From Deinococcales bacterium (lineage in GTDB: Bacteria; Deinococcota; Deinococci; Deinococcales; JAAFIG01): DNA of 64,000 nucleotides. Under the pieces are notes generated by a model that was given only the letters and a program-made list of their open reading frames with translations, had not been told where the DNA came from and did no database searches. How positions within the stretch are numbered: position 1 is the stretch's first letter; each line of letters begins with the position of its first letter. The position numbers were made by a program, and so were the translations under genes. Shown in pieces: positions 1 through 64,000 of this stretch. Location of the stretch: NCBI GenBank assembly GCA_043775825.1, contig JAYVRX010000071.1, forward strand, positions 20,399-84,398, in the 5' to 3' direction.

Positions 1-2
1 CT

Positions 3-491
3 GTGTTCGAGTTAGGAAATCCTAAAATGGCGGCTCGAGGTTTTGAACGTGAGTATTTGACCAAAGAGCAAGCCCGACGTTTCATACCAGAATCAAGACA
101 AACCATCTGGTTTAAAATCATGCTCGTTGTGGTCTGGGTAACTATTCTTGGATTGTTCTTTTTGGATTTTAGGTTTCGTTATCCAACTTTGTTTGCCGCA
201 TTCAGTCTTTACTTTTTAGGAAAGAGTTCTTTTCTGACAATGATTTTGTTGTTCGATTCTGTCTTAAGAGCATTGTTGCAACGAAATCGCAGTTTGCCCA
301 TCGTAGCTTCTGTCATGGTGCTCGAGTATTTGACGATAGCCACTGGCATTGTAGTCTGGTATTTTTTCGCACCTGCGCCATTTAAAATCCCAACCTGGAC
401 TTTTTTGACTTTCATGACTGTTTTGACTGTTGGGATGGCTTATACTGAATTGCCAATTCTGCAAAAATTACGTACTCGAGCGTCAACATAA
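3..491 (+). CDS. hypothetical multi-pass membrane protein (possibly 5'-truncated at window edge)
   Basis: 162-aa ORF with several hydrophobic helices. No recognisable family. AT-richer than its neighbours. Confidence 0.4.
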   Translation: MFELGNPKMAARGFEREYLTKEQARRFIPESRQTIWFKIMLVVVWVTILGLFFLDFRFRYPTLFAAFSLYFLGKSSFLTMILLFDSVLRALLQRNRSLPIVASVMVLEYLTIATGIVVWYFFAPAPFKIPTWTFLTFMTVLTVGMAYTELPILQKLRTRAST

Positions 492-1617
492 AAACCCAAA
501 TCTCGAGATTACACTCTCCCATGAGAATCCCCTCAATGTTTCGCGGTATCATCCCAGCGTGAGCCGTAAAATCACCACCACCATCATTTCCGACCCGCTC
601 GAGTGGAATCAACTCGTCACCAGTTTCTCGCATTACAGCGCTTTGCAAGGTTGGGGCTTCGGTGAGGTGCGCCGCATCAGCGGTTGGACGCCGCACCGTT
701 TGAAACTCGAGCGTGATGGTGTGGCGTTCGCCGCCGCGCAAGTGTTGCGCCGCAAGCAAACGGGACTCAGTTTCCTGTACTGCCCGCGTGGTCCCGCCAT
801 GAATTCGTTCAGTGACCTCGAGGATGTGGGCGCGGCTTTGAAAGCCTGGGCTGGCGCGGGCGATGTCAGCATCAAGATCGAACCCCCGATTCCGCTCTTG
901 TCCGACGGCACGGGCAGCAACATTGTAGAGCGTTACGGCGTCTGGAAGAACTCGAGCACCATTCAACCGGAGCACACGATTTTGCTGGATTTGACCAAAC
1001 CCGAAGACCAGTTTTTCAAGAACATGCACGAGATGGCGCGGCGCAACACCCGCACCAGCCTCAAATTGGGCGTGACCGCGCAACCCGAAGACGATTTTGA
1101 GAGTTTCTGGGTGCTTTTTTCCGAAACCAACAGGCGCTCGAGTTTGTTGCAGCGCCAAAAGAATTATTACGAGGCGGTCTGGAAAGAATGCAACAAATTT
1201 GGTGGCGAAGCCGTCATCATCACCGCCCGTCACGAGGGCGTGCCGCTCGCCAGCGGTTTGATTATCGGTCTGGGTCACGACCTGAATTACCTGTACGGCG
1301 GCAGCACTCGGCAGATTCGCAAAGAAGGCGAGAAAGACCCCAAAGCCAGCAACGGTTTTTACTGGGGCATGATTCGGCACGGCATGGCGAGAGGGTACAA
1401 GTACCTGGATTTGTTCGGGATTCCCAAAACCATCTCTGAAGACAAGCACAGTTTTGGTGTTTACGAATTTAAAGAACGCCTGGGCGGGCAAAAAGTCTTC
1501 TTTCCAGCGTACGAGCAAAGCCTTTCACCGATCTCGAGCCTGATGAACACGGCGTTCAGAATTCGCAAGAATTACATGAATTACAAGGCTCGAGGGACGA
1601 CCAAAGACGTGCTCTAA
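430..1617 (+). CDS. FemAB-family peptidoglycan interpeptide-bridge aminoacyltransferase
   Basis: C-terminal pattern YLYGGST...FYWGMIRHGMARGYKYLDLFGIP...FGVYEFKERLGG is typical of FemAB/FemX (PF02388-like). The true start is probably internal (in-frame GTG at 559). Confidence 0.7.
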   Translation: MGWLILNCQFCKNYVLERQHKNPNLEITLSHENPLNVSRYHPSVSRKITTTIISDPLEWNQLVTSFSHYSALQGWGFGEVRRISGWTPHRLKLERDGVAFAAAQVLRRKQTGLSFLYCPRGPAMNSFSDLEDVGAALKAWAGAGDVSIKIEPPIPLLSDGTGSNIVERYGVWKNSSTIQPEHTILLDLTKPEDQFFKNMHEMARRNTRTSLKLGVTAQPEDDFESFWVLFSETNRRSSLLQRQKNYYEAVWKECNKFGGEAVIITARHEGVPLASGLIIGLGHDLNYLYGGSTRQIRKEGEKDPKASNGFYWGMIRHGMARGYKYLDLFGIPKTISEDKHSFGVYEFKERLGGQKVFFPAYEQSLSPISSLMNTAFRIRKNYMNYKARGTTKDVL

Positions 1618-1816
1618 AAACTCGAATGTCCCAACGCATCACCCGAGGCTTGAGGTGTAAGCTCGAGATCTAAAAGCATTGTTTTTTGGCGCGGCGTTCA
1701 GTAACCCATCTCTCATGACTGCAAGTCTGAAAAGGGGGTGCGTACATTTGGAGTTCGTTTCCAACACCATCAGAGACACCCGTTCTTAACCTCTCGAGAT
1801 TTTGGAGGTGGTTGTT

Positions 1817-3853
1817 GTGCGCGTCAGAAACGTTTCGGTGGTCGGTCATAACGGCGCAGGTAAAACCAGTTTGGTTGAGGGCTTGCTGTTCAAAGCGGGC
1901 GCTCGAGATCGGTTGGGACGCGTCGAAGATGGTACGACTGCCAGCGATCACACGGAAACCGAGAAAAAACGTGGCATGAGTGTGGCGACCAGCGTACTGA
2001 ATTTGTCTTGGCAAGACACGAGTCTGAATTTATTAGACGCGCCTGGGTACGCCGATTTTGTCGGTGAAATTCGCGGCGCGATGCGGGCGGCAGACTCGAG
2101 TTTGATTGTGGTCAGCGCGACCTCGGGCGTGTCGGTGGGCACGGAACGGGTTTGGAAAACGGCGGATGAGTTCAACATGCCGCGCATTGTGGTGGTTAAC
2201 AAACTTGACCGCGAGCATTCAGATTTTTTTGGGGCGTTGCACAGCGTTCATGACACGCTTTCCATGCAGGCGGTGGCTTCGCACATTCCGATTGGGTCAG
2301 AAAGTAATTTTCGTGGCGTGATAGACCTGCTGTCCGACAAAGCGTATGTTTACACCAACGGAAAGCTCGAGTTGCAAGAGATTCCTGAAGCGCTGGCAGA
2401 ATCCACCCGGGCGCACCGAACCAAATTGATTGAGGCAATTGTCGAAACCAATGAAGGCTTGATGGAACAGTATTTGTCCGACGAACCGCTCGAAGATCAA
2501 GCCGTGAAAAACGCCTTTCTCGAGGCGGTACATCACGGTGAATTGTTCCCGGTTTTGCCGCTCAGCAGCTCGGGTTTGGTTGGTTTAGAACCGCTTCTTA
2601 ATTTGATGGTTGAGGCACTTCGTGCGCCCAAAGATCGTCCCGAAGTGGTTGGCATCGATCAGCAAACTCGAGCGCCGAATATTGACGCGCCGTTTTCGGC
2701 TCGAGTTTGGCGTACCGCGATTGATCCTTTCGTCGGCAAAGTCGCTTATGTGCGCGTTTGGAGCGGGCAGTTGCACCCAGGCGATACGGTCAGAAACTCG
2801 CATTCGGACAAGGATTTCAAACTTGCGCACTTGTACACGCTGCGCGGCAAGGAATTGATCGAAGTTCCAGCTCTCGAGGCGGGCATGATTGGTGCGATCA
2901 CCAAAGTTCCTGACTTGCACACGGGCGATACCTTATGCGATCCGAATCGGCAGATTGATTTTGGACCGCTCGAGCTTCCGGAAGCCATCTCGAGCTTGGC
3001 GATTCATGCGGCGACCCGCTCGGACGAGGACAAACTGGGCACGGCTTTGGGCAAATTGCTCGAGGAAGACCCCACGCTGCATTTGACCCGCAACAATGAA
3101 ACTTCTGAGAGTTTGCTCTCGGGCATGGGTCACACGCACCTCGAGATTGCAGTCGAAAAACTGGGGTTGTACGGCGTGAACATCACCTCGAGTTTGCCCA
3201 AGATTGCGTACCGCGAAACCGTGCTGGCATCGGCGCAAGCCCAGGGTAAATTTAAACGGCAATCTGGTGGTCACGGACAGTACGGCGATTGCTGGTTACG
3301 GATTGAACCATCACATCAAGAATTTGAGTTTGTGTCAGAAGTGATTGGCGGGGTTGTACCGACCAAATACATTCCCAGCATCGAAAAAGGCGTCGAAGAA
3401 GCCAGACATCACGGCGCACTGGCGGGATACCCGTTGCAAAACATCAAAGTGGTTGTTTACGACGGCAGTTACCACGATGTTGACTCCTCGGACATGGCAT
3501 TCAAAACCGCTGGCAGCATTGGGCTGCGCAACGCCGCCGAAAAAGCCAAACCCGCCCTGCTCGAGCCGGTCATGCTGGTCAAAGTTCGCGTTCCAGAACG
3601 CTACACGGGCGATATTTTGGGCGATCTGAACACCCGCCGCGCCAAAGTGCAGGGCATGGAACCCGAGGGCGGGGTCACGGTCATCAGTGCGCTTGTGCCG
3701 CTTGCAGAAGTTCAAAATTATTCACCAGAATTGCACAGCCTGACCAGTGGACGCGGTGTGTACAGCATTAAATTTGATTCTTACGCCCAAGTTCCAGCGT
3801 TGCAAGCCGAAAAGATTATCAATGCTCGAAAAACAGAACTTGCGCACGCCTGA
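1817..3853 (+). CDS. elongation factor G paralog (EF-G2-like translational GTPase)
   Basis: G1 motif [22 protein letters not shown], and EF-G domains II-V by length and pattern. GGAGG lies 8 nt upstream of the GTG at 1817. Confidence 0.8.
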
Positions 3854-3868
3854 GAAAAAACCCGAGGT

Positions 3869-5089
3869 TTAGCGAATGATTCTTGCTGGTTGAATGTTGG
3901 CGGCACGACGCGCGGGAATAAAACCAGCGACCAAGGTTGTCAATAGCGATGCGATGCTGACCCAAACAAAATCAAAAGCTTTCATTTGAGCTGGCAGGGC
4001 GGTAATAAAGTATAAATCTCCAGGTAGACGGTACGGATTGAGCGTGAAATACAGGCTTAACCCAAAGCCCAAAAGGTTGCCCAGAAGCATTCCCAAAAAC
4101 CCCAGCACAAAACCCTCGAGCAAGAAAACCTGTTGAATCACACTGGATTTTGCACCCATCGCCCGTAAAATCGCAATCTCGGGGGTTTTTTCAAAAACGG
4201 TCAAGACCAGAACGTTAACAATCCCGAACGCGGCAACGATCACGATAAGTAGCAGCACAATCGAAATGATGTTTTTTTGCAACTGCATCTGGGCAATCAA
4301 GGTTTGGTTGATGTCCTGCCAAGGACGACCATAAAAATTGGTTGGTTTGACCTTTCCAGGCTCGAGGTCGAGCGGCAAGGTGTTCGCTAAGCGAATGGCA
4401 CGTTCGGCGTCGGACAAACGCACGTGATAGCCCATGATGTTCTGTCCCAGCCCCATCAGGTCTTGCAAGGCTTGAATGCCAACAAAACCAAAAACACTGT
4501 CAATTTGGTAATTGCGGGTGCGAAACGTTCCAGAAAACCTAAATTTCTTTTTCACGGCACTCGAGATGTCCAAACCCTTGGTTGCCACCACGTAAATCGT
4601 GTCACCGACAATCAGCCGCATTGATCGTGCCAAGTCGTAACCCAATAAAATTCCGTCGGGTGGCAGTTGCTCGAGTTGAATTCGGTCTTCAGACTCGAGG
4701 TTTAACGCCCCAGCCTCACGCTTGGTGTCCACCCCGTACACTTGGGCAAAGCCCGTGCTGCCACCCTTACCGTTGCTGGCACGGCGCGTCAGCAAGCCTT
4801 GCGTGAACACGTAACGCGACCAACCCACCACCTCTTTGTTATTCAAAAGACGCTGCTCGAGTTTGGGGTCTGTTGGCGTGCCGCCCTGTTCTTGATCCCA
4901 GGCTTGAAGCGTGATGTGCGGTTGGGCTTTGATGGTCGTGTCAATCAGGGTTTTGACAAAACCATTGGTTAACGATAATGCCGTGGTCAAGACCATCACG
5001 CCAATCGCCACGCCAACAATCGAGATCAGGTTTTGGGTGCGTCTTCGTCGCAGGTGCGAACGGGCGAGTAACCAGATGAGCCGAGTCAT
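3869..5089 (-). CDS. LolC/LolE-family ABC transporter permease (MacB-like periplasmic domain plus FtsX)
   Basis: N-terminal TM, large periplasmic domain and C-terminal FtsX-like 3-TM bundle ending ...PARRAANIQPARIIR. Start chosen at MTRLIWLLARSHL. Confidence 0.75.
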   Translation of the reverse strand: MTRLIWLLARSHLRRRRTQNLISIVGVAIGVMVLTTALSLTNGFVKTLIDTTIKAQPHITLQAWDQEQGGTPTDPKLEQRLLNNKEVVGWSRYVFTQGLLTRRASNGKGGSTGFAQVYGVDTKREAGALNLESEDRIQLEQLPPDGILLGYDLARSMRLIVGDTIYVVATKGLDISSAVKKKFRFSGTFRTRNYQIDSVFGFVGIQALQDLMGLGQNIMGYHVRLSDAERAIRLANTLPLDLEPGKVKPTNFYGRPWQDINQTLIAQMQLQKNIISIVLLLIVIVAAFGIVNVLVLTVFEKTPEIAILRAMGAKSSVIQQVFLLEGFVLGFLGMLLGNLLGFGLSLYFTLNPYRLPGDLYFITALPAQMKAFDFVWVSIASLLTTLVAGFIPARRAANIQPARIIR

Positions 5090-5299
5090 AAAATGGATTC
5101 TACGTTGAAACAGTGAAAGCGAACAGCAATGAGCAAGACTCAATTCTGCTTTTGATTTTTTAGCTCAAGGTGCTCTGTATCACACCTGCATGTGCTTCAA
5201 GGCTTTCTCGGGTTTTTTAGAGCAAATTAGAGCAAAACAGTCTTGCCGCAACATTCTCGAGCGGGCATTGTTGTTTGGCTCGAGAATCTGCGCCAATCC

Positions 5300-6127
5300 C
5301 TAATCCCTGATTTCGTATACGAACCCCTCGCCACCTGCGTACAAGCAATGATCCAAATTCACGCACAAACCATTCTGATACTCCCAAGCTTCGGTGACTT
5401 CTATCGGTGAGCGATCTAACAACCTAAAAATTGGCGTGTGACCGTGAACGATTTTTGTGCCACCAAACGTCTCGAGCATCTTGTGTGCTCTGGCAAAACC
5501 GCCCTCAAAATCTGCGATGTTGACCAGTTGCGCAAATTCTGGTGCGACAAACTCGAGCCGTTTGGCGAACTGATCCTCGAGTTTGTCAATGGTGTCCATG
5601 TCATGTTCGGTCAGGATGGCGTGAATGTTTTTGTTGACCTCCTGGATGCTCGAGCCGTAATTGAGATAAAAGGTGTTGTCGGCGTGCATTAGAAGCGTGT
5701 TGCCGACTTTGGCGAGGGCTGGCAAATTAAGTAACCAGGACACTCGTTCTGGGGTCAGTCGCTCGAGGTCGGACATTTTGCCGCCGTTTTTTATCCACAT
5801 GTCAATAAAACCAACTTTCTTGCCCACATGCCCAAAACTTGGGACATCATGGTTGCCAAAGTGATAGACCTCTTGCAGAATCACGTCGTGGTTACCCAAT
5901 AGTGCCCCAACAAAACCGCCTTCAAAAACCGCTTCTTTTTCCAGACGCATGACCAGATCAATCACGCCCATGCCGTCTGCTCCACGGTCGGTAAAATCAC
6001 CCAAAAACCAAAGCTGTGCGTCTCGAGCAGCCCAGTGCCCAGCCTCATCGGTCAGTTCAGCAGTGTGAAGTAACTCGAGAAGTTGATCCAAGCATCCGTG
6101 AATGTCACCAATGGCGTAGGTCGGCAT
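5300..6127 (-). CDS. metallophosphoesterase (PPP-family Ser/Thr phosphatase / ApaH-like)
   Basis: Motifs GDIHG, GDFTDRG, GNHD and HGH. Confidence 0.8.
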   Translation of the reverse strand: MPTYAIGDIHGCLDQLLELLHTAELTDEAGHWAARDAQLWFLGDFTDRGADGMGVIDLVMRLEKEAVFEGGFVGALLGNHDVILQEVYHFGNHDVPSFGHVGKKVGFIDMWIKNGGKMSDLERLTPERVSWLLNLPALAKVGNTLLMHADNTFYLNYGSSIQEVNKNIHAILTEHDMDTIDKLEDQFAKRLEFVAPEFAQLVNIADFEGGFARAHKMLETFGGTKIVHGHTPIFRLLDRSPIEVTEAWEYQNGLCVNLDHCLYAGGEGFVYEIRD

Positions 6128-6252
6128 TGTAAAATTCTAAGCGCAAGAGCCTGAAATATTGATTCTTGAGGTTGAAAACCTGATCTGAACAACTTTTTTT
6201 GATATTATCAGCTTTGAGCTTTGGCTTAAATTTATTCAAAAGGTGGGAATTT

Positions 6253-6483
6253 ATGGATCGCAAAGCCGTGGACTCGAGTATGCTCAAGAGCATTGGGTAC
6301 GATTCTGACACCCAAACGCTCGAGTTGGAATTTAAAAGCGGAGAGGTTTGGCAGTACATGGATGTGCCAGCAGAAGAATTCGAGGGACTTATGAACGCAC
6401 CCTCGCACGGCAGTTATGCACGACAAAACATCATCGAGTCGTATCACGAAACTCGAGTCTCGGGTCGTAAAACAAGGCGTTAA
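6253..6483 (+). CDS. KTSC domain-containing protein
   Basis: Pattern VDSSMLKSIGYDSDTQTLELEFKSGEVWQYMDVP..F..L......GSY. AAGGTGGG lies upstream of the ATG at 6253. Confidence 0.7.
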   Translation: MDRKAVDSSMLKSIGYDSDTQTLELEFKSGEVWQYMDVPAEEFEGLMNAPSHGSYARQNIIESYHETRVSGRKTRR

Positions 6484-6830
6484 GGATTGTTTGAATAATG
6501 ATCGGTAATTTGTTCTCGTCCGATTGATGAAGGTTTGTACGCCCATGAACGAATTCGTGCTCGGCAAGTTTAACCATTAAGACCAGCAATGAATCCCATG
6601 CTACACGCATTTTACGACCCATCAAGTAATTGCAACTGGTTCTCATGTGTGTTTTAACCTTGGCTTAGCCTTTTTATTCGTGTAAACTGCCGCGTGCCCC
6701 TCGAGTTCGCTCGAACGGTGCACGCCCCAGAATTTGGTGTCTTCAGACCATATTGTTCCGCCCCCAGCATTACAACTCGCAAGAGAGCCGAACTGAAGCC
6801 AAGATCAACCAAATTGCTCGAGGAGAAATT

Positions 6831-7307
6831 TTGAAATTGTTTCGTAAGATTGCAGTATTTATTGTTGTATTCAGTGCATTTACAGGAATTGGTTTAGGTT
6901 ATACCGAGCGCCCATTGTGGCCCGTTCAAGGGGTTATCACCCAAAGTTATGGTGGACGTTATGGTCATACTGGACTTGACATTGCCGCACCAACAGGCAC
7001 ACCCGTTTATGCAGCACTTTCTGGTCGTGTCAATTACGCGGGTTGGAATCCACACGGTTACGGAAACTTCGTTAAAATCACTGGCAATGACGGACGCGAA
7101 TATGCTTACGCCCACAACTCCAGAATCATGGTGCGCGTTGGTCAAGTGGTGCGTCAAGGGCAACTGATTTCTCGGGTTGGGTCAACTGGACGCAGTTCAG
7201 GACCGCACTTGCACTTCGAGATTCGGATTGACGGCAACGTTCGCAGTCCAATGGCGTACCTGCCAGGCTCGAGGGTCATGTTGGCAAGCACCCGCGCAAG
7301 GCGTTAA
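6831..7307 (+). CDS. M23 family metallopeptidase
   Basis: HTGLDIAAPTGTPVYA ... GSTGRSSGPHLHFEI. AGGAG lies 5 nt before the TTG at 6831. The ORF extends upstream to 6753. Confidence 0.8.
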   Translation: MKLFRKIAVFIVVFSAFTGIGLGYTERPLWPVQGVITQSYGGRYGHTGLDIAAPTGTPVYAALSGRVNYAGWNPHGYGNFVKITGNDGREYAYAHNSRIMVRVGQVVRQGQLISRVGSTGRSSGPHLHFEIRIDGNVRSPMAYLPGSRVMLASTRARR

Positions 7308-7324
7308 GTTTTAAACGCAATTTT

Positions 7325-7352
7325 AAAAGCTCGAGTTTAGGCTCGAGCTTTT
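7325..7352. terminator. bidirectional hairpin terminator built from two CTCGAG copies
   Basis: AAAAGCTCGAG-tttagg-CTCGAGCTTTT (11-bp perfect stem, T and A tracts on both sides) between convergent genes. Confidence 0.6.
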
Positions 7353-7355
7353 GTT

Positions 7356-8129
7356 TTACCGCGCTGGGTTAATAAGCCATTTTTCGAGCAATTTTTGATA
7401 GCTGCCATCAACCTTCATGGTTTTGATTAAATCGTTGGCGATCTTCACCAAATCTGAACCCTGCTTGAAAACCATGCCGTACTCCTCGAGTCTAAGGGGT
7501 TTGCCAGTACGTTCGAGGTTTTCGGTTTTAACCAAGTAATCCGCGATTGGCGCATCGGTAATAATCGCGTCGATGGCTGCCGATTTTAAATCCGTCAGGC
7601 TGGCTTTGAGGTCGTTGTAAGCTTTGATTTGCGCTCCCAGGGCTTTGAGGTACTGGTCGGCGGCGTCAAAGCTGGTCGTGTTGGCTTGGACGCCCAAATT
7701 CAAGCCTTTAAAACTGGGTGCGGGGTAAGTTATTTTCTTTGGATTTCCTTTGCGCACCACGAGCACTGGGGCGCTCGAGAAGTACGAATCTGAAAACACC
7801 ACCCCAGGTTTTTTGGAAATGGCAATGCCGCTGATTGCCATGTCCACCAAGCTTGTGGCGGTGGCTTTGACCAGGGATTCTACGGACAGGCGTTTAAATT
7901 CGATTTTGACACCCAGTTTAGTGCTGAACGCTCGAGCCATATCGGCATCAAAGCCCACAACTTCTTGCTTTTCGTTGACGCTTTCAAACGGTGCGAATTG
8001 CGGGTCAATACCAACCACCAGCACGCCTTTTTGCTTGACGCTCGAGGCATTAATTGCGATTGCAGCACCAAAGACGAGGCTCGAGAACACCAGAAAACCT
8101 TTCAACATCATGGTTTTAGAATAACGCAT
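7356..8129 (-). CDS. amino-acid ABC transporter substrate-binding protein (SBP family 3)
   Basis: Signal peptide, then VVGIDPQFAPFE..., GFDADMARA and the typical SBP_bac_3 layout. Confidence 0.75.
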   Translation of the reverse strand: MRYSKTMMLKGFLVFSSLVFGAAIAINASSVKQKGVLVVGIDPQFAPFESVNEKQEVVGFDADMARAFSTKLGVKIEFKRLSVESLVKATATSLVDMAISGIAISKKPGVVFSDSYFSSAPVLVVRKGNPKKITYPAPSFKGLNLGVQANTTSFDAADQYLKALGAQIKAYNDLKASLTDLKSAAIDAIITDAPIADYLVKTENLERTGKPLRLEEYGMVFKQGSDLVKIANDLIKTMKVDGSYQKLLEKWLINPAR

Positions 8130-8140
8130 CTCGAGAACTT

Positions 8141-9403
8141 TTAGCGAATACCCATGCGTTTGCGAATGTCTTCAATTTTCCAACCCGTTAAGTTTGCCAG
8201 AACTTGAGCTTGGGTTTCAAAGCGCTTTGGCAGGCTGGCATTGTAATTTTCGGCGGCTTGGCATGAAGCCTGCCCTTTCCAAGCGTGACGAATCACGTAC
8301 CGACCCTGAAAGTTTTGATTGTTCGGCGTTTCACGCAATATCAAATCTTCTTTAAAGCGTAACTTGCCGTAACGCACGTGCAATCGCGTGACAAAAACCT
8401 GTCCGTTTTGACCCGCCCAACCCGCCCCAGCCGTTTGTAATTCCTCGAGCGTCGGCGGTTCGCTGGCGCAAGGATCGCACCAACTCGAGTTCCAGGCGTA
8501 CTCGACGAAAACAGCTTTTTTATTTTCGCGTTCATAAGCGCGTTTAAAAAGTGCAGGATAGAACTTATTGAAATCTTTTTGAATGTACTCTGGGACTTCC
8601 ATGTTGCTGGGGATATTCACGGTGCTGTAATTGGCGCTTTCGACCCGACCTTTGCGCGTTAATGCGTAAACAATCAAATCCTGATCGCCTTTGGCATTCA
8701 GCATTCCAAGGCGCAACGGCAGCATAAAATTCGGACTTTCAAAACTCATCTGCAACGGACGCAAACTCGAGAAACCCGTTCGATCAAAATTCTCGAGGTT
8801 GACTTTTGCCACAAAGAACTTCATGCCCATTTTGATATACGGCGCGAGGGAAGTGCTTGCACCCGTCGGGATGTTGTACTTGTTTTCTTTTAGCCAAGTC
8901 TCTAAGCCATTGCTTTGAGTGGCGGACAAAATCACAATATCGTACTCACCCACGGCGTACTGCGCCTCGACGGTCACACCAAGGGCATCCACGGGTTTGA
9001 CTGCCTTTTGCTCCACCACACCAGTGTTCGCGGTGGTGGGTGCAACCGAAGGATAGACCAATGGTTGGCACGGGTCTTCGTCAAAATACTCGACCAAGCG
9101 CGGCGCACTGTAGGCATCTAGTTTTTGTACCACCGCAGGGTCAATCACCCGAATGTCAGCTTTCTCGAGCACCACTGGCACAGGCACGACCATTGCAAAA
9201 TCCTTGACGTTGCCCTGGTAATCGCTGACCATCGTGATGTTGGTACGGTTGCCATCCCTGGAAATAATGACTTGCGAAGACTTGTTGAACAGCTTTGCAT
9301 CCCCTCTGGCGACATAAAAACCACAAAATGCCAATGCCGAACCAGCCAACATCAGACCAACTGTAAACAACGTTCGGGTTAAACCTCGAGCCTCGAATTT
9401 CAT
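8141..9403 (-). CDS. DUF2330 domain-containing secreted protein
   Basis: N-terminal signal/TM and length plus pattern (FAMVVPVP..., WCDPCA) typical of DUF2330. Confidence 0.55.
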   Translation of the reverse strand: MKFEARGLTRTLFTVGLMLAGSALAFCGFYVARGDAKLFNKSSQVIISRDGNRTNITMVSDYQGNVKDFAMVVPVPVVLEKADIRVIDPAVVQKLDAYSAPRLVEYFDEDPCQPLVYPSVAPTTANTGVVEQKAVKPVDALGVTVEAQYAVGEYDIVILSATQSNGLETWLKENKYNIPTGASTSLAPYIKMGMKFFVAKVNLENFDRTGFSSLRPLQMSFESPNFMLPLRLGMLNAKGDQDLIVYALTRKGRVESANYSTVNIPSNMEVPEYIQKDFNKFYPALFKRAYERENKKAVFVEYAWNSSWCDPCASEPPTLEELQTAGAGWAGQNGQVFVTRLHVRYGKLRFKEDLILRETPNNQNFQGRYVIRHAWKGQASCQAAENYNASLPKRFETQAQVLANLTGWKIEDIRKRMGIR

Positions 9404-9523
9404 GCTTGACCCCCTAGAGGCTTGAATTGTACGCCTTGGGTTCAGTATTCGTCATGATTGAAAGCCCGAGCCAAACAAAAAGGAGCGGAAATGAATCCGC
9501 CCCTCGAGTTCACTGAAAGCTGT

Positions 9524-10984
9524 CTACAAACGCAACAAGCTCGCAACGACGGTGGTGGTTTGACCACCGTTGATGGTGAATTCTTGAACAAAGCCACGGT
9601 AACCAGCGGCAACCACGACCAATTCGTGTGTGCCAGCAGGCAAGTTTTTAATGCTCAAGCTGCCATTGTTGCCAATTTTACCGACCAATTGACCGTTAAT
9701 GAACACGTTTGCGCCGCGCACGCTGTTGACAATGTTGAGCGTGCCATTGGTGACCACAGCTTGCAAGTTGGCGTTGACGACGGTTACACGACCACCGCTG
9801 ACGACCACGTTCTGTTGGAAGTCACGGTAACCAGCAAGGCGCACGGTTACAGCGTACTGACCGGCAGCCAATGGCAATTCGGCACTCGAGCCTGTCAGGT
9901 TGCCCTGGAATTGACCATTGATATAAACCTCTGCGCCAGATTGCGAGTTGATGCGGAGCGTACCGTTGGTGACAATAGCTTGTAGGTTGCGGGCATCGAC
10001 CACGGTGGTTTGACCCACGTTAACGTTAACAGTTTGGTTGAAATCGCTGTAACCGTCCAAGGTCACACGAACGGTGTGGTTGCCGGCGGTGGCAATACCG
10101 GTGATGCTGCCATTGGCAACGAGGCGGTTGTCCACGTAAACGCTCGAGCCGTTCGGCGCAAGAATTTGCAACGTGCCATTTTGTTGGACTGCGGTCAGAC
10201 GGGCATTGACGGCGGTGGTCTGACCAGCGTTGACGTTCACGCTGTAATTACCGTCTTGGTAACCAGGAGCGCTGACGCGAACGGTGTGTGCACCAGGAAC
10301 GGCAGCCACGCTGACAGGAGCAGTACCAATCAGTGTTCCGTCAACCAAGACGCTCGAGTTTGGCGCATTGCTGGTGATTGCCAGCGTGCCGTTGCTGACA
10401 GGACGGGCGGTGGTAAAGTCCACAAATGCCGTGGTCCAGTCGGTTGGTGGTAATGGGGTCACAACCACAGCCAAAGGACGAGCCAGACCTTCAGAGCCTT
10501 GAACGGTGGCGTTGACAAAATTGCCAGTTTGAACTTGCGGAATAATGCCTGAGAGATTGAGCGGGTTTTTGCTGGCAAGGGCAAAAATCTTTTCTTGACC
10601 AAACGGTGCTTGAATGTTCAACTGGTACTTATCGTTTGTTCCTGGGAAGGTACGGGTTTCACCAGCACGCAAGAATGGCTGTTGTCCACCAGGAAAACCA
10701 TTTGGCAACAAAACCGTAATAGCGCCTGTTGACTGAATGTTAAACACGTACACGTAAGCGTCTTGATTGACATTGACCGAAACCTTCAGGTTTTCACCCT
10801 CTAAATACAACGGGTTAGCACCAGCTTTATTCAGTGCCACAGCAACTTTTAACTCGGTAGGGGCTGGGTTGACAATCACGGCTTGAGGGCGCACCACAGG
10901 TTGAGACTGCGCAAAAGCAGAACCCAAACCAAATACACCTGCGAAAAGCGTGACTGTTGCGGCTGTAAAATTCTTAACGTTCAT
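9524..10984 (-). CDS. secreted protein with N-terminal DUF4384-like domain and tandem PEGA domains
   Basis: Signal peptide. At least four repeats of the form G.L.I.S.P.GA.V.VDG...G..P......GtH.V.v...GY. Confidence 0.65.
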   Translation of the reverse strand: MNVKNFTAATVTLFAGVFGLGSAFAQSQPVVRPQAVIVNPAPTELKVAVALNKAGANPLYLEGENLKVSVNVNQDAYVYVFNIQSTGAITVLLPNGFPGGQQPFLRAGETRTFPGTNDKYQLNIQAPFGQEKIFALASKNPLNLSGIIPQVQTGNFVNATVQGSEGLARPLAVVVTPLPPTDWTTAFVDFTTARPVSNGTLAITSNAPNSSVLVDGTLIGTAPVSVAAVPGAHTVRVSAPGYQDGNYSVNVNAGQTTAVNARLTAVQQNGTLQILAPNGSSVYVDNRLVANGSITGIATAGNHTVRVTLDGYSDFNQTVNVNVGQTTVVDARNLQAIVTNGTLRINSQSGAEVYINGQFQGNLTGSSAELPLAAGQYAVTVRLAGYRDFQQNVVVSGGRVTVVNANLQAVVTNGTLNIVNSVRGANVFINGQLVGKIGNNGSLSIKNLPAGTHELVVVAAGYRGFVQEFTINGGQTTTVVASLLRL

Positions 10985-11311
10985 TCGTATACCTCCTCGA
11001 GCCTTTCGGCTCTGGTCGAACTACCCACACGCTAGCAATGACAATTCTGTACACGGTGAGCCAAGCTAAATAAATCTTTATGAAGTTACTCGACATAAAG
11101 ATGAGATAAACCTTACCACTGATGAATCAAGTTTAGTTTAGGGTCTGAAGGGGTCAAAGGTCAAAAATCCAGACCAAACTCGAGCATGTTTTTAGGCTTT
11201 ATGAGCCTAAAACCCGTGTGTGACAACAAAAATCTGATACGACTCGAGAATCACAGATTTGAACATGTTAAGCTTAAACACTGGGGATTACCCTCGAGAT
11301 CAGGTCAAACC

Positions 11312-11854
11312 ATGCTGGCATCCAAACTAAACCACACCATCACCATCCGCGAAATTTTAGAGTCCGACCTCGCCCTGTACCGCGACCTTAGACTCGAGGC
11401 ACTCAGGTTCGAGCCTGGGGCATTCAGCGCCGATTACGAGGAGGAACGCGCCCGTGCAGGATCACTTTGGCTCGAGCGACTGCGTGGCATTGTTCAAGAC
11501 CCCATGCAAACCCTGTTCGTTGCCGAAGAAAGCGCCGCCCTGATCGGCATGAATGGCATTGCCAGGGGAAGGAGTGCCAAAACCAGGCACTCGGCTGGCA
11601 TTTGGGGTGTTTACGTGCGCCCCGCCCACCGTAGCGCAGGCATTGCCACCGCGCTGCTTGGACACTCACTTTTATGGGCGCAACACAACAACGTCAGCCG
11701 CATCGAACTGTCCGTCACCACCCACAACACTCGAGCCTTAACGCTTTACAAACAAACTGGTTTTAACATTGCAGGCACGGTTCACGATGTCATGCGCGTC
11801 AACGGACAAAAGGTAGACGAATACTTGCTCGAGAAAATGCTGCCCACGGATTGA
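11312..11854 (+). CDS. GNAT family N-acetyltransferase
   Basis: Acetyl-CoA motif VRPAHRSAGIATALL and C-terminal LYKQTGF. Start chosen at MLASKLNH. Confidence 0.75.
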   Translation: MLASKLNHTITIREILESDLALYRDLRLEALRFEPGAFSADYEEERARAGSLWLERLRGIVQDPMQTLFVAEESAALIGMNGIARGRSAKTRHSAGIWGVYVRPAHRSAGIATALLGHSLLWAQHNNVSRIELSVTTHNTRALTLYKQTGFNIAGTVHDVMRVNGQKVDEYLLEKMLPTD

Positions 11855-11915
11855 CACGCACGGGCTGGGCGCGTATTATTTGCAAGCTTCGCTTGAGGTC
11901 TTGGGCGAGTACAGT

Positions 11916-12001
11916 GCCGGGATGGCGGAATGGTAGACGCGCCAGACTTAAAATCTGTTGTTCGTGAGGGCGTGCGGGTTCGAGTCCCGCTCTCGGCACC
12001 A
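11916..12001 (+). tRNA. tRNA-Leu (anticodon TAA), CCA encoded
   Basis: Hand-folded cloverleaf: acceptor GCCGGGA/TCTCGGC, anticodon loop CT-TAA-AA, long variable arm, TPsiC GGTTCGAGTCC, 3' ACCA. Confidence 0.85.
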
Positions 12002-12034
12002 GCTAGTCGCTTTAAATGATGGGCAGCACGTCGT

Positions 12035-12111
12035 GGCTATGTAGCTCAGTTGGTTAGAGCACACGACTCATAATCGTGGGGTCAACAGTTCAAGTCTGTT
12101 TATAGCCACCA
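12035..12111 (+). tRNA. tRNA with CAT anticodon (elongator Met or lysidine-modified Ile2), CCA encoded
   Basis: Acceptor GGCTATG/TATAGCC, D-arm TAGCTCAGTTGGTTAGAGCA, anticodon loop CT-CAT-AA, TPsiC AGTTCAAGTCTG. Confidence 0.85.
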
Positions 12112-12113
12112 AA

Positions 12114-12146
12114 GAAAACCCCGTCAATCACGGGGTTTCTTTATTT
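12114..12146 (+). terminator. rho-independent terminator after the tRNA pair
   Basis: AAACCCCGT-caatc-ACGGGGTTT followed by CTTTATTTC. Confidence 0.75.
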
Positions 12147-12474
12147 CTCGGGTTTTGAGGTTTGGGTCAAAATACGCAAAATGTCACAACCGTTGCACAA
12201 CTGACTTTTTTATCGGTCAATTTTTAACACCTGAATCTCGAGGTAATAAATCAGCAATGCCGAGAGCACTCAAACTTATCGTCAGGAGTTCCACGGCTGT
12301 CTTGTCGCGCCATTCCTGAAATAGCAAATAAATTAGGCAATCAAAGGCAACCTCGAGCTTGAATCAGACCAGTTGGGCTTGCTCGAGTTTTAAACTCAAA
12401 ATCGGCTTGAAGCCAGCAATTCACAATGAATGACCGAATTGAGCAAAAGTGAAGAAACTGACCGCTGCCCGAGA

Positions 12475-13518
12475 TTATTTTGGTGTCGCAGTTGAGTCTC
12501 GAACAATCAGTTCAGTTGCAAAACAAGGATGAGGCTCGGTTGGGGTTTCACCCCTGGCGAGTTTACTTAAGAGTTGTGCGGCGGCGGCACCCATTTCGCG
12601 CAGTGGTTGACGTACTGTAGTGAGTGCAGGATGGCAATTCACCGATTGGGGTACATCGTCAAAACCAATAATCGAAAGATCTTTGGGAACACGCAAACCC
12701 AACATCTGTGCAGCACGAAGGACGCCAAAAGCAATTTCATCGCTGGTTGCAAAAATCGCTGTTGGAGGATTTTCCAAACGCAGTAATTTTAAAGCTGCCT
12801 GTTCAGAGGATTTTTCAACCCTCAACTCATGGGTGTCACAATCCACCAAGTATTCGCTGGGTGTTTCAATACCCGCCTCGAGAAGCGTCTGCAAGAAACT
12901 ATCTTGCCGCTCGAGGACATCCTGACGAGGGATGTAAACCGTATCCTCTTTAGGGTTGATGGTCTTATTCGGAAAGCGCACATTGGCAATTCGGGTGTGT
13001 CCAAGCTCGAGCAAATGCCTGGCTGCCAGTTGACCACCGTGTTTGTTGTCCGCCTGAATTGTATAAGGTCCGTCGGCATTGATGGACACGACAGGGATCG
13101 AATTCATAAAAATCTGGTGTTCGTCCGCCACGGGCATCAGCAATAACACCCCGTCGGCAAGACTTCGCAGCAAAGTTGCCCGTTCGCGTTCGCGTTTGAC
13201 GTTGCTCGAGGTGGTAAAAACCGCCAGGTCAAAACCGTTCTTTTCGGCGGCAACGCTTGCACCCAGCAAAATTTCGTTCAGGTACAACGAATCAAATTGC
13301 GGCAAAATCACGCCCAACAAATTCATGCTGCGCCCCGCCAAGACTCGAGCCGCCGAATTTGCCACATAGCCGCATTGGGTTATCGCCCGTAAAACGCGTT
13401 GACGGGTTTCTTCGGACATGCCGTTTTTACCGTTAATGACGTTAGAGACAGTCATTTTGGAAACGCCAGCGATACTGGCAACGTCGGAAAGTGTGACCCC
13501 TGAATTTGTTTCAGCCAC
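12475..13518 (-). CDS. LacI family transcriptional regulator
   Basis: N-terminal HTH VTLSDVASIAGVSKMTVSNVINGK and a periplasmic-binding-protein-like C-terminal domain. Confidence 0.85.
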   Translation of the reverse strand: MAETNSGVTLSDVASIAGVSKMTVSNVINGKNGMSEETRQRVLRAITQCGYVANSAARVLAGRSMNLLGVILPQFDSLYLNEILLGASVAAEKNGFDLAVFTTSSNVKRERERATLLRSLADGVLLLMPVADEHQIFMNSIPVVSINADGPYTIQADNKHGGQLAARHLLELGHTRIANVRFPNKTINPKEDTVYIPRQDVLERQDSFLQTLLEAGIETPSEYLVDCDTHELRVEKSSEQAALKLLRLENPPTAIFATSDEIAFGVLRAAQMLGLRVPKDLSIIGFDDVPQSVNCHPALTTVRQPLREMGAAAAQLLSKLARGETPTEPHPCFATELIVRDSTATPK

Positions 13519-13980
13519 AGTAAAACCTCGACTCGAGAGGAAGCGTTAAATACGACTAGACAATAGTGTTTTCAGACAAAAGCCCATACTTTAATGATAA
13601 AGTTAGTTTCTTTAACGGTAAAGCTACAGGCTTCAAAAGTATTTGTCAAGCTCCAAAAAGCTGGTGGCAGAGGACTGAAAGTCAACTTGAGAGACTGCCA
13701 GGGCATAAGATTCAAACTCGAGCAACCAGAAATTAGTGCTCGAGCATTACCGATTAATTACAAATTTCAAAATCCATGAAGTTCACAGCCAACTCGAGCT
13801 TGAAGTCTTGCTGCAAATCAGTTCAGCATTTGCACAGCAAAGCCTGAAATCATGGATGCGCGGCAAATACGGCTATTGTTTGGTTTTTGATATCTCAAAC
13901 CCCCAAAGTCGTGCTAGAATTTCGCGCGCGAGCTTGCAGTTGCAAAACCCGTGCCGAAATCTTGAAAGGAAACCTGTTTT

Positions 13981-14057
13981 TGGTGCACCCGACAGAATTC
14001 GAATCTGTGACCTTTGCCTCCGGAGGGCAACGCTCTATCCGGCTGAGCTACGGGTGC
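13981..14057 (-). tRNA. tRNA-Arg (anticodon CCG), CCA encoded
   Basis: The reverse complement folds as GCACCCG TAGCTCAGCCGGATAGAGCG ... CT-CCG-GA ... GATTCGAATCTGT CGGGTGC ACCA. Confidence 0.85.
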
Positions 14058-14197
14058 GAAAAGAACCAGCGATGCGTGAAGCATCTGTTTTGAAGAGTAC
14101 ACTGACAACCCAATAGAGTGCAAGCCAGCTCAAGTCAATACAGCTCAAGTAGGGAATGAAATCAACAACGTGACCAAAAGTCACAGGAGGCAGTAAC

Positions 14198-16201
14198 GTG
14201 AGAGAAACACCGAAGAAATACGCAGCCATTGAGCAATCCGAACCCACATCCAAACGTACCGTCCTGGCACGGGTGGTGCTCGGCGTTGTGGCGGTTGCCC
14301 TGCTGGCGGGCATGATTGTGCAATTTACGCCCAACTTGGCATCCTTAACGGGCGGCGTGCAACGCACCGATGGCAAAACCTTGTTTAGCGTCAATGGCGC
14401 ACCAGTCAACGAACAAGATTATGAACGCACCAAGCAACAAAACCAATTGTTTGGACTTGCCAACGGCGGTACATTTCAACAAGACGTCAATAACCTTCTC
14501 ATGAATCAACTGGTGCTCGTCTCGAGCGCCCGCCAAGATGCCAGCCGTACTAACATCAGCGGCGGCGATGTCAGCAAGTACATCACCGACCTTCGCGCCC
14601 AACGCCAACTGACCAAAGATTCGGATTACACCGCTTTTGTCCAGTCCAACGGTTACAACGACGCCACCTTCCGCGATGCCGTGCGTCAACAATTGCAACT
14701 GACCAAACGCATCGAAGAGATTCAAAAAGGTGTCACCATTTCGGATGCCGAACTGAAATTCTTTTACGACCAAAACAAGAACAACTATAAAGAGACAGAC
14801 CGCATTTTGGCGCGTCAAATTGTGGTGGATAAACAAGCCGATGCCGATGCGATTCAAGCCAGCCTTAAGGCGGGCGAAGCCTTCGATAAACTTGCCAGCC
14901 AAAAAAGCACCGTCGGCAAAGACCAAGACGGCGCATTGGGCGCAAAAACGGGCGAGAAAGTGCCGCAACCGATTGCCGAAATTGCCCTGCCTAAAAACAT
15001 TGCCGATGCCGCGTTTAAGCTCAAGCAAGGCGGCATGACCCCAACCATTGCCGACGGCGGTAAGTTCTACATTGTCAAAGTCGAAAAATTCTTACCTGCG
15101 GGCGTACCAAGCTTTGAAACCTTAAAAGCCAAAATGGACAAAGCCCCTGACGGCAAAGAAACCAATAAGCTGACCGAAGACGCCAAAGCCTTGAAAGGCA
15201 ACGGCGCAATCGAAGCCTGGGTTAAGGGCTTACAACAAAACGCCAAACTCGAGTTCCCAAAAGATTCTAAACTCGATTTTTATGACCCAGCCGTTGCGAC
15301 GGTGGGCAAAACCGACATCAAGCTCTCGGAACTTAACCGCAGCGTCTACAGCAACCAACAAATTCAGCAATTCTTGCAGCAAGGTGCGCAGGGTGCAACC
15401 TTGGTCGAGCAATTTTTCAAACCCCAAAGTCTTGATAACCTGATCAACCAAGAGGTTGCCGTGCAAGCCGCCAAGAAGAGCGGGCAACCATTCTTTGGTG
15501 CGGGCGCTGACATTTTGCAACAAATTCAAAACTATCAATCTAAAGACACCGCCATCACCGACGCGGACGTTAAAAAGTATTACACCGACAACATTGCCAC
15601 TTACACCACCCCAGCCAGCGCCGACATTCAAGAGGCAAGCTTTAAAACCCTTGTGCAAGCCAAGGCATTCCGCGCCGCGTTTATTGGCGGCGGAACGGAT
15701 TTCACCAAAGATGCTGCCAAACAAAAGGGTACTGTCACTGAGACTGGTTCTGTCACGCCAGAGAGCGTTAACCCAGCCTACAAAAAAGTCTTGTTTGACG
15801 CCAAAGCCTTAGCCAAAGCAGGCGCATTGCAAGTCTCTGACGTGATTGAGAACAACAAGCAATTTATCGTGGTCGGCGTGAAATCCTACATTGAAAAGAG
15901 TGTCAAACCATTTAGCGAGGTCGCCGCCGATGCCAAAGAAAAAGCCTTGATTGGCAAACGCGCCGTGGTCGGACAAAAATGGTTGACGGACACAGTCAAA
16001 GCCGCCAAACCCGTCAAAAAATACGACGATGTCCGCAAACAACTCGAGCTTCGTGCCAAGAAAGCCGATGCCGACAAAGCCGCCGAGGATGCCAAACGCA
16101 AGGCAGAACTCGAGAAGCAGAATAAAGCAACGCCAACAACTCCAACAACCACTCCGACTACAACGCCAACCACCCCAGCCGCACCACCAGCTTCAAAATA
16201 A
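14198..16201 (+). CDS. PpiD/SurA-like periplasmic chaperone / peptidyl-prolyl isomerase with Thr-Pro-rich C-terminal tail
   Basis: N-terminal TM anchor, SurA_N-like region, parvulin-like segment (ARQIVV...), C-terminal PTTPTTTPTTTPTTP. Confidence 0.6.
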   Translation: MRETPKKYAAIEQSEPTSKRTVLARVVLGVVAVALLAGMIVQFTPNLASLTGGVQRTDGKTLFSVNGAPVNEQDYERTKQQNQLFGLANGGTFQQDVNNLLMNQLVLVSSARQDASRTNISGGDVSKYITDLRAQRQLTKDSDYTAFVQSNGYNDATFRDAVRQQLQLTKRIEEIQKGVTISDAELKFFYDQNKNNYKETDRILARQIVVDKQADADAIQASLKAGEAFDKLASQKSTVGKDQDGALGAKTGEKVPQPIAEIALPKNIADAAFKLKQGGMTPTIADGGKFYIVKVEKFLPAGVPSFETLKAKMDKAPDGKETNKLTEDAKALKGNGAIEAWVKGLQQNAKLEFPKDSKLDFYDPAVATVGKTDIKLSELNRSVYSNQQIQQFLQQGAQGATLVEQFFKPQSLDNLINQEVAVQAAKKSGQPFFGAGADILQQIQNYQSKDTAITDADVKKYYTDNIATYTTPASADIQEASFKTLVQAKAFRAAFIGGGTDFTKDAAKQKGTVTETGSVTPESVNPAYKKVLFDAKALAKAGALQVSDVIENNKQFIVVGVKSYIEKSVKPFSEVAADAKEKALIGKRAVVGQKWLTDTVKAAKPVKKYDDVRKQLELRAKKADADKAAEDAKRKAELEKQNKATPTTPTTTPTTTPTTPAAPPASK

Positions 16202-16215
16202 AGTCTTAAACACCA

Positions 16216-16256
16216 AAGAACGCACGACTGACATCAGTCGTGCGTTCTTTATTTCG
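16216..16256 (+). terminator. rho-independent terminator
   Basis: AGAACGCACGACTG...CAGTCGTGCGTTCT stem followed by TTATTTC. Confidence 0.75.
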
Positions 16257-16325
16257 AGTTCATGACATGATGAAATCAGATTGTTTTCAGCACTCGAGTA
16301 ACCTCAAACCCAACCAAGGAACTTC

Positions 16326-17558
16326 ATGAAACCCAATGCTTTGTCTTTGCCGCTCGAGTTTAGAATCTTGTTGCTTGAAAGCATGTTTGGTGCTCTTGCC
16401 AACCGTGCTTTAACCGTGGTGATCGGTTATCAAATTTACGCCCTGACCAAAAACCCTTTAAGCCTGGGGTTTTTGGGACTGGTCGAAGCGATTCCAGCCC
16501 TGTCGCTGGCACTTTTTGGTGGTCATGTCGCAGACCGTTTAGACCGTCGCCTGATCGTGTTGGTGACTCGAGGCATCAATATTTTGTGCATTGTGGCGTT
16601 CGTCGTGTTCTCGATCAGTCCGCAACGCTTTGGATTGCTTTCTATGTACGCTGTGGTCTTCGTCGCAGGTCTTGCCAGGGGTTTCGGTGATCCCGCCGCC
16701 AGCGCCTTTGAAACCCAGGTGATTCCGCAAGCCACGTTTGTTCGCTCGAGTGCGCTCTTATCGAGCGTCGGGCAGGGCAGTTCGATTATTGGTCCGGCTT
16801 TGGGCGGCATCGCTTACGATGCCTTTGGTGTGACCGCAACTTATGTTTTGATCGCCGTGTTGCTGGGGTTTTCGTGGTTGTGCATTGCCAGCCTGCGCAG
16901 TAAACCTGTGCCCATTCCAGATGAAACCGAAAATATCTGGCAAAGCATCTCTGAAGGGGTACGTTATGTGTTTGCCAATCAAGTGCTGGTCGGTTCGATG
17001 GCGCTGGATTTGATCGCGGTCTTGTTTGGCGGTGCGGTGGCATTGCTGCCTGTGTTCGCCAACGATATTTTGCATGTTGGCGCTGGCGGCTTGGGCTTGC
17101 TGAGTGCCGCGACCTCTATCGGCACGCTACTGACCATGCTGATTGCCACCCGTTACCCACCAACCCGCATGGCGGGACGCAACCTGCTGCTGGCAGTCGC
17201 CGGCTTTGGTTGCTCGATTATTTTATTCGCCCTCTCGACAAACCTTTGGCTGTCGATGTTCGCCCTGGCACTCTCAGGCGCGTTCGACGGGGTCAGCATG
17301 ATTATCCGCAGCGCCATCCAACGCGTCATGTCCCCAGAGCACATGCGCGGCAGAATTGCCGCCGTGACCTGGATTTTTATTGGCTCGAGCAACGAGATTG
17401 GCGCGTTTGAAAGTGGTTTTGCCGCCAGTCTGCTGGGGGTTGTGCGCAGCGTCTGGATGGGTGGACTGGTGACGCTGGGTGTTGTTGCCGGCAGCGCGAT
17501 TCTTGCGCCGAAACTCCGAACCTTGCGTCTTGAAGACAATGGTGAAGTCGTTTCTTAA
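16326..17558 (+). CDS. MFS transporter
   Basis: About 12 predicted TM helices and a GGHVADRLDRR loop motif between TM2 and TM3. Confidence 0.75.
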   Translation: MKPNALSLPLEFRILLLESMFGALANRALTVVIGYQIYALTKNPLSLGFLGLVEAIPALSLALFGGHVADRLDRRLIVLVTRGINILCIVAFVVFSISPQRFGLLSMYAVVFVAGLARGFGDPAASAFETQVIPQATFVRSSALLSSVGQGSSIIGPALGGIAYDAFGVTATYVLIAVLLGFSWLCIASLRSKPVPIPDETENIWQSISEGVRYVFANQVLVGSMALDLIAVLFGGAVALLPVFANDILHVGAGGLGLLSAATSIGTLLTMLIATRYPPTRMAGRNLLLAVAGFGCSIILFALSTNLWLSMFALALSGAFDGVSMIIRSAIQRVMSPEHMRGRIAAVTWIFIGSSNEIGAFESGFAASLLGVVRSVWMGGLVTLGVVAGSAILAPKLRTLRLEDNGEVVS

Positions 17559-18820
17559 GCTTGAAAAACCCGAGCGACAGGCAAGTACAGCAACAGGGTG
17601 ATGGTTGTCCCCAATGCCAGTATTCCAAATGCTAGCGTAAAACCAAACGGCTCGAGAATCAAAGGGTTGCTCGAGAACGCGCCAACGATCAGACCGATCA
17701 ACCATTGCAGAACAAACGTACCACCAATGCCGAACATGTTGGTAAAAGTTGTCACCCTGCCTGTGAATCCAAACGGGTATAAACTTTTGGCGTGTGAAAG
17801 CAACAACAAATTGCTGGTTCCAAACGCGCCGTACAAAAAATAAATCGGGTACATCAAACCCAGTGATGGTTGCAGCGCAAAGGCGAGTTGGCAGCAACAA
17901 AAACCAGAGATTCCAAAGACCGCCACCCGAGCAATCCCCAAACGATCACCCAACCAGCCGCTCATTAAATATCCAACAGCCGTTCCCAAACCCATGATGG
18001 TCAACAGAACACCAGCGCCGTTTTTGTCCAAACCGTAAACGCTCGAGAGGAAACGTTCGCCGCCCCAAAGGGTTTGCACGCTGAGCAAACCACCTGCCGT
18101 AAAAAAATTGACCAAACTGATGCGTACAAGCCTCGAATCAAGTTTGAATTTTTGGCTTAAGGTTGAGGTCACTGTGAGCGATTTAGTGGGTGGTGTGTTT
18201 CGCACAAATACAGCGATCAAAACCGCGCTGAGTGCCGTCAATCCCGCGCCGTAAACAAACACCGAACGCCAGCCCGAAACGCTCGAGAGCCAAGCCAGCG
18301 GTGAGGCAGCGAACAAAGCGCCAAACGTTCCCAAAGCCATTAGGACGCCCGTGACCGTAGCATTTTGAGCGGCTGGAAACCAAAAGCCAAAACTCTTAAA
18401 CGCCACCATCAAACTGCCCGCCAAACCAAGCCCCAACAACATTCTGGCGGCTGCCAACAGCCAAAAACTGTGAGCGAGACTGAACAACAAACTGCCCAAA
18501 ACCGCAATGCCAAGCAGCACGGGTTGCACGGCTCGAGTTCCAAACCGATCCAATGCCAAGCCAATCGGAATTTGTCCAGCCGCGAACGCAAAATAAAACA
18601 AACTCGTCATCAAGCCCAGATCGCCAGGTGAAAGTTTAAGTTCTCGGGTTAAGTCGGGCGCAATCACGGCATTGGTGCTTCTGAAAAAGTACGATAAAAA
18701 ATAGGCGAAGGTTAACAACCAAAACACAATGGTTGAACTTGAGTGATACGGTTTTGCTGGTGAGGGCACACGGCACTCTAACGCGAGTCTGCAAGCAAGA
18801 ACCACTTCTTTCAACCTCAA
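17555..18820 (-). CDS. MFS transporter
   Basis: About 12 TM helices and a GLALDRFGTR motif. The start codon is uncertain. Confidence 0.7.
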   Translation of the reverse strand: MRLKEVVLACRLALECRVPSPAKPYHSSSTIVFWLLTFAYFLSYFFRSTNAVIAPDLTRELKLSPGDLGLMTSLFYFAFAAGQIPIGLALDRFGTRAVQPVLLGIAVLGSLLFSLAHSFWLLAAARMLLGLGLAGSLMVAFKSFGFWFPAAQNATVTGVLMALGTFGALFAASPLAWLSSVSGWRSVFVYGAGLTALSAVLIAVFVRNTPPTKSLTVTSTLSQKFKLDSRLVRISLVNFFTAGGLLSVQTLWGGERFLSSVYGLDKNGAGVLLTIMGLGTAVGYLMSGWLGDRLGIARVAVFGISGFCCCQLAFALQPSLGLMYPIYFLYGAFGTSNLLLLSHAKSLYPFGFTGRVTTFTNMFGIGGTFVLQWLIGLIVGAFSSNPLILEPFGFTLAFGILALGTTITLLLYLPVARVFQA

Positions 18821-18838
18821 ATGCCTTAAACTTAAACT

Positions 18839-19378
18839 ATGAAAGCATTCTGGGTTTTTGTGCTGGTGTTGTTAACGGCTATCCTTCCGATCCAAGCCCA
18901 AGAATTTCATTTGACAACCTCGAGTTTGCAAGCCGCCCCAGAATCCACACCGACGATAGCAAAAAGCTTAAATGCGTTTCAAACACTGTTCGGCAACCTC
19001 GAGCCAGGATTTGCAGGATCACAAATTTCCAAACGCCTTCTGGTCTGGGCGATTCCTTGGATGGGTGCGAGCGTGCTGGGTTTGTGGCTCTCGAGTAGCG
19101 ATTCGCAAAAAGGCTTTTGGGGCATGAGTGGCGCGTGGGGCTTTGTCAACGGTGCAATCGCTTTGATTGGCTTGCTGGGCGCTGAAACGGGTGATTACGC
19201 GGCTTTAAGAACCACGCTTTGGATCAACACGGGTTTAGATCTTTTGTACGTGGCAAGTGGACTGTATTTACTGTCTAGACCCGAAGAAACCTGGCGCGGC
19301 GGTGGCACGGCAATACTGATTCAAGGCGGTTTTTTGCTGGTGTTCGATGTTTTGCATGCCCTGCTCTTACCCGCTTGA
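18839..19378 (+). CDS. hypothetical membrane protein with signal peptide
   Basis: 179-aa ORF with an N-terminal signal sequence and 3-4 hydrophobic helices. No family recognised. Confidence 0.5.
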   Translation: MKAFWVFVLVLLTAILPIQAQEFHLTTSSLQAAPESTPTIAKSLNAFQTLFGNLEPGFAGSQISKRLLVWAIPWMGASVLGLWLSSSDSQKGFWGMSGAWGFVNGAIALIGLLGAETGDYAALRTTLWINTGLDLLYVASGLYLLSRPEETWRGGGTAILIQGGFLLVFDVLHALLLPA

Positions 19379-19414
19379 ATCTCGAGTCCAACTGAATTAC
19401 TGGTTTTTATGAAG

Positions 19415-19461
19415 TTAAGTACCTCCTACTTAAGTTTTACAGTTCTATCGTAAAACTTAAG
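19415..19461 (+). promoter_or_regulatory. two mutually exclusive hairpins in the leader of the S41 peptidase gene
   Basis: TTAAGTA-cctcc-TACTTAA (19415-19433) shares its 3' arm with CTTAAGTTTTAC-agttctatc-GTAAAACTTAAG (19429-19461, perfect 12-bp stem). Confidence 0.35.
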
Positions 19462-19630
19462 GCGAGCTATGTGAGTAAGGAAAGCGTATCTTACGCGGAA
19501 TTCTAGAATTCTGCTGGGTTTGGCAGAATGATAGAATGTAGCCGCGAGATACTTAGTCGGCGGCTTCAAACTCACGTTTCTTAAAGCCCTCTCGAGAATT
19601 TCAAGCATTGCGGCGTTAAACTTTACGCCA

Positions 19631-20902
19631 ATGAAATTTCCTGCGTTCGGCATTATTGTGCTTTTGTTGGCATTGTCATTTTCCAAAGCCGATTCTGTCG
19701 CACCAGGGAATCAACTGTTTGAGAAAACCCTCGAGTTACTCGACACCAACTATTACGGTTACTCGAGTTTTGACCTGAAAAATTTGCGTGACCAATTTCA
19801 ACCTCAGCTTGACAATGCTTGCAAAAACCTTGATCCATGCCCGTTTACTGCCGCAGAAAGTGTGGTGACGGACTTGATCTCGAGTTTGAACGACCCGCAC
19901 ACCTACCGTTTGAATGTCGAGCAAACCAAAGCCAGAGACCGTGAATTTGCGGGTCAAAGTTTGCTCACCACCAGCATTGGCGTGCGCCTGACCAGCCTGC
20001 CCGATGCCGATCTGCTACTGGTCAATCGTGTGCTGCAAGGCAGTCCTGCCGACAAAGCAGGTTTAAAACGAGGTGACAGGATTTACAAATTTGGGGACTT
20101 TAAAACCAGTCAATTTCAGACTGAAACCCAAGCCCTGGGTGCGTTCAAGGCGCTCGAGGCTGAGAACAAAACCTTTAAAATTCGTCTTGCCAGCCCAGAT
20201 GCCCCAACCCACACGCTTGAGGTCACGCCAGCCAACCTGCCCCCTTGGAATCCTCAACTCGAGTGGCGCGGTAATGTTGGGATCATCACGATTTTTCAAT
20301 TTAAAGCCGGTGGACAAGTTGCGGGTAAAATCCATGCGTTGGTGCGTCAAGCCCAAAAAAATCAAGCTCGAGCCATTGTTCTTGACGTGCGCGACAGTGC
20401 TGGCGGTCTGGTCACAGAAATGCTCGCCAGCGTTGGCGCATTTCTCGAGCATCCAGTGCTTTTAGACGAATTTCGTTGGGGGAAACTAAAATTTGAGTTT
20501 CTGAATGGAAAATTTATGCAAACCGAGAACGACAACAGCCTGACCACCGTGCCATTGGTTGCACAGCCCACACTCTGGACGGGCAAACTTGCCGTGCTGA
20601 CCAACAGCATTGCTAAAAGTGCGCCCGAATATTTGGCGTATTTGCTGCAAAAAAACAAACGCGCCAAAGTCTACGGCACACCAACCTTGGGTGCACTTGA
20701 CACCAGCAACAGTTTTTTTAATCTACCAGACGGCTCGAGCATGGCAATCAGTTTGGGACGTGCCCAAAATGCCGACGGCACCAAATTTCCAATTAGGGTT
20801 ACACCAGATCAGATCGTGCCAGATGACATGCTGGCGCTCAGTTTGGGACGCGATGTGATTCTCGAGACGGCGCTGCGTTCACTCGAGGATGTTGGGAATT
20901 GA
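19631..20902 (+). CDS. S41 family C-terminal processing peptidase with PDZ domain
   Basis: Signal peptide, PDZ segment VLQGSPADKAGLKRGDRI, and S41 core LDVRDSAGG ... LTNSIAKSAPE. Confidence 0.7.
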   Translation: MKFPAFGIIVLLLALSFSKADSVAPGNQLFEKTLELLDTNYYGYSSFDLKNLRDQFQPQLDNACKNLDPCPFTAAESVVTDLISSLNDPHTYRLNVEQTKARDREFAGQSLLTTSIGVRLTSLPDADLLLVNRVLQGSPADKAGLKRGDRIYKFGDFKTSQFQTETQALGAFKALEAENKTFKIRLASPDAPTHTLEVTPANLPPWNPQLEWRGNVGIITIFQFKAGGQVAGKIHALVRQAQKNQARAIVLDVRDSAGGLVTEMLASVGAFLEHPVLLDEFRWGKLKFEFLNGKFMQTENDNSLTTVPLVAQPTLWTGKLAVLTNSIAKSAPEYLAYLLQKNKRAKVYGTPTLGALDTSNSFFNLPDGSSMAISLGRAQNADGTKFPIRVTPDQIVPDDMLALSLGRDVILETALRSLEDVGN

Positions 20903-21101
20903 TGTACTCGAGAAAATTTGGCTTAGGTTTTCTGACGCTCCTTTTTGGAATCCCAATTCGAGTCAAATTCTAGTTTCCCGAAAAACTCGAGAATCTTAAG
21001 TTGCTTTTTGTGTAGAACGTCTTCTCAGAGTGTTTTTTTGGCAGCTTCAAGTTTGTTTTTTTCTGTGGCGCGAAAAGATTGGTTTTTCATTCAAACCTCC
21101 T

Positions 21102-22568
21102 TCAAGTCGTCAAATCAAACTCTCGTTCACCCAATGCCACCCGTTCAGGTTTTGGCACTGCCGCGCCCTCGAGATCGGGCAGCAACTTCCCAGGGTTCAT
21201 GATGCCGTTCGGGTCGAAGGTGTGCTTGATGCGCCAGTACGCCTCCAGGGTGGCTCGAGGGGTGGCTTCGGTCATAAAGCCACGTTTCATCAGTCCAATG
21301 CCGTGCTCGCCACTTAAGACCCCGCCGTGTTTCAGTGCAACCCGAGCGATTTCGTGCGCGAATTCGTCCACCTCTTCAATATTATCGGTGGTGCGGTTGA
21401 ACAAAATGTTCGGGTGCAAATTGCCGTCGCCCGCATGACCAAAGATCGCAAACGGAAACGGATAGCGCTTGGCAATTTCCTGCATTTCGCGCATGGCAGG
21501 CTCGAGCCTACTGCGCGGCACAACAATATCTTCGTTAAAACGGTTTGGGCGAATATTCCCCAAAGCAGGCGAGACGCTGCGCCGCGCCTTCCAGAGTTGC
21601 GCCGCCTCAGTTGCATCGGCAGCCAATTTGGTCTGGGTTGCACCAGCTTCCCTAAAGGCATCGGCAGCACTTTCAATCTCGAGCCTGACAACCTCACTAT
21701 CATCACCGTCACAATCGCAGACCAGAATCGCTTCGGCATCAACTGGCAAACCCAAGTGCAAAAATTGCTCCACTGCTTTAATGCTGTTCTGATCCATCAA
21801 CTCGAGCTTTGCGGGCGTCAAACCCCTGGCGGTAATCAGTGCCACCGCACGACCCGCCTGCCCAAGGTCAGAGAACACCGCAAATGCCGTTCGCGTAAAT
21901 TTGGGGATTGGCTCGAGTTTCAAAACTGCTTCGGTCACAAACGCCAGCGTGCCCTCAGAACCGATAATCACCCCAGGAATGTCCAAACCCTCGCGGTTCA
22001 TGCGTCTGATCTCACCGTCCGCCGTGACAAACTCGAGACTGATAACATAATCGCCAGTCACGCCTTTTTTAAGACACTGTGGACCCCCGGCATTCTCGGC
22101 AATGTTGCCCCCAATCGTACTTTGGCGGCTCGAGGCTGGGTCGGGCGGGTAGTACAACCCAAAAGTTTTGGCTTTGGCGCTGATCGCGTCCGTAATCACC
22201 CCAGGTTGTACCGTCGCCGTCCGTGCCAATTCATCAACCTCGAGTTTGGTCATTTTGTTCGTGGCGATCATGATGCACGTACCCACAGGCACAGCGCCAC
22301 CAGACAAACCGCTCGAGCCGCCACGCGGCACAACCGGAATCTTGTAGGCATTGCAGAGCTTTAAGGTGTTTGCCACATCTTGTGTGGTTTCGGCAATGAC
22401 CACCGCCACGGGTGCAGGACCTTGCGCGATGGCATCGTAACGGTACAAGAGCATTTCCGTGGGGTTGGTGTGCAATTTACTGCCCAAAACGGCTTGTAAC
22501 GCCTCGAGCAAGGCATTCGGAATTGAGTTTGAAAGTGCATTGACGCTCATGGGGTTAGCGTACCGCAA
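21102..22568 (-). CDS. FAD-binding oxidoreductase (GlcD / D-lactate dehydrogenase family)
   Basis: FAD_binding_4 motif [14 protein letters not shown] and C-terminal FAD-oxidase domain ...GEHGIGLMK...[10 protein letters not shown]. Confidence 0.85.
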
Positions 22569-22625
22569 TCAAGGCTGGATTTCAGGGGTCAGATTTCCCC
22601 TGATGCGAAAAACCTGCGCTGGACT

Positions 22626-23627
22626 TTGCTTGGATACGGTATGCTTGCTGTTAGCATGACTTTAACTCCTGCCAGTACCCCGCCTTCAGCCGCCATCGTT
22701 CCTGCGGTGAGCGCCATCAATTTGGGTAAAAAATACGGGAAAATACCTGTACTCGAGGGTGTTAACTTCAATGTTCTCCCTGGACAAGTGTACGCGCTCG
22801 CCGGTCCGAACGGCGCGGGCAAAACCACCCTGATTCGCTTAATCACGGGTTTGTCTTTTCCGACCAGTGGCAAGGTCTTGTTGAACGGCGAGGACGTTCA
22901 TCAGGGTGGACCGAGGGTGCGGCGTTTTATGGGCGCGGTGGTCGAAGCGCCAGCCGCCTTTTACCCGCATTTAACGGGTCGTGAGAACCTCGAGGCTCAT
23001 GCGCGGCTGGCGGGTGGGGTTGGCATCGGCAACGACGGTGTGCTGTTCAAACTTGATGACGCTCGAGTGCGTGAGGTTTTAACGCTGACTGAACTGTTGC
23101 GAATGCAGGATCGTAAAGTTGGCGAGTACAGCCTTGGGCAGCGTCAACGCCTCGGTTTGGCGGGTGCGATTCTGGCAAATCCCAAAGTTTTGATTCTCGA
23201 TGAACCGACCAGTGGTCTCGACCCTCTGGGCATTGGTTTGATTCACCGGATTCTCTCGAGCATGGCGTCCAGTGGCACGGCAACCATCCTCAGCACGCAC
23301 CACTTGCGCGAAGTCTCGAGTTATGCGCACAAGGTTTGCATTCTTGGCGGTGGTAGGTTGCTCGAGGAAGTTGATCTCAGCACCCGTCAAAGCGCCTATC
23401 GTTTCCGCGTCGATGACCCCGCCAAAGCCGCTGCCGCCCTCAGCACCCAACCGTTTGTCACTCGGGCTTACGCCCGTCCACCGTACACCATCGCGCATCT
23501 TGAGGGCGAAATGCACGCCCCCGCCGCGATTCGGGTTTTGGCGCTCGAGGGCGTGCGAATTTTTGAAGCCGCGCCCGATTTGTTTGACCTGTACGAATAC
23601 TACCGTGAACGCGTGGAGAGATCATGA
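22626..23627 (+). CDS. ABC transporter ATP-binding protein
   Basis: Walker [10 protein letters not shown], signature YSLGQRQR, Walker [12 protein letters not shown]. The start may be an internal Met. Confidence 0.85.
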
Positions 23628-24454
23628 CACAAGCAAATATAAAACTACCCGGTTCCGGTTACGGATTGTTGCAACTCGAGTTTCGCAAATTGATCGGTTT
23701 TCGCAGTGTGCGCCTTGGGCTAATCGTGGCGTTTTTTATTCCAATCTTGCTGATTTTTGCGCCCGATGACGGCTTGTCGCAAGTGGTCGGCTCTAACCTG
23801 ATTCTGGTGTCTGGTTGGCAAGTTCCAGGCTTGACCCTGTTTATCGTCATGCCGTTTTTGCTGCCCTTGCTGGTTGCTGTGACCTGTGCCGAAATTGTTG
23901 GTGGCGAGGTTGCCTGGGGGACGCTCGCGCCCTTGTTGCTGCGCCCAGTCTCGAGAACCCGCATTGCCCTTTCAAAACTTTTTGTTGCCGTGCTTTACCC
24001 GCTCATGCTGTTGCTAGTGACATTGATTAGCAGCTTGTTGATTGGTGGGCTTCGTTTTGGTTTTGGCAGTTTTTTTGGTGGCACAGGACTTGCTGAGGGT
24101 GGTTTTAATGGCATTGGTAACCTCGAGCCGCTCACAGCCTTATTTGAGTTAACTCGAGCGTACTTAATTGCCGGTTTGGTGCTCGCGCCGATAGCCGGCT
24201 TGGGCATCGTGTTTGGCATTTTGTACATGAACACCGCCGCCGCCGCGCTCGCCAGCGTTGCCAGTATTATTTTGATGCGACTGTTGGCGGTGTTTACCTG
24301 GCTCAAACCACTGCTTTTGACTGAACACCTGGATGCCTATTCACCGATTCGCGCCAGTTCATTCAAGATCGAGCAATCACTGATTTTGCTCTTGATGTAC
24401 ACCATCGCTTGCGCTGTGGCTGCCGTGGCACTCTTTGAACGCAAAGATTTATAA
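23624..24454 (+). CDS. ABC-2 family transporter permease
   Basis: Six hydrophobic helices. ATGA overlap with the upstream ATPase gene. Confidence 0.65.
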
Positions 24455-25801
24455 CCCTGCGGCAACAACCTCAAGCGATTCTCGAGCGGCATTCAACGTC
24501 ATCTCGAGGTCGGTTTGCTCATGCTTGCTCGAGAAAAACGCCGCCTCAAACTGGCTGGGTGGCAGGTAGACGCCGCGCTCGAGCATGGCGTTGAAAAAGA
24601 GTTTGAAGGCTTCGGTGTTGGATTGTACGGCGTCGCTGTAGGTGGTGACACTTCCAGCTTGAAAAAATGCCGTCAGCATTGAACCAACGCGGTTTACGGT
24701 TAACGGCACTCCCGCATCTAGCGCCGCAAGTTCTAAACCAGTTTGCAATTTTTGCCCGTAAACCTCGAGTTGGGCATATGGCGGGTTTTTCTCGAGTTCG
24801 CTCAGGGTGGCGATGCCTGCCGCCATTGCCAGTGGATTGCCCGAAAGCGTACCAGCCTGGTAGACAGGACCACTCGGCGCAATAAATTCCATGATGTTTG
24901 CCGATCCGCCGTAAGCCCCAACCGGCAGACCACCCCCAATAATCTTGCCCCAGCAAACAATGTCTGGCTCGAGTTTTAAAAGTTGGGTTGCGCCGCCTGG
25001 TGAGAGTCTAAAACCCGTCATGACCTCATCGGCAATCAAAAGTGTGCCGTTGGCTTTGCACAATTGATGCAAGGCTTTCAAAAATTCTTTGGTTGGCTCG
25101 AGCAAGCCCGCGTTGCCCACCACGGGTTCAAAAATCACGGCGGCAATCTGATCTGGGAAATTTGCAAACAATTGCTCGAGCGTTTCTGGTACGTTGTAAT
25201 CGGCAACCAAGGTCAGGCTGGCAAATTCTTTTGGCACGCCAGCGCTGCTCGGCGCACTCTTGCTCGAGCGGAGCGAGGCATTGAATTCAGCACTGCTCGA
25301 GCCACCGCTTGCAGTCAGCATTCCCGAACCTGCCTGCACCAGCAAACCATCCGAATGCCCGTGGTAATTTCCGCGAAATTTGACAACGTACTTGCGGTTT
25401 GTGACCCCTCTCGCAAGTCGTAACGCGCTCATGGTGGCTTCAGTCCCGCTCGAAACAAAACGCACACGTTCACAACTTGGATAGGCTTTTAACACCAACT
25501 CGGCAAGTTCAATCTCGCGTCTGGTCGGCGCACCAAAACTTGTTCCACCCTCGAGTGCCGTCCGAATCGCGGCTGCCACAGCAGGGTGCGCATGACCGAG
25601 GATCATTGGACCCCACGAACCGATGTAATCCACGAATTCGTTGCCGTCCTCGTCCCACATTCTCGAGCCGCTGGCTTTGGCAATAAACCGTGGTACGCCG
25701 CCAACAGCACCAAATGCCCGCACGGGTGAGTTCACGCCGCCAGGAATGACTTGTTGGGCGTGCCTGAAAAGTTGGCTGGATTGTAAAGTTTTTGAACTCA
25801 T
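24449..25801 (-). CDS. hemL: glutamate-1-semialdehyde 2,1-aminomutase
   Basis: IPGGVNSPVRAF, class III aminotransferase core, FDEVMTGFR-like LIADEVMTGFR. Start chosen at MSSKTLQ. Carries an atypical Ser-rich insertion (see findings). Confidence 0.9.
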   Translation of the reverse strand: MSSKTLQSSQLFRHAQQVIPGGVNSPVRAFGAVGGVPRFIAKASGSRMWDEDGNEFVDYIGSWGPMILGHAHPAVAAAIRTALEGGTSFGAPTRREIELAELVLKAYPSCERVRFVSSGTEATMSALRLARGVTNRKYVVKFRGNYHGHSDGLLVQAGSGMLTASGGSSSAEFNASLRSSKSAPSSAGVPKEFASLTLVADYNVPETLEQLFANFPDQIAAVIFEPVVGNAGLLEPTKEFLKALHQLCKANGTLLIADEVMTGFRLSPGGATQLLKLEPDIVCWGKIIGGGLPVGAYGGSANIMEFIAPSGPVYQAGTLSGNPLAMAAGIATLSELEKNPPYAQLEVYGQKLQTGLELAALDAGVPLTVNRVGSMLTAFFQAGSVTTYSDAVQSNTEAFKLFFNAMLERGVYLPPSQFEAAFFSSKHEQTDLEMTLNAARESLEVVAAGL

Positions 25802-25938
25802 GGCGCGAACCTTACAACTCAAGCTCCCTTGATGACAAGAGGCAACCAGGCTCTGCTCAAGCGAAGCGAGGCATTGAAATTTATGCTGACACTTCTGTGA
25901 CACTCCTCATCGCGTTTTGTTGCAAAGTAATCAACGGA

Positions 25939-27138
25939 ATGGAACGACTGGCACTGATTGGGGTTTCTGAACGACGCGGCGGCAGCGATGCGCTAGCGGC
26001 GTGGACTGAAATGCTGCCAGCAATTCTCGAGCAACCCATGCCAGCAGGGGTACTCGAGTTGGTGAGCCTGAAGACCTGCAACCGTTGCGAGTTGGTTTTG
26101 GCTCTGGGTGACTCGGCAAACCTACATCGAATCCGTCAATATTTTTCGGGCGGTGACGCTCGAGGTTACGCGTTTTTAGGTGATGCGGCGCTTGAGCATT
26201 TGTGTCGTGTGGCGGCTTCACTCGATTCTTTAAACCCTGGCGAGGATCAGATTATGAATCAAGTGCGGGTCGCGTTTGAAACCGCACGAAAAGCTGGGCG
26301 TGTGGGTTCGATCACCAGTTTTGCCTTTGACACCGCCTTGCGTGCCGCAAAACGCGTGCGCCGTGAGGTCGCGCTCGCACCTGCCAACACGAGTTTGTTC
26401 AGCTTAGCCAGACCAGACCTCGAGAAACTGCCCAAAAATGCAAAAGTCGCTATTTTGGGCGCGGGTGAGATGGGCGCGTTGGTTGCCCGAAGTCTGGTAA
26501 ATTCTGGGTTTGAATTGATGGTCGTCAATCGCAACTTTGAGCGTGCCGAGAATCTTGCCTCAAGTGTGAAAGCTCGAGGTATGGCGTTACAAGATTTTTT
26601 GCAAGGCTCAACGCAAGTCAACGCGATTATTTGTGCCACACCTGCCGAAAATATCATCAATGCGGCGTTTCTGGCGACTCAAAAAAACTTGGAAATCCTG
26701 GTCGATTTGGGCTTGCCGCACAACGTCAACCCTACCGACGCCCGAGCCTCAAAAGTGCAACTGATTGACCTGACGCAATTGCAAAAACTTGGCGATGCGC
26801 GTCGTGAAAAATTGCAAGTTCTTTTGGCACGAGCCGAAATGATTATTGCCAGTGAACTCGAGCTGGCGCTGGGCGAATTTGCCGAACGCTCCTTGGGTGC
26901 GGCGATCAGTCAATTGCGCGATGTTTACATGGACACGATTGAACGCACCGTTGGCAATTTACTGTCCCCAGAAGATGTCATGCGTTTGGCGCACCGCTTC
27001 GCCCACATTCCAGTCAAGGGTCTGCGCGGTCTGGCTCGAGCGCACGGTTTGGAAATGGCGTACTCTTTTTTGGACGAGGCAGGTTTGGCTCGGGGAAATC
27101 CTCAAAGTTTAGAAGATCAGGTGATGGTCGGTGCATAA
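25939..27138 (+). CDS. hemA: glutamyl-tRNA reductase
   Basis: MERLALIGVS..., catalytic TCNR (LKTCNRCE), NADP site ILGAGEMG. Divergent from hemL. Confidence 0.85.
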   Translation: MERLALIGVSERRGGSDALAAWTEMLPAILEQPMPAGVLELVSLKTCNRCELVLALGDSANLHRIRQYFSGGDARGYAFLGDAALEHLCRVAASLDSLNPGEDQIMNQVRVAFETARKAGRVGSITSFAFDTALRAAKRVRREVALAPANTSLFSLARPDLEKLPKNAKVAILGAGEMGALVARSLVNSGFELMVVNRNFERAENLASSVKARGMALQDFLQGSTQVNAIICATPAENIINAAFLATQKNLEILVDLGLPHNVNPTDARASKVQLIDLTQLQKLGDARREKLQVLLARAEMIIASELELALGEFAERSLGAAISQLRDVYMDTIERTVGNLLSPEDVMRLAHRFAHIPVKGLRGLARAHGLEMAYSFLDEAGLARGNPQSLEDQVMVGA

Positions 27139-28018
27139 GATCCGGATTGCAACCAGGGGCAGCGCACTGGCGTTGTGGCAAGCCAATTGGGTTCGGACGG
27201 AACTCGAGCGGCAGCAAGTCGAGGTCGAACTGGTCATCATTGAAACCCAGGGTGACCTTGAATCTGCGGCGTTTCGCAACATGCTCGGGCAGGGTTTTTT
27301 TACCAAAGCGGTACAAGATGCGCTGAATAATGGAAACGCGGATATTGCCGTGCATTCGCTGAAAGATTTACCCAGTGCTGTGACACCTGGTTTAACCATT
27401 GCGGCAATCCCTGAACGTGAAGATGCTCGAGAAGTCCTGCTGATAAATCCAAATGCGTTTGACTCGAGCGTCCCAAAATTACCCGTGCGTTTTGGTGCAA
27501 CTCTCGGCACGAGTGCCGTGCGTCGTCAAGCCCAACTGAGTGCCTTGCGTCCCGACTTTGAGCTTCTTGAATTGCGCGGCAACGTGCCAACCAGGGTCGA
27601 TAAATTGCGCCGTGGTGATTACGACGCCATAGTCTTGGCGGCGGCGGGCTTGAAGCGTTTGAATTTGGATTTGCACGATTTGCAAGTCATCACGCTCGAG
27701 CCAAGCGTTTTTGTTCCCGCCCCAGGGCAAGGTGCGTTGGCGCTCGAGTGTCGTACTGATGATGCGCGAACACTTTCTTTGCTTATCAATTTAGACAATC
27801 AAGATGCCCGAGAAACCGTGCAAACCGAACGTGGTCTGATGGCAAAACTCGAGGGTGGTTGTCAGTTGGCATTGGGCGCAAGTGCTCAAAAACTCGAGGA
27901 TGGCGTGGGGCTGCTGGCTTGGTACGGTGGACGTTTTTACAAAGCGCACGGTTCGAGCGAAACCGTAATTGCACAGATTCATAGTGAAATCATGCAGGAA
28001 ATGTTGGTGAAGTCATGA
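27131..28018 (+). CDS. hemC: hydroxymethylbilane synthase (porphobilinogen deaminase)
   Basis: IRIATRGSALALWQA, TQGD, RGNVPTR, APGQGALA. GTG start overlaps the hemA stop. Confidence 0.9.
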   Translation: MHKIRIATRGSALALWQANWVRTELERQQVEVELVIIETQGDLESAAFRNMLGQGFFTKAVQDALNNGNADIAVHSLKDLPSAVTPGLTIAAIPEREDAREVLLINPNAFDSSVPKLPVRFGATLGTSAVRRQAQLSALRPDFELLELRGNVPTRVDKLRRGDYDAIVLAAAGLKRLNLDLHDLQVITLEPSVFVPAPGQGALALECRTDDARTLSLLINLDNQDARETVQTERGLMAKLEGGCQLALGASAQKLEDGVGLLAWYGGRFYKAHGSSETVIAQIHSEIMQEMLVKS

Positions 28019-28707
28019 ACGTGGTCTTGACCCATTCCAACAACCGCTTTGAAATTTTGCAAACCGTGCTCGAGCAACGCGGTTTTTCGGTGGTACATCA
28101 CCCGTTGATTCGCACTCAAAGCATCGAAAATGTCAACCTCGAGCCAATCATGGATTATGAATGGTGGTTGTTTACCAGTGTCGCTGCCGTGGAGGCACTG
28201 CAAGAACGTGGTGTTTTGACTGGACGTAAGGTTGCGGCGGTGGGGGTTGCCACGGCGCAGGCATTGCGTCAAACCCAAGCCAATGTTGCATTTGTGGCAA
28301 TTGGCGGCAATTCTGAAAGCTTCGCCAAAGAATTTCTGGCGTATAAACCCAATTCACCGATGGCGGTGATCGGCGGCGATCATTCACTGATGACGCTGCC
28401 AAACGCGTTACGCGCAGCCAATCTCGAGGTTCGGTTTTTGGAGGTTTACCGTACCTTCTCAAATTCTTGGGATGACTTTGTGGGCTGTGAACATCACGCC
28501 ATTGTCCTCATGAGTCCAAGTGCGGTCAATGTGATCCCTGAGCGTGTAGCTCGAGATGCGGATTTGGTGGCACTGGGTCAAACCACGGCTGCCAGCATTT
28601 TGGCTCGAGGATGGACTTGTGTGGTTGCACAAAAACCCGAAATGGCTGCGGTCATTGAGGTCTTGGAAGCTTTGAAAGACAGGAGAGGCAATGCACGATT
28701 TAACTGA
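28015..28707 (+). CDS. hemD: uroporphyrinogen-III synthase
   Basis: Size, position between hemC and hemB, ATGA overlap with hemC, and a weak HEM4-like pattern. Confidence 0.7.
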   Translation: MNVVLTHSNNRFEILQTVLEQRGFSVVHHPLIRTQSIENVNLEPIMDYEWWLFTSVAAVEALQERGVLTGRKVAAVGVATAQALRQTQANVAFVAIGGNSESFAKEFLAYKPNSPMAVIGGDHSLMTLPNALRAANLEVRFLEVYRTFSNSWDDFVGCEHHAIVLMSPSAVNVIPERVARDADLVALGQTTAASILARGWTCVVAQKPEMAAVIEVLEALKDRRGNARFN

Positions 28708-29728
28708 ACGACCCACAATATTGCTCGAATCATCGCTCGAGCTTCCAAGCCGTCCAAGACGGTTGCGCTCGAGTGTGGCATTGCGCGATTCTGTGGCAGA
28801 GACTTTGTTGCAGCCCCAAGATTTTATCGCGCCGTTTTTTGTGATTCCGGGCATTAAAACCATTCAACCCATCCAGGCGCTGCCAGGCATCTCGAGGTTT
28901 AGCGTTGACGAATTCTTACCCCAACTCGAGCGGGCATTGAAGTTGGGCGTGCGGTCTTTTGTGATTTTTGGGGTGCTGCCGCAGAGCCAAAAAGACGCGA
29001 ATGCTACCAGTGCCAGCGACCCAAGCTCGGTGATTCCCAACGCGATTCGTGCAGCTCGAGCCGCGTTTGGTAACGACATTGTGTTGTATTCCGATGTCTG
29101 CCTGTGCACCCACACCGATCATGGACACTGCGGTTTGCTGCGTGAAACCTCGCGTGGCGTCGTGATTGACAACGACTCGAGTTTGGCGCGACTGGCGGAC
29201 ATGGCGCTGACCCATGCGGAGGCGGGCGTGGATTTTGTTGCGCCGTCGGACATGATGGATGGACGCATTGGTTATATCCGCAAGGCACTGGACGCTAGCG
29301 GCTTAACCGACGTTGGAATTCTGTCTTACGCCGTGAAATACGCCAGCGCCTTTTACGGTCCATTCCGCGAGGCTGCCGGCAGTGCGCCCAGTTTCGGTGA
29401 TCGCAGTTCGTATCAAATGGATTACAGAAATACTTCTGACGCCTTGCGCGAAGCCACCCTCGACGAAGCTGAGGGCGCAGACATGCTAATGGTCAAACCC
29501 GCGCTGCCGTATTTAGACGTGATCGCTCGGGTTAAAGATCAAACCCACTTGCCAGTCGTGGCGTACAACGTTTCAGGCGAGTACGCCATGCTGAAAGCCG
29601 CCGCCAGCGTTGGGGTATTGGATGAAGCCAAATCGGTGCGCGAAGCCTTGACCGGCATCAAACGCGCCGGTGCTAGCCTGATTATTTCCTATTATGCGCT
29701 CGAGGCAATCGAAAAAGGTTGGCTCTAA
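28691..29728 (+). CDS. hemB: porphobilinogen synthase (delta-aminolevulinate dehydratase)
   Basis: RPRRLR, FPLF-like APFFV, active-site VAPSDMMDGR, MVKPALPYLD, AYNVSGEYAM. Confidence 0.9.
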   Translation: MHDLTERPTILLESSLELPSRPRRLRSSVALRDSVAETLLQPQDFIAPFFVIPGIKTIQPIQALPGISRFSVDEFLPQLERALKLGVRSFVIFGVLPQSQKDANATSASDPSSVIPNAIRAARAAFGNDIVLYSDVCLCTHTDHGHCGLLRETSRGVVIDNDSSLARLADMALTHAEAGVDFVAPSDMMDGRIGYIRKALDASGLTDVGILSYAVKYASAFYGPFREAAGSAPSFGDRSSYQMDYRNTSDALREATLDEAEGADMLMVKPALPYLDVIARVKDQTHLPVVAYNVSGEYAMLKAAASVGVLDEAKSVREALTGIKRAGASLIISYYALEAIEKGWL

Positions 29729-29729
29729 A

Positions 29730-30890
29730 ATGAAATCTCGCCCTCCACGCAGCAGTTATAGCTCACAACTTTGGCGCTCGAGGTGGCGTGCCAGAATTGC
29801 CTTCGTGGTGATCGTGGCGTTTTTGGTGTTGCAACTCGATTGGTGGTTGATGTTTCAAAAAAATTATATTGAACAAGCCATGCTGCAAACCACGGTCACT
29901 TGGACCCGAGAAGCCCAAGCACTGCAAATGCTGCTCGAGAAAACACCGATTGAAGAGCGGTCAAAATTGCGTCAATCGCTTCAACTCGAGTACCCGCATT
30001 TGGATTTGAACGCCAGTTTGGTGCAGGTCAACCTCGAGAATGCCGAGGCGTACCGACACAAGCAAGTGGGTTACTTGCGGATGTTCGCCTTTGAAGGACC
30101 GTTTTTTGTGCTGGTGATTCTGGGCGGTTTGGCAGTGATTGCCTTTAGCTTGCGTAGTGAACGCGAGTTAAAACGCCGTCAAGAAAACTTTTTGATGGCT
30201 GCCACCCACGAATTCCGCACGCCCATCACGACCTTGCGCCTGCTGATTGAAACATCCATATACCGCGACTTTAGCCGTGAAAAACAACTCGAGTATCTGT
30301 CGCGCATGGAACTCGAGTTAAGGCGTTTGCAAGATTCTTCCGAACGCGTGCTGGCAACCGCCAGGCTCGAGCAGGGAATTCATCCGACAGAAATTGGAAT
30401 CAGCGATTTGAACCTGGTGGTCGGTACGCAATTGCGATCTTTGCAAACTGCACTGGAGGCTCGAGGGGCAAGCATCAAACTTGAGCTTGCGGATACGGTT
30501 TTGCCTGTGGCAATTGATGCCAGCGCATTTGGGATTGTGCTTTCAAATTTACTTGATAACGCCGTAAAATACAGTCAGAACGATGAAAAGCCGATCACCA
30601 TAAAACTTGGAACAATCCAAAATCAGGCATTTGTTTCAATCCAAGATCAAGGCGTGGGCATTGATCCCAACGAAGTCCCGAACATCTTCGACCAGTTCTA
30701 CCGCGTTGGCAGCGAACTCACCCGCGTCGCTCGAGGTTTGGGGCTGGGATTGTACCTGGTAAAATCAATTACCGAACTGATGGACGGACGGGTAAGTTGC
30801 GAACCACTGGCTCAGGGCACGCGTTTTACGGTGCGCTTTCCAATGCAAGCCCAAACCGCGCCCGCCAAAATCTTGCGGAGAAGTCTATGA
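29730..30890 (+). CDS. sensor histidine kinase (two TM helices, about 90-aa extracytoplasmic loop, HisKA plus HATPase_c)
   Basis: H-box ATHEFRTPIT, N-box LLDNAVKY, G-boxes DQGVGI and GLGLGLYLV. ATG lies 1 nt after the hemB stop. Confidence 0.85.
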   Translation: MKSRPPRSSYSSQLWRSRWRARIAFVVIVAFLVLQLDWWLMFQKNYIEQAMLQTTVTWTREAQALQMLLEKTPIEERSKLRQSLQLEYPHLDLNASLVQVNLENAEAYRHKQVGYLRMFAFEGPFFVLVILGGLAVIAFSLRSERELKRRQENFLMAATHEFRTPITTLRLLIETSIYRDFSREKQLEYLSRMELELRRLQDSSERVLATARLEQGIHPTEIGISDLNLVVGTQLRSLQTALEARGASIKLELADTVLPVAIDASAFGIVLSNLLDNAVKYSQNDEKPITIKLGTIQNQAFVSIQDQGVGIDPNEVPNIFDQFYRVGSELTRVARGLGLGLYLVKSITELMDGRVSCEPLAQGTRFTVRFPMQAQTAPAKILRRSL

Positions 30891-31615
30891 AATTCCGCGT
30901 ATTGATCGTCGAAGACGAACCCAGCATGGCGCAAATCCTGGCTGAAAACCTCGAGCTTGAAGGCATGGACATATTTATTGCCCGCAATGGAAAAGACGCG
31001 CTCGAGCAATGGCGTGCGCTCGAGCCTGACCTTGTAGTGCTCGATGTGATGCTGCCAAAATTAAACGGTTTTGAAGTTTGCCAACAGATGCGTGAGGCTG
31101 GAAATCGCACACCCGTTTTATTTCTGAGCGCCAAAGGTCAAGCCGAAGACCGTGTTCAAGGACTTAAATCTGGTGGCGACGATTATGTGGTCAAACCCTT
31201 TCACCTGCCCGAATTTATGCTGCGCGTCTCGAACATGCTGCGCCGTGCCAAATGGGTGAACAAAGAACTCGAGACTGGATTTGTCTTTGCCTTTGGAGGT
31301 CACAGCGTTGACTTTAGGGCTTGGACGACCAGGCTGCAAAATGGTCGCGTTGAAAGTTTAAACGAACGAGAGATCATGATTTTCAAACTTCTGGTTGAAC
31401 GCAAAAATGCTGTTGTCGCCAGGGACGATATTCTCGATGTGGTTTGGGGAAACGATGTCTTTCCCTCGAGCCGCACGATAGATAATTTTGTCGTGCGTCT
31501 GCGCCGATTTTTTGAACCCGATCCAAGCAACCCAATCTACTTGCACACCGTTTGGGGCGTGGGTTACCGCTTTACGCCCGAAGGAATTATAGACCAGAAG
31601 AGAGCCTTATCATGA
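30887..31615 (+). CDS. OmpR/PhoB-family response regulator
   Basis: Receiver domain (VLIVEDE, DLVVLDVMLP, KP) and winged helix (...VWGVGYRF). ATGA overlaps with both the kinase and hemE. Confidence 0.9.
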   Translation: MKFRVLIVEDEPSMAQILAENLELEGMDIFIARNGKDALEQWRALEPDLVVLDVMLPKLNGFEVCQQMREAGNRTPVLFLSAKGQAEDRVQGLKSGGDDYVVKPFHLPEFMLRVSNMLRRAKWVNKELETGFVFAFGGHSVDFRAWTTRLQNGRVESLNEREIMIFKLLVERKNAVVARDDILDVVWGNDVFPSSRTIDNFVVRLRRFFEPDPSNPIYLHTVWGVGYRFTPEGIIDQKRALS

Positions 31616-32673
31616 ATGCAATCCTCGAGCCAAAAACCACCAAAACTTCGCCGTTGTTTTTACGCGCTTTAAACGGCGAGAACACCCGCACCGCGCCCAT
31701 TTGGATTATGCGCCAAGCGGGACGTTACCTGCCCGAATACATGGCACTCAAAGCCCGCTCGAGCTTCTGGGAGATGGTGCGCACCCCGGAGCTGACGGCA
31801 GAAGTCACCCTGCAACCGATTCGCCGTTTCGGTTTGGATGCCGCCATCGTATTTTCCGACATCATGACGCCGCTACCACCGATGGGCGTCAAAATTGAAT
31901 TCAACCCAGGTCCAGTCATCGAAAATCCAATCCGCAGCAAAGCCCAAATTGACGCCCTGATGATTCCTGAAACTGGCGAAATCGCGCCCTTCCTCGAGCA
32001 AGCGATTGGTCTTATCCGAAAAGAGTTAAGCTCGAGCGACACGCCCTTGATTGGTTTCGGTGGCGCTCCGCTGACGCTTGCCACCTACTTGATTCAAGGC
32101 TCTGGCAGCAAAGATTACGAAGAATTCCGTGCCTTCTTGCGCCTAGAGCCTGCCGCTTCCCACGCGCTGCTCGAGAAATTGACCGAAGTTTCAATCCGTT
32201 ACCTTCGCGCCCAGGTCAAAGCTGGCGCTCAAGTGATTCAACTCTTTGACTCTTGGGCTGGTCTTCACGACGAATTAACCTACCGCGAATTTGCCCTGCC
32301 CTACAACCGCAAAGTCTTGGCGGCGCTCGAGGATTTGAACGTCCCCCGAATCTATCTTGCCATCGGTTGCTCGCATTTGTACTCAGTGATTAGCGAACTT
32401 CCAGCCGAAGCCTTCAGCGTTGACTGGCGTTTACCACTGAAAACCATTCGCCCCATTTTTGGCACTCGCACCCTGCAAGGCAACCTCGACTCGAGTGTGC
32501 TGCTTGCGAATAAGGACATCATCAGCCTCGAGGCAAACCGTGTTCTGAAATCAGGTTTGGGCGGCGCACACGTTTTCAATTTGGGGCACGGCATCTCGAG
32601 GTTGACCAACCCAGATCATGTCGCGCATTTGGTGGATGTTGTTAAAAATTTTGATCGACATTTGATAATTTGA
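31612..32673 (+). CDS. hemE: uroporphyrinogen decarboxylase
   Basis: PIWIMRQAGRYLPEY and the typical URO-D layout. Confidence 0.9.
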   Translation: MNAILEPKTTKTSPLFLRALNGENTRTAPIWIMRQAGRYLPEYMALKARSSFWEMVRTPELTAEVTLQPIRRFGLDAAIVFSDIMTPLPPMGVKIEFNPGPVIENPIRSKAQIDALMIPETGEIAPFLEQAIGLIRKELSSSDTPLIGFGGAPLTLATYLIQGSGSKDYEEFRAFLRLEPAASHALLEKLTEVSIRYLRAQVKAGAQVIQLFDSWAGLHDELTYREFALPYNRKVLAALEDLNVPRIYLAIGCSHLYSVISELPAEAFSVDWRLPLKTIRPIFGTRTLQGNLDSSVLLANKDIISLEANRVLKSGLGGAHVFNLGHGISRLTNPDHVAHLVDVVKNFDRHLII

Positions 32674-32676
32674 CGA

Positions 32677-32760
32677 TGTAGGGGCGCTGCTCGCTGCGCC
32701 CTGTCGTTGCTGTATGTACCATTGATCTGTGAATAACGGTGCGCATGGCGCACCCTACCC
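32677..32760. repeat. REP-like palindromic intergenic element (two GC-rich hairpins with inverted GTAGGGGCGC / GCGCACCCTAC termini)
   Basis: AGGG(G)CGC-tgctcgct-GCGCCCT at 32680-32702 and GGTGCGC-atg-GCGCACC at 32738-32754. The outer ends are inverted copies of each other. Confidence 0.5.
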
Positions 32761-32836
32761 CAAGGCATTTTAAAAAACCAGCAATGGTTTGTACATCCCT
32801 ATTGCCCAAAATTGCTCGATTTTCAAAGGAGTTTTT

Positions 32837-33922
32837 ATGACCAATTCCAACCGCGCCATCCTTCTCGTCAACCTCGGTTCGCCCGACAGCACCGATGTCC
32901 CCGATGTCAAAAAGTACCTCAATCAATTTTTGATGGACGCTCGAGTGCTCGATTTTCCGACCTGGTTCAGAAGTTTTTTGGTGCGTGGCGTGATTTTGAA
33001 CGTGCGTCCGAAAAAATCGGCGGCAGCCTACCGTGCGATTTGGTGGGATGAGGGTTCGCCGCTGGTGGTCATTTCCAAACGCGTTCAGATAGCCCTGCAA
33101 GCTCGGGTTGATGTTCCTGTGGGTTTGGCAATGCGTTATCAAAACCCAAGCACCGAGGCGGGCATTAAGGCGCTACTCGAGCAAAATCCAAACCTGACTG
33201 AACTGCTGCTCGTGCCTTTGTACCCGCATTACGCGATGGCAACCACTGAAACCGTGGTGCTCGAGTCTCGAGAGGTGCTGACGCGTTTGGGGTTGGAAGA
33301 TAAAATTGCTTTGAAGATCGTGCCGCCGTTTTACGATCATCCCGCGTATCTCGAGGCGCTCTCAAAGGTTACGGCTGAGCATTTAGAGGGCGACGAGGAT
33401 CATGTTTTGTTCTCCTATCACGGTATCCCAGAGCGTCACGTTCGCAAAAGTGATTGCACGGCTTCGCACTGTTTGAAAGTGCAGAACTGCTGTGAGGTCG
33501 CCAGTCCCGCGCACCAATTTTGTTACCGACATCAACTGACCCGAACCACGCAGGAGGTCGCGGCAAAACTTGGATTGAAAAAATTCAGCATTTCGTTTCA
33601 ATCAAGGCTCGGCGGCGGTTGGCTGCAACCTTTCACCGATAAAAAACTCAAAGCAATGCCAAAGGAGGGCATCAAAAAACTGGCGGTGATCTGCCCAGCG
33701 TTTGTCAGCGATTGTCTCGAGACGCTCGAGGAAATCAACGTCGAGGGGCGCGAAACCTTTATGCACGCCGACGGCGAGTGCTTCACTTACATTCCCTGCA
33801 TGAACGATCACGCGGCTTGGATTGGGGCGCTCGAGCAGATTTGTAGTGAAACCTGGGATGCGCCAAAGCCGTTTCTCGAGACGAATTCGTTGATTCCAGT
33901 TTCGCAAAGGGCGAGCCTGTGA
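32837..33922 (+). CDS. hemH: ferrochelatase
   Basis: ILLVNLGSPDS, LYPHYA, FSYHGIPE, and a conserved C-terminal region. AAGGAG lies upstream of the ATG at 32837. Confidence 0.9.
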   Translation: MTNSNRAILLVNLGSPDSTDVPDVKKYLNQFLMDARVLDFPTWFRSFLVRGVILNVRPKKSAAAYRAIWWDEGSPLVVISKRVQIALQARVDVPVGLAMRYQNPSTEAGIKALLEQNPNLTELLLVPLYPHYAMATTETVVLESREVLTRLGLEDKIALKIVPPFYDHPAYLEALSKVTAEHLEGDEDHVLFSYHGIPERHVRKSDCTASHCLKVQNCCEVASPAHQFCYRHQLTRTTQEVAAKLGLKKFSISFQSRLGGGWLQPFTDKKLKAMPKEGIKKLAVICPAFVSDCLETLEEINVEGRETFMHADGECFTYIPCMNDHAAWIGALEQICSETWDAPKPFLETNSLIPVSQRASL

Positions 33923-35292
33923 AAGTCGCAGTCGTCGGCGCTGGAATCTCGGGTTTGACGGCGGCGTACCGTTTATGGCAAGCGGGTGTCGAGGTCGTGG
34001 TACTCGAGCGCGAGTCTGTGGCTGGCGGGAAAATTCGCAGCTCGAGCCGGGATGGTCTAACCTTTGATTGGGGTCCGAACGGATTTTTGAGCAACGCGCC
34101 CGGTACTTTAAAACTGGTTCACGATTTGGGTTTGAACCCCGAACTCGAGCCTGCAAGCGATGCCGCCAAGCACAGGTTTATCTGGCGCGGTGGCGCTTTG
34201 CACAAACTTCCTGGCACGATTCCCGCCGCAATCACCACCAAACTCCTGACTCCGTTTCAAAAAATTCGGTCGCTGCTCGAGTATTTCGTGCCCGCCAAAA
34301 CCCCCGAGACCGAAAGCGTTTTCGATTTTGCGTTACGTCGTTTTGGTCGTGCCGTCGCCGAAACTTTTATCGCACCGATGGTCATTGGCATCACTTCGGG
34401 CGACGCTCGAGCCACCAGTTTGGACGCGCTATTTCCAAGAATGCGAGGCATGGAGCAAACAAAAGGCGGTCTGCTGAGAGCCATGATCGCGGGGCAGCGT
34501 CAAGCCAAAAAAACTGGTATCGAACCGCCAAGCTCGAGGTTGACCAGTTTTAAACAGGGCGGCATTCAACGCCTGACAGACCGTTTGCAGGAGGTGCTCG
34601 GCAACAACCTCAAATTGGGCGTGACGGTCTCCAAACTCGAGCCTCTCAAAAACGGTTATCGCGTCTTCTCGAGCGTTGGCATGTTCGATGTGGACGCCGT
34701 GATTCTTGCCACACCAGCTTTTGTCAGCGCCGATTTGCTCGAGCCTTCCAAGCCAGAATTGGCACTCGAGTTACGTGCTATTCCTTACGCCGACGTGCGC
34801 GTGTTTGGACTAAGTTTCAACCCCTCCGACGTTCCCGCCAACCTCGGAGGTTTTGGCTTTCTGGCGGCTCGCGGTCAAGGTATCAGAATCTTGGGTTGCT
34901 TGTACACCAGTACGTTGTTTGCGCAACAAACCAGCAGCAACCAAATTTTTCTGCGCGTGATTTGTGGCGGTAGCGTTGACCCAGAATTTTCGAGTTTGAG
35001 TGCTGAAGCCGCGCTCGAAGTTATCAAACACGACCTGCAAAAAACCTTGGGCATCACCGCACAACCCATTTCCGTGCACGAGGCGCGTTGGGACAAAGGC
35101 ATTCCTCAGTACACCCTGGATCATCCAACCCGCATGTCAAGAATCCAAACGCTGATCGAGCAAAGCTCAGGTTTGTATCTTGCTGGCAATGCCTACCGTG
35201 GTGTGGGTGTCAACGACTGCATCCGAGAAGCCGAGAAAACCGTCAAACACATCCTCGCGCAACCTCGAGAACAAGAAAAGATTCTGACATGA
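33919..35292 (+). CDS. hemY: protoporphyrinogen oxidase (HemY / PgoX type, FAD-dependent)
   Basis: VAVVGAGISGLTAAYRL dinucleotide fold, C-terminal GNAYRGVGVNDCI. GTGA overlap with hemH. Confidence 0.85.
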   Translation: MKVAVVGAGISGLTAAYRLWQAGVEVVVLERESVAGGKIRSSSRDGLTFDWGPNGFLSNAPGTLKLVHDLGLNPELEPASDAAKHRFIWRGGALHKLPGTIPAAITTKLLTPFQKIRSLLEYFVPAKTPETESVFDFALRRFGRAVAETFIAPMVIGITSGDARATSLDALFPRMRGMEQTKGGLLRAMIAGQRQAKKTGIEPPSSRLTSFKQGGIQRLTDRLQEVLGNNLKLGVTVSKLEPLKNGYRVFSSVGMFDVDAVILATPAFVSADLLEPSKPELALELRAIPYADVRVFGLSFNPSDVPANLGGFGFLAARGQGIRILGCLYTSTLFAQQTSSNQIFLRVICGGSVDPEFSSLSAEAALEVIKHDLQKTLGITAQPISVHEARWDKGIPQYTLDHPTRMSRIQTLIEQSSGLYLAGNAYRGVGVNDCIREAEKTVKHILAQPREQEKILT

Positions 35293-36191
35293 AACTCGAG
35301 GTGAGTACGTTTATCAAAGATTTGCAACACCGCATCTCGAGTGCGTTTGAAACTTGTGATGGCAGTGCGAAATTTCTGCATGATGATTGGCAGCATCATT
35401 CTGGTGGCGGTGGTCAAGCTCGAGTCATTCAGAACGGTGCAGTCTTTGAAAAAGGGGGCGTGAATTTCTCGGCGGTAAACGGTGTGCTGCCCGAAAAGAT
35501 GGCGGCACGCATGAACTTAACAGGCGAACCCTCTTTTTTTGCGACGGGCGTGAGTGTGGTCATGCACCCGCAAAATCCGTTTGTACCTGCCATACATTGC
35601 AATTTCAGGTATTTTGAATCCTACGACGAATTTGGGAATGTTGCCGATTTTTGGTTTGGCGGCGGCGCAGACCTCACGCCGTGTTACCCGTTTCTCAAGG
35701 ATGCCCAGCATTTTCACGCAACCTTAAAAGCTGCCTGCGATCCGTTTGGCACAGACCTCTACCCAAAGTATAAAGCCCAGTGCGATTCGTACTTTTACCT
35801 GCCTCACCGCCAAGAGACTCGAGGGGTGGGCGGGATTTTCTTCGATTACTTGCGCGGCGATTTTGCACAGAATTTTGCGTTTTTGCAGGCTACGGGCAAT
35901 GCGTTTTTAAATGCTTACTTGCCAATTGTCGAACGCCGCAAGCTCGAGCCTTTCACCCCCCTCGAGCGTGAATGGCAAGAAATCAGGCGCGGACGGTACG
36001 CCGAATTTAACCTGGCGTTTGACCGTGGCACGCAATTTGGACTGGAAACAAACGGACGCACCGAAAGTATTTTGATGAGCCTGCCGCCGGTCACGCGATG
36101 GGTGTATAACCACACGCCAGAACCAAACTCGAGGGAAGCAAAATTGAAAGATTTTTTGAAAGCCAGGGATTGGTTGGGAAAAAACTGGTAA
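35289..36191 (+). CDS. hemF: oxygen-dependent coproporphyrinogen-III oxidase
   Basis: FEKGGVNFS, VMHPQNPFVP..H.N.RYF, WFGGGADLTP, RGVGGIFFDY. ATGA overlap with hemY. Confidence 0.9.
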   Translation: MKLEVSTFIKDLQHRISSAFETCDGSAKFLHDDWQHHSGGGGQARVIQNGAVFEKGGVNFSAVNGVLPEKMAARMNLTGEPSFFATGVSVVMHPQNPFVPAIHCNFRYFESYDEFGNVADFWFGGGADLTPCYPFLKDAQHFHATLKAACDPFGTDLYPKYKAQCDSYFYLPHRQETRGVGGIFFDYLRGDFAQNFAFLQATGNAFLNAYLPIVERRKLEPFTPLEREWQEIRRGRYAEFNLAFDRGTQFGLETNGRTESILMSLPPVTRWVYNHTPEPNSREAKLKDFLKARDWLGKNW

Positions 36192-36220
36192 TTGATGCTG
36201 GAGCTTTGGTCTTAATTGCT

Positions 36221-36250
36221 AAATTAACCTAATTTCGATTAGGTTAATTT
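36221..36250. promoter_or_regulatory. perfect 13-bp inverted repeat (candidate operator) upstream of the DUF234 ATPase gene
   Basis: AAATTAACCTAAT-ttcg-ATTAGGTTAATTT, ending 18 nt before the ATG at 36268. The AT-rich stem is unlike a terminator. Confidence 0.4.
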
Positions 36251-36267
36251 GTGTTAGACTAAATAGT

Positions 36268-37680
36268 ATGGCATTTATTGGTAGAACTTATGAACTCGAG
36301 GTTTTGAGACGTGAGTACCAACAAACTCACGCCTCATTAATCGTTGTATATGGACGGCGACGTGTTGGAAAGAGCACATTAATCCTCGAGAGCTTACGAG
36401 GTTCAAGGTTTGTTTACCACCAAGCCAGTCGTTTGACCGACCAAGACAACCTAAGTCTATTCAAACGAAGCATTGATAATCCATATGAGTCAAACCCAAT
36501 TCTACATGGACTAAATGACTGGTCTGCTGTACTTGCGTATCTCGAGATTCTGGCACAAAGACAGCCTGGACTGACCATCGTCATTGATGAATTCCCGTAT
36601 TTGTGCGAAGCTCAACCAGGACTCCCAAGCCTGATCCAAGCCTTTTGGGATCGTATTCGCAGCAATTACACGCAACTTAATCTTGTATTGTGTGGCTCGA
36701 GCATTGCCTTCATGGAAGACCTGCTCAACGAACGCAATCCGCTTCGAGGACGCCAAAACCTAACCCTTGATCTCGAACCCATGCCGTACACTGATGTAGC
36801 CAAATGGGTTCCAGATTGGAGTGTAATGGAGCAACTTCGTTTGTACGGCATGCTTGGTGGTATGCCGTATTACCTTGCGATGATAAACCCAAATCTCAAG
36901 CTTGAAGACAACTTGCTCGAGATTGTCCTGACAAGAGGATCACCTCTGTTTGAAGAACCAACGCAACTCCTGCAGTCGGAATTAAAAGCCCCACAACGTT
37001 ACGCCAGCATCTTACGCGCCATCAGCGAGGGGTGTCATAAAGCAGGTGAAATTATTGGGCGAGTCAAAGATTTCAAAGATGCCTCAGAACTTTCTCCCTA
37101 CCTCAAAAAACTCGAGGCTTTAAGATTAATCGAAATTACACGCTCGCTTGACACCACTGAAAAAGATCGAAACCGAAAATATACCCTCAGCGACCCATTT
37201 CTTGAGTTCTGGTTTCGGTTTGTGCTGCCCAATCAAAGTGCGCTCGAAGCTGGTCATTCAATACAAGTGTTCGAGAAATTGATAAAGCCTTTCTTAGATG
37301 ATTATATGGGCGCAGCCTTTGAAACAATTTGCCACGAGTTTATGCGATTACACGCCCAAACAATCCTGAAAATCCCAGTGCGGACAGTTGGACGGATTTG
37401 GACGGCAAATTATGATTTGGACGTGGCGGGAGAATTGCTCGACGGATCAACCATTTACGGAGAATGCAAATGGTGGAAAGATAAAGTCGGTGAAAATGTA
37501 CTCGAGCGACTTCTTGAAACGTCCGCTCAAGCCAAATACGGTACTTCAGATGAACGCACGCAGTACCTGCTGTTTTCAAAATTCGGATTTACACCTGCGC
37601 TAAAGGCACGAGCCAAGCAAGATAAAAAATTGCATTTGGTCACACTCGAGAAATTGCTTGGGAAAAAACCAAGACGGTAA
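36268..37680 (+). CDS. AAA-type ATPase with C-terminal DUF234 (archaeal-ATPase-like, PF01637/PF03008 architecture)
   Basis: FIGRTYELEVL, Walker A GRRRVGKST, Walker B IVIDEFPYL, and a C-terminal segment typical of DUF234. Confidence 0.7.
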   Translation: MAFIGRTYELEVLRREYQQTHASLIVVYGRRRVGKSTLILESLRGSRFVYHQASRLTDQDNLSLFKRSIDNPYESNPILHGLNDWSAVLAYLEILAQRQPGLTIVIDEFPYLCEAQPGLPSLIQAFWDRIRSNYTQLNLVLCGSSIAFMEDLLNERNPLRGRQNLTLDLEPMPYTDVAKWVPDWSVMEQLRLYGMLGGMPYYLAMINPNLKLEDNLLEIVLTRGSPLFEEPTQLLQSELKAPQRYASILRAISEGCHKAGEIIGRVKDFKDASELSPYLKKLEALRLIEITRSLDTTEKDRNRKYTLSDPFLEFWFRFVLPNQSALEAGHSIQVFEKLIKPFLDDYMGAAFETICHEFMRLHAQTILKIPVRTVGRIWTANYDLDVAGELLDGSTIYGECKWWKDKVGENVLERLLETSAQAKYGTSDERTQYLLFSKFGFTPALKARAKQDKKLHLVTLEKLLGKKPRR

Positions 37681-37681
37681 A

Positions 37682-38215
37682 TCATTGATTCACTTGCAGC
37701 AACCAATACTCTTCGCGCAACATTCCAAACAAATGCACGTCACCGCGCATACCACGGTAGGTTTCATGTCGGCGCAAAACGCCTTCCAATTTAAAACCCA
37801 GTTTCTCGAGCACCCGAAGACTGCGGGTGTTTGCGGCGTTCACCTCAGAAGTCACCCGCTCGAGTTTTAAGTTTTCAAACGCCACCTCGAGCATCAATTT
37901 TGCACCGATACAACCAAGACCTTGACCCCACGAACTCGAGTCTCCAATGGCGTACCCAAGACTGGCTCGAGCCTCAAACGCGTTGATGTCTGCAAGGTCG
38001 GCGTAACCAATCAATTGACCGTCAAACGTGATACCTTTGCGAATTAGCGTGTCGCTGGATTTGGTAATAATACCTGTCCAGTGATTTATTAAACGCTCTT
38101 CTGGAATCTCGAGCGACCAATCGTTTGCCAAACAAAATTCGCTGTCTTTCGCCCAAAGCATTACGATGTTTAAATCCTCGAGTTGTAACGGGCGAAGTTT
38201 AACGTCTTGTCGCAT
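37682..38215 (-). CDS. GNAT family N-acetyltransferase (RimJ/RimL-like)
   Basis: LRPLQLEDL..., WGQGLG, LERVTSEVNAANTRSLRVLEKLGFKLEG. Confidence 0.8.
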   Translation of the reverse strand: MRQDVKLRPLQLEDLNIVMLWAKDSEFCLANDWSLEIPEERLINHWTGIITKSSDTLIRKGITFDGQLIGYADLADINAFEARASLGYAIGDSSSWGQGLGCIGAKLMLEVAFENLKLERVTSEVNAANTRSLRVLEKLGFKLEGVLRRHETYRGMRGDVHLFGMLREEYWLLQVNQ

Positions 38216-38321
38216 TGACGGATACTATACTGTACGCGTCTCGAGCAAATTTTTATTCGTGATCAAAATTCAGATCGGGTGGTTTGATGTCAAAACTGGT
38301 TTTACAAAGAGGAAAATTCCA

Positions 38322-39173
38322 ATGCTCCACCTACGCATATTTGTCCTGATATTTCTTGCCATGATTGCCTTTGCTGGCAATTCGCTGCTCTGCCGAATTG
38401 CCCTGAAGCATACCAGCATTGATGCCGCCAGTTTCACCACAATTCGCTTGACCGCTGGCGCAATCATGCTTTGGTTAATCGTGAAAATGCGTCACGACGC
38501 ACCCGCCAGCAAAGGCAATTGGTTTTCGGCACTGGTGTTGTTTATTTACGCGGCAGGGTTTTCTTTCGCTTATGTCAGCCTTCCCGCCTCAACGGGAGCG
38601 CTGTTGCTCTTTGGGGCAGTCCAAGCCACCATGATCGGTCACGGTATTTGGCAAGGCGAGCGTCTGCAAAGACCTCAACTTCTGGGTTTGCTGCTGGCAT
38701 TCGCAGGACTGGTCGGACTGCTGCTGCCAGGTCTGACCGCACCGCCATTGTTCGGTTCTGTACTGATGCTGATTGCTGGAATCGCCTGGGGAATTTATTC
38801 TTTGCGTGGCAAAGGCGCGGGTGATCCGATTCGAGTGACCGCCGGAAATTTCTTGCGAACGATTCCGATTGCCGCAGTTTTAATTGTCATTTTTTGGAAC
38901 AAAATATCTTTGAACAACCCTGGTTTTTGGTACGCGATTGTTTCGGGGGCACTGACCTCAGGAATTGGCTACGCCATTTGGTACAGCGCACTGCCCGCCT
39001 TAAAAGCCACCACCGCCGCCACAGTCCAACTGAGCGTTCCCGTCATTGCCGCTTTGGGTGGCATCGTTTTTCTTGGCGAATCGCTGACTTGGCGCTTAAT
39101 CTTGGCTTCGCTGGCGATTCTTGGTGGGGTGGTGTTGGTGATCTTGGAAAAACAACAAGCTCGAGGTCTTTAA
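38322..39173 (+). CDS. EamA/DMT-family transporter
   Basis: Ten TM helices in two EamA repeats. Start chosen at MLHLRIF, with AGAGGA upstream. Confidence 0.75.
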   Translation: MLHLRIFVLIFLAMIAFAGNSLLCRIALKHTSIDAASFTTIRLTAGAIMLWLIVKMRHDAPASKGNWFSALVLFIYAAGFSFAYVSLPASTGALLLFGAVQATMIGHGIWQGERLQRPQLLGLLLAFAGLVGLLLPGLTAPPLFGSVLMLIAGIAWGIYSLRGKGAGDPIRVTAGNFLRTIPIAAVLIVIFWNKISLNNPGFWYAIVSGALTSGIGYAIWYSALPALKATTAATVQLSVPVIAALGGIVFLGESLTWRLILASLAILGGVVLVILEKQQARGL

Positions 39174-39347
39174 CAGAGCGTTCTGCCAGTCGTCTAAATC
39201 GGTGATGAATGCAAAATATTATTCTCCAAAAGTTCTTCGTGTTGATCTATCCAAGAAGAATCTTTGCTTGCGTCACTTTGAGGATTCTCGAGATTGCCAA
39301 TTTGTGCTAAAATCTGGTCAGAATAGTCAGAAACTCGAGGTAAAAAC

Positions 39348-39623
39348 GTGCGAATTCAAGTTCAGGAAGCCAAAGCCAAACTCTGTGAAATGCTGGAACG
39401 CGCCAATCTTGGGGAAAACATTATCATTACCAAACACGGAAAAGACACCGCCGTAATTCTCAGCATCGAATCGTATCAACGCTTGGAGGCTCAACCAAAC
39501 ATCAGCACCTGGCAAGCCTTACGAGACGATGAAAATCTGCTGGACAACCAAGAAGCAGATGCACTCTTCGCTCGAGACACCACACCATTCAAGCCTCGAG
39601 TGACATTCGAGGAACTCGAGTGA
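39348..39623 (+). CDS. Phd/YefM-type antitoxin
   Basis: ...VQEAKAKLCEMLERANLGENIIITKHGKDTAVILSIESYQRL. 4-nt overlap with the downstream PIN gene. Confidence 0.8.
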   Translation: MRIQVQEAKAKLCEMLERANLGENIIITKHGKDTAVILSIESYQRLEAQPNISTWQALRDDENLLDNQEADALFARDTTPFKPRVTFEELE

Positions 39624-40036
39624 CATACTTGCTCGACACAAACGTTGTCAGTGAATCCCGCAAAAAAATTCCAGATGCGAACGTGCAACACTGGCTCGAA
39701 AGCCAACCCGTAGCGGTTCAGCACATCAGCGTGATTAGCCTTGGCGAATTGCTGCAAGGCGCAAAACGCGCCAAAACATCCGAACAACGCGCCAATCTCG
39801 AGAACTGGCTTGAAAGACTCGAGAAGAGATTCGCAGAGCGTGTGTTGCCTCTGGACAGTGCCGTGATGCAAGTTTGGGCAGATGTGACCACAACCGCTAT
39901 CAATCGCGGGCAAACCGTACCATTGATGGATTCGTTGATTGCTGCCAGTGCAATTCGGCACGGGTTGATTCTGGTCACGCGAAACACGCAAGATGTAAAA
40001 GCGCTTGGGGTCAAGATATTTAATCCGTGGAAGTAG
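39620..40036 (+). CDS. vapC: VapC/FitB-type PIN-domain toxin
   Basis: YLLDTNVVSE, conserved acidic residues (D at LMDSLIAA), and ...LVTRNTQDV. Confidence 0.85.
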   Translation: MTYLLDTNVVSESRKKIPDANVQHWLESQPVAVQHISVISLGELLQGAKRAKTSEQRANLENWLERLEKRFAERVLPLDSAVMQVWADVTTTAINRGQTVPLMDSLIAASAIRHGLILVTRNTQDVKALGVKIFNPWK

Positions 40037-40045
40037 AATCAACAA

Positions 40046-40751
40046 ATGTTAAACCCTGCGAATGTAGAACATTTGATTTTTGAACTCGAGAAATACCTTG
40101 AAACTGATATCAAAATGAGTTCCGAATATCTCGAGTGGCACAGTGGTGTGTATGCTGTGGTTGATTGTGTCTTTAGTGCTCAAGCAAAATACAATTCAAT
40201 GGTTCTTCCAATTCTTCAAAAACGTCTTCCATTGCGTTCTAACCTTCAAGATGATCCCGAACTAAAATTTAGCGCTTTTTTACAAGACATTGATTCGTCC
40301 GGGATCGATAAATTTGAGCGTTATGCCGATGAGGTCGTCTTGAATAAGCAAAAAAATCAGCAACCGTCGTAAAACCGAAATTTGTTATGACGTATGCAAC
40401 TTTTTTGTGAAAAGAGGGTTTCAAACCAAAAATGACCTTCAAGTTTTAAGCAGTGCTGAACTTCAAGAACTTGTTCTGATTGATCTTCAACAATCCATTC
40501 GAGGAATTGGGTCAACTTTGGCGAAGTATTTGTTGATGTTGGTTGGAGATGAGTCTCACATCAAGCCAGATACCATGATTCTACGGTTTTTCTCGAGGCT
40601 CAGTTTGTGGCAGCCACGTTCCAGCAGTGACCAGGACTCAGAAACTATTCGTCAGGTTATTGCGAGTGTGGCATTGCAGCACGCTACGACACCTGCTCGA
40701 CTCGATCATGCGATTTGGTTATTTGAGAGTGCCTTGTCCAAAGCAATTTAG
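40046..40751 (+). pseudogene. frameshifted gene for a protein of about 235 aa with a helix-hairpin-helix-like motif (ORFs 40046-40372 and 40407-40751)
   Basis: Removing one A from the A7 run at 40350-40356 fuses the ORFs: ...VLNKQKISNRRKTEICYDVCNFFVKRGFQTKNDLQ.... The downstream part has GIGSTLAKYLLMLVG...IKPDTMILRFF. Confidence 0.6.
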
Positions 40752-40760
40752 GATCACTCT

Positions 40761-41069
40761 TTAAGTCATTTCTCGAGCCTCACGGTTTCGCACTTGCAGC
40801 CGCGCAATCTCGAGCGAACGCTTCAGCAATTGCACGGCGGTTTGCGTGTCTTGTTCTTGGCGCAAGTACAAACTGATCCAACCGCTGTCAATCAATAAAT
40901 GATGTGGTTTGGCAAGACCGCCCGCGATCACTTCATCGCGCACTGGTTTTGGAAATGGAATGTCCACCAGTCGTTCACCGTGAACATGCCCAATCTCGCG
41001 TTTGCCAAGGCGGTATTCTGTGCCGCCAAAACGGTGCGGGTGCGCGGTCACGCCCTGCTGCTCGAGCAT
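40761..41069 (-). CDS. small luciferase-domain-like protein (PF17648-like)
   Basis: HRFGGTEYRLGKREIGHVHGERLVDIPFPKPVRDEVI...GWISLYL resembles proteins annotated as luciferase family. Confidence 0.45.
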   Translation of the reverse strand: MLEQQGVTAHPHRFGGTEYRLGKREIGHVHGERLVDIPFPKPVRDEVIAGGLAKPHHLLIDSGWISLYLRQEQDTQTAVQLLKRSLEIARLQVRNREAREMT

Positions 41070-41102
41070 GGCGTTGTGAATAATCTCAGAACTTTTTACG
41101 GC

Positions 41103-41750
41103 TCACTTCCTTTTGGTTTGCTGAACCGAGTACGCGCACATGTGCGCCCCCGCGATCATGTGCGACACCCGTTCGATGCGGGCATCAGGTAGCGCGAGGC
41201 GCAAAAATTCAATCTCGCTCGAGCAGGCTTGACCGTATTGCAATGCCACGCCAATCACGGCGCAGTTGTGCTCGGTCACAAGATAACTGCCATCACTGAT
41301 TTTTTGAAATTCGGCTAAATACCCGTCTTGGTCGAGAATCTTGGTCAATTCTGCTACTCGAGATTCAAAGGTTTTTAATTTCTCGAGGCGCGTTTGTGCG
41401 TTCTCGAGGCGGCGCTGCATTCGGCGTTTGAAAATCAGCTCAAGCAGTTCGGGATTGTCTTCGCGCACGTAATCCAAGAGTTCGTTGGTCAGCTCACTAT
41501 ACATGCGCGGATACAGCGCGTCGGCGGCTTGGGAGAGCTTAAAAACGTGTTTGGGGCGTCCACGTCCTTCGCGTTTCTCGAGGTGCGACACCAGCCCGTC
41601 AGCCTCGAGCGATTGCAGTTGTTGGCGGATGCCCGATGTGGTGATGTTGGTGCACTCCGCAAGTTCTTCGGCGCGAAGTTCGCCACGTTTTTTTAGGGCG
41701 TTTAAGATGCTGCGCCGTCCTTCTGGTAGGGCGTTGAGGGTGATACTCAT
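41103..41750 (-). CDS. ArsR-type HTH regulator of the SufR-like subfamily (C-terminal Cys triad)
   Basis: Winged HTH (RRSILNALKKRGELRAEELAE...SGIRQQLQSLEADGLV, GRGRP) and C-terminal EHNCAV...GQACSSE...GAHMCAY. Confidence 0.6.
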   Translation of the reverse strand: MSITLNALPEGRRSILNALKKRGELRAEELAECTNITTSGIRQQLQSLEADGLVSHLEKREGRGRPKHVFKLSQAADALYPRMYSELTNELLDYVREDNPELLELIFKRRMQRRLENAQTRLEKLKTFESRVAELTKILDQDGYLAEFQKISDGSYLVTEHNCAVIGVALQYGQACSSEIEFLRLALPDARIERVSHMIAGAHMCAYSVQQTKRK

Positions 41751-41900
41751 GAGGGGATTCTAGCACCAAAAGCGTATTAAAGCAATTAAAACAGTAAATA
41801 CTTGCTAAAATAACAAAATGGGTGTAGATTTAATTCAAGATGAAATCCCTAGACTCAAGCAAACTCGAGAAACCCAATTCAGATCGAAAGGAAGACGATC

Positions 41901-42599
41901 ATGACTACAGCCATCATCACTGGAGCATCACGCGGGTTGGGACTGGCACTTGCCAAAGTGCTCGCCCGCAAACACTGGAATTTGGTCATCAACGCCCGAG
42001 GGGCAGCAAACCTCGAGAGCGCCAAGATTGAACTCGAGCGACACACCTAAGTCAGGGCGATAGCTGGAGATGTTACAGATCAAACGCATTTGCAAAAACT
42101 GGTTGATGCTGCCAAAGAATTCGGCAGTTTGGACGCGCTGGTCAACAACGCCTCGATCCTCGGTCCAAGTCCACAACCCAAACTCGAGGCGTACCCAATC
42201 GAAATTCTCGAGCGAGTCTACCGTGTGAATGTATTCGCTCCGCTCAGGTTGCTGCAACTCGCGCTGCCGATCATGAAGTCAGACGCTCGGGTTTTGAACA
42301 TCACTTCCGACGCTGGTATCGAAGCTTACGAGGGTTGGGGCGGGTACGGCTCGAGCAAAGCCGCCCTGGAGCAGTTGTCCAAAGTGCTGGCGCTCGAACA
42401 CCCAAACTTGCGCGTTTACAGCGTTGACCCTGGCGACATGAACACGCAAATGCACCAAGAGGCATTCCCTGGTGAGGACATTTCAGACCGTCCACCACCA
42501 GAAGACAGCGTTCCAGGATTAATCAAGTTGCTCGAGCAACATTTACCCAGTGGACGGTATCAAGTCAGAGGTGATCTGAATGTTTCAACTCACGAATAG
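41901..42599 (+). pseudogene. SDR family oxidoreductase interrupted by an in-frame TAA at 42048-42050
   Basis: The N-terminal 49 codons carry the Rossmann motif ITGASRGLG. After the TAA the same frame continues VRAIAGDVTD...NNAS...YGSSKAAL (catalytic YxxxK). Confidence 0.7.
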
Positions 42600-43668
42600 T
42601 TTTCGTCTCGAAACACTCGAGTTTAGCCTGCCGCCCGAACTCGAGGCGTTTGAACCTCCAGAGGCTCGAGGGTTGCGGCGCGATGCGGTGCGTTTGCTGA
42701 TTTCGAGCAAGTTTGATGACAGTTTGGTTCATACACATTTTCATGACCTGCCAGATTTTTTGGAGGCTGGGGATGTGCTGGTCATCAACACCTCTGGCAC
42801 GTTGCCTGCGGCTCTTTCGGTCACTCGAACGGACGGCACGCCATTGGTGCTTCACCTGTCCACCCACCTGCCCGCCGACCTTTGGGTGGTCGAACTTCGC
42901 ACACCCGCCGCTCGAGCCAGCACACCATTTCGTGACGCCAAAGCGGGGGAGATGCTGACCTTGCCAGGTGGCGCTCGGGCACAAATTCTTGCGCCTTACC
43001 TGATGGACAGAACCAATGCACCTGCACCCGCAAGCTCGAGGTTGTGGGTTGCCAGCCTCGAGTTGCCAGAAGCTTTGATCTCGTATTTGCACCGTCACGG
43101 CAAACCGATTCGTTACGGCTATGTCGAGCGCGATTGGTCGCTCGAGCATTACCAAACCGTCTACGCCACCGAAGAAGGCAGCGCCGAAATGCCCAGCGCG
43201 GGACGGGCATTCACGCCAGAATTATTGACGCGCCTGATTGCCAAAGGCGTGCAAATTGCGCCACTGATTTTGCATACTGGTGTCGCCTCGCTCGAGGATC
43301 ACGAACCGCCATTTGAAGAGTTCTACCGTGTGCCACTCGAGACGGCACGTGCAGTTAATCGAGCTAGTGCCGATGGGAGGCGTGTGATCGCGGTTGGCAC
43401 AACCGTTGTTCGCGCCCTCGAGACGGTCACAGATTCGCACAACATCACGCACCCTGGCGAGGGTTGGACGCGGCTCATCATCACGCCCCAACGCGGTGCT
43501 CGAGCTGTGAATGGGCTGCTGACGGGTTGGCACGAACCCAAAGCCACGCACCTTGCCATGCTCGAGGCGATAGCCGGCAAGCATCACCTCGAGCTTGCGT
43601 ACAGCTCCGCGCTCGAGAATGGCTATTTGTGGCACGAGTTTGGCGACCTGCATTTGATACTGCCTTAA
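42580..43668 (+). CDS. S-adenosylmethionine:tRNA ribosyltransferase-isomerase (QueA) family protein, paralog-like context
   Basis: FSLPPELEA..P...R...RLL, GDVLVINTSGTLPAAL, AVGTTVVRALE and YGY match the QueA fold pattern. Confidence 0.65.
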   Translation: MFQLTNSFRLETLEFSLPPELEAFEPPEARGLRRDAVRLLISSKFDDSLVHTHFHDLPDFLEAGDVLVINTSGTLPAALSVTRTDGTPLVLHLSTHLPADLWVVELRTPAARASTPFRDAKAGEMLTLPGGARAQILAPYLMDRTNAPAPASSRLWVASLELPEALISYLHRHGKPIRYGYVERDWSLEHYQTVYATEEGSAEMPSAGRAFTPELLTRLIAKGVQIAPLILHTGVASLEDHEPPFEEFYRVPLETARAVNRASADGRRVIAVGTTVVRALETVTDSHNITHPGEGWTRLIITPQRGARAVNGLLTGWHEPKATHLAMLEAIAGKHHLELAYSSALENGYLWHEFGDLHLILP

Positions 43669-43680
43669 GAGAGGACGTGT

Positions 43681-44361
43681 ATGAACATTCTCGAGTTACA
43701 ACTTTTAACTGGCAATCTCGAGACACAAAAAGCGTTCTATCAAGATGTTCTTGGATTGCAAATTCTCGAGTCTGAAGCGGAACACTTAACCATCCAAATT
43801 GGCTCGAGTCGTCTGAAATTCACGCAGCAAACTGGTTTTTTAGGTCAATATCACTTCGCGTTTGATGTTCCAGAAAACCAACTCCAGGTTGCAAAAAAAT
43901 GGCTTGAAGCTCGAGTTGAATTGATTGCGGATACCAATGGCAATTTGGTGTTTGGCGGCGGAGATTGGAATTCAGACGCCGTGTATTTCCGTGATTCGCA
44001 CGGAAATATTCTCGAGTTGATTGTCAGACACGATCTTGCAAATGCCACACAAACAGAATTCTTGAGCGCAAGTCTTTTGAACGTCAGCGAAATTGGTTTG
44101 GCATGTGACAATGTTCCAGACGTTGTGAAATGGCTTAACGAAAATCTGAATCTCGAGATTTACAAATCCTCGAGCGACATGTTTGCCCCAGTTGGTGATG
44201 TTCAGGGCTTGCTGATTTTGGTTCAAAATGCTCGAGAATGGTTTCCCAGTACGGGCGTTTTCGCTGCGCCACAACCCGTAACAGTTGTGATTGAAAGTGA
44301 CCAAAATCACACGCTCGAGTTTCCAGGATTGCCGTATAAAATTGAAAGGAAAACGTTATGA
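43681..44361 (+). CDS. two-domain VOC (glyoxalase/dioxygenase) family protein
   Basis: Tandem beta-alpha-beta-beta-beta modules, FYQDVLGL..., HFAFDV. Confidence 0.6.
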   Translation: MNILELQLLTGNLETQKAFYQDVLGLQILESEAEHLTIQIGSSRLKFTQQTGFLGQYHFAFDVPENQLQVAKKWLEARVELIADTNGNLVFGGGDWNSDAVYFRDSHGNILELIVRHDLANATQTEFLSASLLNVSEIGLACDNVPDVVKWLNENLNLEIYKSSSDMFAPVGDVQGLLILVQNAREWFPSTGVFAAPQPVTVVIESDQNHTLEFPGLPYKIERKTL

Positions 44362-44768
44362 TTCAAAATTTAACTGCCCAGACTGCCATTCGTATTGCAC
44401 GACCTTGCACCAATTTTGAAAAGACAAAACAGTTTTATGTCCAGGGACTCGGCTTGGAAATGCTGTATCAACATTTATCGAGTGAGGACACCGAATGGTC
44501 AATCATGATGCTAGGAATCAAAAATGCAACTTGGCATCTCGAGTTTACGCAACACCCACAACACGACCTTCAACCCGCACCTACCGCCGAGGATTTATTG
44601 GTGTTGTACCTGGCACAACCAATTGAGGCAATGACAGTACAGCATTTGATTCAAAACGGTGGAACTCGAGTGAAGGCACTCAATTCGTACTGGGAAACTT
44701 GGGGCGTGACGATAGCCGACCCAGACGGTTACCGTGTGGTGTTGTCCACCAGAGATTGGGCATTGTGA
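44358..44768 (+). CDS. VOC family protein
   Basis: FYVQGLGLE..., HLEF, single VOC module. ATGA overlap upstream. Confidence 0.6.
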   Translation: MIQNLTAQTAIRIARPCTNFEKTKQFYVQGLGLEMLYQHLSSEDTEWSIMMLGIKNATWHLEFTQHPQHDLQPAPTAEDLLVLYLAQPIEAMTVQHLIQNGGTRVKALNSYWETWGVTIADPDGYRVVLSTRDWAL

Positions 44769-44784
44769 AGATATGGAGGCAAAC

Positions 44785-45198
44785 ATGATTCAAGAATTTC
44801 GTTTGGTGCTGAACGTTGACGACTTTGACATGGCACTCAATTTTTACCGCGCCCTCAGCCTCGAGGTATCAGAACAATGGGATTCTGCCGATGGACGCGG
44901 CGCAATTCTCGAATTGCCACGTGCCACGCTCGAGATCATGAACAGAAAGAATGCCAAAAGTGTTGACGAACTCGAGGTGGGTGTACACGAACCCCGTGAA
45001 ATGCGGCTTGGTTTAAAAGTCGAAAACCTTCAAGATGCAGTCAAATACCTCGAGCAACACGGCGCAAAAGTGGTTTCAGAATTTGTCGAAACCCCTTGGG
45101 GCAGTTTCAACCAGAGGCTCGAGACACCCGATGCTAAGCAATTGACGGTTTTTCAAGAAAACCTCGAGAAACCAGAAATAGGGAAAACCAATGCTTAA
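44785..45198 (+). CDS. VOC family protein
   Basis: VDDFDMALNFYRALSLEV.... GGAGG lies 5 nt before the ATG at 44785. Confidence 0.55.
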   Translation: MIQEFRLVLNVDDFDMALNFYRALSLEVSEQWDSADGRGAILELPRATLEIMNRKNAKSVDELEVGVHEPREMRLGLKVENLQDAVKYLEQHGAKVVSEFVETPWGSFNQRLETPDAKQLTVFQENLEKPEIGKTNA

Positions 45199-45607
45199 TA
45201 TTCCTAACATCAATAAACCACGCTGTTTTCTGGTTTACGCCCTCGCCCCAAACGGACTGAGTGCCACCGAAGCGAACGAGCGGCTCAACGCTTACACCGC
45301 CGACGACACTCGAGGAGTGGCGCTCTGGCATGATCACTTTATTGGGCGGCGTGGCGGAACGATCATCCTGTACGTCGAAACAGACGCGCAACGTGAAGCC
45401 CTGAAAACACCAGGTGCACTTGAAGGTTGGGACGTGCAGATTCACCCATTGATTTACAGTCGCAGCCCCAGTGCCTTTGATGAACAAATCGCATACACAT
45501 TACGGGCTTACCACAATCAAAACTGGGATCAACTTCAACTCGAGCAACGCCCACATTTCGGTGATCCACAACTCGAGGCACAAACGGCTGAAGAAAGTAC
45601 CTCATGA
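45191..45607 (+). CDS. hypothetical protein
   Basis: 138-aa ORF overlapping both neighbouring genes at its stop and start codons. No family recognised. Confidence 0.5.
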   Translation: MLNIPNINKPRCFLVYALAPNGLSATEANERLNAYTADDTRGVALWHDHFIGRRGGTIILYVETDAQREALKTPGALEGWDVQIHPLIYSRSPSAFDEQIAYTLRAYHNQNWDQLQLEQRPHFGDPQLEAQTAEESTS

Positions 45608-46059
45608 ACAACATCATTCAAGGCTTATTCGAGACGCACATTAAAGTCCGCAATCTCGAGCAATCCATACAGTTTTACCAAGATGTTCTGGGTTTAACAC
45701 TGGGGCATATTGACCCGCGCCGCGTGGCATTTTTCTGGATTGGCGCTCCAGGCAATGCGATGCTTGGTGTCTGGGAAAGTCCTGAAGAGATCATCAAGCA
45801 ACATTTTGCTTTCAAGATCACGCTTGGGCAAATGCACACCATCCGCGAAACCTTAGCCAAACACGGTTTGGAACATCAAAATTTCTCGGAATCTAATACA
45901 GATTCGCTCGAGGTGCTGGCTTGGATGCCAGCCGTCAGCGTGTACTTTTCAGACCCAGATGGTCACAGACTCGAGTTTATAACCATGCTGCCAGATACCG
46001 CGAAACCCGAGTTAGGATTGGTTGCATGGGATCAATGGGAAGGGCTTCATGGACGTTAA
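45604..46059 (+). CDS. VOC family protein (glyoxalase/bleomycin-resistance type)
   Basis: ETHIKVRNLEQSIQFYQDVLGL..., HFAF, FSDPDGHRLEF. Confidence 0.7.
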   Translation: MNNIIQGLFETHIKVRNLEQSIQFYQDVLGLTLGHIDPRRVAFFWIGAPGNAMLGVWESPEEIIKQHFAFKITLGQMHTIRETLAKHGLEHQNFSESNTDSLEVLAWMPAVSVYFSDPDGHRLEFITMLPDTAKPELGLVAWDQWEGLHGR

Positions 46060-46564
46060 GAAAGACATTTTGATTATTGGTACAAGCCTTGACCCTGACA
46101 GCCGTTCGCAAGTTTTGGCGAGGGTGGCGCTCGAAGTTTGCAAAGTGCAGAACATCAACGCCGAAGTGCTCGACTTGCGCGATTACGACCTGCCAATTGC
46201 GGGGGCAGCCGACTCTTTTGACTCGAGCATTGTGACAGAATTAACCGCTCGAGTCTCAAAATACCGTAAAATAATTTTTACGGTAGCGATTTACAATTAC
46301 GACGTTTCTGCCGCCGCGAAAAACTTTATTGAACTGGTTGGTGACACCTGGCTCGAGGGTGCGGTGGTGGGTTTTATTTGCACGGCTGGCGGTAAAAATT
46401 CGTACATGAGCGTGATGGGATTTGCCAATTCACTCATGCTCGACTTTCGGGCTTGGATTGCGCCGAGATTCGTGTATGTGGTCAAAAACGAAGATCTGCA
46501 CGGGGCAGAAATCACTTCCAGAATTGAAAGTTTGGTGCAAGCTGTCTCGAGCGGTACGGGTTGA
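46049..46564 (+). CDS. NADPH-dependent FMN reductase
   Basis: ILIIGTSLDPDSRS and a flavodoxin-like layout. Overlaps the upstream VOC gene. Confidence 0.65.
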   Translation: MDVKKDILIIGTSLDPDSRSQVLARVALEVCKVQNINAEVLDLRDYDLPIAGAADSFDSSIVTELTARVSKYRKIIFTVAIYNYDVSAAAKNFIELVGDTWLEGAVVGFICTAGGKNSYMSVMGFANSLMLDFRAWIAPRFVYVVKNEDLHGAEITSRIESLVQAVSSGTG

Positions 46565-46633
46565 AACTGAGTGAATGATGTTAATGGTATAAACCACTGG
46601 ACTTTTTTCCTAAACCCTTAGTACAATTCTTCC

Positions 46634-47077
46634 ATGCAGACCCACTGGAAACTCGAGGGTACTTTACGCCGATTTGGGAAAACCCCGATGGCGCTGGCAC
46701 GAGCGAGTGGTTTAACCAAAACCACGATTTACAACATGGTAAACAACACTTCTCAAGCGGTGCAACTCGAGACTTTAGACAAACTCCTGATTGGACTGGA
46801 GCATTTAACAGGGCAGCATTTTAGTGTCGCAGATGTTCTCGAGCGGGAAGTTAAACCTAACACGCTACTCGAGGAATTATTGCGTGATGCAAAACCCGTC
46901 AATTTTGAAGAGCTAAATAAACACATTCCTGCTTGGACAGATGAGGAACGTATTGAAAATGAAGCTTTCCTGCGCGAGTTGGAATACATCAAACAACGAG
47001 ATCGAGCGTACAGTTTAACCTATGACCCAATCGAGCTTGAAGAAATAAATCGTTGTTCAGTACCGAGCAAAAAATGA
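46634..47077 (+). CDS. XRE-family HTH antitoxin-like protein
   Basis: HTH LARASGLTKTTIYNMVNN. ATGA overlap with the downstream PIN gene. Confidence 0.65.
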   Translation: MQTHWKLEGTLRRFGKTPMALARASGLTKTTIYNMVNNTSQAVQLETLDKLLIGLEHLTGQHFSVADVLEREVKPNTLLEELLRDAKPVNFEELNKHIPAWTDEERIENEAFLRELEYIKQRDRAYSLTYDPIELEEINRCSVPSKK

Positions 47078-47481
47078 AGAATGCTGTTCTGGTGGACACC
47101 AATATTATCAGCTATCAACACAACGAACATTTTTTGTGGAACGTTTACGAACCAAGGTTAAAAGGTCAGGTGTTGTTGACCGCAGCCCAAAGTGTGGCAG
47201 AAATTAGGTACGGTGCTTTTCGTCGTGATTGGGGAATGCCACGCTTAGAACGTCTCGAGCATTTCATTGGTATGTACACCGTCGTTTACCCAAACGATGC
47301 CATTTGTACCACATGGGCAAGAACTCGAGCCAGTGCCGAGAAAATAGGACGACCTATCGAAAATAACGACACCTGGATTGCGGCAACTGCTTTAACCTTG
47401 GGTATTCCACTTGTGACGCACAACAAAAAGCATTTTGATTTTCTCGAGGACTTAATAATGATCTCAGAACGTGTTGAATAA
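47074..47481 (+). CDS. PIN-domain toxin (VapC-like)
   Basis: AVLVDTNIIS, ...NDTWIAATAL..., LVTHNKKHF. Confidence 0.8.
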   Translation: MKNAVLVDTNIISYQHNEHFLWNVYEPRLKGQVLLTAAQSVAEIRYGAFRRDWGMPRLERLEHFIGMYTVVYPNDAICTTWARTRASAEKIGRPIENNDTWIAATALTLGIPLVTHNKKHFDFLEDLIMISERVE

Positions 47482-47496
47482 ATCCACGCGTACATT

Positions 47497-47530
47497 AAAA
47501 ACGGGCGATCAGTGATCGCCCGTTTGATTT
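47497..47530. terminator. bidirectional rho-independent terminator
   Basis: AAAA-ACGGGCGATC-agt-GATCGCCCGT-TTGATTT between the convergent PIN gene and acnA. Confidence 0.8.
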
Positions 47531-47542
47531 CAAAACGACGGC

Positions 47543-50263
47543 TTAAACTGCTACCGATTCTTTTAACAATTGTCTCAACACCGTCTGCAAAATCCCACCG
47601 TTGCGGTAGTAATCCACCTCAACTGGCGTATCAATTCGCAACCAGGCAATAAATTCTCGAGTCGCGCCGTTCTCGTCGGTCACGCGCACGGTCACGTCTT
47701 GGCGGGGTTTGATGTTGTCATCAATTAAAAAGTCAAACGTTTCGTGCCCAGTTAAGCCCAGGCTTTCGGCTGTCTGACCATTTTTAAACATCAGTGGCAG
47801 CACGCCCATGCCGACCAAGTTGCTGCGGTGAATGCGCTCAAACGATTCGACAATCACGGCTTTCACGCCCAGCAGCATCGTGCCTTTTGCCGCCCAGTCC
47901 CTCGAGCTTCCCATGCCGTAATCTTTGCCGCCAAGCACGACCAGTGGCGTGCCTGCGGCTTTGTAACGCAAGGACGCCTCGTAAACGCTAACGACCTCGT
48001 TCGTTGGGAAGTGTGTGGTTACACCGCCCTCCGTGCCTGGGGCGAGTTTGTTCTTGATGCGAATATTGGCAAACGTTCCGCGTGTCATCACACGGTCATT
48101 GCCGCGCCTCGAGCCGTAAGAATTGAAATCCTCGAGTTTCACGCCGCTGTCAATCAAAAATTGTCCGGCGGGTGATTTGGCACTGAACGCCCCAGCGGGG
48201 GAGATGTGATCGGTGGTCACTGAATCCGCCAGTGACAGCAACACTCGAGCACCGTGGACTGGTTGAATCGTGCCTGGTTCGCGTTTCAGACCATCAAAAT
48301 ACGGCGGGTTTTGAATGTAGCTGCTGTCGGCTTGCCAGTCGAACAACGCGCCACCCGCGACTGGAATCGCGTTCCATTGGGCGTTAGATTGTTCAATGCC
48401 GTCATAAATTCTTCTGAAGGTATCGGGGCTGGTGGCATTGTCCAGATGCTGCGCGATTTCTTCGGTACTTGCCCAAATGTCGCGCAAGTAAACATTATTG
48501 CCGTCTTTGTCTTGACCAAGCGGGTCTGTCTCGAGGTTAATATCCACCGTGCCAGCCAGGGCATAAGCCACGACAAGCGGCGGCGATGCCAAATAATTGG
48601 CGCGAACGTGCGGGTTGACGCGTCCCTCAAAGTTACGGTTGCCCGAAAGCACGCTAGCGGCGACCAAATCGCCCTCGTTGATCGCGGCGATCACGGGTTC
48701 GTCGAGTGGTCCAGAGTTACCGATGCAGGTAGTGCAGCCGTAACCCACCGTCTGGAATCCGAGTTGGTCAAGATACGGTGTTAACCCAGCATCGTTGAAG
48801 TATTCGGTCACAACCCTCGAGCCTGGTGCGAGTGAAGTCTTGACCCAGGGTTTGCTCATCAGTCCACGTTCAACCGCTTTTTTCGCCAGAATGCCCGCGC
48901 CGAGCATCACGCTCGGGTTGCTGGTGTTGGTGCAACTGGTAATCGAGGCAATCACGACGTTACCGTGCGTGATCTCACCGCTCCAACCTTTGAAATCTTT
49001 GATCGTGCCTTTCGCCTCGAGTTGCGCTGGTGTCAGGGCGTAACCGCGTTTGTCTTTTGGCTCTGTCAGGGCTTGCTTAAAAACCTTCTGCATATCCTCG
49101 AGCAGCACCCGGTCTTGAGGACGCGCTGGACCCGCCAGGCTTGGTTTGACGGTGCTTAAATCCAGTTCGATGATGCTCGAGAAGACTGGGTCTGGCGTGG
49201 CATCGGTGCGGTACAAACCCTGGGCTTTCATGTATTCGCTTACCAGTTCGACCTCATCCTCGAGCCTGCCCGTGCGTCGCATGTAACGCATGGCTTCGTC
49301 GTCCATCGGGAAGAAACCCATCGTCGCGCCGTACTCTGGAGCCATGTTGGCAATCGTGGCGCGGTCTGGCAGGGTCATGCTCGAGAGTCCAGAGCCGTAA
49401 AATTCGACGAACTTGCCGACCACGCTGGCTTTGCGCAGCATTTGGGTGACGACCAAGGCAAGGTCGGTGGCGGTTGAACCTTCGGGCAGTTTGCCCGTGA
49501 TTTTAAAGCCCACAACCTCTGGGGTCAGCATGTATAACGGTTGACCCAGCATCACGGCTTCGGCTTCGATGCCGCCAACGCCCCAACCGACAATGCCAAG
49601 TCCGTTAATCATGGTGGTGTGCGAATCCGTACCGACGAGGGTATCTGGGAAAACCACAGTGCCGCCGTCCTCGGTTTTGCTCATCACGCCTTTTGCCAAA
49701 TACTCGAGGTTGACCTGGTGAACGATGCCGCTGGCGGGTGGCACAACGCCGAAATTATCGAGCGCTTGCTGCCCCCAACGTAAAAACTCGTAACGTTCGC
49801 GGTTGCGGTCAAATTCGATCTCGGAATTTTTCAAGAGCGCGTCGCTCGAGCCGTAAAAGTCCACTTGAACGCTGTGGTCAATCACCAAATCGACGGGAAT
49901 CAGTGGGTTGATTTTTTGCGGGTCGCCGCCGAGTTTGGTCATGGCGGTGCGCATACTTGCCAAGTCCACCACGGCGGGAACGCCTGTGAAATCCTGCAAG
50001 ATGACCCGTGCCAGCTTGAACGGAATCTCAACCTCGAGCGGTTTTGCCGCATTGTAATTTGCCAGGTTTTTCACGTCGTCTTCGGTCACGTCGTAACCAT
50101 TGCAGTTTCGCAGCACGCTCTCGAGCATGATTTTGATGCTGAACGGCAATTTGGCAATGTCAAAACCGTGTTCCTCGAGTTTTCCAAGTCGGTAATATTG
50201 AAAGCTTTGACCCGATACGTGCAGGGTGTCTTTAGCGCCGAAAGTGTTCTTCTTGAGTTCCAT
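47543..50263 (-). CDS. acnA: aconitate hydratase A
   Basis: 906 aa. [53 protein letters not shown]. Confidence 0.95.
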
Positions 50264-50436
50264 GTCAAACCGTCCTTAGAAGTTGAGAATCTCGAGTCAG
50301 TGTAGACCCGCAGCTTGGCTATTTTAGCCGATGCTCGAGGCTTGGGTATGAATGTTTGTTGTCACTTAAGGGGGTACATTGGTTTGAATTGTATAACTCG
50401 CCATCTGCACAAATTGAAAACGTGAACTTTGAGCAA

Positions 50437-50700
50437 TTATTGAGCACGAAGCAAGCGTTCATATTCTTTATGCTCACCGATCCAAAACCACAACAAATCA
50501 GATTTCGTGTTCTCAAACGCCAATGCACGATAATGCAATCCCACACGAACTGACCAATACGCCCGAATTTGCTTGAAATGCAACGACGGATGTCGATGAT
50601 CGGTTTTCAGGAGTTCATAATTTTCGTCAGCCAATTTTTGAATGGCTTCGGGTAATTTGTGGTAAAAATCCCAAAATTCTGGTGTCGTAAAATGATTCAT
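50437..50700 (-). CDS. RelE/ParE-superfamily toxin
   Basis: ...FWDFYHKLPEAIQKLADENYELLKTDHRHPSLHFKQI..YWSVRVGLHYRAL. Start chosen at MNHF. Confidence 0.65.
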   Translation of the reverse strand: MNHFTTPEFWDFYHKLPEAIQKLADENYELLKTDHRHPSLHFKQIRAYWSVRVGLHYRALAFENTKSDLLWFWIGEHKEYERLLRAQ

Positions 50701-50768
50701 GATGTTTGAGCGTTGCGTTTCCATGAGCAAACGGTATCAATCTCAAAACTCCCAAGATATAAGATTTT

Positions 50769-50969
50769 TCACAGCTTCCGAGTTAATCCCGCAGCATGAG
50801 CAGCCTTAGCTCGAGCCGCCAGATGCTCGAGTTTGCCAGCCTCAATATCACTTTCGATTTGGGCATCCCACAAATCTGCCTCGAGTTCATCAAACCAGAC
50901 TTTTAAACGCGCAATGTCTTCTGGGGGTAAAACTTTGATCTCGTGTTGAATTTGCTCGAGATTGGACAT
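50769..50969 (-). CDS. small antitoxin-like protein paired with the RelE/ParE-like toxin
   Basis: 66-aa acidic helical protein immediately upstream of the toxin gene on the same strand. Confidence 0.5.
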   Translation of the reverse strand: MSNLEQIQHEIKVLPPEDIARLKVWFDELEADLWDAQIESDIEAGKLEHLAARAKAAHAAGLTRKL

Positions 50970-51084
50970 GAAAAGATTCTATCAGAAAACCCAGCAAAGA
51001 CCATTTCTCGAGCTGCAAACTGAAAAACCAAATAGCGGTGTCATCGCAGATAGGGGCAGCAAAAAGTAAGTTAAACTCCTTCAC

Positions 51085-52584
51085 ATGCTGACAGGAGAAA
51101 TTCGCAATCAAATAGACCGCGTTTGGGATGCTTTCTGGACGGGCGGCATCAGCAACCCGCTCGAGGTGATCGAACAACTGACCTACCTGCTGTTCATCAA
51201 ACGCCTCGATGACACGCACAAACTCGAGCTGAACAAACTGCAAACCATCGGTGAGGGCAAACTAATCTTCACCGAAGAGCAAGAACAATACCGTTGGAGC
51301 GTCTTTCAAAACGCCGAATCGGGCGATTTGTACAACATTATTGCCAACAAGGTCTTCCCATTCATCCGCGAGATGGGACAAGCCGACACCACCTTTGCGC
51401 GGCACATGAAAGACGCACGCTTTACCCTACCGCCAGAAAAAGCGGCGCTACTGACCAAAGTCGTGGATTTACTGAGCGCCATCAACATGGACAACCGCGA
51501 CACCAAAGGTGACCTGTACGAATATTTACTTTCCAAACTAGCCACCAGCGGACAAAACGGTCAATTTCGCACGCCAAGACACATCATCAAGTTAATCATC
51601 GAACTGACCCAACCAAATCCAGACGACATTATTTGCGACCCAGCCTGCGGCACAGCCGGATTTCTGGTCGCCGCGCTCGAGTACCTGATCGAGCATCACC
51701 GCAACGATATTTACAACAAAAAACGTCAGCATTTTGAAACCAAAATGTTCAACGCCTTCGATTTTGACAGTACTATGCTACGAATCGCCAGCATGAACAT
51801 GATGCTGCACGGCATCGCCAACGCCAACATTCAAAACAAAGACAGCCTCTCAGACACCAACGCCGACGCCAAAGAAGAATACAGCCTGATCCTCGCCAAC
51901 CCGCCGTTCAAAGGCAGTTTGCAATTTGAAACCGCCGCCAAAGACCTGGTGCGCGACTTGGGCATGAAAGCCCCCAAACCCAAAAAAGATGGCAAACCGA
52001 GCGGCGTGCAAGCCAAAACCGAACTGATGTTTTTGGTGTTGTTCTTACGCCTTTTAAAACCAGGTGGACGCTGCGCCGTGATTATCCCCGACGGTGTGCT
52101 GTTCGGCAGCAGCAACGCCCACCAAACCACCCGCAAAACCATCGTCGAAAATCATAAACTCGAGGCAATCATTTCCATGCCGAGCGGCGTTTTTAAACCT
52201 TACGCTGGCGTCAGCACCGCCATCATGATTTTTACCAAAACCGGCATTGGCGGCACGGACAACGTCTGGTTTTACGACATGCGAAGCGATGGTTACAGCC
52301 TGGATGACAAACGCAACCCAACCAACGACAACGACATTCCAGACATTATTCACCGTTACCGCAACCTCGAGGGTGAAACAAACCGTACCCGCACCGATCA
52401 AAGTTTTTTCGTACCAAAACCCGAGATTGCCGCGCAAAATTATGATCTCAGCATCAACCGGTACAAACAAACCGTGCATGAAGTCGTACAGCACGAAGCG
52501 CCACACAAAATCTTGGATGAACTCGAGGGTTTGGAACTCGAGATTGGGCAAGGTTTAAAAGAATTACGGGCGATGCTGACATGA
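51085..52584 (+). CDS. hsdM: type I restriction-modification system methyltransferase subunit
   Basis: HsdM N-terminal domain (IWDAFW-like VWDAFWTGG, YLLFIKRL), SAM motif DPACGTAGFL, catalytic NPPF. Confidence 0.95.
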   Translation: MLTGEIRNQIDRVWDAFWTGGISNPLEVIEQLTYLLFIKRLDDTHKLELNKLQTIGEGKLIFTEEQEQYRWSVFQNAESGDLYNIIANKVFPFIREMGQADTTFARHMKDARFTLPPEKAALLTKVVDLLSAINMDNRDTKGDLYEYLLSKLATSGQNGQFRTPRHIIKLIIELTQPNPDDIICDPACGTAGFLVAALEYLIEHHRNDIYNKKRQHFETKMFNAFDFDSTMLRIASMNMMLHGIANANIQNKDSLSDTNADAKEEYSLILANPPFKGSLQFETAAKDLVRDLGMKAPKPKKDGKPSGVQAKTELMFLVLFLRLLKPGGRCAVIIPDGVLFGSSNAHQTTRKTIVENHKLEAIISMPSGVFKPYAGVSTAIMIFTKTGIGGTDNVWFYDMRSDGYSLDDKRNPTNDNDIPDIIHRYRNLEGETNRTRTDQSFFVPKPEIAAQNYDLSINRYKQTVHEVVQHEAPHKILDELEGLELEIGQGLKELRAMLT

Positions 52585-52808
52585 ACTCGAGAATGGTGAA
52601 ATTAAATAAAAAAATAACAATAAATTCAATTCGGCAGACACTGTCTGCCGAATTCAGACCGATTCAACAAAATCAAATTCCGCAGACACTGTCTGCGGAA
52701 TTCAATAACCTTCAAAACCTCGAGCGCGAAGGGTGCAAGATGAAAAGTAAGACCGTGAAACTCGAGATTGGGCAAGGTTTAAAAGAATTGCGCGGGATGT
52801 TGGCATGA
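52585..52808 (+). mobile_element. 224-bp insert at the hsdM/hsdS junction: twin 27-nt palindromes plus a duplicated hsdM 3' end
   Basis: Palindromes AATTCGGCAGACACTGTCTGCCGAATT (52628-52654) and AATTCCGCAGACACTGTCTGCGGAATT (52676-52702). 52759-52808 repeats 52535-52584 (45/50). A 75-codon ORF spans the insert and is ATGA-coupled at both ends. Confidence 0.6.
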
Positions 52809-54034
52809 GTGATTTGAAGTTAAGAATAGAAGAGTTTTGCAAAACTGGAAGCGGAACTACTCCATCTCGAGAAAATTCTAACTACTACGCTGATGGCACG
52901 ATTCCGTGGGTCAAATCTGGTGAACTTAGAGAAAATTTAATACTTGGCACTGAGGAAACCATCACCGCCGAAGCCCTTAAAAAGACGAGCCTCAAACTTG
53001 TTCCGAAAGGTGCGATTTTGCTTGCTATGTATGGGGCGACAATTGGCAGAATGGCGATTCTGGGAATAGATGCAACGACAAATCAGGCTGTTTGCCACAT
53101 TATTCCAGATGAAAAAATGGCTGATACTCGATTTGTATATCGTGCTTTACAGCAAAAAATTCCTGAGTTAATTTCTCAGGCATCTGGTGGTGCTCAACCA
53201 AATATCAATCAACAGAAAATTAAAGCTCTCGAGATTCCCCTTCCGTCTCTCGAGCAGCAGCAACGAATCGCGCAGGTTTTGGATGCGGTGGATTCACTTT
53301 TAGGCAAACGTCGGGAGGGTTTGAAGAAGCTCGAGGTGTTGCTGAAAAGCGTGTTTTTGGAGATGTTTGGTGATCCTGTTACGAATCCTAAAGGTTGGGA
53401 AGAAGGTGTTTTGGGCGACGTAATTTATTCAGCTAAAGATGGTCCTCACGTAAGTCCTAAATATGCAGAGAAGGGTATTCCTTTTCTTTCAACAAGACAT
53501 ATTCGCCCAGGGAAGCTTATTCTTGAAGACTTAAAATACCTCTCTCCTCAAGAAGCGGATATCCATTGGAAAAAATGTAAACCTGAATTTGGAGACATCC
53601 TATACACAAAAGGCGGCACAACAGGGTTCGCCAAAGTTGTAGATTTCCATTTCGATTTCGCGGTTTGGGTTCACATAGCTGTGCTAAAAACGAACCATAA
53701 GTTGATCAATGGTTTATGGCTCGAGAATCTCTTGAATACTGAATATTGTTATTGGCAATCCCAAGAAAAAACTCATGGAATTGCTAATAAAGACCTCGGA
53801 CTTACACGAATGATAAATATAAAAATATTTATTCCGCCTCTCGAATTGCAGGCGAAATTCGCAGACACGGCGCGAAAAATAAATACTGAAACAGTTCTGC
53901 TCGAGAACTCTCTTTCTTCTCTCGAGAAACTTTTTGCTTCCCTTCAACACCAAGCCTTCAATGGCACGCTTTCGGCTGGGGTGCTCGAGCGGGAAGTGCA
54001 AAAACTCGGGGAGGTTCAGGCGGGGTTGTTCTGA
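52805..54034 (+). CDS. hsdS: type I restriction-modification system specificity subunit
   Basis: Two variable target-recognition domains separated by conserved helices (LPSLEQQQRIAQVLD..., PPLELQAKFA...). Confidence 0.9.
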   Translation: MSDLKLRIEEFCKTGSGTTPSRENSNYYADGTIPWVKSGELRENLILGTEETITAEALKKTSLKLVPKGAILLAMYGATIGRMAILGIDATTNQAVCHIIPDEKMADTRFVYRALQQKIPELISQASGGAQPNINQQKIKALEIPLPSLEQQQRIAQVLDAVDSLLGKRREGLKKLEVLLKSVFLEMFGDPVTNPKGWEEGVLGDVIYSAKDGPHVSPKYAEKGIPFLSTRHIRPGKLILEDLKYLSPQEADIHWKKCKPEFGDILYTKGGTTGFAKVVDFHFDFAVWVHIAVLKTNHKLINGLWLENLLNTEYCYWQSQEKTHGIANKDLGLTRMINIKIFIPPLELQAKFADTARKINTETVLLENSLSSLEKLFASLQHQAFNGTLSAGVLEREVQKLGEVQAGLF

Positions 54035-54077
54035 GTTAAGTCTTGACTTTACCAAATGTTGGTTTTAAACTACTCAC

Positions 54078-54449
54078 ATGGCGCGGTTGTACTTGTGTTT
54101 TAACCCGTATGAACCAAAACCAAAACGTGCGCCTTTGCTTTCGGATTGGCTCGAGTTGTGCTTGCATGGGAAGCAAGAATGCGTTAACAAAATGATTGAA
54201 ATGGTCGAAGATTTACACTCAGATGGGGTAGAAAGTCGGTACTTAAAATGGTTCGCGGGTGGTGTTGGCGAACTGAAAAGCCGAACTCCAATTGGTGGCG
54301 CTCGAGTTTACTTTTTTCGGATTGGCGAAGAAGATTTTGCTTTAACCCGCGCAGAATGCAAAAAAGAATCCGTTGCAGATCAGCAATTGATTGATTGGAC
54401 GTTTGAAGTGGCGACGCTGTACAAACAAGATGTGGAGGTGTTCTTATGA
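54078..54449 (+). CDS. RelE/HigB-like toxin of the phage Gp49 (DUF891) type
   Basis: ...GELKSRTPIGGARVYFFRIGEEDFALTRAECKKE.... 4-nt overlap with the downstream HTH gene. Confidence 0.55.
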   Translation: MARLYLCFNPYEPKPKRAPLLSDWLELCLHGKQECVNKMIEMVEDLHSDGVESRYLKWFAGGVGELKSRTPIGGARVYFFRIGEEDFALTRAECKKESVADQQLIDWTFEVATLYKQDVEVFL

Positions 54450-54832
54450 AAAAAGCTTTACCACCTCGAGAAAGTCTGCAATCGAGCATTGCCGAATTAA
54501 AAGCCATGCCTCTCGGAAGTATCATCTCGAGCGGACGTAAAGTGAGGGCAAAATCGGTGAGTGTTACTGACCTGAAACAAGATTTGTCAGATGCCTTGCT
54601 TGCCGAAAGTATTGGTGATTTGCTGCGTGAAGCCCGTTCTCGGCGGGGAATGACGGGTACGGAATTGGCTTCTAAATTGGGTACGAGCAAAGTGCGGGTT
54701 TCGCAACTCGAACATGCAGAATTAAATATTGAATTGGCGACTTTGGCTCGAGTGGCTGGTGTTCTGGGTTACGAGTTGCAGGTGGCTTTTGTGGCTGGTT
54801 CTGAACGTATTTCGCATCAGCACAAGGTTTGA
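54446..54832 (+). CDS. XRE-family HTH antitoxin (HigA-like)
   Basis: LREARSRRGMTGTELASKLGTSKVRVSQLEH. Confidence 0.7.
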   Translation: MKKALPPRESLQSSIAELKAMPLGSIISSGRKVRAKSVSVTDLKQDLSDALLAESIGDLLREARSRRGMTGTELASKLGTSKVRVSQLEHAELNIELATLARVAGVLGYELQVAFVAGSERISHQHKV

Positions 54833-54841
54833 TTTTTGAAT

Positions 54842-54871
54842 CTCGAGGAAGTTCAGGCGGTGTTGTTCTGA
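54842..54871 (+). repeat. duplicated copy of the hsdS 3' end including its stop codon
   Basis: CTCGAGGAAGTTCAGGCGGTGTTGTTCTGA versus 54005-54034 CTCGGGGAGGTTCAGGCGGGGTTGTTCTGA (27/30). Confidence 0.8.
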
Positions 54872-54960
54872 AAATGTTGGGGTCTTGGCTTATTCTGTTA
54901 TTAACGTAGTGCATTTTGCGTATGGCAATTGCTCCACAACGCCCTATAATCAAAGCATCC

Positions 54961-57900
54961 ATGAGCAACTTCTTGTTCTTACAAAAAGACTTTCCAAACT
55001 TGTTTGAAGAGGCAAGACTTGCCGAACGCAACGCGCTTTCGGATGCCAGAGTCTCGAGTGTTTACGCCAGGCGCACGCTCGAGGCTCTGGTCAAATGGTT
55101 GTACGCGAACGACCCAGCGTTTACCAAACCGTATGACACGACCCTAAACGGTTTGATGGGGTCGGAGGCGTTTGAAAAAAACGTGCCTTACGCGGTCATT
55201 TTGTTGGCGCAAACCGTTCGCAAAAAAGGCAATGCGGCGGCGCATGACACCAAAAATATTGCGGTTTCCGAGGCGCTGGCGCTGCTTCGGGATTTGTTTT
55301 TGGTGCTGCATTGGTTCGCGCATTTGTACCGTGCAGATGCCGCGCAAGTGCTGTCGGTAAGTTTTGATGAAACGCTTGTGCCGCCGGCGCTGGCGGACGT
55401 GCAACAAAAAACCTTGAGCGAAATTCAGACGCTCGAGAGGGCTTTAAAAGAAAAGATTGATGCGCTCGAGTCTGAACGTGCCGAGTCTGCCAGTGCAAAG
55501 GCAGAATTGGCAGCTTTGCGTGCGCAAATGGTGGCGCGTAAAACCACCAACTTCCAAACTGGTATTTCAACACCGTTCTCGGAGGCACAAACCCGTGAAC
55601 GCCTGATCGATTTAATGCTCCAGGAGGCGGGTTGGGATTTGAGCGCGTCCAACATCCGCGAGGTCAGCACCGGCGCGGGCAGGGCAGATTACGTGCTGTG
55701 GGGGCAAGACGGTTTGCCGCTGGCGGTGATCGAAGCCAAAAAAACCTCGCGCGACCCTCGGGTTGGACAAAAACAGGCGCTCGATTATGCGCAGGCGCTC
55801 GAGAAACAATACGGGCGTTTGCCAATTGTTTTTTACAGCAACGGCGTTAAAACTTTTGTTTGGGACAAAGCGCGTGGTTATCCGCCCCGAACCGTGCAAG
55901 GTTTTTACAGCCAAGACGACTTGGAGTTAATGATTCAACGCCGCAAAACGGCGCTTAAACTCGAGGATGTCAGCATCAACCAAGGCATTGCGGATCGTTA
56001 CTATCAACAGACGGCGATTCGTAAATTCTCGGATCGGTTGGAAGGGTTTCACCGCAAAGGTTTGCTGGTCATGGCGACGGGTACGGGCAAAACTCGAGTT
56101 ACGATTGCGCTGATCGAACTTTTAATGCGAGCCAACTGGGTCAAACGCGTGTTGTTTCTGGCAGACCGTAACGCCCTGGTGCGGCAAGCCAAAAAAGCTT
56201 TTGTGCGCCATTACCCTGCCGCAAATGCCATAAACCTGGTCGAAGAAAAAGATGTGACTGGCGCTCGGGTGGTTTTAAGCACGTATCACACCATGATGCG
56301 GCAACTCGAGGCTGGGGCGTTCACGGTTGGGCATTTTGATTTGATTGTGATTGACGAGGCGCACCGCAGCATTTACAGCACTTTTGGCAGTATTTTCGCG
56401 TATTTTGACGCGATGCTGTTGGGTTTGACCGCCACACCGCGCGATGAGGTAGATCGTAACACTTACGGCTTGTTCGACATGCACGACAACGTGCCCGTTT
56501 TCGAGTACGGCTTGGAGCAGGCGGTGCGCGACGGTTTTCTTGTCCCGCCGGCGTCGTTTCGGGTGAACGCCAAGTTTTTACGCGAGGGCATCACTTACGA
56601 CGAGCTTTCCGATGTTGAAAAACAAGAATACGACGAGATTGACTGGGAAGAACACGGCGGGCGGCGCGAACAAATTCAGAACACCGAACTTTACAAATGG
56701 TTGTTCAACAAAGACACCGTAGATCAAGTGCTCGAGTCTCTGATGACGCACGGTTTAAAAGTGTCTGGTCAGGACGTGCTGGGCAAAACCATTATTTTCG
56801 CGCAGAGCATCGCGCACGCCCAGTTTATTCAAGAACGTTTTGATCTCAATTACCCGCACCTGGCAGGCACATACGCCCAGGTGATTGCCAACAACATTGA
56901 GCGCAGCGACCAGTTGATAGACCAATTCAGCGAAACGCTAATGCCGCGCATTGCCATCAGTGTGGACATGCTCGACACGGGTATTGACGTGCCAGAAATT
57001 CTGAATTTGGTGTTTTTTAAACGGGTGCAAAGCAAAACCAAATTCTGGCAGATGCTCGGACGCGGCACGCGTTTAAGTGAGAATATTTTTGGTGCTGGAC
57101 AGCACAAAACCCAATTTGCACTGTTTGACTTTTGTGGCAACCTCGAATTTTTCAACGCGCACCCAAAAGGCATTGAAGCCACAGTAACCCAGTCGCTCGA
57201 GCAACGGTTGTTTAAACTGCGGGTTGATGTGCTGCAAGCTTTAGAAGCCCAAACCGATGACCCAGAAACCCAAGTCTTGCACAGCGACCATGCCAATGTT
57301 TTGCATGAACGAATTTGTGCGATGCCGCAAAACAATTTTTTGGTTCGTCCGCACCTGGAACTGATCGAACGGTTCTCGAACCGCGACGCTTGGAATACCC
57401 TTTCGCGTCTGGACGCCAGGGACATCAAAACCGAACTCTCCAATTTGCCAAGTGCCATTGTTGACAACGACGAGAATGCAAAGCGCTTTGATTCACTGAT
57501 TTTTCAAGCCAGCCTGGGCATTCTCGAGGGCGCACCCAGAAGTGGGGTACAAAACCGGATTCAGGCGCTGTGCGCTGGACTTGAGCGCAAACGAAACGTG
57601 CCGCAAATCAAAGCGAATTTAACTTTAATTCAAGACCTTCAAACCCCAGATTTCTGGGCGAACGCCAGCGCCTCTCATCTCGAGGACGTTCGTTTGCGGC
57701 TGCGCGGTTTGATGGCTTTAATTGATGCCGAGGAACGCGCCGCCAGACTCGAGACGGACTTTGAAGATCAATTTGGAATCCCTGAAGCCCTGGCGTTAAA
57801 TGCTTTGGACATCAACATTGACCGCGAGGCGTACCATAAAAAAGTTGAGGCTTTCATTCACACGCATTTAAAACATCCAGTGATTCAAAAATTACGACTC

Positions 57901-58305
57901 GCGCAACCGCTCAACCCCGCCGATCTACGCACCCTCGAAGAATTTTTGTTCAATGCCCGCGAACTCGAATCTCGAGCCACCTTTGAATGGGCTTACGGCA
58001 CCCAAAACAACCTGGGACGGTTTATTCGCAGTTTGGTCGGTTTGGATCGGGCGGCAGCCAAAACCGCCTTTGGCACGTACTTGGACGGTAAAACCTTCTC
58101 GAGCGACCAGATTCTATTTGTCAATTTCATCATTGATGCCCTCACCCATAACGGCACGATGAGCCAGCAGGCTTTGTTTGAAGCCCCGTTTACCGACATT
58201 CACACGCAAGGCATCAATGGTTTGTTCAACCCAGATCAAGTGCAGGCATTGCTGGCAACCTTAAATCAATTGAACACGATTGAAACCAAACCGATGCTTG
58301 GATAA
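54961..58305 (+). CDS. hsdR: type I restriction endonuclease subunit R with N-terminal DUF4145-like domain
   Basis: N-terminal FPNLFEEARLAE...GNAAAHD, nuclease core (ADYVLW...IEAKK), helicase motifs MATGTGKT and DEAH (VIDEAHRS), and an EcoEI-R-like C-terminal domain. Confidence 0.9.
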   Translation: MSNFLFLQKDFPNLFEEARLAERNALSDARVSSVYARRTLEALVKWLYANDPAFTKPYDTTLNGLMGSEAFEKNVPYAVILLAQTVRKKGNAAAHDTKNIAVSEALALLRDLFLVLHWFAHLYRADAAQVLSVSFDETLVPPALADVQQKTLSEIQTLERALKEKIDALESERAESASAKAELAALRAQMVARKTTNFQTGISTPFSEAQTRERLIDLMLQEAGWDLSASNIREVSTGAGRADYVLWGQDGLPLAVIEAKKTSRDPRVGQKQALDYAQALEKQYGRLPIVFYSNGVKTFVWDKARGYPPRTVQGFYSQDDLELMIQRRKTALKLEDVSINQGIADRYYQQTAIRKFSDRLEGFHRKGLLVMATGTGKTRVTIALIELLMRANWVKRVLFLADRNALVRQAKKAFVRHYPAANAINLVEEKDVTGARVVLSTYHTMMRQLEAGAFTVGHFDLIVIDEAHRSIYSTFGSIFAYFDAMLLGLTATPRDEVDRNTYGLFDMHDNVPVFEYGLEQAVRDGFLVPPASFRVNAKFLREGITYDELSDVEKQEYDEIDWEEHGGRREQIQNTELYKWLFNKDTVDQVLESLMTHGLKVSGQDVLGKTIIFAQSIAHAQFIQERFDLNYPHLAGTYAQVIANNIERSDQLIDQFSETLMPRIAISVDMLDTGIDVPEILNLVFFKRVQSKTKFWQMLGRGTRLSENIFGAGQHKTQFALFDFCGNLEFFNAHPKGIEATVTQSLEQRLFKLRVDVLQALEAQTDDPETQVLHSDHANVLHERICAMPQNNFLVRPHLELIERFSNRDAWNTLSRLDARDIKTELSNLPSAIVDNDENAKRFDSLIFQASLGILEGAPRSGVQNRIQALCAGLERKRNVPQIKANLTLIQDLQTPDFWANASASHLEDVRLRLRGLMALIDAEERAARLETDFEDQFGIPEALALNALDINIDREAYHKKVEAFIHTHLKHPVIQKLRLAQPLNPADLRTLEEFLFNARELESRATFEWAYGTQNNLGRFIRSLVGLDRAAAKTAFGTYLDGKTFSSDQILFVNFIIDALTHNGTMSQQALFEAPFTDIHTQGINGLFNPDQVQALLATLNQLNTIETKPMLG

Positions 58306-58343
58306 ATATAAATCCATCCTCCAAAATAACTTAAAATCAAGCC

Positions 58344-59027
58344 ATGAACATCCTGATTACAGGTGCATCTCGAGGTTTGGGCGATGCCTTCTCACGCGGG
58401 CTGGGACGAACAGGAGATAGCCTCTGGCTGGTCTCGAGAAATTCACCCGCTAGCCTGTCGCTTAAGGATGGTGTACAGCGTCACTGGATTCAAGCTGATC
58501 TCTCGAGCGCTGAGGTGCATCAGCATATTGCCGCCAGCCTCGAGACAGGTTTGGATGTGGTCATTCACAATGCGGGCATCTGGGAAAGCACGGCATTCTC
58601 GAGCCAGTACGATTTTGAGAAAGTCCCCGAAGCCGAAACCCGTGCCGTGCTCGAGGTGAACCTGATCGTGCCCATTTTGCTGACCCAAGCTTTGCTGCCC
58701 AAACTGAAAACCTCGAGCAATCCAAGAATTATTTTGATTGGCAGCGTCAACGGTTTGGAAAACGCCGCCATGCCCGAGGTTGCGTACTCTGCCAGCAAAT
58801 TTGGTTTGCGCGGCGTCGCCCATGCCCTGCGTGAACACTTGCGAAGTGCTCAAATCGGCGTGACGGTCATCAACCCTGGCAGCATTGCCTGGGCTGGAGA
58901 CTTAGATCGTCAAGATTTGATCCCACCAAACGACATTGTGCGCCTGGTTCGAGCCGTACTCGAGACTTCAAGGCGCACCGTCATCAAAGAAATTGATTTT
59001 CCAGCCATGTTCGACCCGCAAGTGTAA
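58344..59027 (+). CDS. SDR family oxidoreductase
   Basis: ILITGASRGLG, NAG, YSASK. Confidence 0.85.
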   Translation: MNILITGASRGLGDAFSRGLGRTGDSLWLVSRNSPASLSLKDGVQRHWIQADLSSAEVHQHIAASLETGLDVVIHNAGIWESTAFSSQYDFEKVPEAETRAVLEVNLIVPILLTQALLPKLKTSSNPRIILIGSVNGLENAAMPEVAYSASKFGLRGVAHALREHLRSAQIGVTVINPGSIAWAGDLDRQDLIPPNDIVRLVRAVLETSRRTVIKEIDFPAMFDPQV

Positions 59028-59028
59028 A

Positions 59029-59337
59029 TCAATTCAGAAATTCGCTGGCAGTCCAATACCCAGTTAATTTGTTCAGGTATTTGATTTTCACCAGATCATC
59101 AACAAAACTTGTTCCCGTTTGCTCGACAACATCACCTTTTTTGAGGTTCACACACTGAGTATTTTTGATGTTTGGCGCTAGTTTCTTATCTCGAGCCTTG
59201 CTGTCTTTAATGGCGTACATGGTCTTAAACAAGCTTTTGGTTTGGCACGCGTAACCAGCCGCAATCACTTTTTTTTGGGTTTGTGCCAACGCAAAGCCCG
59301 ACAATAAAACAAGAACCGCAATTCCAATTTTTTTCAT
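59029..59337 (-). CDS. small secreted protein
   Basis: 102 aa with an N-terminal signal peptide MKKIGIAVLVLLSGFALA. No family recognised. Confidence 0.5.
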   Translation of the reverse strand: MKKIGIAVLVLLSGFALAQTQKKVIAAGYACQTKSLFKTMYAIKDSKARDKKLAPNIKNTQCVNLKKGDVVEQTGTSFVDDLVKIKYLNKLTGYWTASEFLN

Positions 59338-59443
59338 GTTTTCACCCCTCGAGCCTCAATCTTAACCGAACTCGGTCATCAAAAACTCAACTTCGGGTGT
59401 TGTGTACCTGTTTTAATGCCGTTTGCAGGCGTAACATTCTGCT

Positions 59444-60598
59444 ATGGATTTGCTTGACAAGGCGTTATCAGGCTCGAGGCTCAACCTCGAAGAAATCGTT
59501 GCGTTGTACCACCTGCCACTGCCTGATCTGGCAAGTGCGGCACATCAAATGCGGCTGGCAAAAACCCGTCCCGATGTTGTCACCTACCTGATAGACCGTA
59601 ACATCAATTACACCAATATTTGCAACGTCGGCTGTAACTTCTGCGCCTTTTACCGCACGCCACGTCAGAACGATGCTTACACTCTGTCTTTCGAGCAGAT
59701 TTCGCAAAAAGTCAGCGAACTCGAGGAGATTGGCGGCACACGCATTTTGCTTCAAGGCGGTGTGAATCCAGCCTTGCCGTTTGAATGGTATCTCGAGATG
59801 CTCGAGTTTCTGAAAAAACATCATCCAACCATCAAAATTGATGCGTTTAGTCCCGAAGAAATTCTCGGACTCGAGAAAATCACGGGTCTTGACGCGCTCG
59901 AGATTATCAGCCGCATGAAAGAATCTGGTCTGGATGGACTGCCCGGCGCTGGCGGTGAAATTCTCGAGGATGAGGTGCGTCTCGAAGCCGCCCCCGCCCG
60001 TATTCCGAGCGCGGATTGGTTCAGAATTCTTGATGTTGCCCAAGGTTTGGGCTTGTACACGATTAGCACGATGGTCATCGGTTTCGGCGAGACCCTGACG
60101 CAACGCGCCCGTCACATGATCAAAATCCGCGATCAACAAGACCGTGCAAATGCTGTTCACGGCGGCAACGGCTTTGCGGGCATGGCGATTTGGACGCTGC
60201 AAACCGAAAACACCCGACTGCAAGGCAAAGCTCCAGGTGCTACCGCTCACGAATACTTACGCAATTTGGCTGTCTCGAGGTTGGCGCTGGATAACATTTC
60301 TAACATTCAAGTTTCGTGGCCAACGCTTGGGTTTAAAGTTGCACAAGTCGGCTTGTTTTACGGCGCGAACGATTTCGGCAGCACCATGATGGAAGAAAAC
60401 GTGGTTAGTCAAGCCGGTGGTCATGACCGCGTGCGCGTCACCGAGCGCGAGATCATCCGTCATATTAACGACGCCGGATTCACCCCAGCACAGCGCGACT
60501 CGAGGTTCAACATCATCAAATACCCAGATGTGCAAGCCAAACTCGAGCAACCCGAACCAATGCTGGCTGCGAAACTCGAGCCAGCAGTGAATGTTTGA
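59444..60598 (+). CDS. radical SAM enzyme of the futalosine menaquinone pathway (MqnE/MqnC family)
   Basis: IDRNINYTNICNVGCNFCAFYR (CxxxCxxC), and length plus pattern typical of MqnC/MqnE. The two cannot be told apart by eye. Confidence 0.75.
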   Translation: MDLLDKALSGSRLNLEEIVALYHLPLPDLASAAHQMRLAKTRPDVVTYLIDRNINYTNICNVGCNFCAFYRTPRQNDAYTLSFEQISQKVSELEEIGGTRILLQGGVNPALPFEWYLEMLEFLKKHHPTIKIDAFSPEEILGLEKITGLDALEIISRMKESGLDGLPGAGGEILEDEVRLEAAPARIPSADWFRILDVAQGLGLYTISTMVIGFGETLTQRARHMIKIRDQQDRANAVHGGNGFAGMAIWTLQTENTRLQGKAPGATAHEYLRNLAVSRLALDNISNIQVSWPTLGFKVAQVGLFYGANDFGSTMMEENVVSQAGGHDRVRVTEREIIRHINDAGFTPAQRDSRFNIIKYPDVQAKLEQPEPMLAAKLEPAVNV

Positions 60599-60652
60599 AA
60601 TGTCACCCTTAAGACGTGCGCTCGAGTTTTAATCGCGTAGAATGCCTTATTC

Positions 60653-61663
60653 ATGAATCTCGAGCAGACCACGACATTACGCCCTAACGCCCTGATAGAC
60701 CGTTTTGGGCGCATCATTCGTGACCTTCGGATTTCGGTCACGCCGCGTTGCAACTATCACTGCACCTATTGCGACCCGCTTGGTCACACGCATCCAGAAC
60801 CCGTTGGCGTTTTAAGTGTCAAAGATGTGGACAATTTTGTTCGCGCCTCGGCGTTGGTCGGCTTGGACGCGGCACGCTTCACGGGCGGCGAACCCTTGCT
60901 GCGCAAAGAACTGCCCGAAATGATGGCAAATGCCGCCGTTACCCCAGGGATCAAAGACATTGCGATCACCACCAACGGCACACTCTTTCGTCGTCGCCAC
61001 AAAGAATTGCTCGAGGCTGGCTTAAATCGCGTCAATATTTCTTTGGACGCCGTAGATCAAAGCGTGTTCGCCAAAGCCACCGGTGGAGGAGACGTAAAAG
61101 TGGTGCTCGACGCGATAAACCTGGCGCTCGAGTTAAACCTGCACCCCGTCAAAATCAACGCCGTCAGCATTCGCGGCATCAACGACCTCGAGATCATCAA
61201 CATGGCAAGACTTTCGCTCGAGAAACCCTTGCATGTGCGGTTTATTGAGTACATGCACTTGAACAACTCGCAACTCGAGGTTTACAAAAACGCCTTTCTA
61301 CCAGGTTCAGAAGCCAAAACCATGATTGAACAAGAATTTGGTACGCTCGAGGTTGTCCCCACCGACCCAAGCAGTCCCGCTCGAGTCTTCAAAATTGCGG
61401 GGTCGCAAGGCAGCATTGGTTTTATCAACCCAATATCAGAACCTTTTTGTGGGGCTTGCTCGAGAATGCGACTGACCGCAGACCGTAAAGTACGGGCGTG
61501 CTTGCTGACAGACCGCGAACTGGATGCTGGCGCGGCGTTTGATTCCGAAAACCCGATTGAAAGCATTATTGATGTGCTGCTCGAGGCGGCGCACCGAAAA
61601 GAACGCATGGGTGATATTTTGCCGAAAATTCGGGAACGCACGATGGTAGCGATAGGTGGGTAA
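60653..61663 (+). CDS. moaA: GTP 3',8-cyclase (molybdenum cofactor biosynthesis protein A)
   Basis: LRISVTPRCNYHCTYC, FTGGEPL, ITTNG, C-terminal CGACSRMRLTADRKVRACL. Confidence 0.9.
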   Translation: MNLEQTTTLRPNALIDRFGRIIRDLRISVTPRCNYHCTYCDPLGHTHPEPVGVLSVKDVDNFVRASALVGLDAARFTGGEPLLRKELPEMMANAAVTPGIKDIAITTNGTLFRRRHKELLEAGLNRVNISLDAVDQSVFAKATGGGDVKVVLDAINLALELNLHPVKINAVSIRGINDLEIINMARLSLEKPLHVRFIEYMHLNNSQLEVYKNAFLPGSEAKTMIEQEFGTLEVVPTDPSSPARVFKIAGSQGSIGFINPISEPFCGACSRMRLTADRKVRACLLTDRELDAGAAFDSENPIESIIDVLLEAAHRKERMGDILPKIRERTMVAIGG

Positions 61664-61693
61664 AAAATAATTGTTTTGTGCTAATTTAAACCC

Positions 61694-61930
61694 ATGACGA
61701 TTGCACTCTCCAAACAACTCGAGACGCTGATCGAAGAAAAAATTGCTTCGGGACGGTATCAATCGGCTTCTGAAGTCATGAGTGAGGCGCTACGGTTGCT
61801 CGAGGAAACCGAGCGTTTTGAAGCCATGAAATTGAATGCGTTACGCCGTGATATTCAAGCGGGTTTGGATAGTGGTGAACCTGTGCCTTTTGACAAAGCA
61901 AGCATTCGTAACCTTGCTCAGAATCGCTAA
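61694..61930 (+). CDS. parD: ParD-family (RHH/CopG) antitoxin
   Basis: ...SGRYQSASEVMSEALRLLEE..., and RRDIQAGLDSGE is typical of ParD/COG3609. Confidence 0.8.
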   Translation: MTIALSKQLETLIEEKIASGRYQSASEVMSEALRLLEETERFEAMKLNALRRDIQAGLDSGEPVPFDKASIRNLAQNR

Positions 61931-61935
61931 CCTAA

Positions 61936-62235
61936 ATGGCTTTTTTCGTTCTGCGTCCTTTGGCACAAGAAGACCTTGCACAAACGTATTCGTACATTTT
62001 GCAAACCAATTTAGAACAAGCCGAACAGTGGCTCGAGGGTGTTGAAAATCAGTGTCAGATTCTGGCAGAAATGCCAACAATGGGACGCGCTCGCCTCGAA
62101 CTTCCTGGTAATGTTCGCAGTTTTGTGTTTGCACGATACGTGATCTTTTACCGACCCAATGCTGACGGTGTTGAAATTGTTCGGGTTTTGCATGGCTCGA
62201 GAGATTTGGGGCAGATTGATTTTGGGAATTCTTGA
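61936..62235 (+). CDS. parE: ParE-family toxin
   Basis: ...A.EDL..TYSYI.......A..W........ILAEMP.MGR......G.VRSF....YVIFYR....GVEIVRVLHGSRDL. Confidence 0.8.
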   Translation: MAFFVLRPLAQEDLAQTYSYILQTNLEQAEQWLEGVENQCQILAEMPTMGRARLELPGNVRSFVFARYVIFYRPNADGVEIVRVLHGSRDLGQIDFGNS

Positions 62236-62243
62236 TGGAATTC

Positions 62244-62359
62244 AAAACCCGATTGAAAGCATTATTGACGTGCTGCTCGAGGCGGCGCACCGAAAAGAAC
62301 GCATGGGGGATATTTTGCCGAAAATTCGGGAACGCACGATGGTAGCGATAGGTGGTTGA
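62244..62359 (+). pseudogene. orphan duplicate of the last 38 codons of moaA
   Basis: 62244-62355 matches 61548-61659 at 110/112 nt. It encodes NPIESIIDVLLEAAHRKERMGDILPKIRERTMVAIGG plus a stop, with no upstream moaA body. Confidence 0.9.
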
Positions 62360-62496
62360 AGCTCGAGAAATTGGATGTTCATATCAAAAATTAAGACTTC
62401 ACTGGAACTGATTGAATCAAACCAGCGTAATGATGAAGTGGTATTTGGTTTACCGCTCATGTGCATGAGCAGATTTAATTTTTTTGGAGGTCTTTG

Positions 62497-63033
62497 ATGT
62501 TTCGCTGGTTCATTAAAATGATTTATGGCTCGACACTTATCACCTTTAATAGTTCTTATAACCTCCCTAAGTCTGTTGTCCGACTCAGAACCGCAACTAG
62601 TACGGCAAATTCTTTTTCGTTACGTCAGTCTTCAGCTACAGGTGTGGTGACGGAACAAAAGGTTACACTTCAACGGAGCATTCCTTTTGTTGGGAATTCG
62701 TTTAAGCCTTATTTTGTGGGTCGTTTTTCTAACAATAACGGTCAGGTTGTTTTGATTGGTCAATTCACCATGCACTGGTATGTCAAAATATTTTTGAGCA
62801 TCTGGTTTGGGTTTCTCAGCTTGATAACTGTTTTAGGTCTGTTCGCCACAATAACAATAAAGCAAAATCAAGCCACAGGTTGGCAATTCGCGCTTTTCTG
62901 CGTTGGGATGTTCGGTGCTGGAACGCTTTTGGTTTGGTCAGGTCAGTGGTTTGCTCGTCAAGATATCGCATGGTTGTCAAGCATTATTCAGAAGGCATTG
63001 TCTGAAGTGAATCTAAACGATGAAAAATCATGA
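62497..63033 (+). CDS. hypothetical membrane protein
   Basis: GGAGG lies 7 nt before the ATG. Two C-terminal TM helices. Visibly AT-richer and has no CTCGAG. Confidence 0.5.
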   Translation: MFRWFIKMIYGSTLITFNSSYNLPKSVVRLRTATSTANSFSLRQSSATGVVTEQKVTLQRSIPFVGNSFKPYFVGRFSNNNGQVVLIGQFTMHWYVKIFLSIWFGFLSLITVLGLFATITIKQNQATGWQFALFCVGMFGAGTLLVWSGQWFARQDIAWLSSIIQKALSEVNLNDEKS

Positions 63034-63094
63034 ATAAACCGTTGGGAACAGTTTAAAACCATCCCCAACAAAATTTAAAAACTCGAGATTTACA
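63033..63094. repeat. duplicate of the rplI stop-codon and terminator region
   Basis: 62 nt matching 63834-63895 with 4 mismatches. Includes a degenerate copy of the terminator hairpin and TTACA (rplI stop plus 2 nt). Confidence 0.85.
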
Positions 63095-63101
63095 ACCAGT
63101 A

Positions 63102-63338
63102 TTAAAGCGCATCCTTTGCATCTGGCTTAATATTCGGAACTGTTTGCAAAGCAGCTAAGAATTTTTCTCGAGAACCTCGCCCAGCGCGTTCTTCAAGAAT
63201 GGTTTGTGTCTCGAGGGCGCTGAGTTTCTCGGCAACGGCTGTGGCGATTAAGGTGTTTAAGCTGATGCCTTCGCTTTCGGAAAGTTTTTTCAGTTCTGTA
63301 TGAACGGTGGTTGGTAAGCGCACGCTGAGGGTTGTCAT
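63102..63338 (-). CDS. ribbon-helix-helix / HicB-like antitoxin
   Basis: MTTLSVRLPTTVHTELKKLSESEGISLNTLIATAVAEKL. 4-nt overlap with the upstream PIN gene. Confidence 0.7.
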   Translation of the reverse strand: MTTLSVRLPTTVHTELKKLSESEGISLNTLIATAVAEKLSALETQTILEERAGRGSREKFLAALQTVPNIKPDAKDAL

Positions 63339-63754
63339 GCTGTACTCCTTTGCATTTGTAAAAATTCTTGAGGTTGGATGGCTCGAATCCCAAATTTTTC
63401 TGAACCCACAAAGTCTTTGATGTTGTATGTCACGATGTACTCGCATTGTGCGTGCCATGCCAATTCGAGCAGGTGGTCATCTTTTGGGTCGCGTATGGCT
63501 GGTCGCCAGGTGTAATACAACCGAGGGCGGTAGGCAATGCTTGCCAGGTAATCGAGGATGTCTTCAATGGCTTGGTGCTCGAGTGGGATTTTCATTTCTG
63601 GGCGCTTAAGGACATCTTCGTACTCGAGAATCAAAGCGGTTGAAAGGGCAAGGGTGAATTTTTGTTCGTACAGGAGCGTTAAAATCTGGTAGGAAGCCCC
63701 TTGGTTTGAACGTAAGCCTGAAACAATGACGTTGGTGTCAAGAACAACGGGCAT
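63335..63754 (-). CDS. PIN-domain toxin (TIGR00305-like), toxin-first operon order
   Basis: MPVVLDTNVIVSGL, ...PKDDHLLELA..., YIVTYNIKDF. Confidence 0.8.
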   Translation of the reverse strand: MPVVLDTNVIVSGLRSNQGASYQILTLLYEQKFTLALSTALILEYEDVLKRPEMKIPLEHQAIEDILDYLASIAYRPRLYYTWRPAIRDPKDDHLLELAWHAQCEYIVTYNIKDFVGSEKFGIRAIQPQEFLQMQRSTA

Positions 63755-63836
63755 AATTTATGGTAGTACAGATGCAACCAAAATTCAAGCTCGAGTCTGA
63801 CAAAACCTCAGCATCTCAACGGCAGTGCTCAACAAT

Positions 63837-63871
63837 AAAACGTTGGGGACAGTTTAAAACCATCCCCAACG
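63837..63871 (-). terminator. rho-independent terminator of rplI
   Basis: On the minus strand: CGTTGGGGA-13 nt loop-TCCCCAACG followed by TTTTATT. Confidence 0.7.
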
Positions 63872-63890
63872 AAATTTTAAAACTCGAGAT

Positions 63891-64000
63891 TTACAGCGCG
63901 GTAATGTTTAACTTCAAAGGAATTGGCACTTCAGGATGTGGTTTGTACACCACTTCGTACTCGCCTAAATCCTTGATGGCTTTGCCCATGTCAATCTTGC
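63891..64000 (-). CDS. rplI: 50S ribosomal protein L9, C-terminal part (gene continues beyond the window)
   Basis: Reverse translation ...KIDMGKAIKDLGEYEVVYKPHPEVPIPLKLNITAL* matches the L9 C-terminal domain pattern. Confidence 0.7.
   Translation of the reverse strand, partial: KIDMGKAIKDLGEYEVVYKPHPEVPIPLKLNITAL

What the first reader, a model, noticed from the sequence alone, without database searches (positions are those of the whole stretch)
1..64000. Extreme over-representation of the palindrome CTCGAG throughout the window (HIP-like hexamer)
Hand counts give 13 copies in nt 1-1800 (at 34, 321, 475, 502, 598, 706, 817, 951, 1137, 1533, 1589, 1662, 1793). There are about 17 in the 2.7-kb acnA gene and about 15 in the 3.3-kb hsdR gene. 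That is roughly one per 140-220 bp, against one per 4096 bp for a random hexamer at even base composition. The hexamer appears in all three reading frames, which is why the proteins are visibly rich in LE, SR and AR dipeptides. It is found on genes of both orientations, in intergenic DNA, in conserved housekeeping genes (acnA, hem genes) and in TA and R-M cassettes. I see no extended consensus around it, and one-off variants (CTCGAA, CTCGAC, CTCGGG) are also frequent. The closest known precedent is HIP1 (GCGATCGC) of cyanobacteria, but this is a different, shorter and apparently denser word. No XhoI-type R-M gene lies in this window; the only R-M system here is type I. A mutation or repair bias coupled to a CTCGAG-specific methyltransferase, or a role as a recombination or uptake signal, would both be novel.
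Basis: seen in the sequence. Interest (0 to 1): 0.85.

Follow-up and report, generated by a model that had tools for sequence, protein, structure and literature searches.

The report
Hyper-abundant CTCGAG word in Deinococcota clade
The six-letter palindrome CTCGAG occurs about once every 150 bases (27 times more than chance) throughout this uncultured Deinococcus-Thermus relative and its kin, giving a second, independent case of the unexplained "highly iterated palindrome" phenomenon so far known only from cyanobacteria.

Summary
There are 427 CTCGAG in 64 kb (15.8 expected), making it the top hexamer and 4% of all bases.

- **Not protein-driven.** It has no flanking consensus and equal density in genes and spacers. 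74% of Leu-Glu pairs are spelt CTCGAG against 3% expected. A synonymous shuffle gives 37±6 against 377 observed.
- **Not an artefact.** Independent assemblies and ten related loci share it.
- **Lineage-specific.** It is extreme (4.5-8.9 per kb) in an uncultured Deinococcota clade, moderate in Meiothermus-like contigs, and avoided in sister lineages.
- **Exact word favoured.** All six positions favour the cognate base over every alternative.
- **Sites persist.** They are positionally conserved (62-85% against 24-54% for control hexamers) and are missing from recently acquired islands.
- **Sites interfere.** They interfere with each other only within about 20 bp.

It behaves like cyanobacterial HIP1, but in another phylum, with another word, and denser. 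The mechanism is unresolved. My best guess (about 0.4) is a methylation-linked exact-word recognition system that biases allele fixation, possibly through natural transformation or recombination. A deamination (Vsr-type) repair bias alone is excluded. No cognate methyltransferase gene could be searched for genome-wide.

The parts
1..64000 (.). 427 dispersed copies of the palindrome CTCGAG (first at 34, last at 63883). Mean spacing is 150 bp, and 4.0% of all bases lie inside the word.
47543..50263 (-). acnA (aconitase) with 17 sites. About 6 sit on peptides conserved in 77 outgroup orthologues (synonymous recruitment). About 10 sit where outgroups have other residues, so the protein was remodelled to LE/SS and similar.
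27131..36191 (+). hem operon (hemC, hemD, hemB, histidine kinase, response regulator, hemE, hemH, hemY-like, hemF) with 69 sites (7.6 per kb). This block was used for the orthologue comparisons with L167-L171 and for the raw-read check.
1802..3853 (+). EF-G-family gene with 13 sites. It was used as the marker to place the lineage and to map where the trait starts and stops.
50379..58330 (.). Accessory island absent from the syntenic relative L001. It holds a ParE-like toxin and type I hsdM (51085-52584), hsdS (52805-54034) and hsdR (54916-58305, 15 sites). CTCGAG density is near normal at 5.5 per kb, so the island has probably long resided in this gene pool.
62291..63101 (.). Low-GC (0.40) segment in a variable hot spot with only 2 sites; ORF 62494-63033 has none. 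The relative L001 carries a low-GC ABC-3C defence island at the same spot with 1-2 sites in 3.2 kb. Recently acquired DNA lacks the word.
42580..46059 (+). Densest block (queA plus tandem glyoxalase/VOC genes): 38 sites, 10.9 per kb.
14198..16201 (+). SurA/PpiD-like gene with unexplained low density (4 sites, 2.0 per kb) at normal GC.
59791..59806 (.). Example of a rare closely spaced pair (CTCGAGATGCTCGAG, spacing 10 bp). In L001 the second copy reads CTCGAA. Pairs closer than 20 bp occur at 0.2-0.4x of expectation.

Best explanation
CTCGAG is a HIP-type 'genomic watermark' of an uncultured Deinococcota clade. It is an exact 6-bp palindromic word kept at about 1 per 150 bp by a fixation bias that favours the exact word over every one-letter neighbour. 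This bias works against ordinary, mainly transition, mutational decay.

Shown here:
- The pressure acts on DNA, not on protein or codon usage.
- It acts on all six positions.
- It acts in every frame and in spacers.
- Sites persist at orthologous positions.
- Sites behave independently of one another, except for interference within about 20 bp.
- The word is missing from recently acquired DNA.
- The trait is lineage-restricted and graded within the phylum.

Inferred:
- The word is read by a highly specific, probably dimeric protein with a footprint of about 20 bp.
- This is most likely a CTCGAG-specific DNA methyltransferase and/or a reader of the methylated site.
- The fixation bias arises because site number marks DNA as 'self' during natural transformation and homologous recombination. 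That would be an uptake or recombination preference, as now proposed for methylated HIP1 in cyanobacteria.
- Alleles that carry the word are therefore transmitted more often.
For: **DNA-level exact-word pressure.** 230 of 311 Leu-Glu pairs are spelt CTCGAG, against about 3% expected from codon usage elsewhere. A synonymous shuffle that keeps proteins and codon usage gives 36.9±6.0 sites against 377 observed. Intergenic density is about 8 per kb.

**All six positions.** Each favours the cognate base over each alternative, with log-odds of 2.1-6.1. Steps from two-off to one-off gain little, about 0.5 (computed from the counts). This is the threshold-like specificity typical of restriction/modification-grade recognition.

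**Positional conservation.** Conservation is 45/53 between window and L001, 87/107 with L167, 41/66 with L169 and 48/60 with L170, against 24-54% for control hexamers. Intergenic sites are included, at 20/26. Orthologous Leu-Glu positions are correlated in spelling, with odds ratios of 17-26 for L167, L169 and L170 and not estimable for L001, which has a zero cell (p=0.006).

**Interference within about 20 bp.** Among 1301 gaps, spacing is 0.16x of expectation at 6-8 bp, rising to at least 1.16x at 21 bp and beyond. Leu-Glu is spelt CTCGAG in 10-28% of cases within 15 bp of another site, against 71% beyond 21 bp. For a 20-bp cut-off the Fisher p is 4.5e-9.

**Independence beyond that.** Spacing is otherwise near-exponential, and there is no compensatory turnover.

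**Foreign islands lack the word**.

**Phylogenetic pattern.** Sister lineages avoid the word: 3 observed against about 21 expected CTCGAG-spelt Leu-Glu pairs. This implies that CTCGAG-specific enzymes circulate in the phylum.

**Literature context.** Methylated HIP1 raises transformation up to 100-fold in Synechococcus PCC 7002 (bioRxiv 10.1101/2024.09.10.611283). HIP1 abundance co-varies with DNA-uptake machinery (bioRxiv 10.64898/2026.06.24.733823). That Thermus and Deinococcus are naturally competent is my own background knowledge.
Against: - No CTCGAG- or TCGA-type methyltransferase gene was found in the window or in about 300 kb of clade DNA, and a genome-wide search was not possible.
- Methylation status is unknown.
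- Competence of this clade is unknown. Thermus DNA uptake is reported to be sequence-independent (background knowledge).
- Known uptake sequences are 9-12-mers at about 1 per kb and are not palindromic.
- Fixation bias from selection and from biased repair leave the same comparative signature, so the functional part of the statement is inference.
- The type I R-M island, which is accessory DNA, has near-normal density. This requires it to be old in the gene pool.
- No phage of the clade carrying the word could be identified.
Confidence: 0.4

Rival explanations
1. A neutral molecular ratchet with no function for the sites, along the lines of Elhai's model for HIP sequences. A replication error that completes a methyltransferase site is methylated on the new strand. 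It is then protected or fixed by strand-directed or site-directed mismatch repair. Existing sites are repaired back when mutated. The abundance would be an epiphenomenon of methylation plus repair.
For: The model predicts favouring of the exact word from any one-off neighbour at all six positions. It predicts equal action in genes and spacers, accumulation with residence time and per-site independence. It also predicts reduced creation next to an existing site. The model is published for HIP1 and for the hexamer GGCGCC (PMC4390886, section 3.4). Biased repair mimics selection in conservation tests.
Against: Deinococcus-Thermus bacteria lack MutH/Dam-type methyl-directed repair (background knowledge). 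The model predicts saturation at the range of mismatch repair (about 1 kb), whereas here density is 1 per 150 bp and interference reaches only about 20 bp. No methyltransferase was found. The protein-altering cost (about 10 of 17 acnA sites; LE 2.4x) must be borne with no benefit.
Confidence: 0.25
2. Selection for binding sites of an abundant nucleoid-associated or chromosome-organising protein, the function proposed for HIP1 by Xu, Lawrence and Durand. Each site would add a small amount of compaction or organisation.
For: The exclusion within about 20 bp is what a protein footprint predicts, and it is strongest at 6-8 bp, where hairpins cannot form. Conservation includes intergenic sites. Density is uniform across 64 kb. 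The model has a precedent for HIP1 (PMC5861425).
Against: There is no regular spacing beyond 20 bp and no compensatory replacement of lost sites. No candidate protein is known. The 10-90 kb periodicity reported for HIP1 cannot be assessed in a 64-kb window. It is unclear why sister lineages would avoid the same word.
Confidence: 0.15
3. Overshooting very-short-patch repair. An m5C methyltransferase acting on CTCGAG, together with a Vsr-like T:G endonuclease, would convert T-containing near-sites into sites, as with CCWGG in E. coli.
For: The commonest one-off neighbours and the three most recent losses include C-to-T products such as CTTGAG, TTCGAG and CTCGAA.
Against: The bias is equally strong at positions where the favoured base is T or A, and against transversion neighbours (S 3.0-6.1). 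T:G-specific repair cannot produce that. T-containing one-off words are not depleted below other neighbours. The magnitude (27x) far exceeds the modest E. coli effect (my recollection of the literature).
Confidence: 0.05
4. A by-product of protein composition or codon and codon-pair usage (Leu-Glu-rich proteins, preferred CTC and GAG codons).
For: 61% of coding sites are in the CTC-GAG frame. High-GC genomes show a roughly 2-fold Leu-Glu codon-pair excess as a baseline.
Against: Outside Leu-Glu pairs, CTC makes up 10% of Leu codons and GAG 31% of Glu codons. The synonymous shuffle gives 37 sites against 377 observed. Intergenic density equals or exceeds coding density. The other two frames are also enriched. 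The spelling depends on the distance to the next site.
Confidence: 0.01
5. An artefact (assembly, chimera, cloning linkers or synthetic design), or a dispersed mobile repeat (REP/MITE) that carries the word.
For: None found.
Against: Logan contigs of two sediment-metagenome runs reproduce 9 kb with zero differences. Ten loci from independent studies, at 71-96% protein identity, share the trait, with sites at orthologous positions. There is no flank consensus. Most copies lie inside conserved genes.
Confidence: 0.01

Closest known systems
HIP1 (GCGATCGC) and alternate HIPs of cyanobacteria (GGCGCC in Calothrix PCC 7103, GGGATCCC in Synechococcus JA strains, CAGGCCTG in PCC 6312)
   Same: A short GC-containing palindrome that is hyper-abundant and dispersed through genes and spacers, with no mobile-element context. 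It is positionally conserved between related genomes above background. It is lineage-specific, with intensity and even the word changing between relatives. A hexamer precedent exists (GGCGCC). The mechanism is unresolved. (PMC4390886, PMC5861425)
   Different: The phylum is different (Deinococcota), and HIP1 abundance is stated not to occur outside cyanobacteria (PMC5861425). The word is different. It is 6 rather than 8 bp long. Absolute density is higher (1 per 113-220 bp here against at most 1 per 350 bp). The cognate methyltransferases known for HIP1 were not found or testable here. All six positions are about equally constrained, whereas HIP1 deviates mostly at its outer positions. The 20-bp mutual exclusion has, to my knowledge, not been described for HIP1. 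Long-range periodicity is untestable in 64 kb.
DNA uptake sequences (Neisseria DUS, Pasteurellaceae USS)
   Same: An over-represented word found in all frames. It remodels proteins at tolerant positions and is scarce in recently acquired DNA. Its accumulation can be explained by uptake bias plus recombination (molecular drive). The phylum contains naturally competent genera.
   Different: DUS and USS are non-palindromic 9-12-mers at about 1 per kb, and are often paired in terminators. Uptake specificity has been demonstrated experimentally for them; here nothing about uptake is known.
Chi (crossover hotspot instigator) sites
   Same: A short over-represented word that acts as a self-marker in recombinational repair. 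A Chi-like role has been suggested for methylated HIP1 (bioRxiv 10.1101/2024.09.10.611283).
   Different: Chi words are asymmetric and strongly skewed with replication direction, and they are read by RecBCD/AddAB. A palindrome cannot carry orientation.
Dcm/Vsr-driven excess of CCWGG in E. coli
   Same: Over-representation of a methyltransferase target through biased repair.
   Different: That effect is small and is restricted to T:G mismatches. Here the excess is 27-fold and all six positions are involved.
Restriction-site avoidance (palindrome avoidance)
   Same: The word is a classical type II target (XhoI/PaeR7I). The same window shows strong avoidance of other palindromes (GGCC 2 copies; GGCGCC, CCGCGG and CGATCG 0), and sister lineages avoid CTCGAG itself.
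   Different: The sign is opposite in this clade.

Membership tests
Highly iterated palindrome (HIP) class | A short palindromic word with a genome-wide observed/expected ratio of roughly 15 or more | tested here: met
   O/E is 27 (order 0), 42 (order 1) and 18 (order 2) in the window, and 14-39 in ten related loci.
Highly iterated palindrome (HIP) class | Dispersed in coding and non-coding DNA, and not part of a longer repeat or mobile element | tested here: met
   All frames and spacers are used, and flank information is at most 0.3 bit.
Highly iterated palindrome (HIP) class | Sites conserved at orthologous positions above background, and not explained by codon conservation | tested here: met
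   Conservation is 62-85% against 24-54% for control hexamers in every phase, including intergenic. Orthologous Leu-Glu spelling is correlated.
Highly iterated palindrome (HIP) class | A cognate (often orphan) DNA methyltransferase in the genome | not testable with these tools
   Only a type I hsdM is present in the window. No methyltransferase motifs were found in about 300 kb of clade loci. Whole genomes could not be scanned.
HIP1 proper | The sequence GCGATCGC in a cyanobacterial genome | tested here: not met
   The word is CTCGAG. CGATCG occurs 0 times in the window. The lineage is Deinococcota.
HIP1 proper | Long-range (10-90 kb) periodic distribution | not testable with these tools
   A 64-kb window is too short. 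Only short-range statistics are available.
DNA uptake sequence (DUS/USS) | Preferential uptake of DNA that carries the word by the competence machinery | not testable with these tools
   This needs an experiment. There is no cultured member of the strong-trait clade among the hits.
DNA uptake sequence (DUS/USS) | A non-palindromic 9-12-mer at about 1 per kb, often as inverted pairs in terminators | tested here: not met
   The word is a 6-bp palindrome at 1 per 150 bp with no extension.
DNA uptake sequence (DUS/USS) | Depleted in recently acquired DNA relative to the core genome | tested here: met
   Low-GC islands in L001 and in the window carry 0-2 sites per 0.8-3.2 kb. The type I R-M island, however, has near-normal density.
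Chi site | An asymmetric word with orientation skew relative to replication | tested here: not met
   The word is its own reverse complement.
VSP-repair (Dcm/Vsr-type) site excess | A bias confined to restoring C at T:G mismatches within the methyltransferase site | tested here: not met
   T at position 2 and A at position 5 are favoured over C and G, and transversion neighbours are disfavoured even more.
REP/BIME/MITE dispersed repeats | An extragenic element of 20 bp or more with a conserved imperfect palindrome | tested here: not met
   88% of copies are intragenic and there is no flank consensus.

The most novel reading that the evidence does not exclude
CTCGAG would be a functional self-identity code of a Deinococcota clade and an independent evolutionary origin of HIP-type genome architecture. 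A dedicated, abundant, site-specific protein with a footprint of about 20 bp would read tens of thousands of exact (probably methylated) hexamers. It would thereby gate which DNA is taken up, recombined or spared. Selection for this code would be strong enough to have rewritten amino-acid sequences genome-wide. Related lineages would sit at every stage, from avoidance through moderate to extreme enrichment, so the origin of a HIP could be reconstructed step by step.
Probability: 0.3. Interest if true: 0.9.

Novelty: new variant of a known kind. Interest (0 to 1): 0.75.

Why it matters
The function and origin of highly iterated palindromes have been open for three decades, and the phenomenon has been regarded as a cyanobacterial peculiarity. 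A second, independent case changes that. It lies in another phylum, uses another word, and is denser than any HIP1 genome. It therefore allows the competing ideas (methylation-driven repair ratchet, transformation or self-recognition signal, nucleoid architecture) to be tested by comparison rather than within one lineage.

This case has useful properties:
- It shows a phylogenetic gradient within one phylum. The word is avoided in Deinococcus-like sisters, moderately enriched in Meiothermus-like contigs and extreme in the uncultured clade.
- Cultured, naturally competent relatives that may carry a weaker version (Allomeiothermus silvanus, O/E 3.7) are available for experiments.
- It gives a sharp quantitative phenotype: exact-word log-odds of 2-6 at each position, and an interference length of about 20 bp.

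It also shows how strongly a DNA-level word can reshape proteins. Leu-Glu is 2.4-fold enriched, and most acnA sites sit on clade-specific residues.

Finally, it warns that surveys using maximal-order Markov or sub-word-normalised statistics will score such words as 'normal' (O/E 1.15 here).

Tried and rejected
It gives O/E 1.15 and is uninformative, because the sub-words are saturated by the hexamer itself.

2. **'Concerted multi-nucleotide rewriting' of sites.** Window/L001 differences looked clustered. With codon-phase-matched controls the excess of differences at 3 or more positions is marginal: 3/8 against 8.5%, and 5/20 against 16%. Saturated synonymous positions explain it. Dropped.

3. 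**Inner-core (TCGA) hypothesis**, by analogy with CGATCG inside HIP1. After normalising for codon usage, the outer positions are as constrained as the inner ones. TCGA outside the hexamer is near expectation, at 195 against about 250. Not supported.

4. **Spacing or coverage maintenance.** There is no compensatory gain near lost sites. Spacing is near-exponential beyond 20 bp.

5. **Hairpin avoidance as the cause of the short-range exclusion.** The exclusion is strongest at 6-8 bp, where no hairpin loop can form.

6. **Metagenome scan for close relatives with HemE.** It returned only relatives at 69% identity or below. Close relatives were obtained instead through the protein search and contig look-ups.

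7. **Search for phages of the clade** by triple-site patterns in IMG/VR. Results were chance hits, a poly-serine repeat (L282), and high-GC viral contigs of unknown host. Inconclusive.

8. **Methyltransferase motif scan** of about 300 kb of clade DNA. Only hsdM was found, plus false positives in aconitase and HemL.

9. **Literature searches.** CTCGAG was searched together with palindrome, over-representation, Meiothermus, Thermus, Deinococcus and HIP. No report was found. The library excludes most subscription journals, so absence is not proof.

Full report
**Observation.** The window (64,000 bp, GC 50.3%) contains 427 copies of CTCGAG. A base-composition model expects 15.8 copies, so O/E is 27. 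First- and second-order Markov models give O/E of 42 and 18. The word is the commonest hexamer by a factor of five over any hexamer that does not overlap it. It accounts for 69% of all TCGA and 87-90% of all CTCGA/TCGAG, and it occupies 4.0% of all bases. Density is even across the window at 8-25 sites per 2 kb, with one sparse stretch at 14-16 kb.

This happens only because the sub-words are saturated by the hexamer itself, so that test is blind here and its 'ratio near 1' must not be read as a refutation. One-off variants are near their chance level rather than 'frequent'.

**It is a DNA-level word, not a protein or codon effect.** I used a crude set of 67 ORFs covering 89% of the window.
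- 377 sites are coding (6.6 per kb) and the spacers carry about 8 per kb.
- All three frames are used: 230 as CTC-GAG, 59 as xCT-CGA-Gxx and 88 as xxC-TCG-AGx.
- Of 311 Leu-Glu dipeptides, 230 (74%) are spelt CTCGAG. Away from Leu-Glu, CTC is only 10% of Leu codons and GAG 31% of Glu codons, so about 3% is expected.
- Shuffling synonymous codons while keeping every protein and the overall codon usage yields 36.9±6.0 sites against 377 observed.
- The pressure has changed proteins. Leu-Glu is the most enriched dipeptide (2.4x) and Ser-Ser is next (1.7x).
- In aconitase, about 6 of the 17 sites sit on peptides conserved in 77 outgroup orthologues. About 10 sit where outgroups have other residues, for example AK/AE/PD changed to LE.
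- There is no extended consensus. Flank information is at most 0.3 bit, and at most 0.12 bit for intergenic sites.

**It is not an artefact, and it is lineage-specific.** Logan contigs assembled independently from two sediment-metagenome runs reproduce window 27000-36000 without a single difference.

Among 80 aconitase loci from GTDB species representatives, only the three nearest relatives share the trait. These are MAGs labelled 'Deinococcales bacterium', at 96% and 81% amino-acid identity, with 5.4-6.0 sites per kb. The other 77 loci, from other phyla, do not share it.

An EF-G-family gene places the lineage in Deinococcota. Its nearest named relatives are Deinococcus pimensis, D. peraridilitoris and D. 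yavapaiensis at 62-63%. Contigs around EF-G orthologues show a sharp boundary:
- At 74% and 71% identity the word is the top hexamer, with 4.5-4.7 sites per kb at GC 60.5% and 46.6%.
- At 68% identity there is 1 site in 18 kb.
- D. peraridilitoris and another relative have O/E 0.3.

In four such non-carrier lineages, Leu-Glu is spelt CTCGAG 3 times where their own codon usage predicts about 21. They avoid the word.

HemE relatives add five more strong carriers, at 5.9-8.9 sites per kb and O/E up to 39. They also reveal a moderate version of the trait:
- In Meiothermus-like contigs the word is the rank-1 hexamer in most (rank 1-8), at 1.6-3.0 per kb, and Leu-Glu is spelt CTCGAG 38-59% of the time against 9-13% expected.
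- A Meiothermus sp. genome has 1.85 sites per kb (53% against 11%).
- Two Truepera-related contigs also show it.

Truepera radiovictrix and unrelated high-GC genomes show only a roughly 2-fold baseline. The megaplasmid of the cultured Allomeiothermus silvanus shows a mild excess, at O/E 3.7. All strong carriers among the hits are uncultured.

**Evolutionary behaviour.** Sites persist at orthologous positions far more than control hexamers in the same codon phase.

| Comparison | nt identity | CTCGAG conserved | Control hexamers |
|---|---|---|---|
| Window vs L001 | 88-90% | 45/53 | 52-54% |
| Window vs L167 | 81% | 87/107 | 33% |
| Window vs L169 | 76-78% | 41/66 | 24-29% |
| Window vs L170 | 76-77% | 48/60 | 26-32% |

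Intergenic sites are conserved at 20/26. Orthologous Leu-Glu positions agree in whether they are spelt CTCGAG. The odds ratio is 17-26 for L167, L169 and L170, and cannot be estimated for L001, whose table has a zero cell (p=0.006).

A four-genome alignment of 7.9 kb shows turnover on every branch, with roughly balanced gains and losses. The three differences between two genomes that are 98% identical are all losses: CTTGAG, TTCGAG and CTCGAT.

I measured the bias at synonymous third positions, in the frame that exposes each position of the word. The cognate base is favoured over each of the three alternatives at all six positions. Log-odds are 2.1-3.8 against transition neighbours and 3.0-6.1 against transversion neighbours. 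Steps from two-off to one-off words gain almost nothing, about 0.5 (from the counts). The recognised unit is therefore the exact hexamer, with threshold-like specificity.

Recently acquired DNA lacks the word. A low-GC ABC-3C defence island in L001 has 1-2 sites in 3.2 kb, and the window's own low-GC segment at the same hot spot (62291-63101) has 2. The type I R-M island (50379-58330), which is absent from L001, has 5.5 sites per kb. It is therefore probably old in this gene pool.

**Interference between sites.** Across 1301 inter-site gaps in ten carrier loci, spacing is close to exponential except below about 20 bp. Observed/expected is 0.16 at 6-8 bp, 0.28 at 9-14 bp, 0.42 at 15-17 bp, 0.68 at 18-20 bp, and at least 1.16 from 21 bp onward.

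The same effect appears with protein sequence held fixed. A Leu-Glu pair is spelt CTCGAG in 10-28% of cases when another site lies within 15 bp, in 61% at 18-20 bp, and in about 71% beyond 21 bp. For a 20-bp cut-off the Fisher p is 4.5e-9.

The exclusion is strongest where a hairpin loop is sterically impossible. It therefore fits a protein footprint of roughly two helical turns better than secondary-structure avoidance; this is an inference.

Beyond 20 bp the sites behave independently. A site lost in one genome is not replaced nearby in the other, so regular coverage is not what is being maintained.

**Mechanism.** What is shown is a strong fixation bias for the exact word. It acts on any DNA long resident in these genomes, in balance with mainly transition decay, and it has a local saturation length of about 20 bp.

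A Vsr-type deamination repair bias is excluded as the sole cause. Codon or protein explanations, mobile repeats and artefacts are excluded.

Comparative data cannot separate selection from biased repair or biased transmission, because all three raise conservation. I rank the remaining models as follows:
- **About 0.4:** a methylation-linked exact-word recognition system whose site count marks self DNA in natural transformation and recombination.
- **About 0.25:** a function-less methylation/repair ratchet of the kind Elhai proposed for HIP sequences (PMC4390886).
- **About 0.15:** a binding site for nucleoid architecture, as proposed for HIP1 (PMC5861425).

Methylated HIP1 boosts transformation up to 100-fold (bioRxiv 10.1101/2024.09.10.611283). 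HIP1 abundance co-varies with DNA-uptake machinery (bioRxiv 10.64898/2026.06.24.733823).

The circumstantial case for an enzyme link has three parts. CTCGAG is a classical type II target. The same window strongly avoids many other palindromes: GGCC has 2 copies, and GGCGCC, CCGCGG, TCGCGA, CGATCG, GGTACC, CCATGG and GAGCTC have 0. Sister lineages avoid CTCGAG itself.

However, the only DNA methyltransferase in the window is a type I hsdM on an accessory island. No further methyltransferase motifs occur in about 300 kb of clade DNA.

**Comparison with known systems.** The element meets the tested defining features of the HIP class. It is a palindromic word, hyper-abundant, dispersed without a repeat context, and positionally conserved beyond codon conservation. 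[quoted passage not shown] A hexamer HIP (GGCGCC) is known within cyanobacteria (PMC4390886).

The element differs from uptake sequences in length, symmetry and density. It differs from Chi in lacking orientation, and from the Dcm/Vsr effect in magnitude and in the positions involved.

Nine full-text searches found no report of CTCGAG enrichment in Deinococcota or elsewhere. The library omits most subscription journals, so this is weak negative evidence. A large survey of recognition-site representation uses sub-word-normalised measures (PMC4687349). By the logic, such measures would tend to under-call a saturated word like this one; this is an inference.

**Verdict.** It is a genuine, lineage-specific, HIP-like hyper-abundant palindrome in a new phylum, with new quantitative features: exact-word bias at all six positions, interference within about 20 bp, and a gradient from avoidance to enrichment among relatives. 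The mechanism is not established.

Noticed in passing
window 1-64000: Many other palindromes are strongly avoided. GGCC has 2 copies (about 250 expected). GGCGCC, CCGCGG, TCGCGA, CGATCG, GGTACC, CCATGG and GAGCTC have 0; GCGCGC has 1; CTAG 25; CCGG 49. GGCC avoidance is shared by the ~50% GC relatives (L001-3, L082, L167-170) but not by the ~60% GC carriers L081 and L171 (66 and 98 copies). It is therefore a separate, younger signature, probably of a HaeIII-type system.
   Followed up: partly
window 50379-58330: An accessory island lies next to acnA and is absent from the syntenic relative L001. It holds a ParE-like toxin (50437-50730), type I hsdM, hsdS and hsdR, and two small ORFs (54078-54832). 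Its CTCGAG density is near normal (5.5 per kb).
   Followed up: partly
window 61931-63832; L001 2614-5858: A variable hot spot holds different low-GC cargo in each genome. L001 carries an ABC-3C (DUF2326/CTD10/MC6) conflict system with almost no CTCGAG. The window carries unannotatable ORFs (61841-62290, 62494-63033) and a PIN toxin (63335-63754).
   Followed up: partly
window 27131-36191: The haem biosynthesis operon has a histidine kinase (29694-30890) and a response regulator (30797-31615) embedded between hemB and hemE. The same arrangement is conserved in Meiothermus (L292), Truepera (L293) and all clade loci.
   Followed up: no
window 43681-46059: Five tandem glyoxalase/VOC-family genes lie here. 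Together with queA (42580-43668) they form the block with the highest CTCGAG density in the window (10.9 per kb).
   Followed up: no
window 14198-16201, 9524-10984, 38166-39173: Three genes (SurA/PpiD-like, PEGA-domain and EamA transporter) have only 2-3 CTCGAG per kb at normal GC. The reason is unexplained.
   Followed up: no
L083, L085 (Deinococcus peraridilitoris CP003382), L086, L103: Related lineages without the trait under-use CTCGAG, with O/E 0.2-0.3. Leu-Glu is spelt CTCGAG 3 times where about 21 are expected. This suggests XhoI-type restriction pressure in parts of the phylum.
   Followed up: partly
L286, L238, L201/L278 (IMG/VR contigs): High-GC (64-69%) viral contigs of unknown host have CTCGAG as their top hexamer (5-7 per kb). 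In L286 and L238 it often appears as CCTCGAGG, a context that is disfavoured in the window's clade; L201/L278 show GCTCGAGC/GAGCTC instead.
   Followed up: no
window 36268-37680: An ATPase_2/DUF234 protein has a weak Mrr_cat (restriction endonuclease fold) match at its C-terminus. It lies between the hem operon and a GNAT gene.
   Followed up: no
ten carrier loci pooled: There is a slight excess of inter-site spacings at 27-35 bp (1.4x) just beyond the exclusion zone, on top of the 3-bp coding periodicity.
   Followed up: no

Follow-up and report, generated by a model that had tools for sequence, protein, structure and literature searches.

A probable yhcG remnant between hsdM and hsdS in a Deinococcales type I restriction-modification operon

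The hsdM-hsdS junction

A type I restriction-modification (R-M) operon is encoded in the 64,000-nucleotide stretch of Deinococcales DNA analysed here (the window), with full-length hsdM, hsdS and hsdR genes all present on the basis of Pfam matches to the three open reading frames. A short insert, bounded by two copies of the hsdM tail, separates hsdM from hsdS. The features of the region are listed below with their counterparts in a genome of the same genus (G004) and one of another genus (G006); positions prefixed with L are those of loci outside the window, whose own genome is denoted G000.

51085-52584, forward strand: hsdM, methylase subunit of the type I R-M system, 499 aa (Pfam N6_Mtase, 2.9e-65; HsdM_N, 3.8e-17)
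52532-52584, forward strand: hsdM tail copy 1, ending in ATGA; orthologous to L013:4784-4843 (G004)
52581-52808, forward strand: ORF75, a chimeric bridging frame of 75 codons with ATGA at both ends
52581-52604, forward strand: 24 nt resembling an hsdS start (MNSRMVKL), from likeness to the G004 and G006 hsdS starts
52605-52621, forward strand: AT-rich filler to which nothing in G004 or G006 aligns
52622-52656, forward strand: tandem unit 1, containing palindrome 1 (52628-52654), translated IRQTLSAEF; yhcG-family form of the palindrome
52670-52704, forward strand: tandem unit 2, containing palindrome 2 (52676-52702), translated IPQTLSAEF in the native yhcG frame; matches G004 yhcG
52709-52724, forward strand: probable deletion junction, with CTCGAG at 52719-52724, from comparison with G004 yhcG
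52716-52750, forward strand: probable terminal ~35 nt of yhcG, with the native-frame stop TAA at 52748-52750; block match to L013:5864-5957
52756-52808, forward strand: hsdM tail copy 2, ending in the ATGA of the hsdS start; orthologous to G004 copy 2 (L013:5897-5956)
52805-54034, forward strand: hsdS, specificity subunit, 409 aa (Pfam Methylase_S, 7.4e-41, two stretches)
54916-58305, forward strand: hsdR, 1129 aa, given as context (Pfam ResIII, EcoEI_R_C, HSDR_N)

The hsdM tails form a direct repeat (52532-52584 and 52756-52808) of 53 nt with 89% identity, each copy ending in ATGA. The sequence description given in an earlier note on this DNA is accurate: over the 50 nt considered there the two copies agree at 45 positions with 174 bp between them, twin palindromes and a 75-codon frame are present, and the ATGA junction with hsdS is retained in the second copy. 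The palindromes are each perfect and 27 nt long, with 13-bp arms around one central base, and start 48 nt apart, one in each of two 35-nt tandem units (52622-52656 and 52670-52704) sharing 89% identity. The hairpin is conserved through a compensatory change, as had also been suggested, with a G>C substitution in the left arm matched by C>G in the right arm; the former is non-synonymous (CGG, R, to CCG, P) and the latter synonymous (GCC to GCG, A). The 17-nt core of the palindrome is matched four times in the window, against 0.07 expected. ORF75 reads palindrome 2 in the native yhcG frame and the yhcG 3' end out of frame, and its final 15 residues are a copy of the HsdM C-terminus.

A 253-nt piece of the junction (52536-52788) occurs in public contigs from the probable source sediment sample, with no differences and at the same depth as its flanks, so the junction is not an assembly artefact of one record alone. 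The source-sample contigs are exact, end at the repeated tails and contain no alternative joint, rare alleles being invisible in contigs.

Comparison with related genomes and history of the insert

The G004 HsdM shares 91% amino acid identity with that of the window. Its gene is followed by an ATGA-coupled ORF of 352 aa and a second hsdM-tail copy of 60 nt, the flanking repeat showing 83% identity over 60 nt. The ORF contains the DUF1016_N (3.5e-44) and YhcG_C (1.1e-59) domains and matches the PADLOC candidate PDC-S02 at 7e-137. The DUF1016/YhcG family was described by Kosinski et al. 2005 (PMC1189080), and members embedded among the core genes of type I R-M systems have been reported (Milman et al. 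2023, PMC9881135); the hsdM-yhcG-hsdS slot of G004 conforms to this arrangement.

Two blocks of the window align with the G004 locus. Positions 52669-52708 share 38 of 40 nt with yhcG (L013:5129-5168, codons ~99-111), the palindrome being identical throughout its 27 nt, and positions 52716-52809 share 75 of 94 nt with the yhcG 3' end and tail copy 2 (L013:5864-5957). Given these blocks, the same junction and the same flanking repeat, the insert is very probably the decayed remnant of a ~1.06-kb yhcG accessory gene coding for a DUF1016 nuclease of the PD-(D/E)XK type, perhaps relaying coupling to hsdS. Unlike the embedded genes known elsewhere, the window gene has been destroyed, with the palindrome-bearing linker and last ~35 nt surviving. 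The junction now consists of the hsdS-start-like 24 nt, two 48-nt units in tandem with one palindrome each, the yhcG end and tail copy 2. The earlier note had taken the insert for a mini-insertion, a reading superseded by that of an internally deleted gene that is intact in G004, and the annotation becomes that of a pseudogene remnant rather than a mobile element, sRNA or micro-protein.

The 688 nt that separate CTCGG (L013:5179-5183) from CTCGAG (L013:5867-5872) in G004 yhcG are absent from the window, and the 5' 285 nt of that gene have no counterpart remaining there. When the leftmost 84 nt of the insert (52585-52668) were aligned with G004 yhcG, nothing homologous was found apart from the palindrome. 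There is no Pfam match to DUF1016_N in ORF75, a family search of its own genome finding only a copy on contig C67, and no YhcG_C nuclease domain above the cut-off was found in the 79%-complete assembly of this genome, the domain being deleted at the present locus. G004 hsdS begins (L013:7265-7280) with the first 16 nt of 52581-52604, and 20 of the 24 nt agree with the hsdS start of G006 (L006:1444-1467). What weakens this likeness in part is CTCGAG, which the short match contains and which is ~40 times commoner than expected in the window's genome.

These comparisons suggest that yhcG entered the hsdM-hsdS junction before the divergence of G000 and G004, and perhaps before genus g2 branched off, judging from three genomes. 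Together with entry, the terminal 55-80 nt of hsdM would have been duplicated, such that yhcG and hsdS each received a tail copy with an ATGA stop/start overlap. The window lineage would later have lost ~690 bp between two CTCGAG-type sites, removing the remaining N domain and the entire nuclease domain, and unit 1 may have arisen afterwards by local duplication. The nuclease function would be gone, leaving at most a 75-codon spacer frame. The order of events is inferred, as no relative with an empty junction was found among 60 relatives and 19 genomes of the family; orthologous hsdM genes occur only in G004 and G006 among these 19, and each of the two carries an insert.

The repeat and its cargo resemble insertions with long target duplication (Nobusato 2000; Furuta, Abe & Kobayashi 2010, PMC2853133) in that a direct repeat of more than 30 bp of unique local sequence flanks an insert without a recombinase or transposase. 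They differ in that the repeat is a gene tail bearing an ATGA coupling junction and in that an accessory nuclease gene takes the place of the pair of R and M genes by which such inserts were defined (PMC2853133). The two tails may alternatively have been left behind when two hsd operons recombined, or by the Campbell-type entry of a circle carrying yhcG and an hsdM tail. Copy 1 is followed by an hsdS-like start of the G004/G006 type and copy 2 by a different hsdS allele, while copies within a genome share a middle part that is not common between genomes, suggesting conversion. The second copies of the window and G004 share TGAAAC, the first copies having TGGAA. Similar brackets also surround yhcG in unrelated phyla, formed by 100 nt of hsdM tail at one locus (L110) and by an hsdR tail with 21/21 nt at another (L059). 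[quoted passage not shown]

A short insert with palindromes and a flanking direct repeat might also be expected of a MITE-like or REP-like mobile element that duplicated its target on landing, a MITE-like element being one of the proposals of the earlier note. A genome-wide search for further hairpin copies, conducted on a 4.5-Mb assembly from which 21% of the genome is missing, nevertheless returned only the two at the junction, even at two mismatches. No similar unit turned up when every perfect palindrome of this assembly with a stem of 10 or more was considered, and the other dispersed palindrome families of the genome look different. The insert lacks terminal inverted repeats, its inverted repeats being internal hairpins only, and the same flanking repeat surrounds an entire gene in G004. 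A mobile element is thus extremely improbable, and the remnant of yhcG remains the preferred identity.

The palindrome within yhcG genes

The palindrome is located at the same codons in 28 of 29 DUF1016_N matches from 19 genomes of this bacterial family. When the 29 sequences are aligned, 94.7% of the cells pair, against 25-45% with slid partners, and in nine of the 13 palindrome pairs both partners have changed, in 87 cells. Of 52 yhcG genes of many phyla, 34 carry a perfect stem of 8 or more at this site, as opposed to 3 of 239 control spans. After synonymous recoding the mean stem falls to 4.9 and 4.8, having been 9.2 and 7.9. In yhcG genes generally the palindrome occurs just upstream of a conserved (S/P)W(S/G)H motif. 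The yhcG of E. coli K-12 carries a copy with 12 of 13 pairs, and an exact 29-mer is present in 32 metagenome contigs, in ~27 of which it lies within a full-length yhcG at codon ~97-102. Intact genes also carry tandem pairs, such as that of Flavobacterium muglaense (L060), reading IPQTVSAELKNQIPQSVTAEFNN. Both window copies fit the family pattern of an in-frame, near-perfect palindrome of ~27 bp with covarying arms, coding for I-x3-[LV]-x3-[LF]. The window palindromes were inherited from yhcG, not gained by the junction, and represent its in-frame 27-bp palindrome in two tandem copies.

The earlier note had also proposed a regulatory hairpin pair, and the twin hairpins could have been kept because they now signal, in RNA or DNA, how much hsdS is made relative to hsdM, acting as a processing site, ribosome brake or attenuator. 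Both palindromes are perfect, a 241-nt junction stretch folds well (z = -4.2 relative to shuffles), and palindrome 2 is identical to that of G004 (27/27) between flanks of 80-85% identity. Inherited from yhcG, however, the palindromes are equally perfect within intact genes elsewhere, and G006 retains the junction and an open frame without them. The hairpins are not followed by a T-run on the sense strand, as an intrinsic terminator would be; terminator-like matches are antisense only and not enriched (4, against 2.1 +/- 1.9). An Rfam scan of 52300-53000 with E up to 10 yielded only chance matches far below threshold. In the pheT-pheS spacer of G004, which contains another wreck, the palindromes have decayed and retain 10/13 and 11/13 pairs; the corresponding spacer in the genome of the window showed no second fossil of this kind. 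A signal of this type is quite unlikely, the hairpins not having evolved for hsdS, and what stands of the regulatory proposal is its weaker form, in which the open frame looks kept for coupling. The hairpins would be passengers on the yhcG remnant, remaining perfect through the recency of the deletion, arm-to-arm template switching, or both.

Correction of quasi-palindromes by template switching (the Ripley model) has been linked to conserved perfect inverted repeats (Lavi et al. 2018, PMC5941160). The yhcG palindrome resembles these in its covarying arms and in having a copy that is still perfect after loss of the gene. Pairing is strictly Watson-Crick, the mismatches (11 G.T and 8 A.C) showing no preference for G.T. 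It differs in being in frame, at a fixed codon position and in one gene family across phyla, and in overriding the peptide (R>P in the window). Protein-coding palindromes are also represented by the Rickettsia palindromic elements (Ogata et al. 2000, 2002), which, as far as they are described in a citing article (PMC4316617), are likewise read in frame within coding genes and tolerated as surface or linker segments. According to the same account those elements span ~100-150 bp and are spread over many unrelated genes of one genome, whereas the yhcG unit comprises 27 bp in one gene family of many genomes.

The residues encoded by the palindrome form the lowest-confidence part of the modelled YhcG N domain (pLDDT 54). 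Foldseek matched the C-terminal nuclease domain only, to NucS/EndoMS, Can2 and NucC, and returned nothing clear for the N domain; in the model, the C-terminal domain folds like the NucS/EndoMS nucleases. A profile of 13 YhcG proteins had no match among PDB sequences, and a literature search for papers linking DUF1016/YhcG to a palindrome or hairpin found none. The palindrome may reflect a function or a self-perpetuating mutation bias, and constitutes a family-wide nucleic-acid feature not found in the literature. A bolder view is that it is a working DNA site (a hairpin, cruciform or symmetric binding site) for cassette entry, exit and rearrangement that outlives its gene, the twin copies here being no fossil and still shaping rearrangement or expression at the hsdM-hsdS junction. 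This we consider unlikely.

The open frame and coupling to hsdS

The comparison of junctions in relatives that the earlier note had called for yielded, besides the intact yhcG of G004, a third state. G006 contains an orthologous hsdM (84% amino acid identity) and an insert of ~300 nt whose homology to the 3' end of yhcG is weak, followed by a second tail copy and hsdS, and it keeps an open ATGA-to-ATGA frame although these hairpins are lacking. One junction thus occurs as an intact accessory nuclease gene (G004), a hairpin-bearing wreck (G000) and a hairpin-free wreck (G006). The series would show accessory defence genes entering type I R-M operons and later decaying there, with the coupling on which hsdS depends left unbroken.

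The open frame, coupled at either end and closing with a copy of the HsdM C-terminus, might suggest that ORF75 is a small functional protein such as an HsdM-HsdS adaptor, as the earlier note had envisaged. ORF75 has no Pfam family, however, and a search of 5.8 billion proteins matched only ORF75 itself, with no relative of 41-132 aa or longer. Its sequence is a patchwork of four unrelated pieces in mixed frames (an hsdS-like start, an in-frame yhcG linker, an out-of-frame yhcG end and an hsdM tail), and the bridging ORF of G006 is unrelated in sequence. A role as a protein is very improbable.

What is new is that the wrecked yhcG remains an open ATGA-to-ATGA frame, as does the different wreck in G006. 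The chance of the interior staying open, computed given the right length class, is 0.022 for the window and 0.037 for G006, each to be multiplied by 1/3 for the length class; the cases are two only, with partly shared ancestry. From their sequences, the two frames are consistent with selection for relaying coupling to hsdS. Ribosomes would end hsdM, restart at the first ATGA, read ORF75 and stop at the second ATGA, which is the hsdS start. If such relay frames are truly selected, short ORFs at junctions of this kind that look like junk would have a simple job, and annotators should retain them. Translational coupling has been established for the hsdM/hsdS junction of EcoKI (Roberts et al. 2012, PMC3510504), where the stop and start overlap by 1 nt. 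The same ATGA overlap is present at both the hsdM/ORF75 and ORF75/hsdS boundaries, the window differing from EcoKI in having the junction twice, with the 75-codon frame in between.

The insert between hsdM and hsdS

The insert lies in a complete type I restriction-modification operon, with the following features (window coordinates):

51085-52584, hsdM
52532-52584 and 52756-52808, copies 1 and 2 of the hsdM tail (53 nt, 89% identity; 45/50 over the span first described)
52581-52808, ORF75, 75 codons from the hsdM-stop ATGA to the hsdS-start ATGA
52628-52654 and 52676-52702, perfect 27-nt palindromes, 48 nt from start to start
52805-54034, hsdS
54078-54832, two-gene cassette with an HTH protein, between hsdS and hsdR
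54916-58305, hsdR

The sequence observations of the earlier note were borne out, and its interpretation of the insert as a MITE-like element, a regulatory hairpin pair or a small adaptor peptide gene was partly supported. The tail copies are separated by 174 bp and each terminates in ATGA, so that copy 2 retains the overlap with hsdS. A single base, with its complement on the opposite arm, distinguishes the two palindromes. On the left arm the substitution is non-synonymous (Arg to Pro) and on the right arm synonymous, so that symmetry was maintained at the expense of the peptide. Each palindrome is contained in a 35-nt tandem unit, the core motif matches four times against 0.07 expected by chance, and the junction stretch folds with z = -4.2. 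The 253-nt piece 52536-52788 occurs without differences, and at the depth of its flanks, in publicly available contigs from the probable source sample. The downstream cassette encodes a 123-aa protein of unknown type and a 128-aa HTH_3 protein.

A DNA search covered 60 relatives, the informative genome being G004, of the same genus. Comparison of the junctions, as the earlier note had proposed, revealed an intact yhcG gene (DUF1016 family) between hsdM and hsdS in G004. Its hsdM (91% aa identity to that of the window) is followed by an ATGA-coupled 352-aa gene with DUF1016_N (3.5e-44) and YhcG PD-(D/E)XK nuclease (1.1e-59) domains, and then by a 60-nt hsdM-tail copy 2, a DUF4143 ATPase and hsdS. 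Codons ~99-111 of this yhcG match the window palindrome at 27/27 nt (38/40 with flanks), and its last ~35 nt plus tail copy 2 match window 52716-52809 at 75/94. The insert is therefore what remains of an orthologous yhcG gene, a wreck of it. On the 3' side 688 nt are absent from the window, the G004 boundaries being CTCGG (L013:5179) and CTCGAG (L013:5867) and the joint in the window a single CTCGAG (52719-52724). As 688 is not divisible by three, ORF75 keeps to the native yhcG frame across the palindrome part (IRQTLSAEF, IPQTLSAEF) but crosses the yhcG end out of frame, bypassing the native stop TAA (52748-52750) and then passing through tail copy 2 in the same frame as hsdM. The first 24 nt past the hsdM stop resemble hsdS starts (16/16 against G004; 20/24 against G006, from another genus of the same family), and are followed by 17 nt of AT-rich filler that has no counterpart in the relatives compared. 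The object is of an ordinary kind, a decayed accessory gene in a restriction-modification operon with a long flanking repeat.

ORF75, proposed as an adaptor peptide gene, is a patchwork that belongs to no family, and protein searches found no relative of it. A MITE-like element is very unlikely, the palindromes having no further copy in the 4.5-Mb assembly (79% complete) with two mismatches allowed. The ATPase of G004 (L013:5994-7250, DUF4143/AAA_14; PADLOC candidate PDC-S01, 9e-164) lies between yhcG and hsdS, giving one junction with two stacked defence-candidate genes. Other yhcG sequences and remnants were found as follows:

G004 contig C77, L014:3050-3125, pheT-pheS spacer, two decayed palindromes only (10/13 and 11/13 pairs)
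G014 (another relative), L015:2957-4057, intact yhcG and a GNAT gene between pheS and pheT
Window genome, C67:9190-12600 (L016:1318-1974), minus strand, 218-aa N-domain-only ORF with an 11/13 palindrome, the sole other yhcG sequence of the assembly

The G004 spacer, at the position where G014 has its intact yhcG, is a second and older yhcG fossil at a separate locus. No YhcG_C domain above cut-off was detected anywhere in the window genome's assembly (79% complete).

The palindrome in the yhcG gene family

YhcG is a predicted PD-(D/E)XK nuclease with an unknown helical N domain (PMC1189080), and DUF1016 genes are located between type I core genes (PMC9881135) and carried as mobile-element cargo (PMC4316617). 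DUF1016_N genes are present in 17 of the 19 genomes of the window's bacterial family, with at most eight matches per genome. Six-frame translations searched with a motif HMM, which is blind to DNA symmetry, yielded 29 copies in the family; in 28 of them the palindrome occupies the same nine codons, immediately upstream of a conserved (S/P)W(S/G)H motif. In the gap-free alignment of the 29 copies 94.7% of cells pair, against 25-45% with slid partners; two-sided change occurs in 9/13 pairs (87 cells), and the inner pairs are free of one-sided (G-U) states. The encoded peptides are diverse (IVQQLVGQL, IVATLWRQL, FVQQAAAQI, IPQTLSAEF), with positions 1, 5 and 9 staying hydrophobic, as encoded by the fixed outer and central bases.

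Across phyla, 80 loci were recovered via nuclease-domain motifs rather than the palindrome region, and 52 of them were examined, from phyla including Planctomycetota, Pseudomonadota, Bacteroidota, Actinomycetota, Bacillota, Omnitrophota and Campylobacterota. Of these 52 loci, 34 carry a perfect stem of 8 or more within 150 nt upstream of the anchor, against 3/239 control spans from the same genes. Synonymous resampling with each gene's own codon usage shortened the best stem, on average, from 9.2 to 4.9 in the family and from 7.9 to 4.8 in the broad set, the observed stem being attained by no more than 5% of resamples in 14/19 and 35/52 genes, respectively. Stem mismatches (11 G.T, 8 A.C) show no wobble preference, which, small as these numbers are, points to symmetry held at the DNA level rather than as an RNA hairpin.

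The yhcG gene of E. coli K-12 carries a 12/13 copy closely resembling that of the window, whose exact 29-mer occurs in 32 metagenome contigs, in ~27 within full-length yhcG (codon ~97-102) and in a few in fragments or solitary (L131, L134, L152, L157). Across these contigs (L130-L161) the identical 29-nt palindrome sits in yhcG genes with rather divergent flanking protein sequence, as in FYVRYS-IPQTLSAEF-KLSWSHY, FYLSRP-IRQTLSAEF-NKITSPDS and KKTP-IRQTLSAEF-TNRFTLSWSHY; the unit is either better conserved than its surroundings or exchanged between genes. Two or three tandem copies are frequent in intact yhcG, that of Flavobacterium muglaense resembling the window, and the window's twin would therefore be native to the gene. 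In the AlphaFold model of the G004 protein the palindrome-coded residues lie between helices, where the N domain is modelled with the least confidence (pLDDT 54), and the modelled C-terminal domain matches NucS/EndoMS-type nucleases. The palindrome is a hallmark of the yhcG gene family; it is unusual and apparently undescribed in print, no literature on a palindrome of YhcG/DUF1016 genes having been found.

Flanking repeats and a possible translational relay

The G006 junction represents a third state, in which an orthologous hsdM (84% aa) is followed by a ~300-nt insert that contains a palindromic, GC-rich element, with the second tail copy and hsdS behind it. An alignment of six junction halves (G000, the window's own genome, G004 and G006) shows that tail copy 2 is orthologous between G000 and G004 and that its homology with hsdM extends over about 75-80 nt, so that the final yhcG codons are read from duplicated hsdM tail. 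The G006 insert may hold a trace of the yhcG end, on a weak alignment. No empty hsdM-hsdS junction was found among the 60 relatives searched by DNA or the 19 family genomes, and the order of insertion followed by decay is therefore inferred. Among 49 yhcG loci tested, strong upstream/downstream repeats surround yhcG at three besides G004:

L110, Pseudomonadota MAG, 2851-2950 / 4029-4128, 100 nt of hsdM tail on either side of yhcG, both copies ending in ATGA
L059, Bacteroidales MAG, 2936-2956 / 4012-4032, 21/21 nt of the upstream hsdR tail bracketing yhcG, each copy ending in ATGA
L095, repeat due to tandem gene duplication

Among published patterns, insertion with long target duplication of restriction-modification genes comes closest (PMC2853133); a recombination or Campbell-type scar would account for the hsdM-tail bracket equally well.

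EcoKI is an established case of hsdM-hsdS coupling via a 1-nt overlap (PMC3510504). The wreck forms an open ATGA-to-ATGA frame, for which a shuffled interior is stop-free with a chance of 0.022, times 1/3 for the required length class. The G006 insert holds a bridging ORF of 100 codons with an unrelated interior (L006:1145-1447; stop-free chance 0.037 x 1/3), ATGA-coupled to hsdM and hsdS and crossing the REP-like palindromic element. The G004 hsdS is not coupled and has a strong AGGAG site. Taken together, the two open frames, the EcoKI precedent and this site suggest, with about an even chance of being right, that the deletions tolerated are those preserving a relay frame to hsdS. The nuclease is gone, and the remaining wreck would act as the relay from hsdM to hsdS, with the hairpins as passengers. 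Their perfection may reflect recent deletion, arm-to-arm template switching (PMC5941160), or both. That the hairpins have a function of their own is unlikely. On the regulatory proposal, the sense strand lacks a T-run, terminator-like sites are not enriched, no Rfam family matches, the G006 junction does without them, and the palindromes of the G004 pheT-pheS wreck have decayed to 10/13 and 11/13 pairs.

CTCGAG and dispersed palindromes

CTCGAG looks like a hyper-abundant hexamer palindrome, with 427 occurrences in the 64-kb window (about one per 150 bp) where 10 +/- 3 would be expected, reminiscent of HIP1 of cyanobacteria. Window examples are at 52363-52371, 52537-52542, 52586-52591, 52719-52724 and 52761-52766. 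G004 and G006 are rich in it too, and it coincides with the joint of the yhcG deletion and with several repeat edges. When all perfect palindromes with stems of at least 10 were scanned, other dispersed families were found, none similar to the insert palindromes. Two such families, unrelated to the yhcG palindrome, occur in the window genome outside the window, one of 37 nt starting CGTTTTGGTTGATAAAC (at least 14 copies) and one of about 29 nt with core GGGGATGGTCT (about 9 copies), with locations including C71:12397-12433, C17:11755-11791 and C51:84518-84554.

Follow-up and report, generated by a model that had tools for sequence, protein, structure and literature searches.

Several kinds of recombination can leave the end of a conserved gene in duplicate beside acquired DNA. 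In Escherichia coli conjugation assays, most of the apparent products of homology-facilitated illegitimate recombination (HFIR) were single crossovers of circular molecules, which duplicated 109-950 bp of a gene end (PMC3240628). HFIR has also been put forward as the origin of T6SS immunity genes and Rhs 3' ends that occur as orphans (PMC5361080). Integrase-driven elements such as e14 and phage 21 in icd bring a substitute end for the gene they enter (PMC13626634). In addition, it has been suggested that toxin-antitoxin (TA) islets located between core genes spread through recombination in their flanks and decay by loss of the toxin (PMC13617665).

The locus described here lies in 64,000 nucleotides of DNA from a Deinococcales bacterium (GCA_043775825.1 JAYVRX010000071.1:20399-84398), hereafter the window. 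An earlier note, made from the sequence alone, had reported a parDE cassette at the moaA stop codon, bracketed by a duplication of the moaA 3' end, and repeat search and pairwise alignment bear out this description. Nucleotides 61548-61659 recur as a direct repeat at 62244-62355 with 110 of 112 positions identical, one copy being followed by TAA and the other by TGA, and the 584 bp between them (61660-62243) hold ParD and ParE only. Direct repeats of at least 35 nt number just six in the whole 64 kb, and a near-identical repeat of 112 nt cannot have arisen by chance. As the note had stated, moaA (60653-61663, plus strand; GTP 3',8-cyclase, radical SAM) is intact, with stop codon TAA and both of its Pfam domains (Radical_SAM, 2.7e-30; Mob_synth_C, 3.7e-26), and an orphan tail stands behind parE. 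Copy 1 (61548-61659, plus strand) is the last 37 codons of the functional gene, and copy 2 (62243-62359, plus strand) is a non-coding moaA tail with its own stop codon. The two mismatches are synonymous: T/C at 61573/62269 (GAT/GAC, Asp) and T/G at 61612/62308 (GGT/GGG, Gly). Identity ends one base ahead of the stop codons (GGG TAA at 61658-61663 versus GGT TGA at 62354-62359), and alignment to parDE-free relatives sets the start of copy 2 one base earlier, at 62243 (the C of CAA). The note's remark that no recombinase is present also stands, with no integrase or transposase among the ORFs from 54.9 kb to the end of the window, and the repeat search of the window found no inverted repeat pairing the two ends of the cassette.

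The cassette is a compact two-gene operon on one strand, antitoxin first, with a 5-nt gap between parD (78 aa; 61694-61930, plus strand; PF03693, E 9.2e-15, 55 bits against a cut-off of 21) and parE (99 aa; 61936-62235, plus strand; PF05016, E 4.1e-19, 69 bits against a cut-off of 23). A possible extended -10 element, TGcTAATTT (61679-61687, plus strand), read directly from the sequence, ends 6 nt before the parD ATG; it is conserved in two relatives, L003 and L004, and was not called by a consensus promoter scan. Such an element could possibly give a leaderless parDE transcript, and the operon is probably transcribed either from it or by read-through from moaA. Homology to the parDE cassette of L178, which has another context, begins at 61676. 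Homologues at the same locus in metagenomes encode ParE proteins of 89-94% amino acid identity, and window MoaA is 94-96% identical in amino acids to Deinococcales MAG orthologues; an exact-protein look-up of window MoaA and ParE found no record of either.

Judged by domain content, gene order and selection, parDE appears to be an ordinary ParD/ParE pair, that is, an old type II TA system under purifying selection. Between lineages, dS is 0.2-0.6 for both genes, with dN/dS of 0.03-0.16 for parD against six relatives and of 0.06-0.15 for parE. Nucleotide identities between lineages are 87-93% for parD and parE versus 88-95% for moaA, and because the two divergences match, parDE has been under selection at this site since before the lineages split, or has travelled with its flanks. 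The copies of the repeat differ at 2 of 112 positions while parDE has a dS of 0.2-0.6, so that the duplication, or its last homogenisation, is by this comparison much younger than the arrival of parDE. As in the TA islets of PMC13617665, parDE stands directly between core genes, at a spot of high turnover with no mobile-element genes, and in L004 the toxin has been lost and the antitoxin kept. The islets differ in that no duplicated core-gene ends are described for them, and a search of that paper by terms found no mention of flanking direct repeats.

Comparison with relatives sets the repeat in a wider frame. Judged by the relatives of its MoaA, the source genus is an uncultured group of Deinococcales, known only from freshwater and sediment MAGs, and the comparison data are short metagenome contigs or MAGs throughout. 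A metagenome scan with MoaA returned one moderately close relative, L080 (80% aa), which added no occupancy data. Gene order mqnE-moaA ... rplI-rpsR-ssb is conserved in the genus, and a different cargo lies between the moaA stop codon and the rplI terminator in every genome examined: L001 has a 306-aa ORF, L003 a WD40 protein, L004 an ABC-3C (PDC-M68) system, a group of JGI contigs a 133-aa ORF, and the window a 179-aa membrane protein plus a PIN/RHH pair. Because the flanking gene order is conserved and the content from moaA to rplI varies with the genome, the repeat lies at the left border of a recombination hotspot between these two core genes.

Across the window and its relatives, the locus can be empty, hold parDE by itself, hold parDE followed by an orphan tail, or hold only parD and a decayed tail. 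The first (state A) is moaA-TGA-cargo without parDE, in L001, L002, L064 and L181. In state B, moaA-TAA-parD-parE-cargo has no second tail; it comprises L159-L168, L177 and L179/L180, all with the 133-aa cargo, and L176, in which parE is followed by a copy of the rplI terminator region (D2) and the PIN/RHH pair. State C adds the orphan tail, in the window and in L003. In state D, represented by L004 and a contig of the metagenome run X3, what remains of the tail behind parD is a decayed piece of 53 nt, parE having been deleted together with the tail's first 9 nt. The earlier note had proposed to look for empty and occupied sites in relatives, and both were found: the parDE-free L181, and forms that carry parDE and lack the repeat.

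The idea that the insertion of parDE as such made the duplication finds no support in these forms. The same parDE stands at the same moaA stop codon without a second tail in L159-L168, L176, L177 and L179/L180, which amount to at least four sub-lineages, and in these state B relatives the parE stop codon (62235) is the exact limit of homology to the window. Homologues of parDE (73-83% aa) are also present in three other contexts: one behind aroQ, one flanked by alr and a VanW gene, and one flanked by an HTH regulator and a luciferase-like gene. Flanking repeats were sought at the aroQ and alr/VanW loci (L169-L175), where there are none. The note had alternatively invoked an unknown insertion mechanism that makes long staggered duplications. 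Since parDE occurs repeat-free at the same site and at the aroQ and alr/VanW sites, and is older than the duplication, the need for such a mechanism is not supported. A transposon or insertion sequence with a target-site duplication was likewise rejected, there being neither a transposase nor terminal inverted repeats and the duplication being absent from other insertions of the cassette. An integron gene cassette was set aside as well: no attC-like structure was seen by eye behind parE and no integrase was found.

What, then, are the two copies? They differ at an edge base (G/C, in a Glu/Gln codon), at 61573, at 61612, in the last codon and in the stop codon, and at every one of these sites, small as their number is, copy 1 matches the parDE-linked alleles (GAA just ahead of the repeat, T at 61612 and the ending GGG TAA) and copy 2 the parDE-free alleles. 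The variants CCG AAA and GTA are common to both window copies and occur in no other lineage, and because of these window-only variants both copies would come from the same species-level lineage. The two copies would thus represent two haplotypes of the locus in one species-level population, one parDE-linked and one parDE-free. The earlier note had asked whether they derive from different lineages; at the species level they do not, but they do appear to come from different locus haplotypes.

The downstream flank fits this assignment. The copy with TGA and its flank have the form of the native moaA end, as in L001, L002, L064 and L181. In L181, moaA ends in ...GGT TGA AGCTCGAG... / AGCTCGAGAAATTGGATG..., followed by a spacer and then by a homologue of the 179-aa gene (75% aa), and this parDE-free relative is collinear with the window over 62243-63026, an interval that opens with the orphan tail and ends shortly ahead of the duplicated rplI terminator. 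The collinear part includes the native 3' flank of moaA (62360-62493, plus strand), found in L181 directly 3' of the moaA stop codon and containing a terminator-like hairpin at 62455-62470, and the cargo gene itself (62494-63033, plus strand), which encodes a 179-aa predicted membrane protein with no family match. From these alignments, the locus would be a state B haplotype up to the parE stop codon and the right part of a state A haplotype from copy 2 through to the duplicated terminator. Between them, at 62236-62242 (plus strand), lie 7 bases of filler, TGGAATT, found in neither parental haplotype; GGAATTC occurs at 62224-62230 and again at 62237-62243.

With a probability of about 0.7, we read the repeat as a recombination scar between a parDE-bearing and a parDE-free haplotype of the moaA-rplI hotspot. 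The duplication would be separate from the parDE insertion because relatives carry parDE without the repeat, because the parDE-free L181 has the same flank, and because of the gap in age. Both parental arrangements exist independently, one as the parDE-bearing, repeat-free form and the other as L181 with the same flank and cargo, and one junction lies without extended homology between the points where parental homology stops (62235) and starts again (62243). The haplotypes joined would be moaA-TAA-parD-parE on the left and moaA-TGA-spacer-179-aa gene on the right, the join falling 7 nt past the parE stop codon and entering the second haplotype 113 nt before its moaA stop codon, so that the last 37 moaA codons occur twice. 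Such a product would call for one homologous and one illegitimate crossover, the homologous one lying either in moaA or, on the far side and for an incoming cargo, in the rplI terminator.

Two routes could lead there. A circularised fragment of moaA tail and parDE could have entered a state A chromosome by single crossover (Campbell-type), or linear DNA could have recombined by HFIR in either direction. Natural competence is known in cultured Deinococcus. The two routes give the same product, and either haplotype may have been the recipient. The earlier note had suggested Campbell-type integration of a small circular TA element; as a route it is still viable and has experimental precedent (PMC3240628), whereas the insertion of parDE as such as the cause of the duplication is not supported. 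A search for the excised circle or the precise deletion, which the note had suggested, returned no joints of either kind (the deletion being a skip of 696 nt) in the contigs of 12 runs, a weak test given that contigs are short and the tail is common to several strains.

On this reading, the locus adds a further case to an established class, the products of single crossover or HFIR. As with the single crossovers of PMC3240628, the insert is bracketed by a homologous-gene-end duplication (109-950 bp there, 112-113 bp here) without a dedicated recombinase. A laboratory plasmid under selection was used there, whereas here the donor would be a natural haplotype of the same locus and no circle was seen. 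The likeness extends to the HFIR or displacement model for orphan T6SS immunity genes and Rhs/CDI 3' ends (PMC5361080; PMC2884548), which also combines one homologous anchor in a conserved gene with one illegitimate join, keeps both old and new downstream modules and leaves orphan fragments behind. In both settings, products of this sort could gain from selection that opposes the loss of a protective gene, an immunity gene in those systems and the antitoxin at this locus. Here, however, a TA pair lies beside a housekeeping gene instead of an effector-immunity array, and there is one orphan fragment and not a string. The locus gives a natural-population view of products seen mostly in laboratory assays, and it serves as a worked example of how a long direct repeat round a small cassette can mimic a new insertion mechanism until relatives reveal two pre-existing haplotypes joined out of register. 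The consequences of the orphan tail would probably be passive. Its 112 bp of homology could allow RecA to remove parDE precisely, a loss that active ParE would penalise, and the tail could anchor later exchanges of cargo on their left side, with parDE staying where it is.

The second genome with an orphan tail and an intact pair bears on how often such events occurred. In L003, an independent MAG with the same architecture as the window, the orphan tail starts at the same moaA coordinate (AAAACC) behind a different junction sequence; it has a 4-nt indel and is about 90% identical to the functional tail of L003, with which it shares the lineage-specific variant GCA ATT. The orphan tails of L003 and L004 have a CAT variant in common that is absent from all functional tails. 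Lineages with orphan tails form no clade in identity matrices of parDE or moaA. The common coordinate and the shared CAT fit one older duplication at least as well as repeated independent events, and repeated events at the same microhomology are also compatible with the L003 data.

A single ancient duplication is an unlikely alternative to the recombination of two haplotypes. It would date from the arrival of parDE behind moaA by a Campbell-type event, with the repeat-free forms having later deleted the orphan tail and the window copies kept similar by gene conversion or by recombination with parDE-free alleles. Besides the shared start and the CAT variant, the lineage variants common to the copies within a genome (CCG AAA and GTA in the window, GCA ATT in L003) fit this history, and L004 and X3 look like its decayed derivative. 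Yet several independent clean tail losses would be required, in the group with the 133-aa cargo, in L176 and possibly in more. The repeat-free forms show no trace of a tail behind parE: apparent moaA-tail remnants there (by eye, GATGCTG...GATTCC...GATTG) were rejected when local alignment was compared with shuffled sequences (p 0.3-0.8). The junction sequences of the window, L003 and L004 also differ from one another. Furthermore, copy 2 shows the parDE-free state wherever the copies differ, and its collinearity with L181 extends well past the repeat, findings for which a fresh join of haplotypes is a simpler account than conversion from copy 1.

Other parts of the window also hold duplicated borders. 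A second TA-like cassette (63102-63754, minus strand) consists of a PIN_3 toxin (63335-63754; PF13470, 5e-26) and an RHH/HicB-like antitoxin (63102-63341), whose HicB match of 4e-4 falls just under the Pfam curated cut-off. It stands between two copies, 91% identical, of the rplI stop codon and terminator region: D2B (63829-63895), the right border of the hotspot, carries the terminator hairpin and, at 63891-63893 on the minus strand, the stop codon native to rplI, and D2A (63028-63094) is a second copy of 67 nt. We considered whether the D2 hairpin might be dispersed in the genome or act as an attC/dif-like site and rejected both, as it occurs only next to rplI and has the shape of a terminator with its T-run on the rplI strand. 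The spacing from the last stop codon to the duplicated border is exactly 7 nt at both the parDE and the PIN/RHH cassette. The tail of hsdM is also duplicated around a small insert (hsdM/hsdS), which makes a third gene-end duplication in the window. Four of about 9 independent repeat borders lie within 8 nt of a CTCGAG site against 15% expected, numbers too few for a conclusion.

One could take this recurrence to mean that the 696-bp unit of one tail plus parDE is an autonomous or trans-mobilised cassette, which either makes long target duplications or re-enters by homology as an excised circle. The repeat does bracket the TA pair only, the PIN/RHH pair is likewise bracketed by a duplicated border at an equal distance of 7 nt, and the hsdM tail too occurs twice, on either side of a small insert. 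Against such mobility stand the lack of a recombinase and of terminal inverted repeats at the cassette ends, the occupation of the same site without duplication in many relatives and the homologues at two other tested sites that also lack it. The contigs of the 12 runs, short and hence a weak test, hold no circle or deletion joints, and the three duplications are unequal, measuring 112 nt at 98% identity, 67 nt at 91% and 53 nt at 89%. We regard a mobile unit of this kind as very unlikely.

An integrase-driven island that targeted the moaA 3' end with a substitute tail, and of which all but parDE was later deleted, is hardly more than conceivable. Its appeal lies in the architecture, since such islands classically leave a gene end in duplicate, one of the two being an orphan C-terminal fragment (icd and icdC around e14; PMC13626634), and a TA pair can persist after the remainder of its island has gone (PMC13617665). 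As at icd, the target gene is intact, with the orphan fragment beyond the insert and mostly synonymous differences between the copies. Unlike moaA-parDE, however, e14 and phage 21 have an integrase, a short core site and kilobase length. No integrase was found from 54.9 kb to the end of the window or in related parDE loci, and the repeat-free forms have no far attachment site. Although the substitute gene-end architecture fits the window, both copies share lineage-specific variants, so that the supposedly element-borne tail is not foreign, occupied sites without the repeat exist, and parDE and moaA have co-diverged.

Returning to the recombination of two haplotypes, one extension of it concerns the hotspot as a whole. 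TA pairs at its borders may bias gene turnover toward out-of-register additions, an idea that we hold to be rather improbable. If it were true, recombination in the flanking core genes that swapped the cargo cleanly would also remove the TA pair and so incur the penalty of the toxin; survivors would be rare out-of-register recombinants, which had gained new cargo behind the TA pair plus a fragment of the donor core gene, and this orphan fragment would be a landing pad for further swaps. Both sides of the window match this expectation, with moaA tail/parDE/moaA tail on the left, rplI terminator/PIN-RHH/rplI terminator on the right and 7-nt spacing at each, a pattern that comes from one window, including the third duplication at hsdM/hsdS. 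Were the border pattern general, it would bear on whether chromosomal TA pairs shape the turnover of genes in hotspots.

Finally, the structure is real. The earlier note had allowed that the repeat might be an assembly artefact, and a false join between contigs of parDE-bearing and parDE-free strains is imaginable in a metagenome, since related strains with different moaA downstream regions occur in the same samples and the tail is a collapsed repeat of high depth. Two public sediment runs, X1 and X2, nevertheless each contain one exact contig of 666 nt at about 10x, the strain's own depth, covering 61634-62299. It takes in the end of copy 1, parDE, the filler of 7 nt and then 56 nt of copy 2, with that copy's private C (62269) among them, and hence the junction from parE to copy 2. 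Related architectures occur in independent assemblies (L003, and L004 with X3). The parDE/moaA-tail structure is not an assembly artefact, and the chance of a mistaken join is negligible. A 30-nt loose end, moaA...TAG GG ATGAGTTACGAT, is the lone support for a possible presence/absence polymorphism of parDE with the same cargo as in L160. Depths in X1 and X2 agree with an origin of the copies from two haplotypes. The only parDE found in these runs is that of the window strain, at 10.8x, and the depth of contigs over the flank, to about 62416-62430, is far above it. In the same two runs, contigs with the tail-TGA-flank junction, 3-5 bases different from the window, reach 19-28x.

Of the two genes that lie between the copies of the moaA 3' end (parD, 61694-61930; parE, 61936-62235), only the antitoxin gene survives in L004, the corresponding locus of a relative MAG. 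There (7041-7332), parD is kept. The lost stretch covers parE together with 9 nt from the start of the orphan tail, the second moaA-end copy behind parE (62243-62359 in the window), and the 53 nt that are left of the tail are decayed. The same loss of parE and 9 nt of tail is found as a joint from 61930 to 62253 in X3, a sequencing run with an L004-like contig. Loss of parE with retention of parD is toxin-first erosion, as expected for chromosomal toxin-antitoxin (TA) pairs. The L004 cargo (7387-10336), which occupies the hotspot between moaA and rplI, is a three-gene ABC-3C system composed of CTD10, MC6 and DUF2326 proteins (PADLOC PDC-M68A/B, E 8e-148); defence-type systems are thus among the cargo of the moaA-rplI spot.

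In X1 and X2, the public sediment runs that contain the window strain, a loose end at window position 62343 gives the moaA end of a co-occurring strain as ...GGGGGG TAG GG ATGAGTTACGAT, and in that strain a 133-aa cargo gene follows moaA directly, without parDE (30 nt of consensus only). Loci with this cargo thus come in two forms, parDE-bearing and parDE-free, neither of which has a duplication, the parDE-free form being represented by the 30-nt consensus only. In MAG GFS_3132, moaA is broken across the ends of two contigs (L031 and L064), consistent with strain variation or repeats at the locus having interrupted the assembly.

Gene-end duplications recur elsewhere in the window. A PIN_3 toxin and an RHH/HicB-like antitoxin (63102-63754, minus strand) are flanked by both copies of a 67-nt duplication that comprises the rplI stop codon and terminator (D2A, 63028-63094; D2B, 63829-63895; 91% identical), and in the related locus L176, parE is followed directly by D2 and the PIN_3/RHH cassette. 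The spacer between the final TA gene's stop codon and the start of the duplicated border is exactly 7 nt long in each of the two cassettes (62236-62242 and 63095-63101), and GGAATTC occurs twice at the parE junction (62224-62230 and 62237-62243); the matching spacing and the recurring motif may be a coincidence. The second gene-end duplication in the window involves hsdM, whose last 53 nt (52532-52584) are repeated at 52756-52808 with 89% identity, the ATGA of the second copy overlapping the hsdS start at 52805. The 171-nt insert between these copies holds two hairpin repeats (52622-52656 and 52670-52704), which are also present in other metagenome contexts, and the whole arrangement (52532-52808) is backed by exact contigs from X1 and X2.

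Two further small TA-like pairs are present in the window. In the first (50437-50969), a 66-aa protein is paired with a ParE-like one encoded on the minus strand (50437-50730); in the second (54078-54832), a 123-aa ORF overlaps an HTH_3 protein between hsdS and hsdR of a type I restriction system.

Many palindromic hexamers, such as CGATCG, CCTAGG, CCATGG, CAGCTG, AGGCCT, ATGCAT and TATATA, have zero occurrences in window positions 1-64000 against about 15 expected for each, which points to strong restriction-site avoidance. CTCGAG, counted over positions 1-64000 and loci L001-L016 from related genomes, occurs 427 times in the window against about 16 expected. The pattern is reminiscent of the highly iterated palindrome of cyanobacteria, and no paper matched a full-text query pairing CTCGAG with that term. 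The sites are evenly spread, genes included, at one per 150 bp, and their density is 4.4-8.5 per kb in close Deinococcales relatives and 0.8-2.2 per kb in Thermaceae and Trueperaceae loci.

Follow-up and report, generated by a model that had tools for sequence, protein, structure and literature searches.

A PIN-RHH toxin-antitoxin cassette between two copies of the rplI terminator in an uncultured Deinococcales bacterium: a probable insertion with long target duplication

Behind the ribosomal protein gene rplI of an uncultured Deinococcales bacterium, a small toxin-antitoxin (TA) cassette is enclosed by two copies of the rplI gene end and its hairpin. Related genomes carry an empty site at this position, the cassette occurs in many other contexts, and neither transposon ends nor a recombinase accompany it. 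We consider it probable that this 739-bp insert came to lie behind the rplI terminator by recombinase-independent illegitimate recombination, with duplication of 62 to 65 nt of the target. How TA genes move through chromosomes in the absence of transposases and integrases is not well understood, and the rplI locus offers a clean pair of filled and empty sites, what appears to have been a perfect 65-nt duplication, and several sibling toxin families in the same lineage.

Results

The stretch of DNA analyzed here (the window; 64 kb) ends within rplI, which encodes ribosomal protein L9 on the minus strand and is truncated at the window edge (63891-64000; stop codon TAA at 63891-63893). The 35 C-terminal codons present in the window match the Pfam family Ribosomal_L9_C (E 9e-6), and the encoded amino acids show 100% identity to the C-termini encoded by full-length L9 genes (147 aa) of three related Deinococcales MAGs (L003, L005 and L006). 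Self-BLAST agrees with an earlier note on this DNA in finding a direct repeat of 62 nt with 93.5% identity (4 mismatches) between positions 63033-63094 and 63834-63895; the two copies are separated by 739 nt, and a repeat search extends them to 67 nt at 91% identity (63028-63094 and 63829-63895). The proximal copy (T; 63834-63895, minus strand) starts inside the final rplI codons (...GCG CTG TAA) and comprises the last 5 to 8 nt of rplI with the stop codon, a CTCGAG-containing spacer, a hairpin at 63841-63871 and a U-tract. The distal copy (T'; 63033-63094, minus strand), with its hairpin at 63039-63071, begins 7 nt past the stop codon of the antitoxin gene. The hairpin of T has a 14-bp stem (-25.8 kcal/mol, z -5.4) and the tail TTTTATTG, that of T' a 15-pair stem (-19.8 kcal/mol, z -3.7) and the U-rich tail TTTATTCA; read on the plus strand, T' is a weak hairpin (z -1.1). 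By these features T' is terminator-like and a putative terminator for the TA operon.

As the earlier note had assumed, the repeat behaves as a local duplication and not as a dispersed element. With up to 3 mismatches, the 31-nt hairpin core is found at only two places in the window (and at none in 100 shuffles), and when the search covers the window together with 1.24 Mb of related loci, the hairpin still adjoins only rplI or the cassette, even at up to 6 mismatches. Contig depth in the bin of T' is 16.7-19.3x compared with about 10x in the flanks, without a multi-copy spike. The uniqueness of T thus refers to sampled sequence, namely the window, the 1.24 Mb of loci and the contig depth. Among JGI metagenome contigs, a collection without this lineage, an exact-pattern scan with the degenerate hairpin gave no match and a protein-guided scan recovered distant PIN genes only. 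Two independent, single-run Logan contigs (L001 and L002) are 100% identical to window positions 62813-63933 across both repeat copies, which indicates that the junctions in the window are not an assembly artefact.

Between the repeats there are only two genes, both on the rplI strand, and ORF and Pfam evidence agree with the arrangement described before, i.e. a toxin-first PIN gene followed by an overlapping RHH-type gene. The earlier description of the cassette as lying directly after the rplI stop codon has to be corrected, because the PIN gene starts 137 nt past this stop, behind the first terminator copy. The PIN gene (63335-63754, minus strand; 139 aa) belongs to the PIN_3/TIGR00305 family (Pfam PIN_3, E 5e-26; TIGR00305, 52 bits at a cut-off of 29). 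An AlphaFold2 model of the protein reaches a pLDDT of 93, its top Foldseek matches are all PIN, VapC or FitB structures (TM 0.57-0.65), and residues D6, E44, D89, D92 and N111 are invariant across 50 homologues. On the basis of this model and these residues the protein is a predicted RNase toxin with a PIN fold and conserved acidic active-site residues. The second gene (63102-63338, minus strand; 78 aa) overlaps the PIN stop codon by 4 nt with its ATG (ATGA). Its profile matches are all below threshold (HicB C-terminal RHH, E 4e-4; DUF6290; RelB-like; YlcI), and a single-sequence model shows an extended N-terminus, helices at residues 11-24 and 28-51, and a disordered C-terminus; from these matches and this model we assign it as a putative RHH antitoxin. 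A partner of 78 to 79 aa is located behind the PIN gene in every context examined. Sequence searches of the PDB with the PIN and the RHH protein yielded no matches.

Upstream of the PIN gene the insert contains two short non-coding blocks. The block immediately 5' of the PIN ATG (63755-63789, minus strand; 35 nt, CTTGAATTTTGGTTGCATCTGTACTACCATAAATT) includes a -35-like TTGAAT, a -10-like TACCAT and an imperfect palindrome (GGTTGCA..TACTACC), and it is the sole non-coding block kept across all nine aligned contexts of the cassette. A strict sigma-70 scan made no call on this block, which from its conservation and motifs might act as a promoter/operator; the PIN transcript is probably leaderless. 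With a conserved putative promoter/operator of its own, the cassette need not rely on read-through from rplI. The remaining 44 nt (63790-63833, minus strand), referred to here as the leader, end in a CTCGAG and have a 90% match in the related locus L083, and occur neither in the remaining cassette contexts nor in any other locus. At its 3' end, the convergent ORF beyond T' shares a few short words with the leader, which had suggested homology between the two; this idea was set aside, since L083 has the same leader next to another distal flank. Terminal inverted repeats were not detected at the ends of the insert (end-to-end inverted score 18, shuffle maximum 21).

The convergent ORF on the distal side (ORF178; 62497-63033, plus strand) encodes a hypothetical membrane-like protein of 178 aa, and its stop codon abuts T'. 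It has no match in Pfam or NCBIfam, just 13 homologues among 5.8 billion proteins, and is missing from L003, L005 and L006. Its region has a GC content of 41% and is one of five gaps of more than 700 nt in the window that are free of CTCGAG; ORF178 was probably itself acquired. The CTCGAG palindrome is hyper-abundant in this lineage and marks several repeat boundaries, and a literature search found no paper describing it as a 'highly iterated palindrome'. As junction microhomology at the rplI insertion it was rejected, because the sites do not coincide with the repeat ends but are set 7-10 nt inward; such a role does fit some of the sibling insertions described below.

A comparison of filled and empty sites behind rplI, which the earlier note had called for, was possible among the relatives. 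L003, L005 and L006 carry rplI followed by a single T, lack the cassette and differ in the DNA beyond. L083, in which rpsR-rplI precedes the insertion, is a second filled site with an insert of 736 nt and repeats of 65 nt that are one mismatch from perfect, T and T' being equal throughout the 62-nt core. L083 and L003 form a formal pair of filled and empty sites: L083 segments 15-891 and 1627-2070 both cover L003 positions 3100-3166 (reverse-complement coordinates), so that both L083 repeats (825-891 and 1627-1693) align to this one L003 copy. Identity is 91% on the rpsR-rplI side and 73% on the distal side, which holds a MITE-like repeat and the start of ORF306. A tract of four T occurs in both copies of the filled genomes compared with five T in all three empty genomes, which supports a local derivation of the second copy from the target. 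The cassettes of the window and of L083 share 94.0% identity, while T' differs at 5 of 62 positions and T at 1 of 62. This pattern suggests that the duplication was perfect at the outset and that T' of the window has since drifted at a roughly neutral rate, with T being constrained.

The filled allele has been found with three different distal flanks, namely ORF178 in the window, the MITE-like repeat in L083, and a gene end similar to that of L006 in run X3, and the interval between moaA and rplI is different in each genome examined. In two metagenomes that contain this strain, contig depth is 75-114x for rplI and about 10x for the cassette contig; judged by contig depth, presence of the cassette is polymorphic in the population.

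The unit of promoter block, PIN gene and RHH gene occurs in at least eight different contexts. In L087 the unit lies between 27-nt repeats that represent the end of the local upstream gene including its stop codon; where flanking repeats are present at other cassette sites they copy the local target, and no T-like sequence accompanied the cassette elsewhere. In five of the eight contexts (L082, L088, L090, L091 and L093) flanking repeats did not exceed the shuffle level. Hence either this module also arrives by routes other than long target duplication, or old repeats decay. The absence of a recombinase, claimed in the earlier note for the insert, extends to the 13 kb upstream (window 51-64 kb) and to four other cassette contexts. 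No phage match was detected, and plasmid homologues are only about 42% identical, with no carrier identified.

Similar insertions with other cargo are present in the lineage. A ParDE pair at moaA, a neighbour to which the earlier note had likened the rplI architecture, is indeed bordered by repeats, here a 117-nt duplication of moaA coding sequence, and has an empty site of its own in L094. A ParE-like insertion in L084 shows repeats of 44-51 nt, a MazEF-like insertion in L017 repeats of 49 nt, and a non-coding insert of 171 nt at hsdM repeats of 53 nt, so that the duplications range from 27 to 117 nt across all cases.

Discussion

The structure of the rplI locus is best explained by an illegitimate recombination event that would have placed 739 bp of DNA just past the intrinsic terminator of rplI. 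The inserted module would be a self-sufficient type II TA system, in which a promoter/operator belonging to the module precedes the genes of a PIN RNase toxin and of an RHH antitoxin coupled to it in translation, and its arrival would have duplicated 62 to 65 nt of the target, comprising the rplI end, the spacer, the hairpin and the U-tract. By this event rplI would have retained its stop codon and terminator in the form of T, and the cassette, which seems to have brought no terminator of its own, would have gained T', shielding the convergent downstream gene. Such a duplication would thus leave a highly expressed ribosomal operon with its terminator and at the same time supply one to the newcomer. 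One conceivable route is capture of the fragment where two broken ends were staggered or overlapped, another a template switch with re-entry upstream. Because the insertion junctions lack clear microhomology and the leader has no match outside L083 to indicate a donor, the data favour no particular break-repair route. A pair of direct repeats at a distance of 800 bp would be expected to invite deletion, but addiction, in which the toxin outlasts the antitoxin, might penalize loss of the cassette, and this would explain why TA and restriction-modification genes are typical cargo.

The most serious competing explanation is that a ready-made block of rplI, T, cassette and T' was taken up from a related strain through natural transformation and integrated by homologous recombination, with a long arm in rplI and a short one in the 62-nt T', in which case the duplication would double as a portable homology arm. 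This addresses the proximate route and not the origin of the structure, and we regard it as rather unlikely. The three distal flanks of the filled allele call either for later turnover beyond T' or for a spread of the block by homologous recombination, and two of them are also found with empty alleles (the MITE-like flank of L083 in L003, and that of X3 in L006). In addition, the GTTCCC of T' in the window is the allele present in T of L003 and L005, and most reported cases of long target duplication are from naturally competent species (PMC2853133). However, turnover accounts equally well for the differing flanks because the moaA-rplI interval varies in every genome examined, the four-T allele occurs in both filled copies and in none of the empty genomes, the divergence of T' is consistent with vertical drift, and an arm of 62 nt is short for RecA-dependent exchange.

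Far less probable is site-specific recombination, in which T would be an attC- or att-like site used by an integron-type or other recombinase in trans, with PIN-RHH as a gene cassette. An imperfect palindrome does lie on both sides of the cassette, and another insertion struck T in L003. In the distant relative L084, moreover, rplI is followed by a co-oriented array of a nucleotidyltransferase gene, a ParE-like pair and PIN-RHH, in which a short hairpin-containing element recurs three times. Nevertheless, the repeats represent the local target in each case (the rplI end here, another gene end in L087, moaA coding sequence for ParDE), T contains the rplI stop codon and does not accompany the cassette elsewhere, the cassette has a putative promoter of its own, and no integrase was found in any of the five neighbourhoods examined. 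T also reads GTTGGGG...CCCCAAC on both strands, an order opposite to that of attC, whose core sites are RYYYAAC...GTTRRRY.

A chance insertion between two pre-existing dispersed terminator- or REP-like repeats is slightly less credible still and already largely refuted. Dispersed hairpin repeats do exist in this lineage, such as a palindrome flanked by CTCGAG that occurs three times in L045 and the MITE-like element of L003, L083 and L006, but the empty genomes carry one copy at the rplI site, the end of the rplI coding sequence with its stop codon is part of the repeat, and no further copy exists within the sampled 1.3 Mb. That assembly or binning joined rplI and a TA contig via a common repeat deserves practically no weight, for although many strains co-exist in the source metagenome, the junctions are identical in the window, the two single-run Logan contigs and an independent ENA assembly of another sample.

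If illegitimate recombination with target duplication is indeed what took place at rplI, long target duplication would be extended from restriction-modification genes to TA genes and to a non-coding insert. This range of cargo speaks against cleavage by restriction enzymes as the shared cause and in favour of repair or recombination by the host. A more far-reaching idea, which we put forward as speculation and hold to be doubtful, is that small addiction cassettes are inserted at gene ends in this lineage by a general pathway that needs no recombinase and duplicates tens of bases of the target, perhaps tied to the repair of fragmented multi-copy chromosomes and to CTCGAG. TA pairs would in that case represent a distinct kind of minimal mobile element, and long target duplication, a phenomenon known for 25 years, would be independent of restriction enzymes.

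Comparison with known systems

Among mobile elements that duplicate their target, insertion sequences of the IS1634 type (attributed to Vilei and co-workers, 1999) reportedly give long and variable target duplications. Variable duplications of tens to hundreds of bp are thus a shared feature; however, in IS1634-type elements an IS-encoded transposase acts on inverted ends, and the rplI insert has neither a transposase nor terminal inverted repeats. A transposon or MITE was rejected in general, as terminal inverted repeats are absent and the duplications vary in length instead of being short and fixed. Integron cassettes, among them the TA cassettes of chromosomal superintegrons, resemble the rplI insert in being small, co-oriented, often TA modules that are each followed by an imperfect palindrome, and the array in L084 likewise extends beyond a fixed point. 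They differ in that the repeats at rplI copy the local target rather than a cassette-borne site, in the presence of a separate putative promoter, in the order of the core sites and in the absence of an integrase from the neighbourhoods examined.

With respect to its cargo, the cassette is most similar to VapBC, type II systems that pair a PIN toxin with an RHH, AbrB or other DNA-binding antitoxin, with which it shares the PIN fold and acidic residues, overlapping genes, a small putative DNA-binding partner and a promoter palindrome. In contrast to canonical vapBC, in which the antitoxin gene comes first, the toxin gene is first here, and the PIN protein belongs to the PIN_3/TIGR00305 branch without a solved close relative by sequence.

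[quoted passage not shown] In these cases repeats of more than 30 bp both align to a single copy in an empty genome, and inserts of less than 20 kb lack transposase, integrase and inverted ends, the repeat being unique in the genome (PMC2853133). The repeat frequently extends into the 3' end of the gene before it (by 15 bp and 2 bp in two Haemophilus cases), the hosts reported include Thermus, which shares its phylum with the bacterium studied here, and DNA breakage by a restriction enzyme was suggested as the common cause, all described cargo being restriction-modification genes (PMC2853133). We applied the criteria of Furuta 2010, i.e. a duplication of more than 30 bp, an insert of less than 20 kb and an empty relative in which both flanks are alignable (PMC2853133). 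The rplI locus agrees in its empty relative, to whose single copy both repeats of L083 align, its repeats of 62-67 nt (65 nt in L083), its insert of 739 nt (736 nt in L083), its lack of mobility genes and inverted ends, and its predicted addiction-type cargo. A search of the accessible literature found no paper reporting such an insertion for toxin-antitoxin genes. The cargo at rplI is a PIN/RHH pair without restriction-modification genes, and that of the sibling insertions is ParDE, MazEF-like, ParE-like or non-coding, none of which cuts DNA at a recognition site. Because its cargo is not restriction-modification, the rplI case is a variant of the long target duplication class rather than a plain member of it.

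The rplI site and its gene pair

Self-comparison of the window confirmed the direct repeat of the earlier note: positions 63033-63094 and 63834-63895 agree over 62 nt with four mismatches and lie 739 nt apart, and a repeat finder extends the match to 67 nt at 91% identity. The minus strand reads, in order, the end of rplI (stop codon TAA at 63891-63893), the proximal copy T (63834-63895), a 44-nt leader, a 35-nt promoter-like block, a PIN gene (63754-63335), a 78-aa gene (63338-63102) whose ATG overlaps the PIN stop codon as ATGA, seven bases, and the distal copy T' (63033-63094), beyond which a convergent 178-aa ORF has its stop codon. The 35 rplI codons within the window match Pfam Ribosomal_L9_C and are identical to the C-terminal end of full-length L9 genes (147 aa) from relatives. 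With up to three mismatches allowed, the 31-nt hairpin core has only these two sites in 64 kb, and 100 shuffles gave no match. An assembly artefact is ruled out by two single-run Logan contigs, each spanning T and T', that are 100% identical to window positions 62813-63933.

The toxin gene product matches Pfam PIN_3 (E 5e-26) and, above cut-off, NCBIfam TIGR00305; residues D6, E44, D89, D92 and N111 are invariant among 50 homologues, and the model built from these reaches a pLDDT of 93, with PIN/VapC/FitB proteins as every top structural match. For the 78-aa partner all RHH-type matches (HicB C-terminal domain, DUF6290, RelB-like, YlcI) are sub-threshold, and a single-sequence model, in which the N-terminus is extended, two helices follow and the tail is disordered, is compatible with a ribbon-helix-helix monomer. 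Because of these matches and models, and because a 78-79-aa partner follows the PIN gene in all retrieved contexts, the proposed toxin-first PIN/RHH pair with overlapping genes on the rplI strand is accepted, the antitoxin fold being less certain than that of the toxin.

Both repeat copies are called terminator-like on the rplI strand, T with -25.8 kcal/mol, z -5.4 and the tail UUUUAUUG, T' with -19.8 kcal/mol, z -3.7 and the tail UUUAUUCA. On the opposite strand the hairpin of T' is weak (z -1.1). From these values taken together, T' is a plausible candidate terminator of the toxin-antitoxin transcript.

Filled and empty sites in related genomes

By a MoaA scan the window belongs to uncultured Deinococcales known from metagenome-assembled genomes of glacier-fed streams and rivers. 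Each of the closest genomes has different DNA between moaA and rplI, two convergent core genes: an AT-rich 306-aa ORF together with a MITE-like repeat at locus L003, ParDE with a 701-aa repeat protein at L005, and ParD alone with a three-gene system at L006. The PIN/RHH pair and the 178-aa ORF are absent from these three intervals, and the comparison of empty sites downstream of rplI found a single T without cassette in all three, window similarity ending with the U-tract. Contig L083 carries the closest homologue of PIN (95% identical), in the order rpsR-rplI-T-PIN-RHH-T', with a 65-nt repeat (one mismatch) and the same 801-nt spacing as in the window. L083 15-891 and 1627-2070 both cover the reverse-complemented L003 3100-3166, and the distal flank is common to both loci; as judged from these aligned sequences, this is the formal signature of insertion with long target duplication.

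In the empty-site genome L003 (3913-4233) the rplI terminator has been struck by a separate event: a 222-nt MITE-like element with inverted ends has the complete terminator on one side and, on the other, an incomplete duplicate (about 35-40 nt) of its distal half. The core of this element also occurs in L083, and in L006 at a second place. At L006 9279-12228 the three-gene block that fills the moaA-rplI interval (327, 82 and 574 aa), whose 574-aa protein has only a weak ATPase match (TrlF family, E 3e-4), may be a defence system of undescribed type.

A generic dispersed repeat would be expected away from the site, but across the window and 1.24 Mb of fetched loci the hairpin was found only beside rplI or the cassette (up to six substitutions allowed). 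Together with the tract of four T shared by both copies of the filled genomes, as against five in the three empty genomes, this upholds a local duplication. The 62-nt cores of T and T' are identical in L083. The cassettes of the window and of L083 share 94.0% identity, and between the two T' differs at 5 of 62 positions versus 1 of 62 for T, a pattern that fits one ancestral duplication, perfect at first, with T under constraint as the rplI terminator and T' drifting in the window's strain. A private loop base common to both L083 copies suggests gene conversion between them.

In the two metagenomes with the exact strain, rplI-end contigs reach 75-114x coverage, those of the PIN/RHH, ParDE and 178-aa-ORF segments 7-11x, and several contigs connect T to other sequences; the cassette is thus carried by roughly one-tenth of the co-occurring population. 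A contig of a third run has T'-RHH-PIN beside an L006-like distal flank, and the filled allele is therefore known with three different distal flanks, which points either to later turnover beyond T' or to movement of the T-cassette-T' block between strains by homologous recombination.

Structure and contexts of the cassette

In nine aligned contexts conservation begins exactly 35 nt before the PIN ATG and ends at the RHH stop codon. Within these 35 nt lie a -35-like TTGnnn, a palindrome (for example GGTAGCA..TGCTACC) and a -10-like TACCAT, the last so near the ATG that the transcript is probably leaderless. Besides following rplI, the cassette follows a lyxose-isomerase-like gene (L082) and a 103-aa gene (L087), adjoins a PadR gene (L088), a glycosyltransferase (L090) and a nitroreductase (L091), and belongs, near rplI in L084, to an array that also has a nucleotidyltransferase and a ParE-like pair. 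Flanking repeats are present at the rplI site; in L087 a 27-nt repeat (81% identity) consists of the upstream gene's last bases and stop codon, in L084 the flank is a third copy of a local element, and none were found in the other five contexts. Where present, these repeats are, by their sequence, local target DNA and not a cassette-borne site.

The array at L084 4554-6720 (also in L085 and L086) comes from a more distant relative (PIN 76% identical); it is co-oriented after rplI, in the order Polbeta-type nucleotidyltransferase, 71-aa and ParE-like pair, PIN-RHH. A short element with TGGCTCGAGCCA recurs past each unit, and contigs vary in the DNA beyond the array. Such cassettes seem to have been gathered more than once downstream of rplI.

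In the 64 kb there are 427 copies of the palindrome CTCGAG (e.g. 63082-63087 and 63883-63888) versus about 10 expected, a 27-fold excess relative to base composition; the median distance between sites is 116 nt, with a weak preference for G before and C after; related Deinococcales and Trueperaceae loci (L003-L018, L082-L090) have 2-9.5 per kb, and a literature search found no paper on it as an iterated palindrome. Its density in the cassette equals that of the genome (6.8 vs 6.7 per kb), by which measure the cassette has long been part of this gene pool. By contrast in sequence, a CTCGAG-free stretch of 720 nt and 41% GC holds the neighbouring 178-aa ORF; such stretches (13793-16043, 38240-39160, 62362-63082) are likely foreign DNA.

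Sibling insertions in the lineage

As the earlier note had it, the moaA-ParDE case has the same architecture. The ParD/ParE cassette (61694-62235, within 61548-62360) directly follows moaA and lies between 117-nt copies of that gene's 3' end (97%); L094 provides an empty site with identical flanks on both sides. ParDE is also absent from L003, L004, L007, L008 and L066 and present in L005; in L006 and a contig of metagenome run X4 a 322-nt deletion has removed ParE, leaving ParD only. Further repeats flank the ParE-like pair of L084 (44-51 nt), a MazF/PemK pair in L017 (49 nt) and an HTH-containing two-gene module in L090 (37 nt). At 52532-52808 a type I restriction-modification system has, between hsdM and hsdS, a non-coding insert of 171 nt that contains two perfect 27-nt hairpins of nearly the same sequence. 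On either side of it stands a copy of the hsdM 3' end (53 nt, 89%), which preserves the stop codon of hsdM as well as the start of hsdS that overlaps it. In most siblings the downstream repeat starts 2-9 nt past the cargo's last stop codon. The sample is biased to toxin-antitoxin-rich loci and no frequency is claimed.

Two other regions deserve mention. Between hsdS and hsdR (54078-54832) a 123-aa ORF without family match overlaps a 128-aa HTH_3 gene and may form another toxin-first cassette inside the restriction-modification operon. Upstream of moaA, L014 (1016-3917) has a densely packed island that encodes HTH proteins, a DUF6932 protein and a PIN fragment. An element of roughly 70 nt is present there four times and part of the PIN gene is repeated over 149 nt, which looks like nested insertions of the same kind.

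In several siblings the duplicated segment starts and/or ends at CTCGAG (L090 1786-1821/2875-2911, L017 12440-12488/13085-13133, L084 5341-5391/5900-5950, window 52532-52584/52756-52808). By a rough post hoc estimate on a small sample, the palindrome lies within 5 nt of about 8 of 14 repeat boundaries versus roughly 2 expected, which suggests that it serves as junction microhomology or break point; this does not apply to the rplI, moaA or L087 cases.

Mechanism and comparison with known systems

Each of three alternatives, integron cassette, transposon or MITE, and integration by an integrase, is contradicted in a defining feature. The cassette has no terminal inverted repeats, and in agreement with the earlier note no recombinase was found in the 13 kb upstream in the window or near the cassette elsewhere. 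We consider it quite likely that the rplI-site cassette is a genuine illegitimate insertion with long, local target duplication, and the earlier observation and its interpretation (repeat, gene pair, empty sites, local duplication) are supported overall. The architecture shared by a PIN RNase pair and a non-coding insert argues that the duplication stems from a host process and not from the cargo. Broken chromosome copies with staggered or overlapping ends might capture a fragment between them, or a template switch might re-enter the target upstream of its exit point; no convincing microhomology was found at the junctions. Toxin addiction might guard T-cassette-T' from repeat-mediated deletion, which would account for addiction modules being the usual cargo.

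The mechanistically unexplained class of insertion with long target duplication was established from restriction-modification genes of Helicobacter, Haemophilus, Neisseria, Thermus and others, and its authors suggested breakage by restriction enzymes as the common cause (PMC2853133). Our literature search found no report of it with toxin-antitoxin genes. The rplI site, for which this uncultured lineage offers good natural filled and empty alleles, shows, as judged on the window and 1.24 Mb of related loci, the published architecture and departs from it solely in its cargo: the toxin-antitoxin cargo is new, while the mode of insertion is already known.
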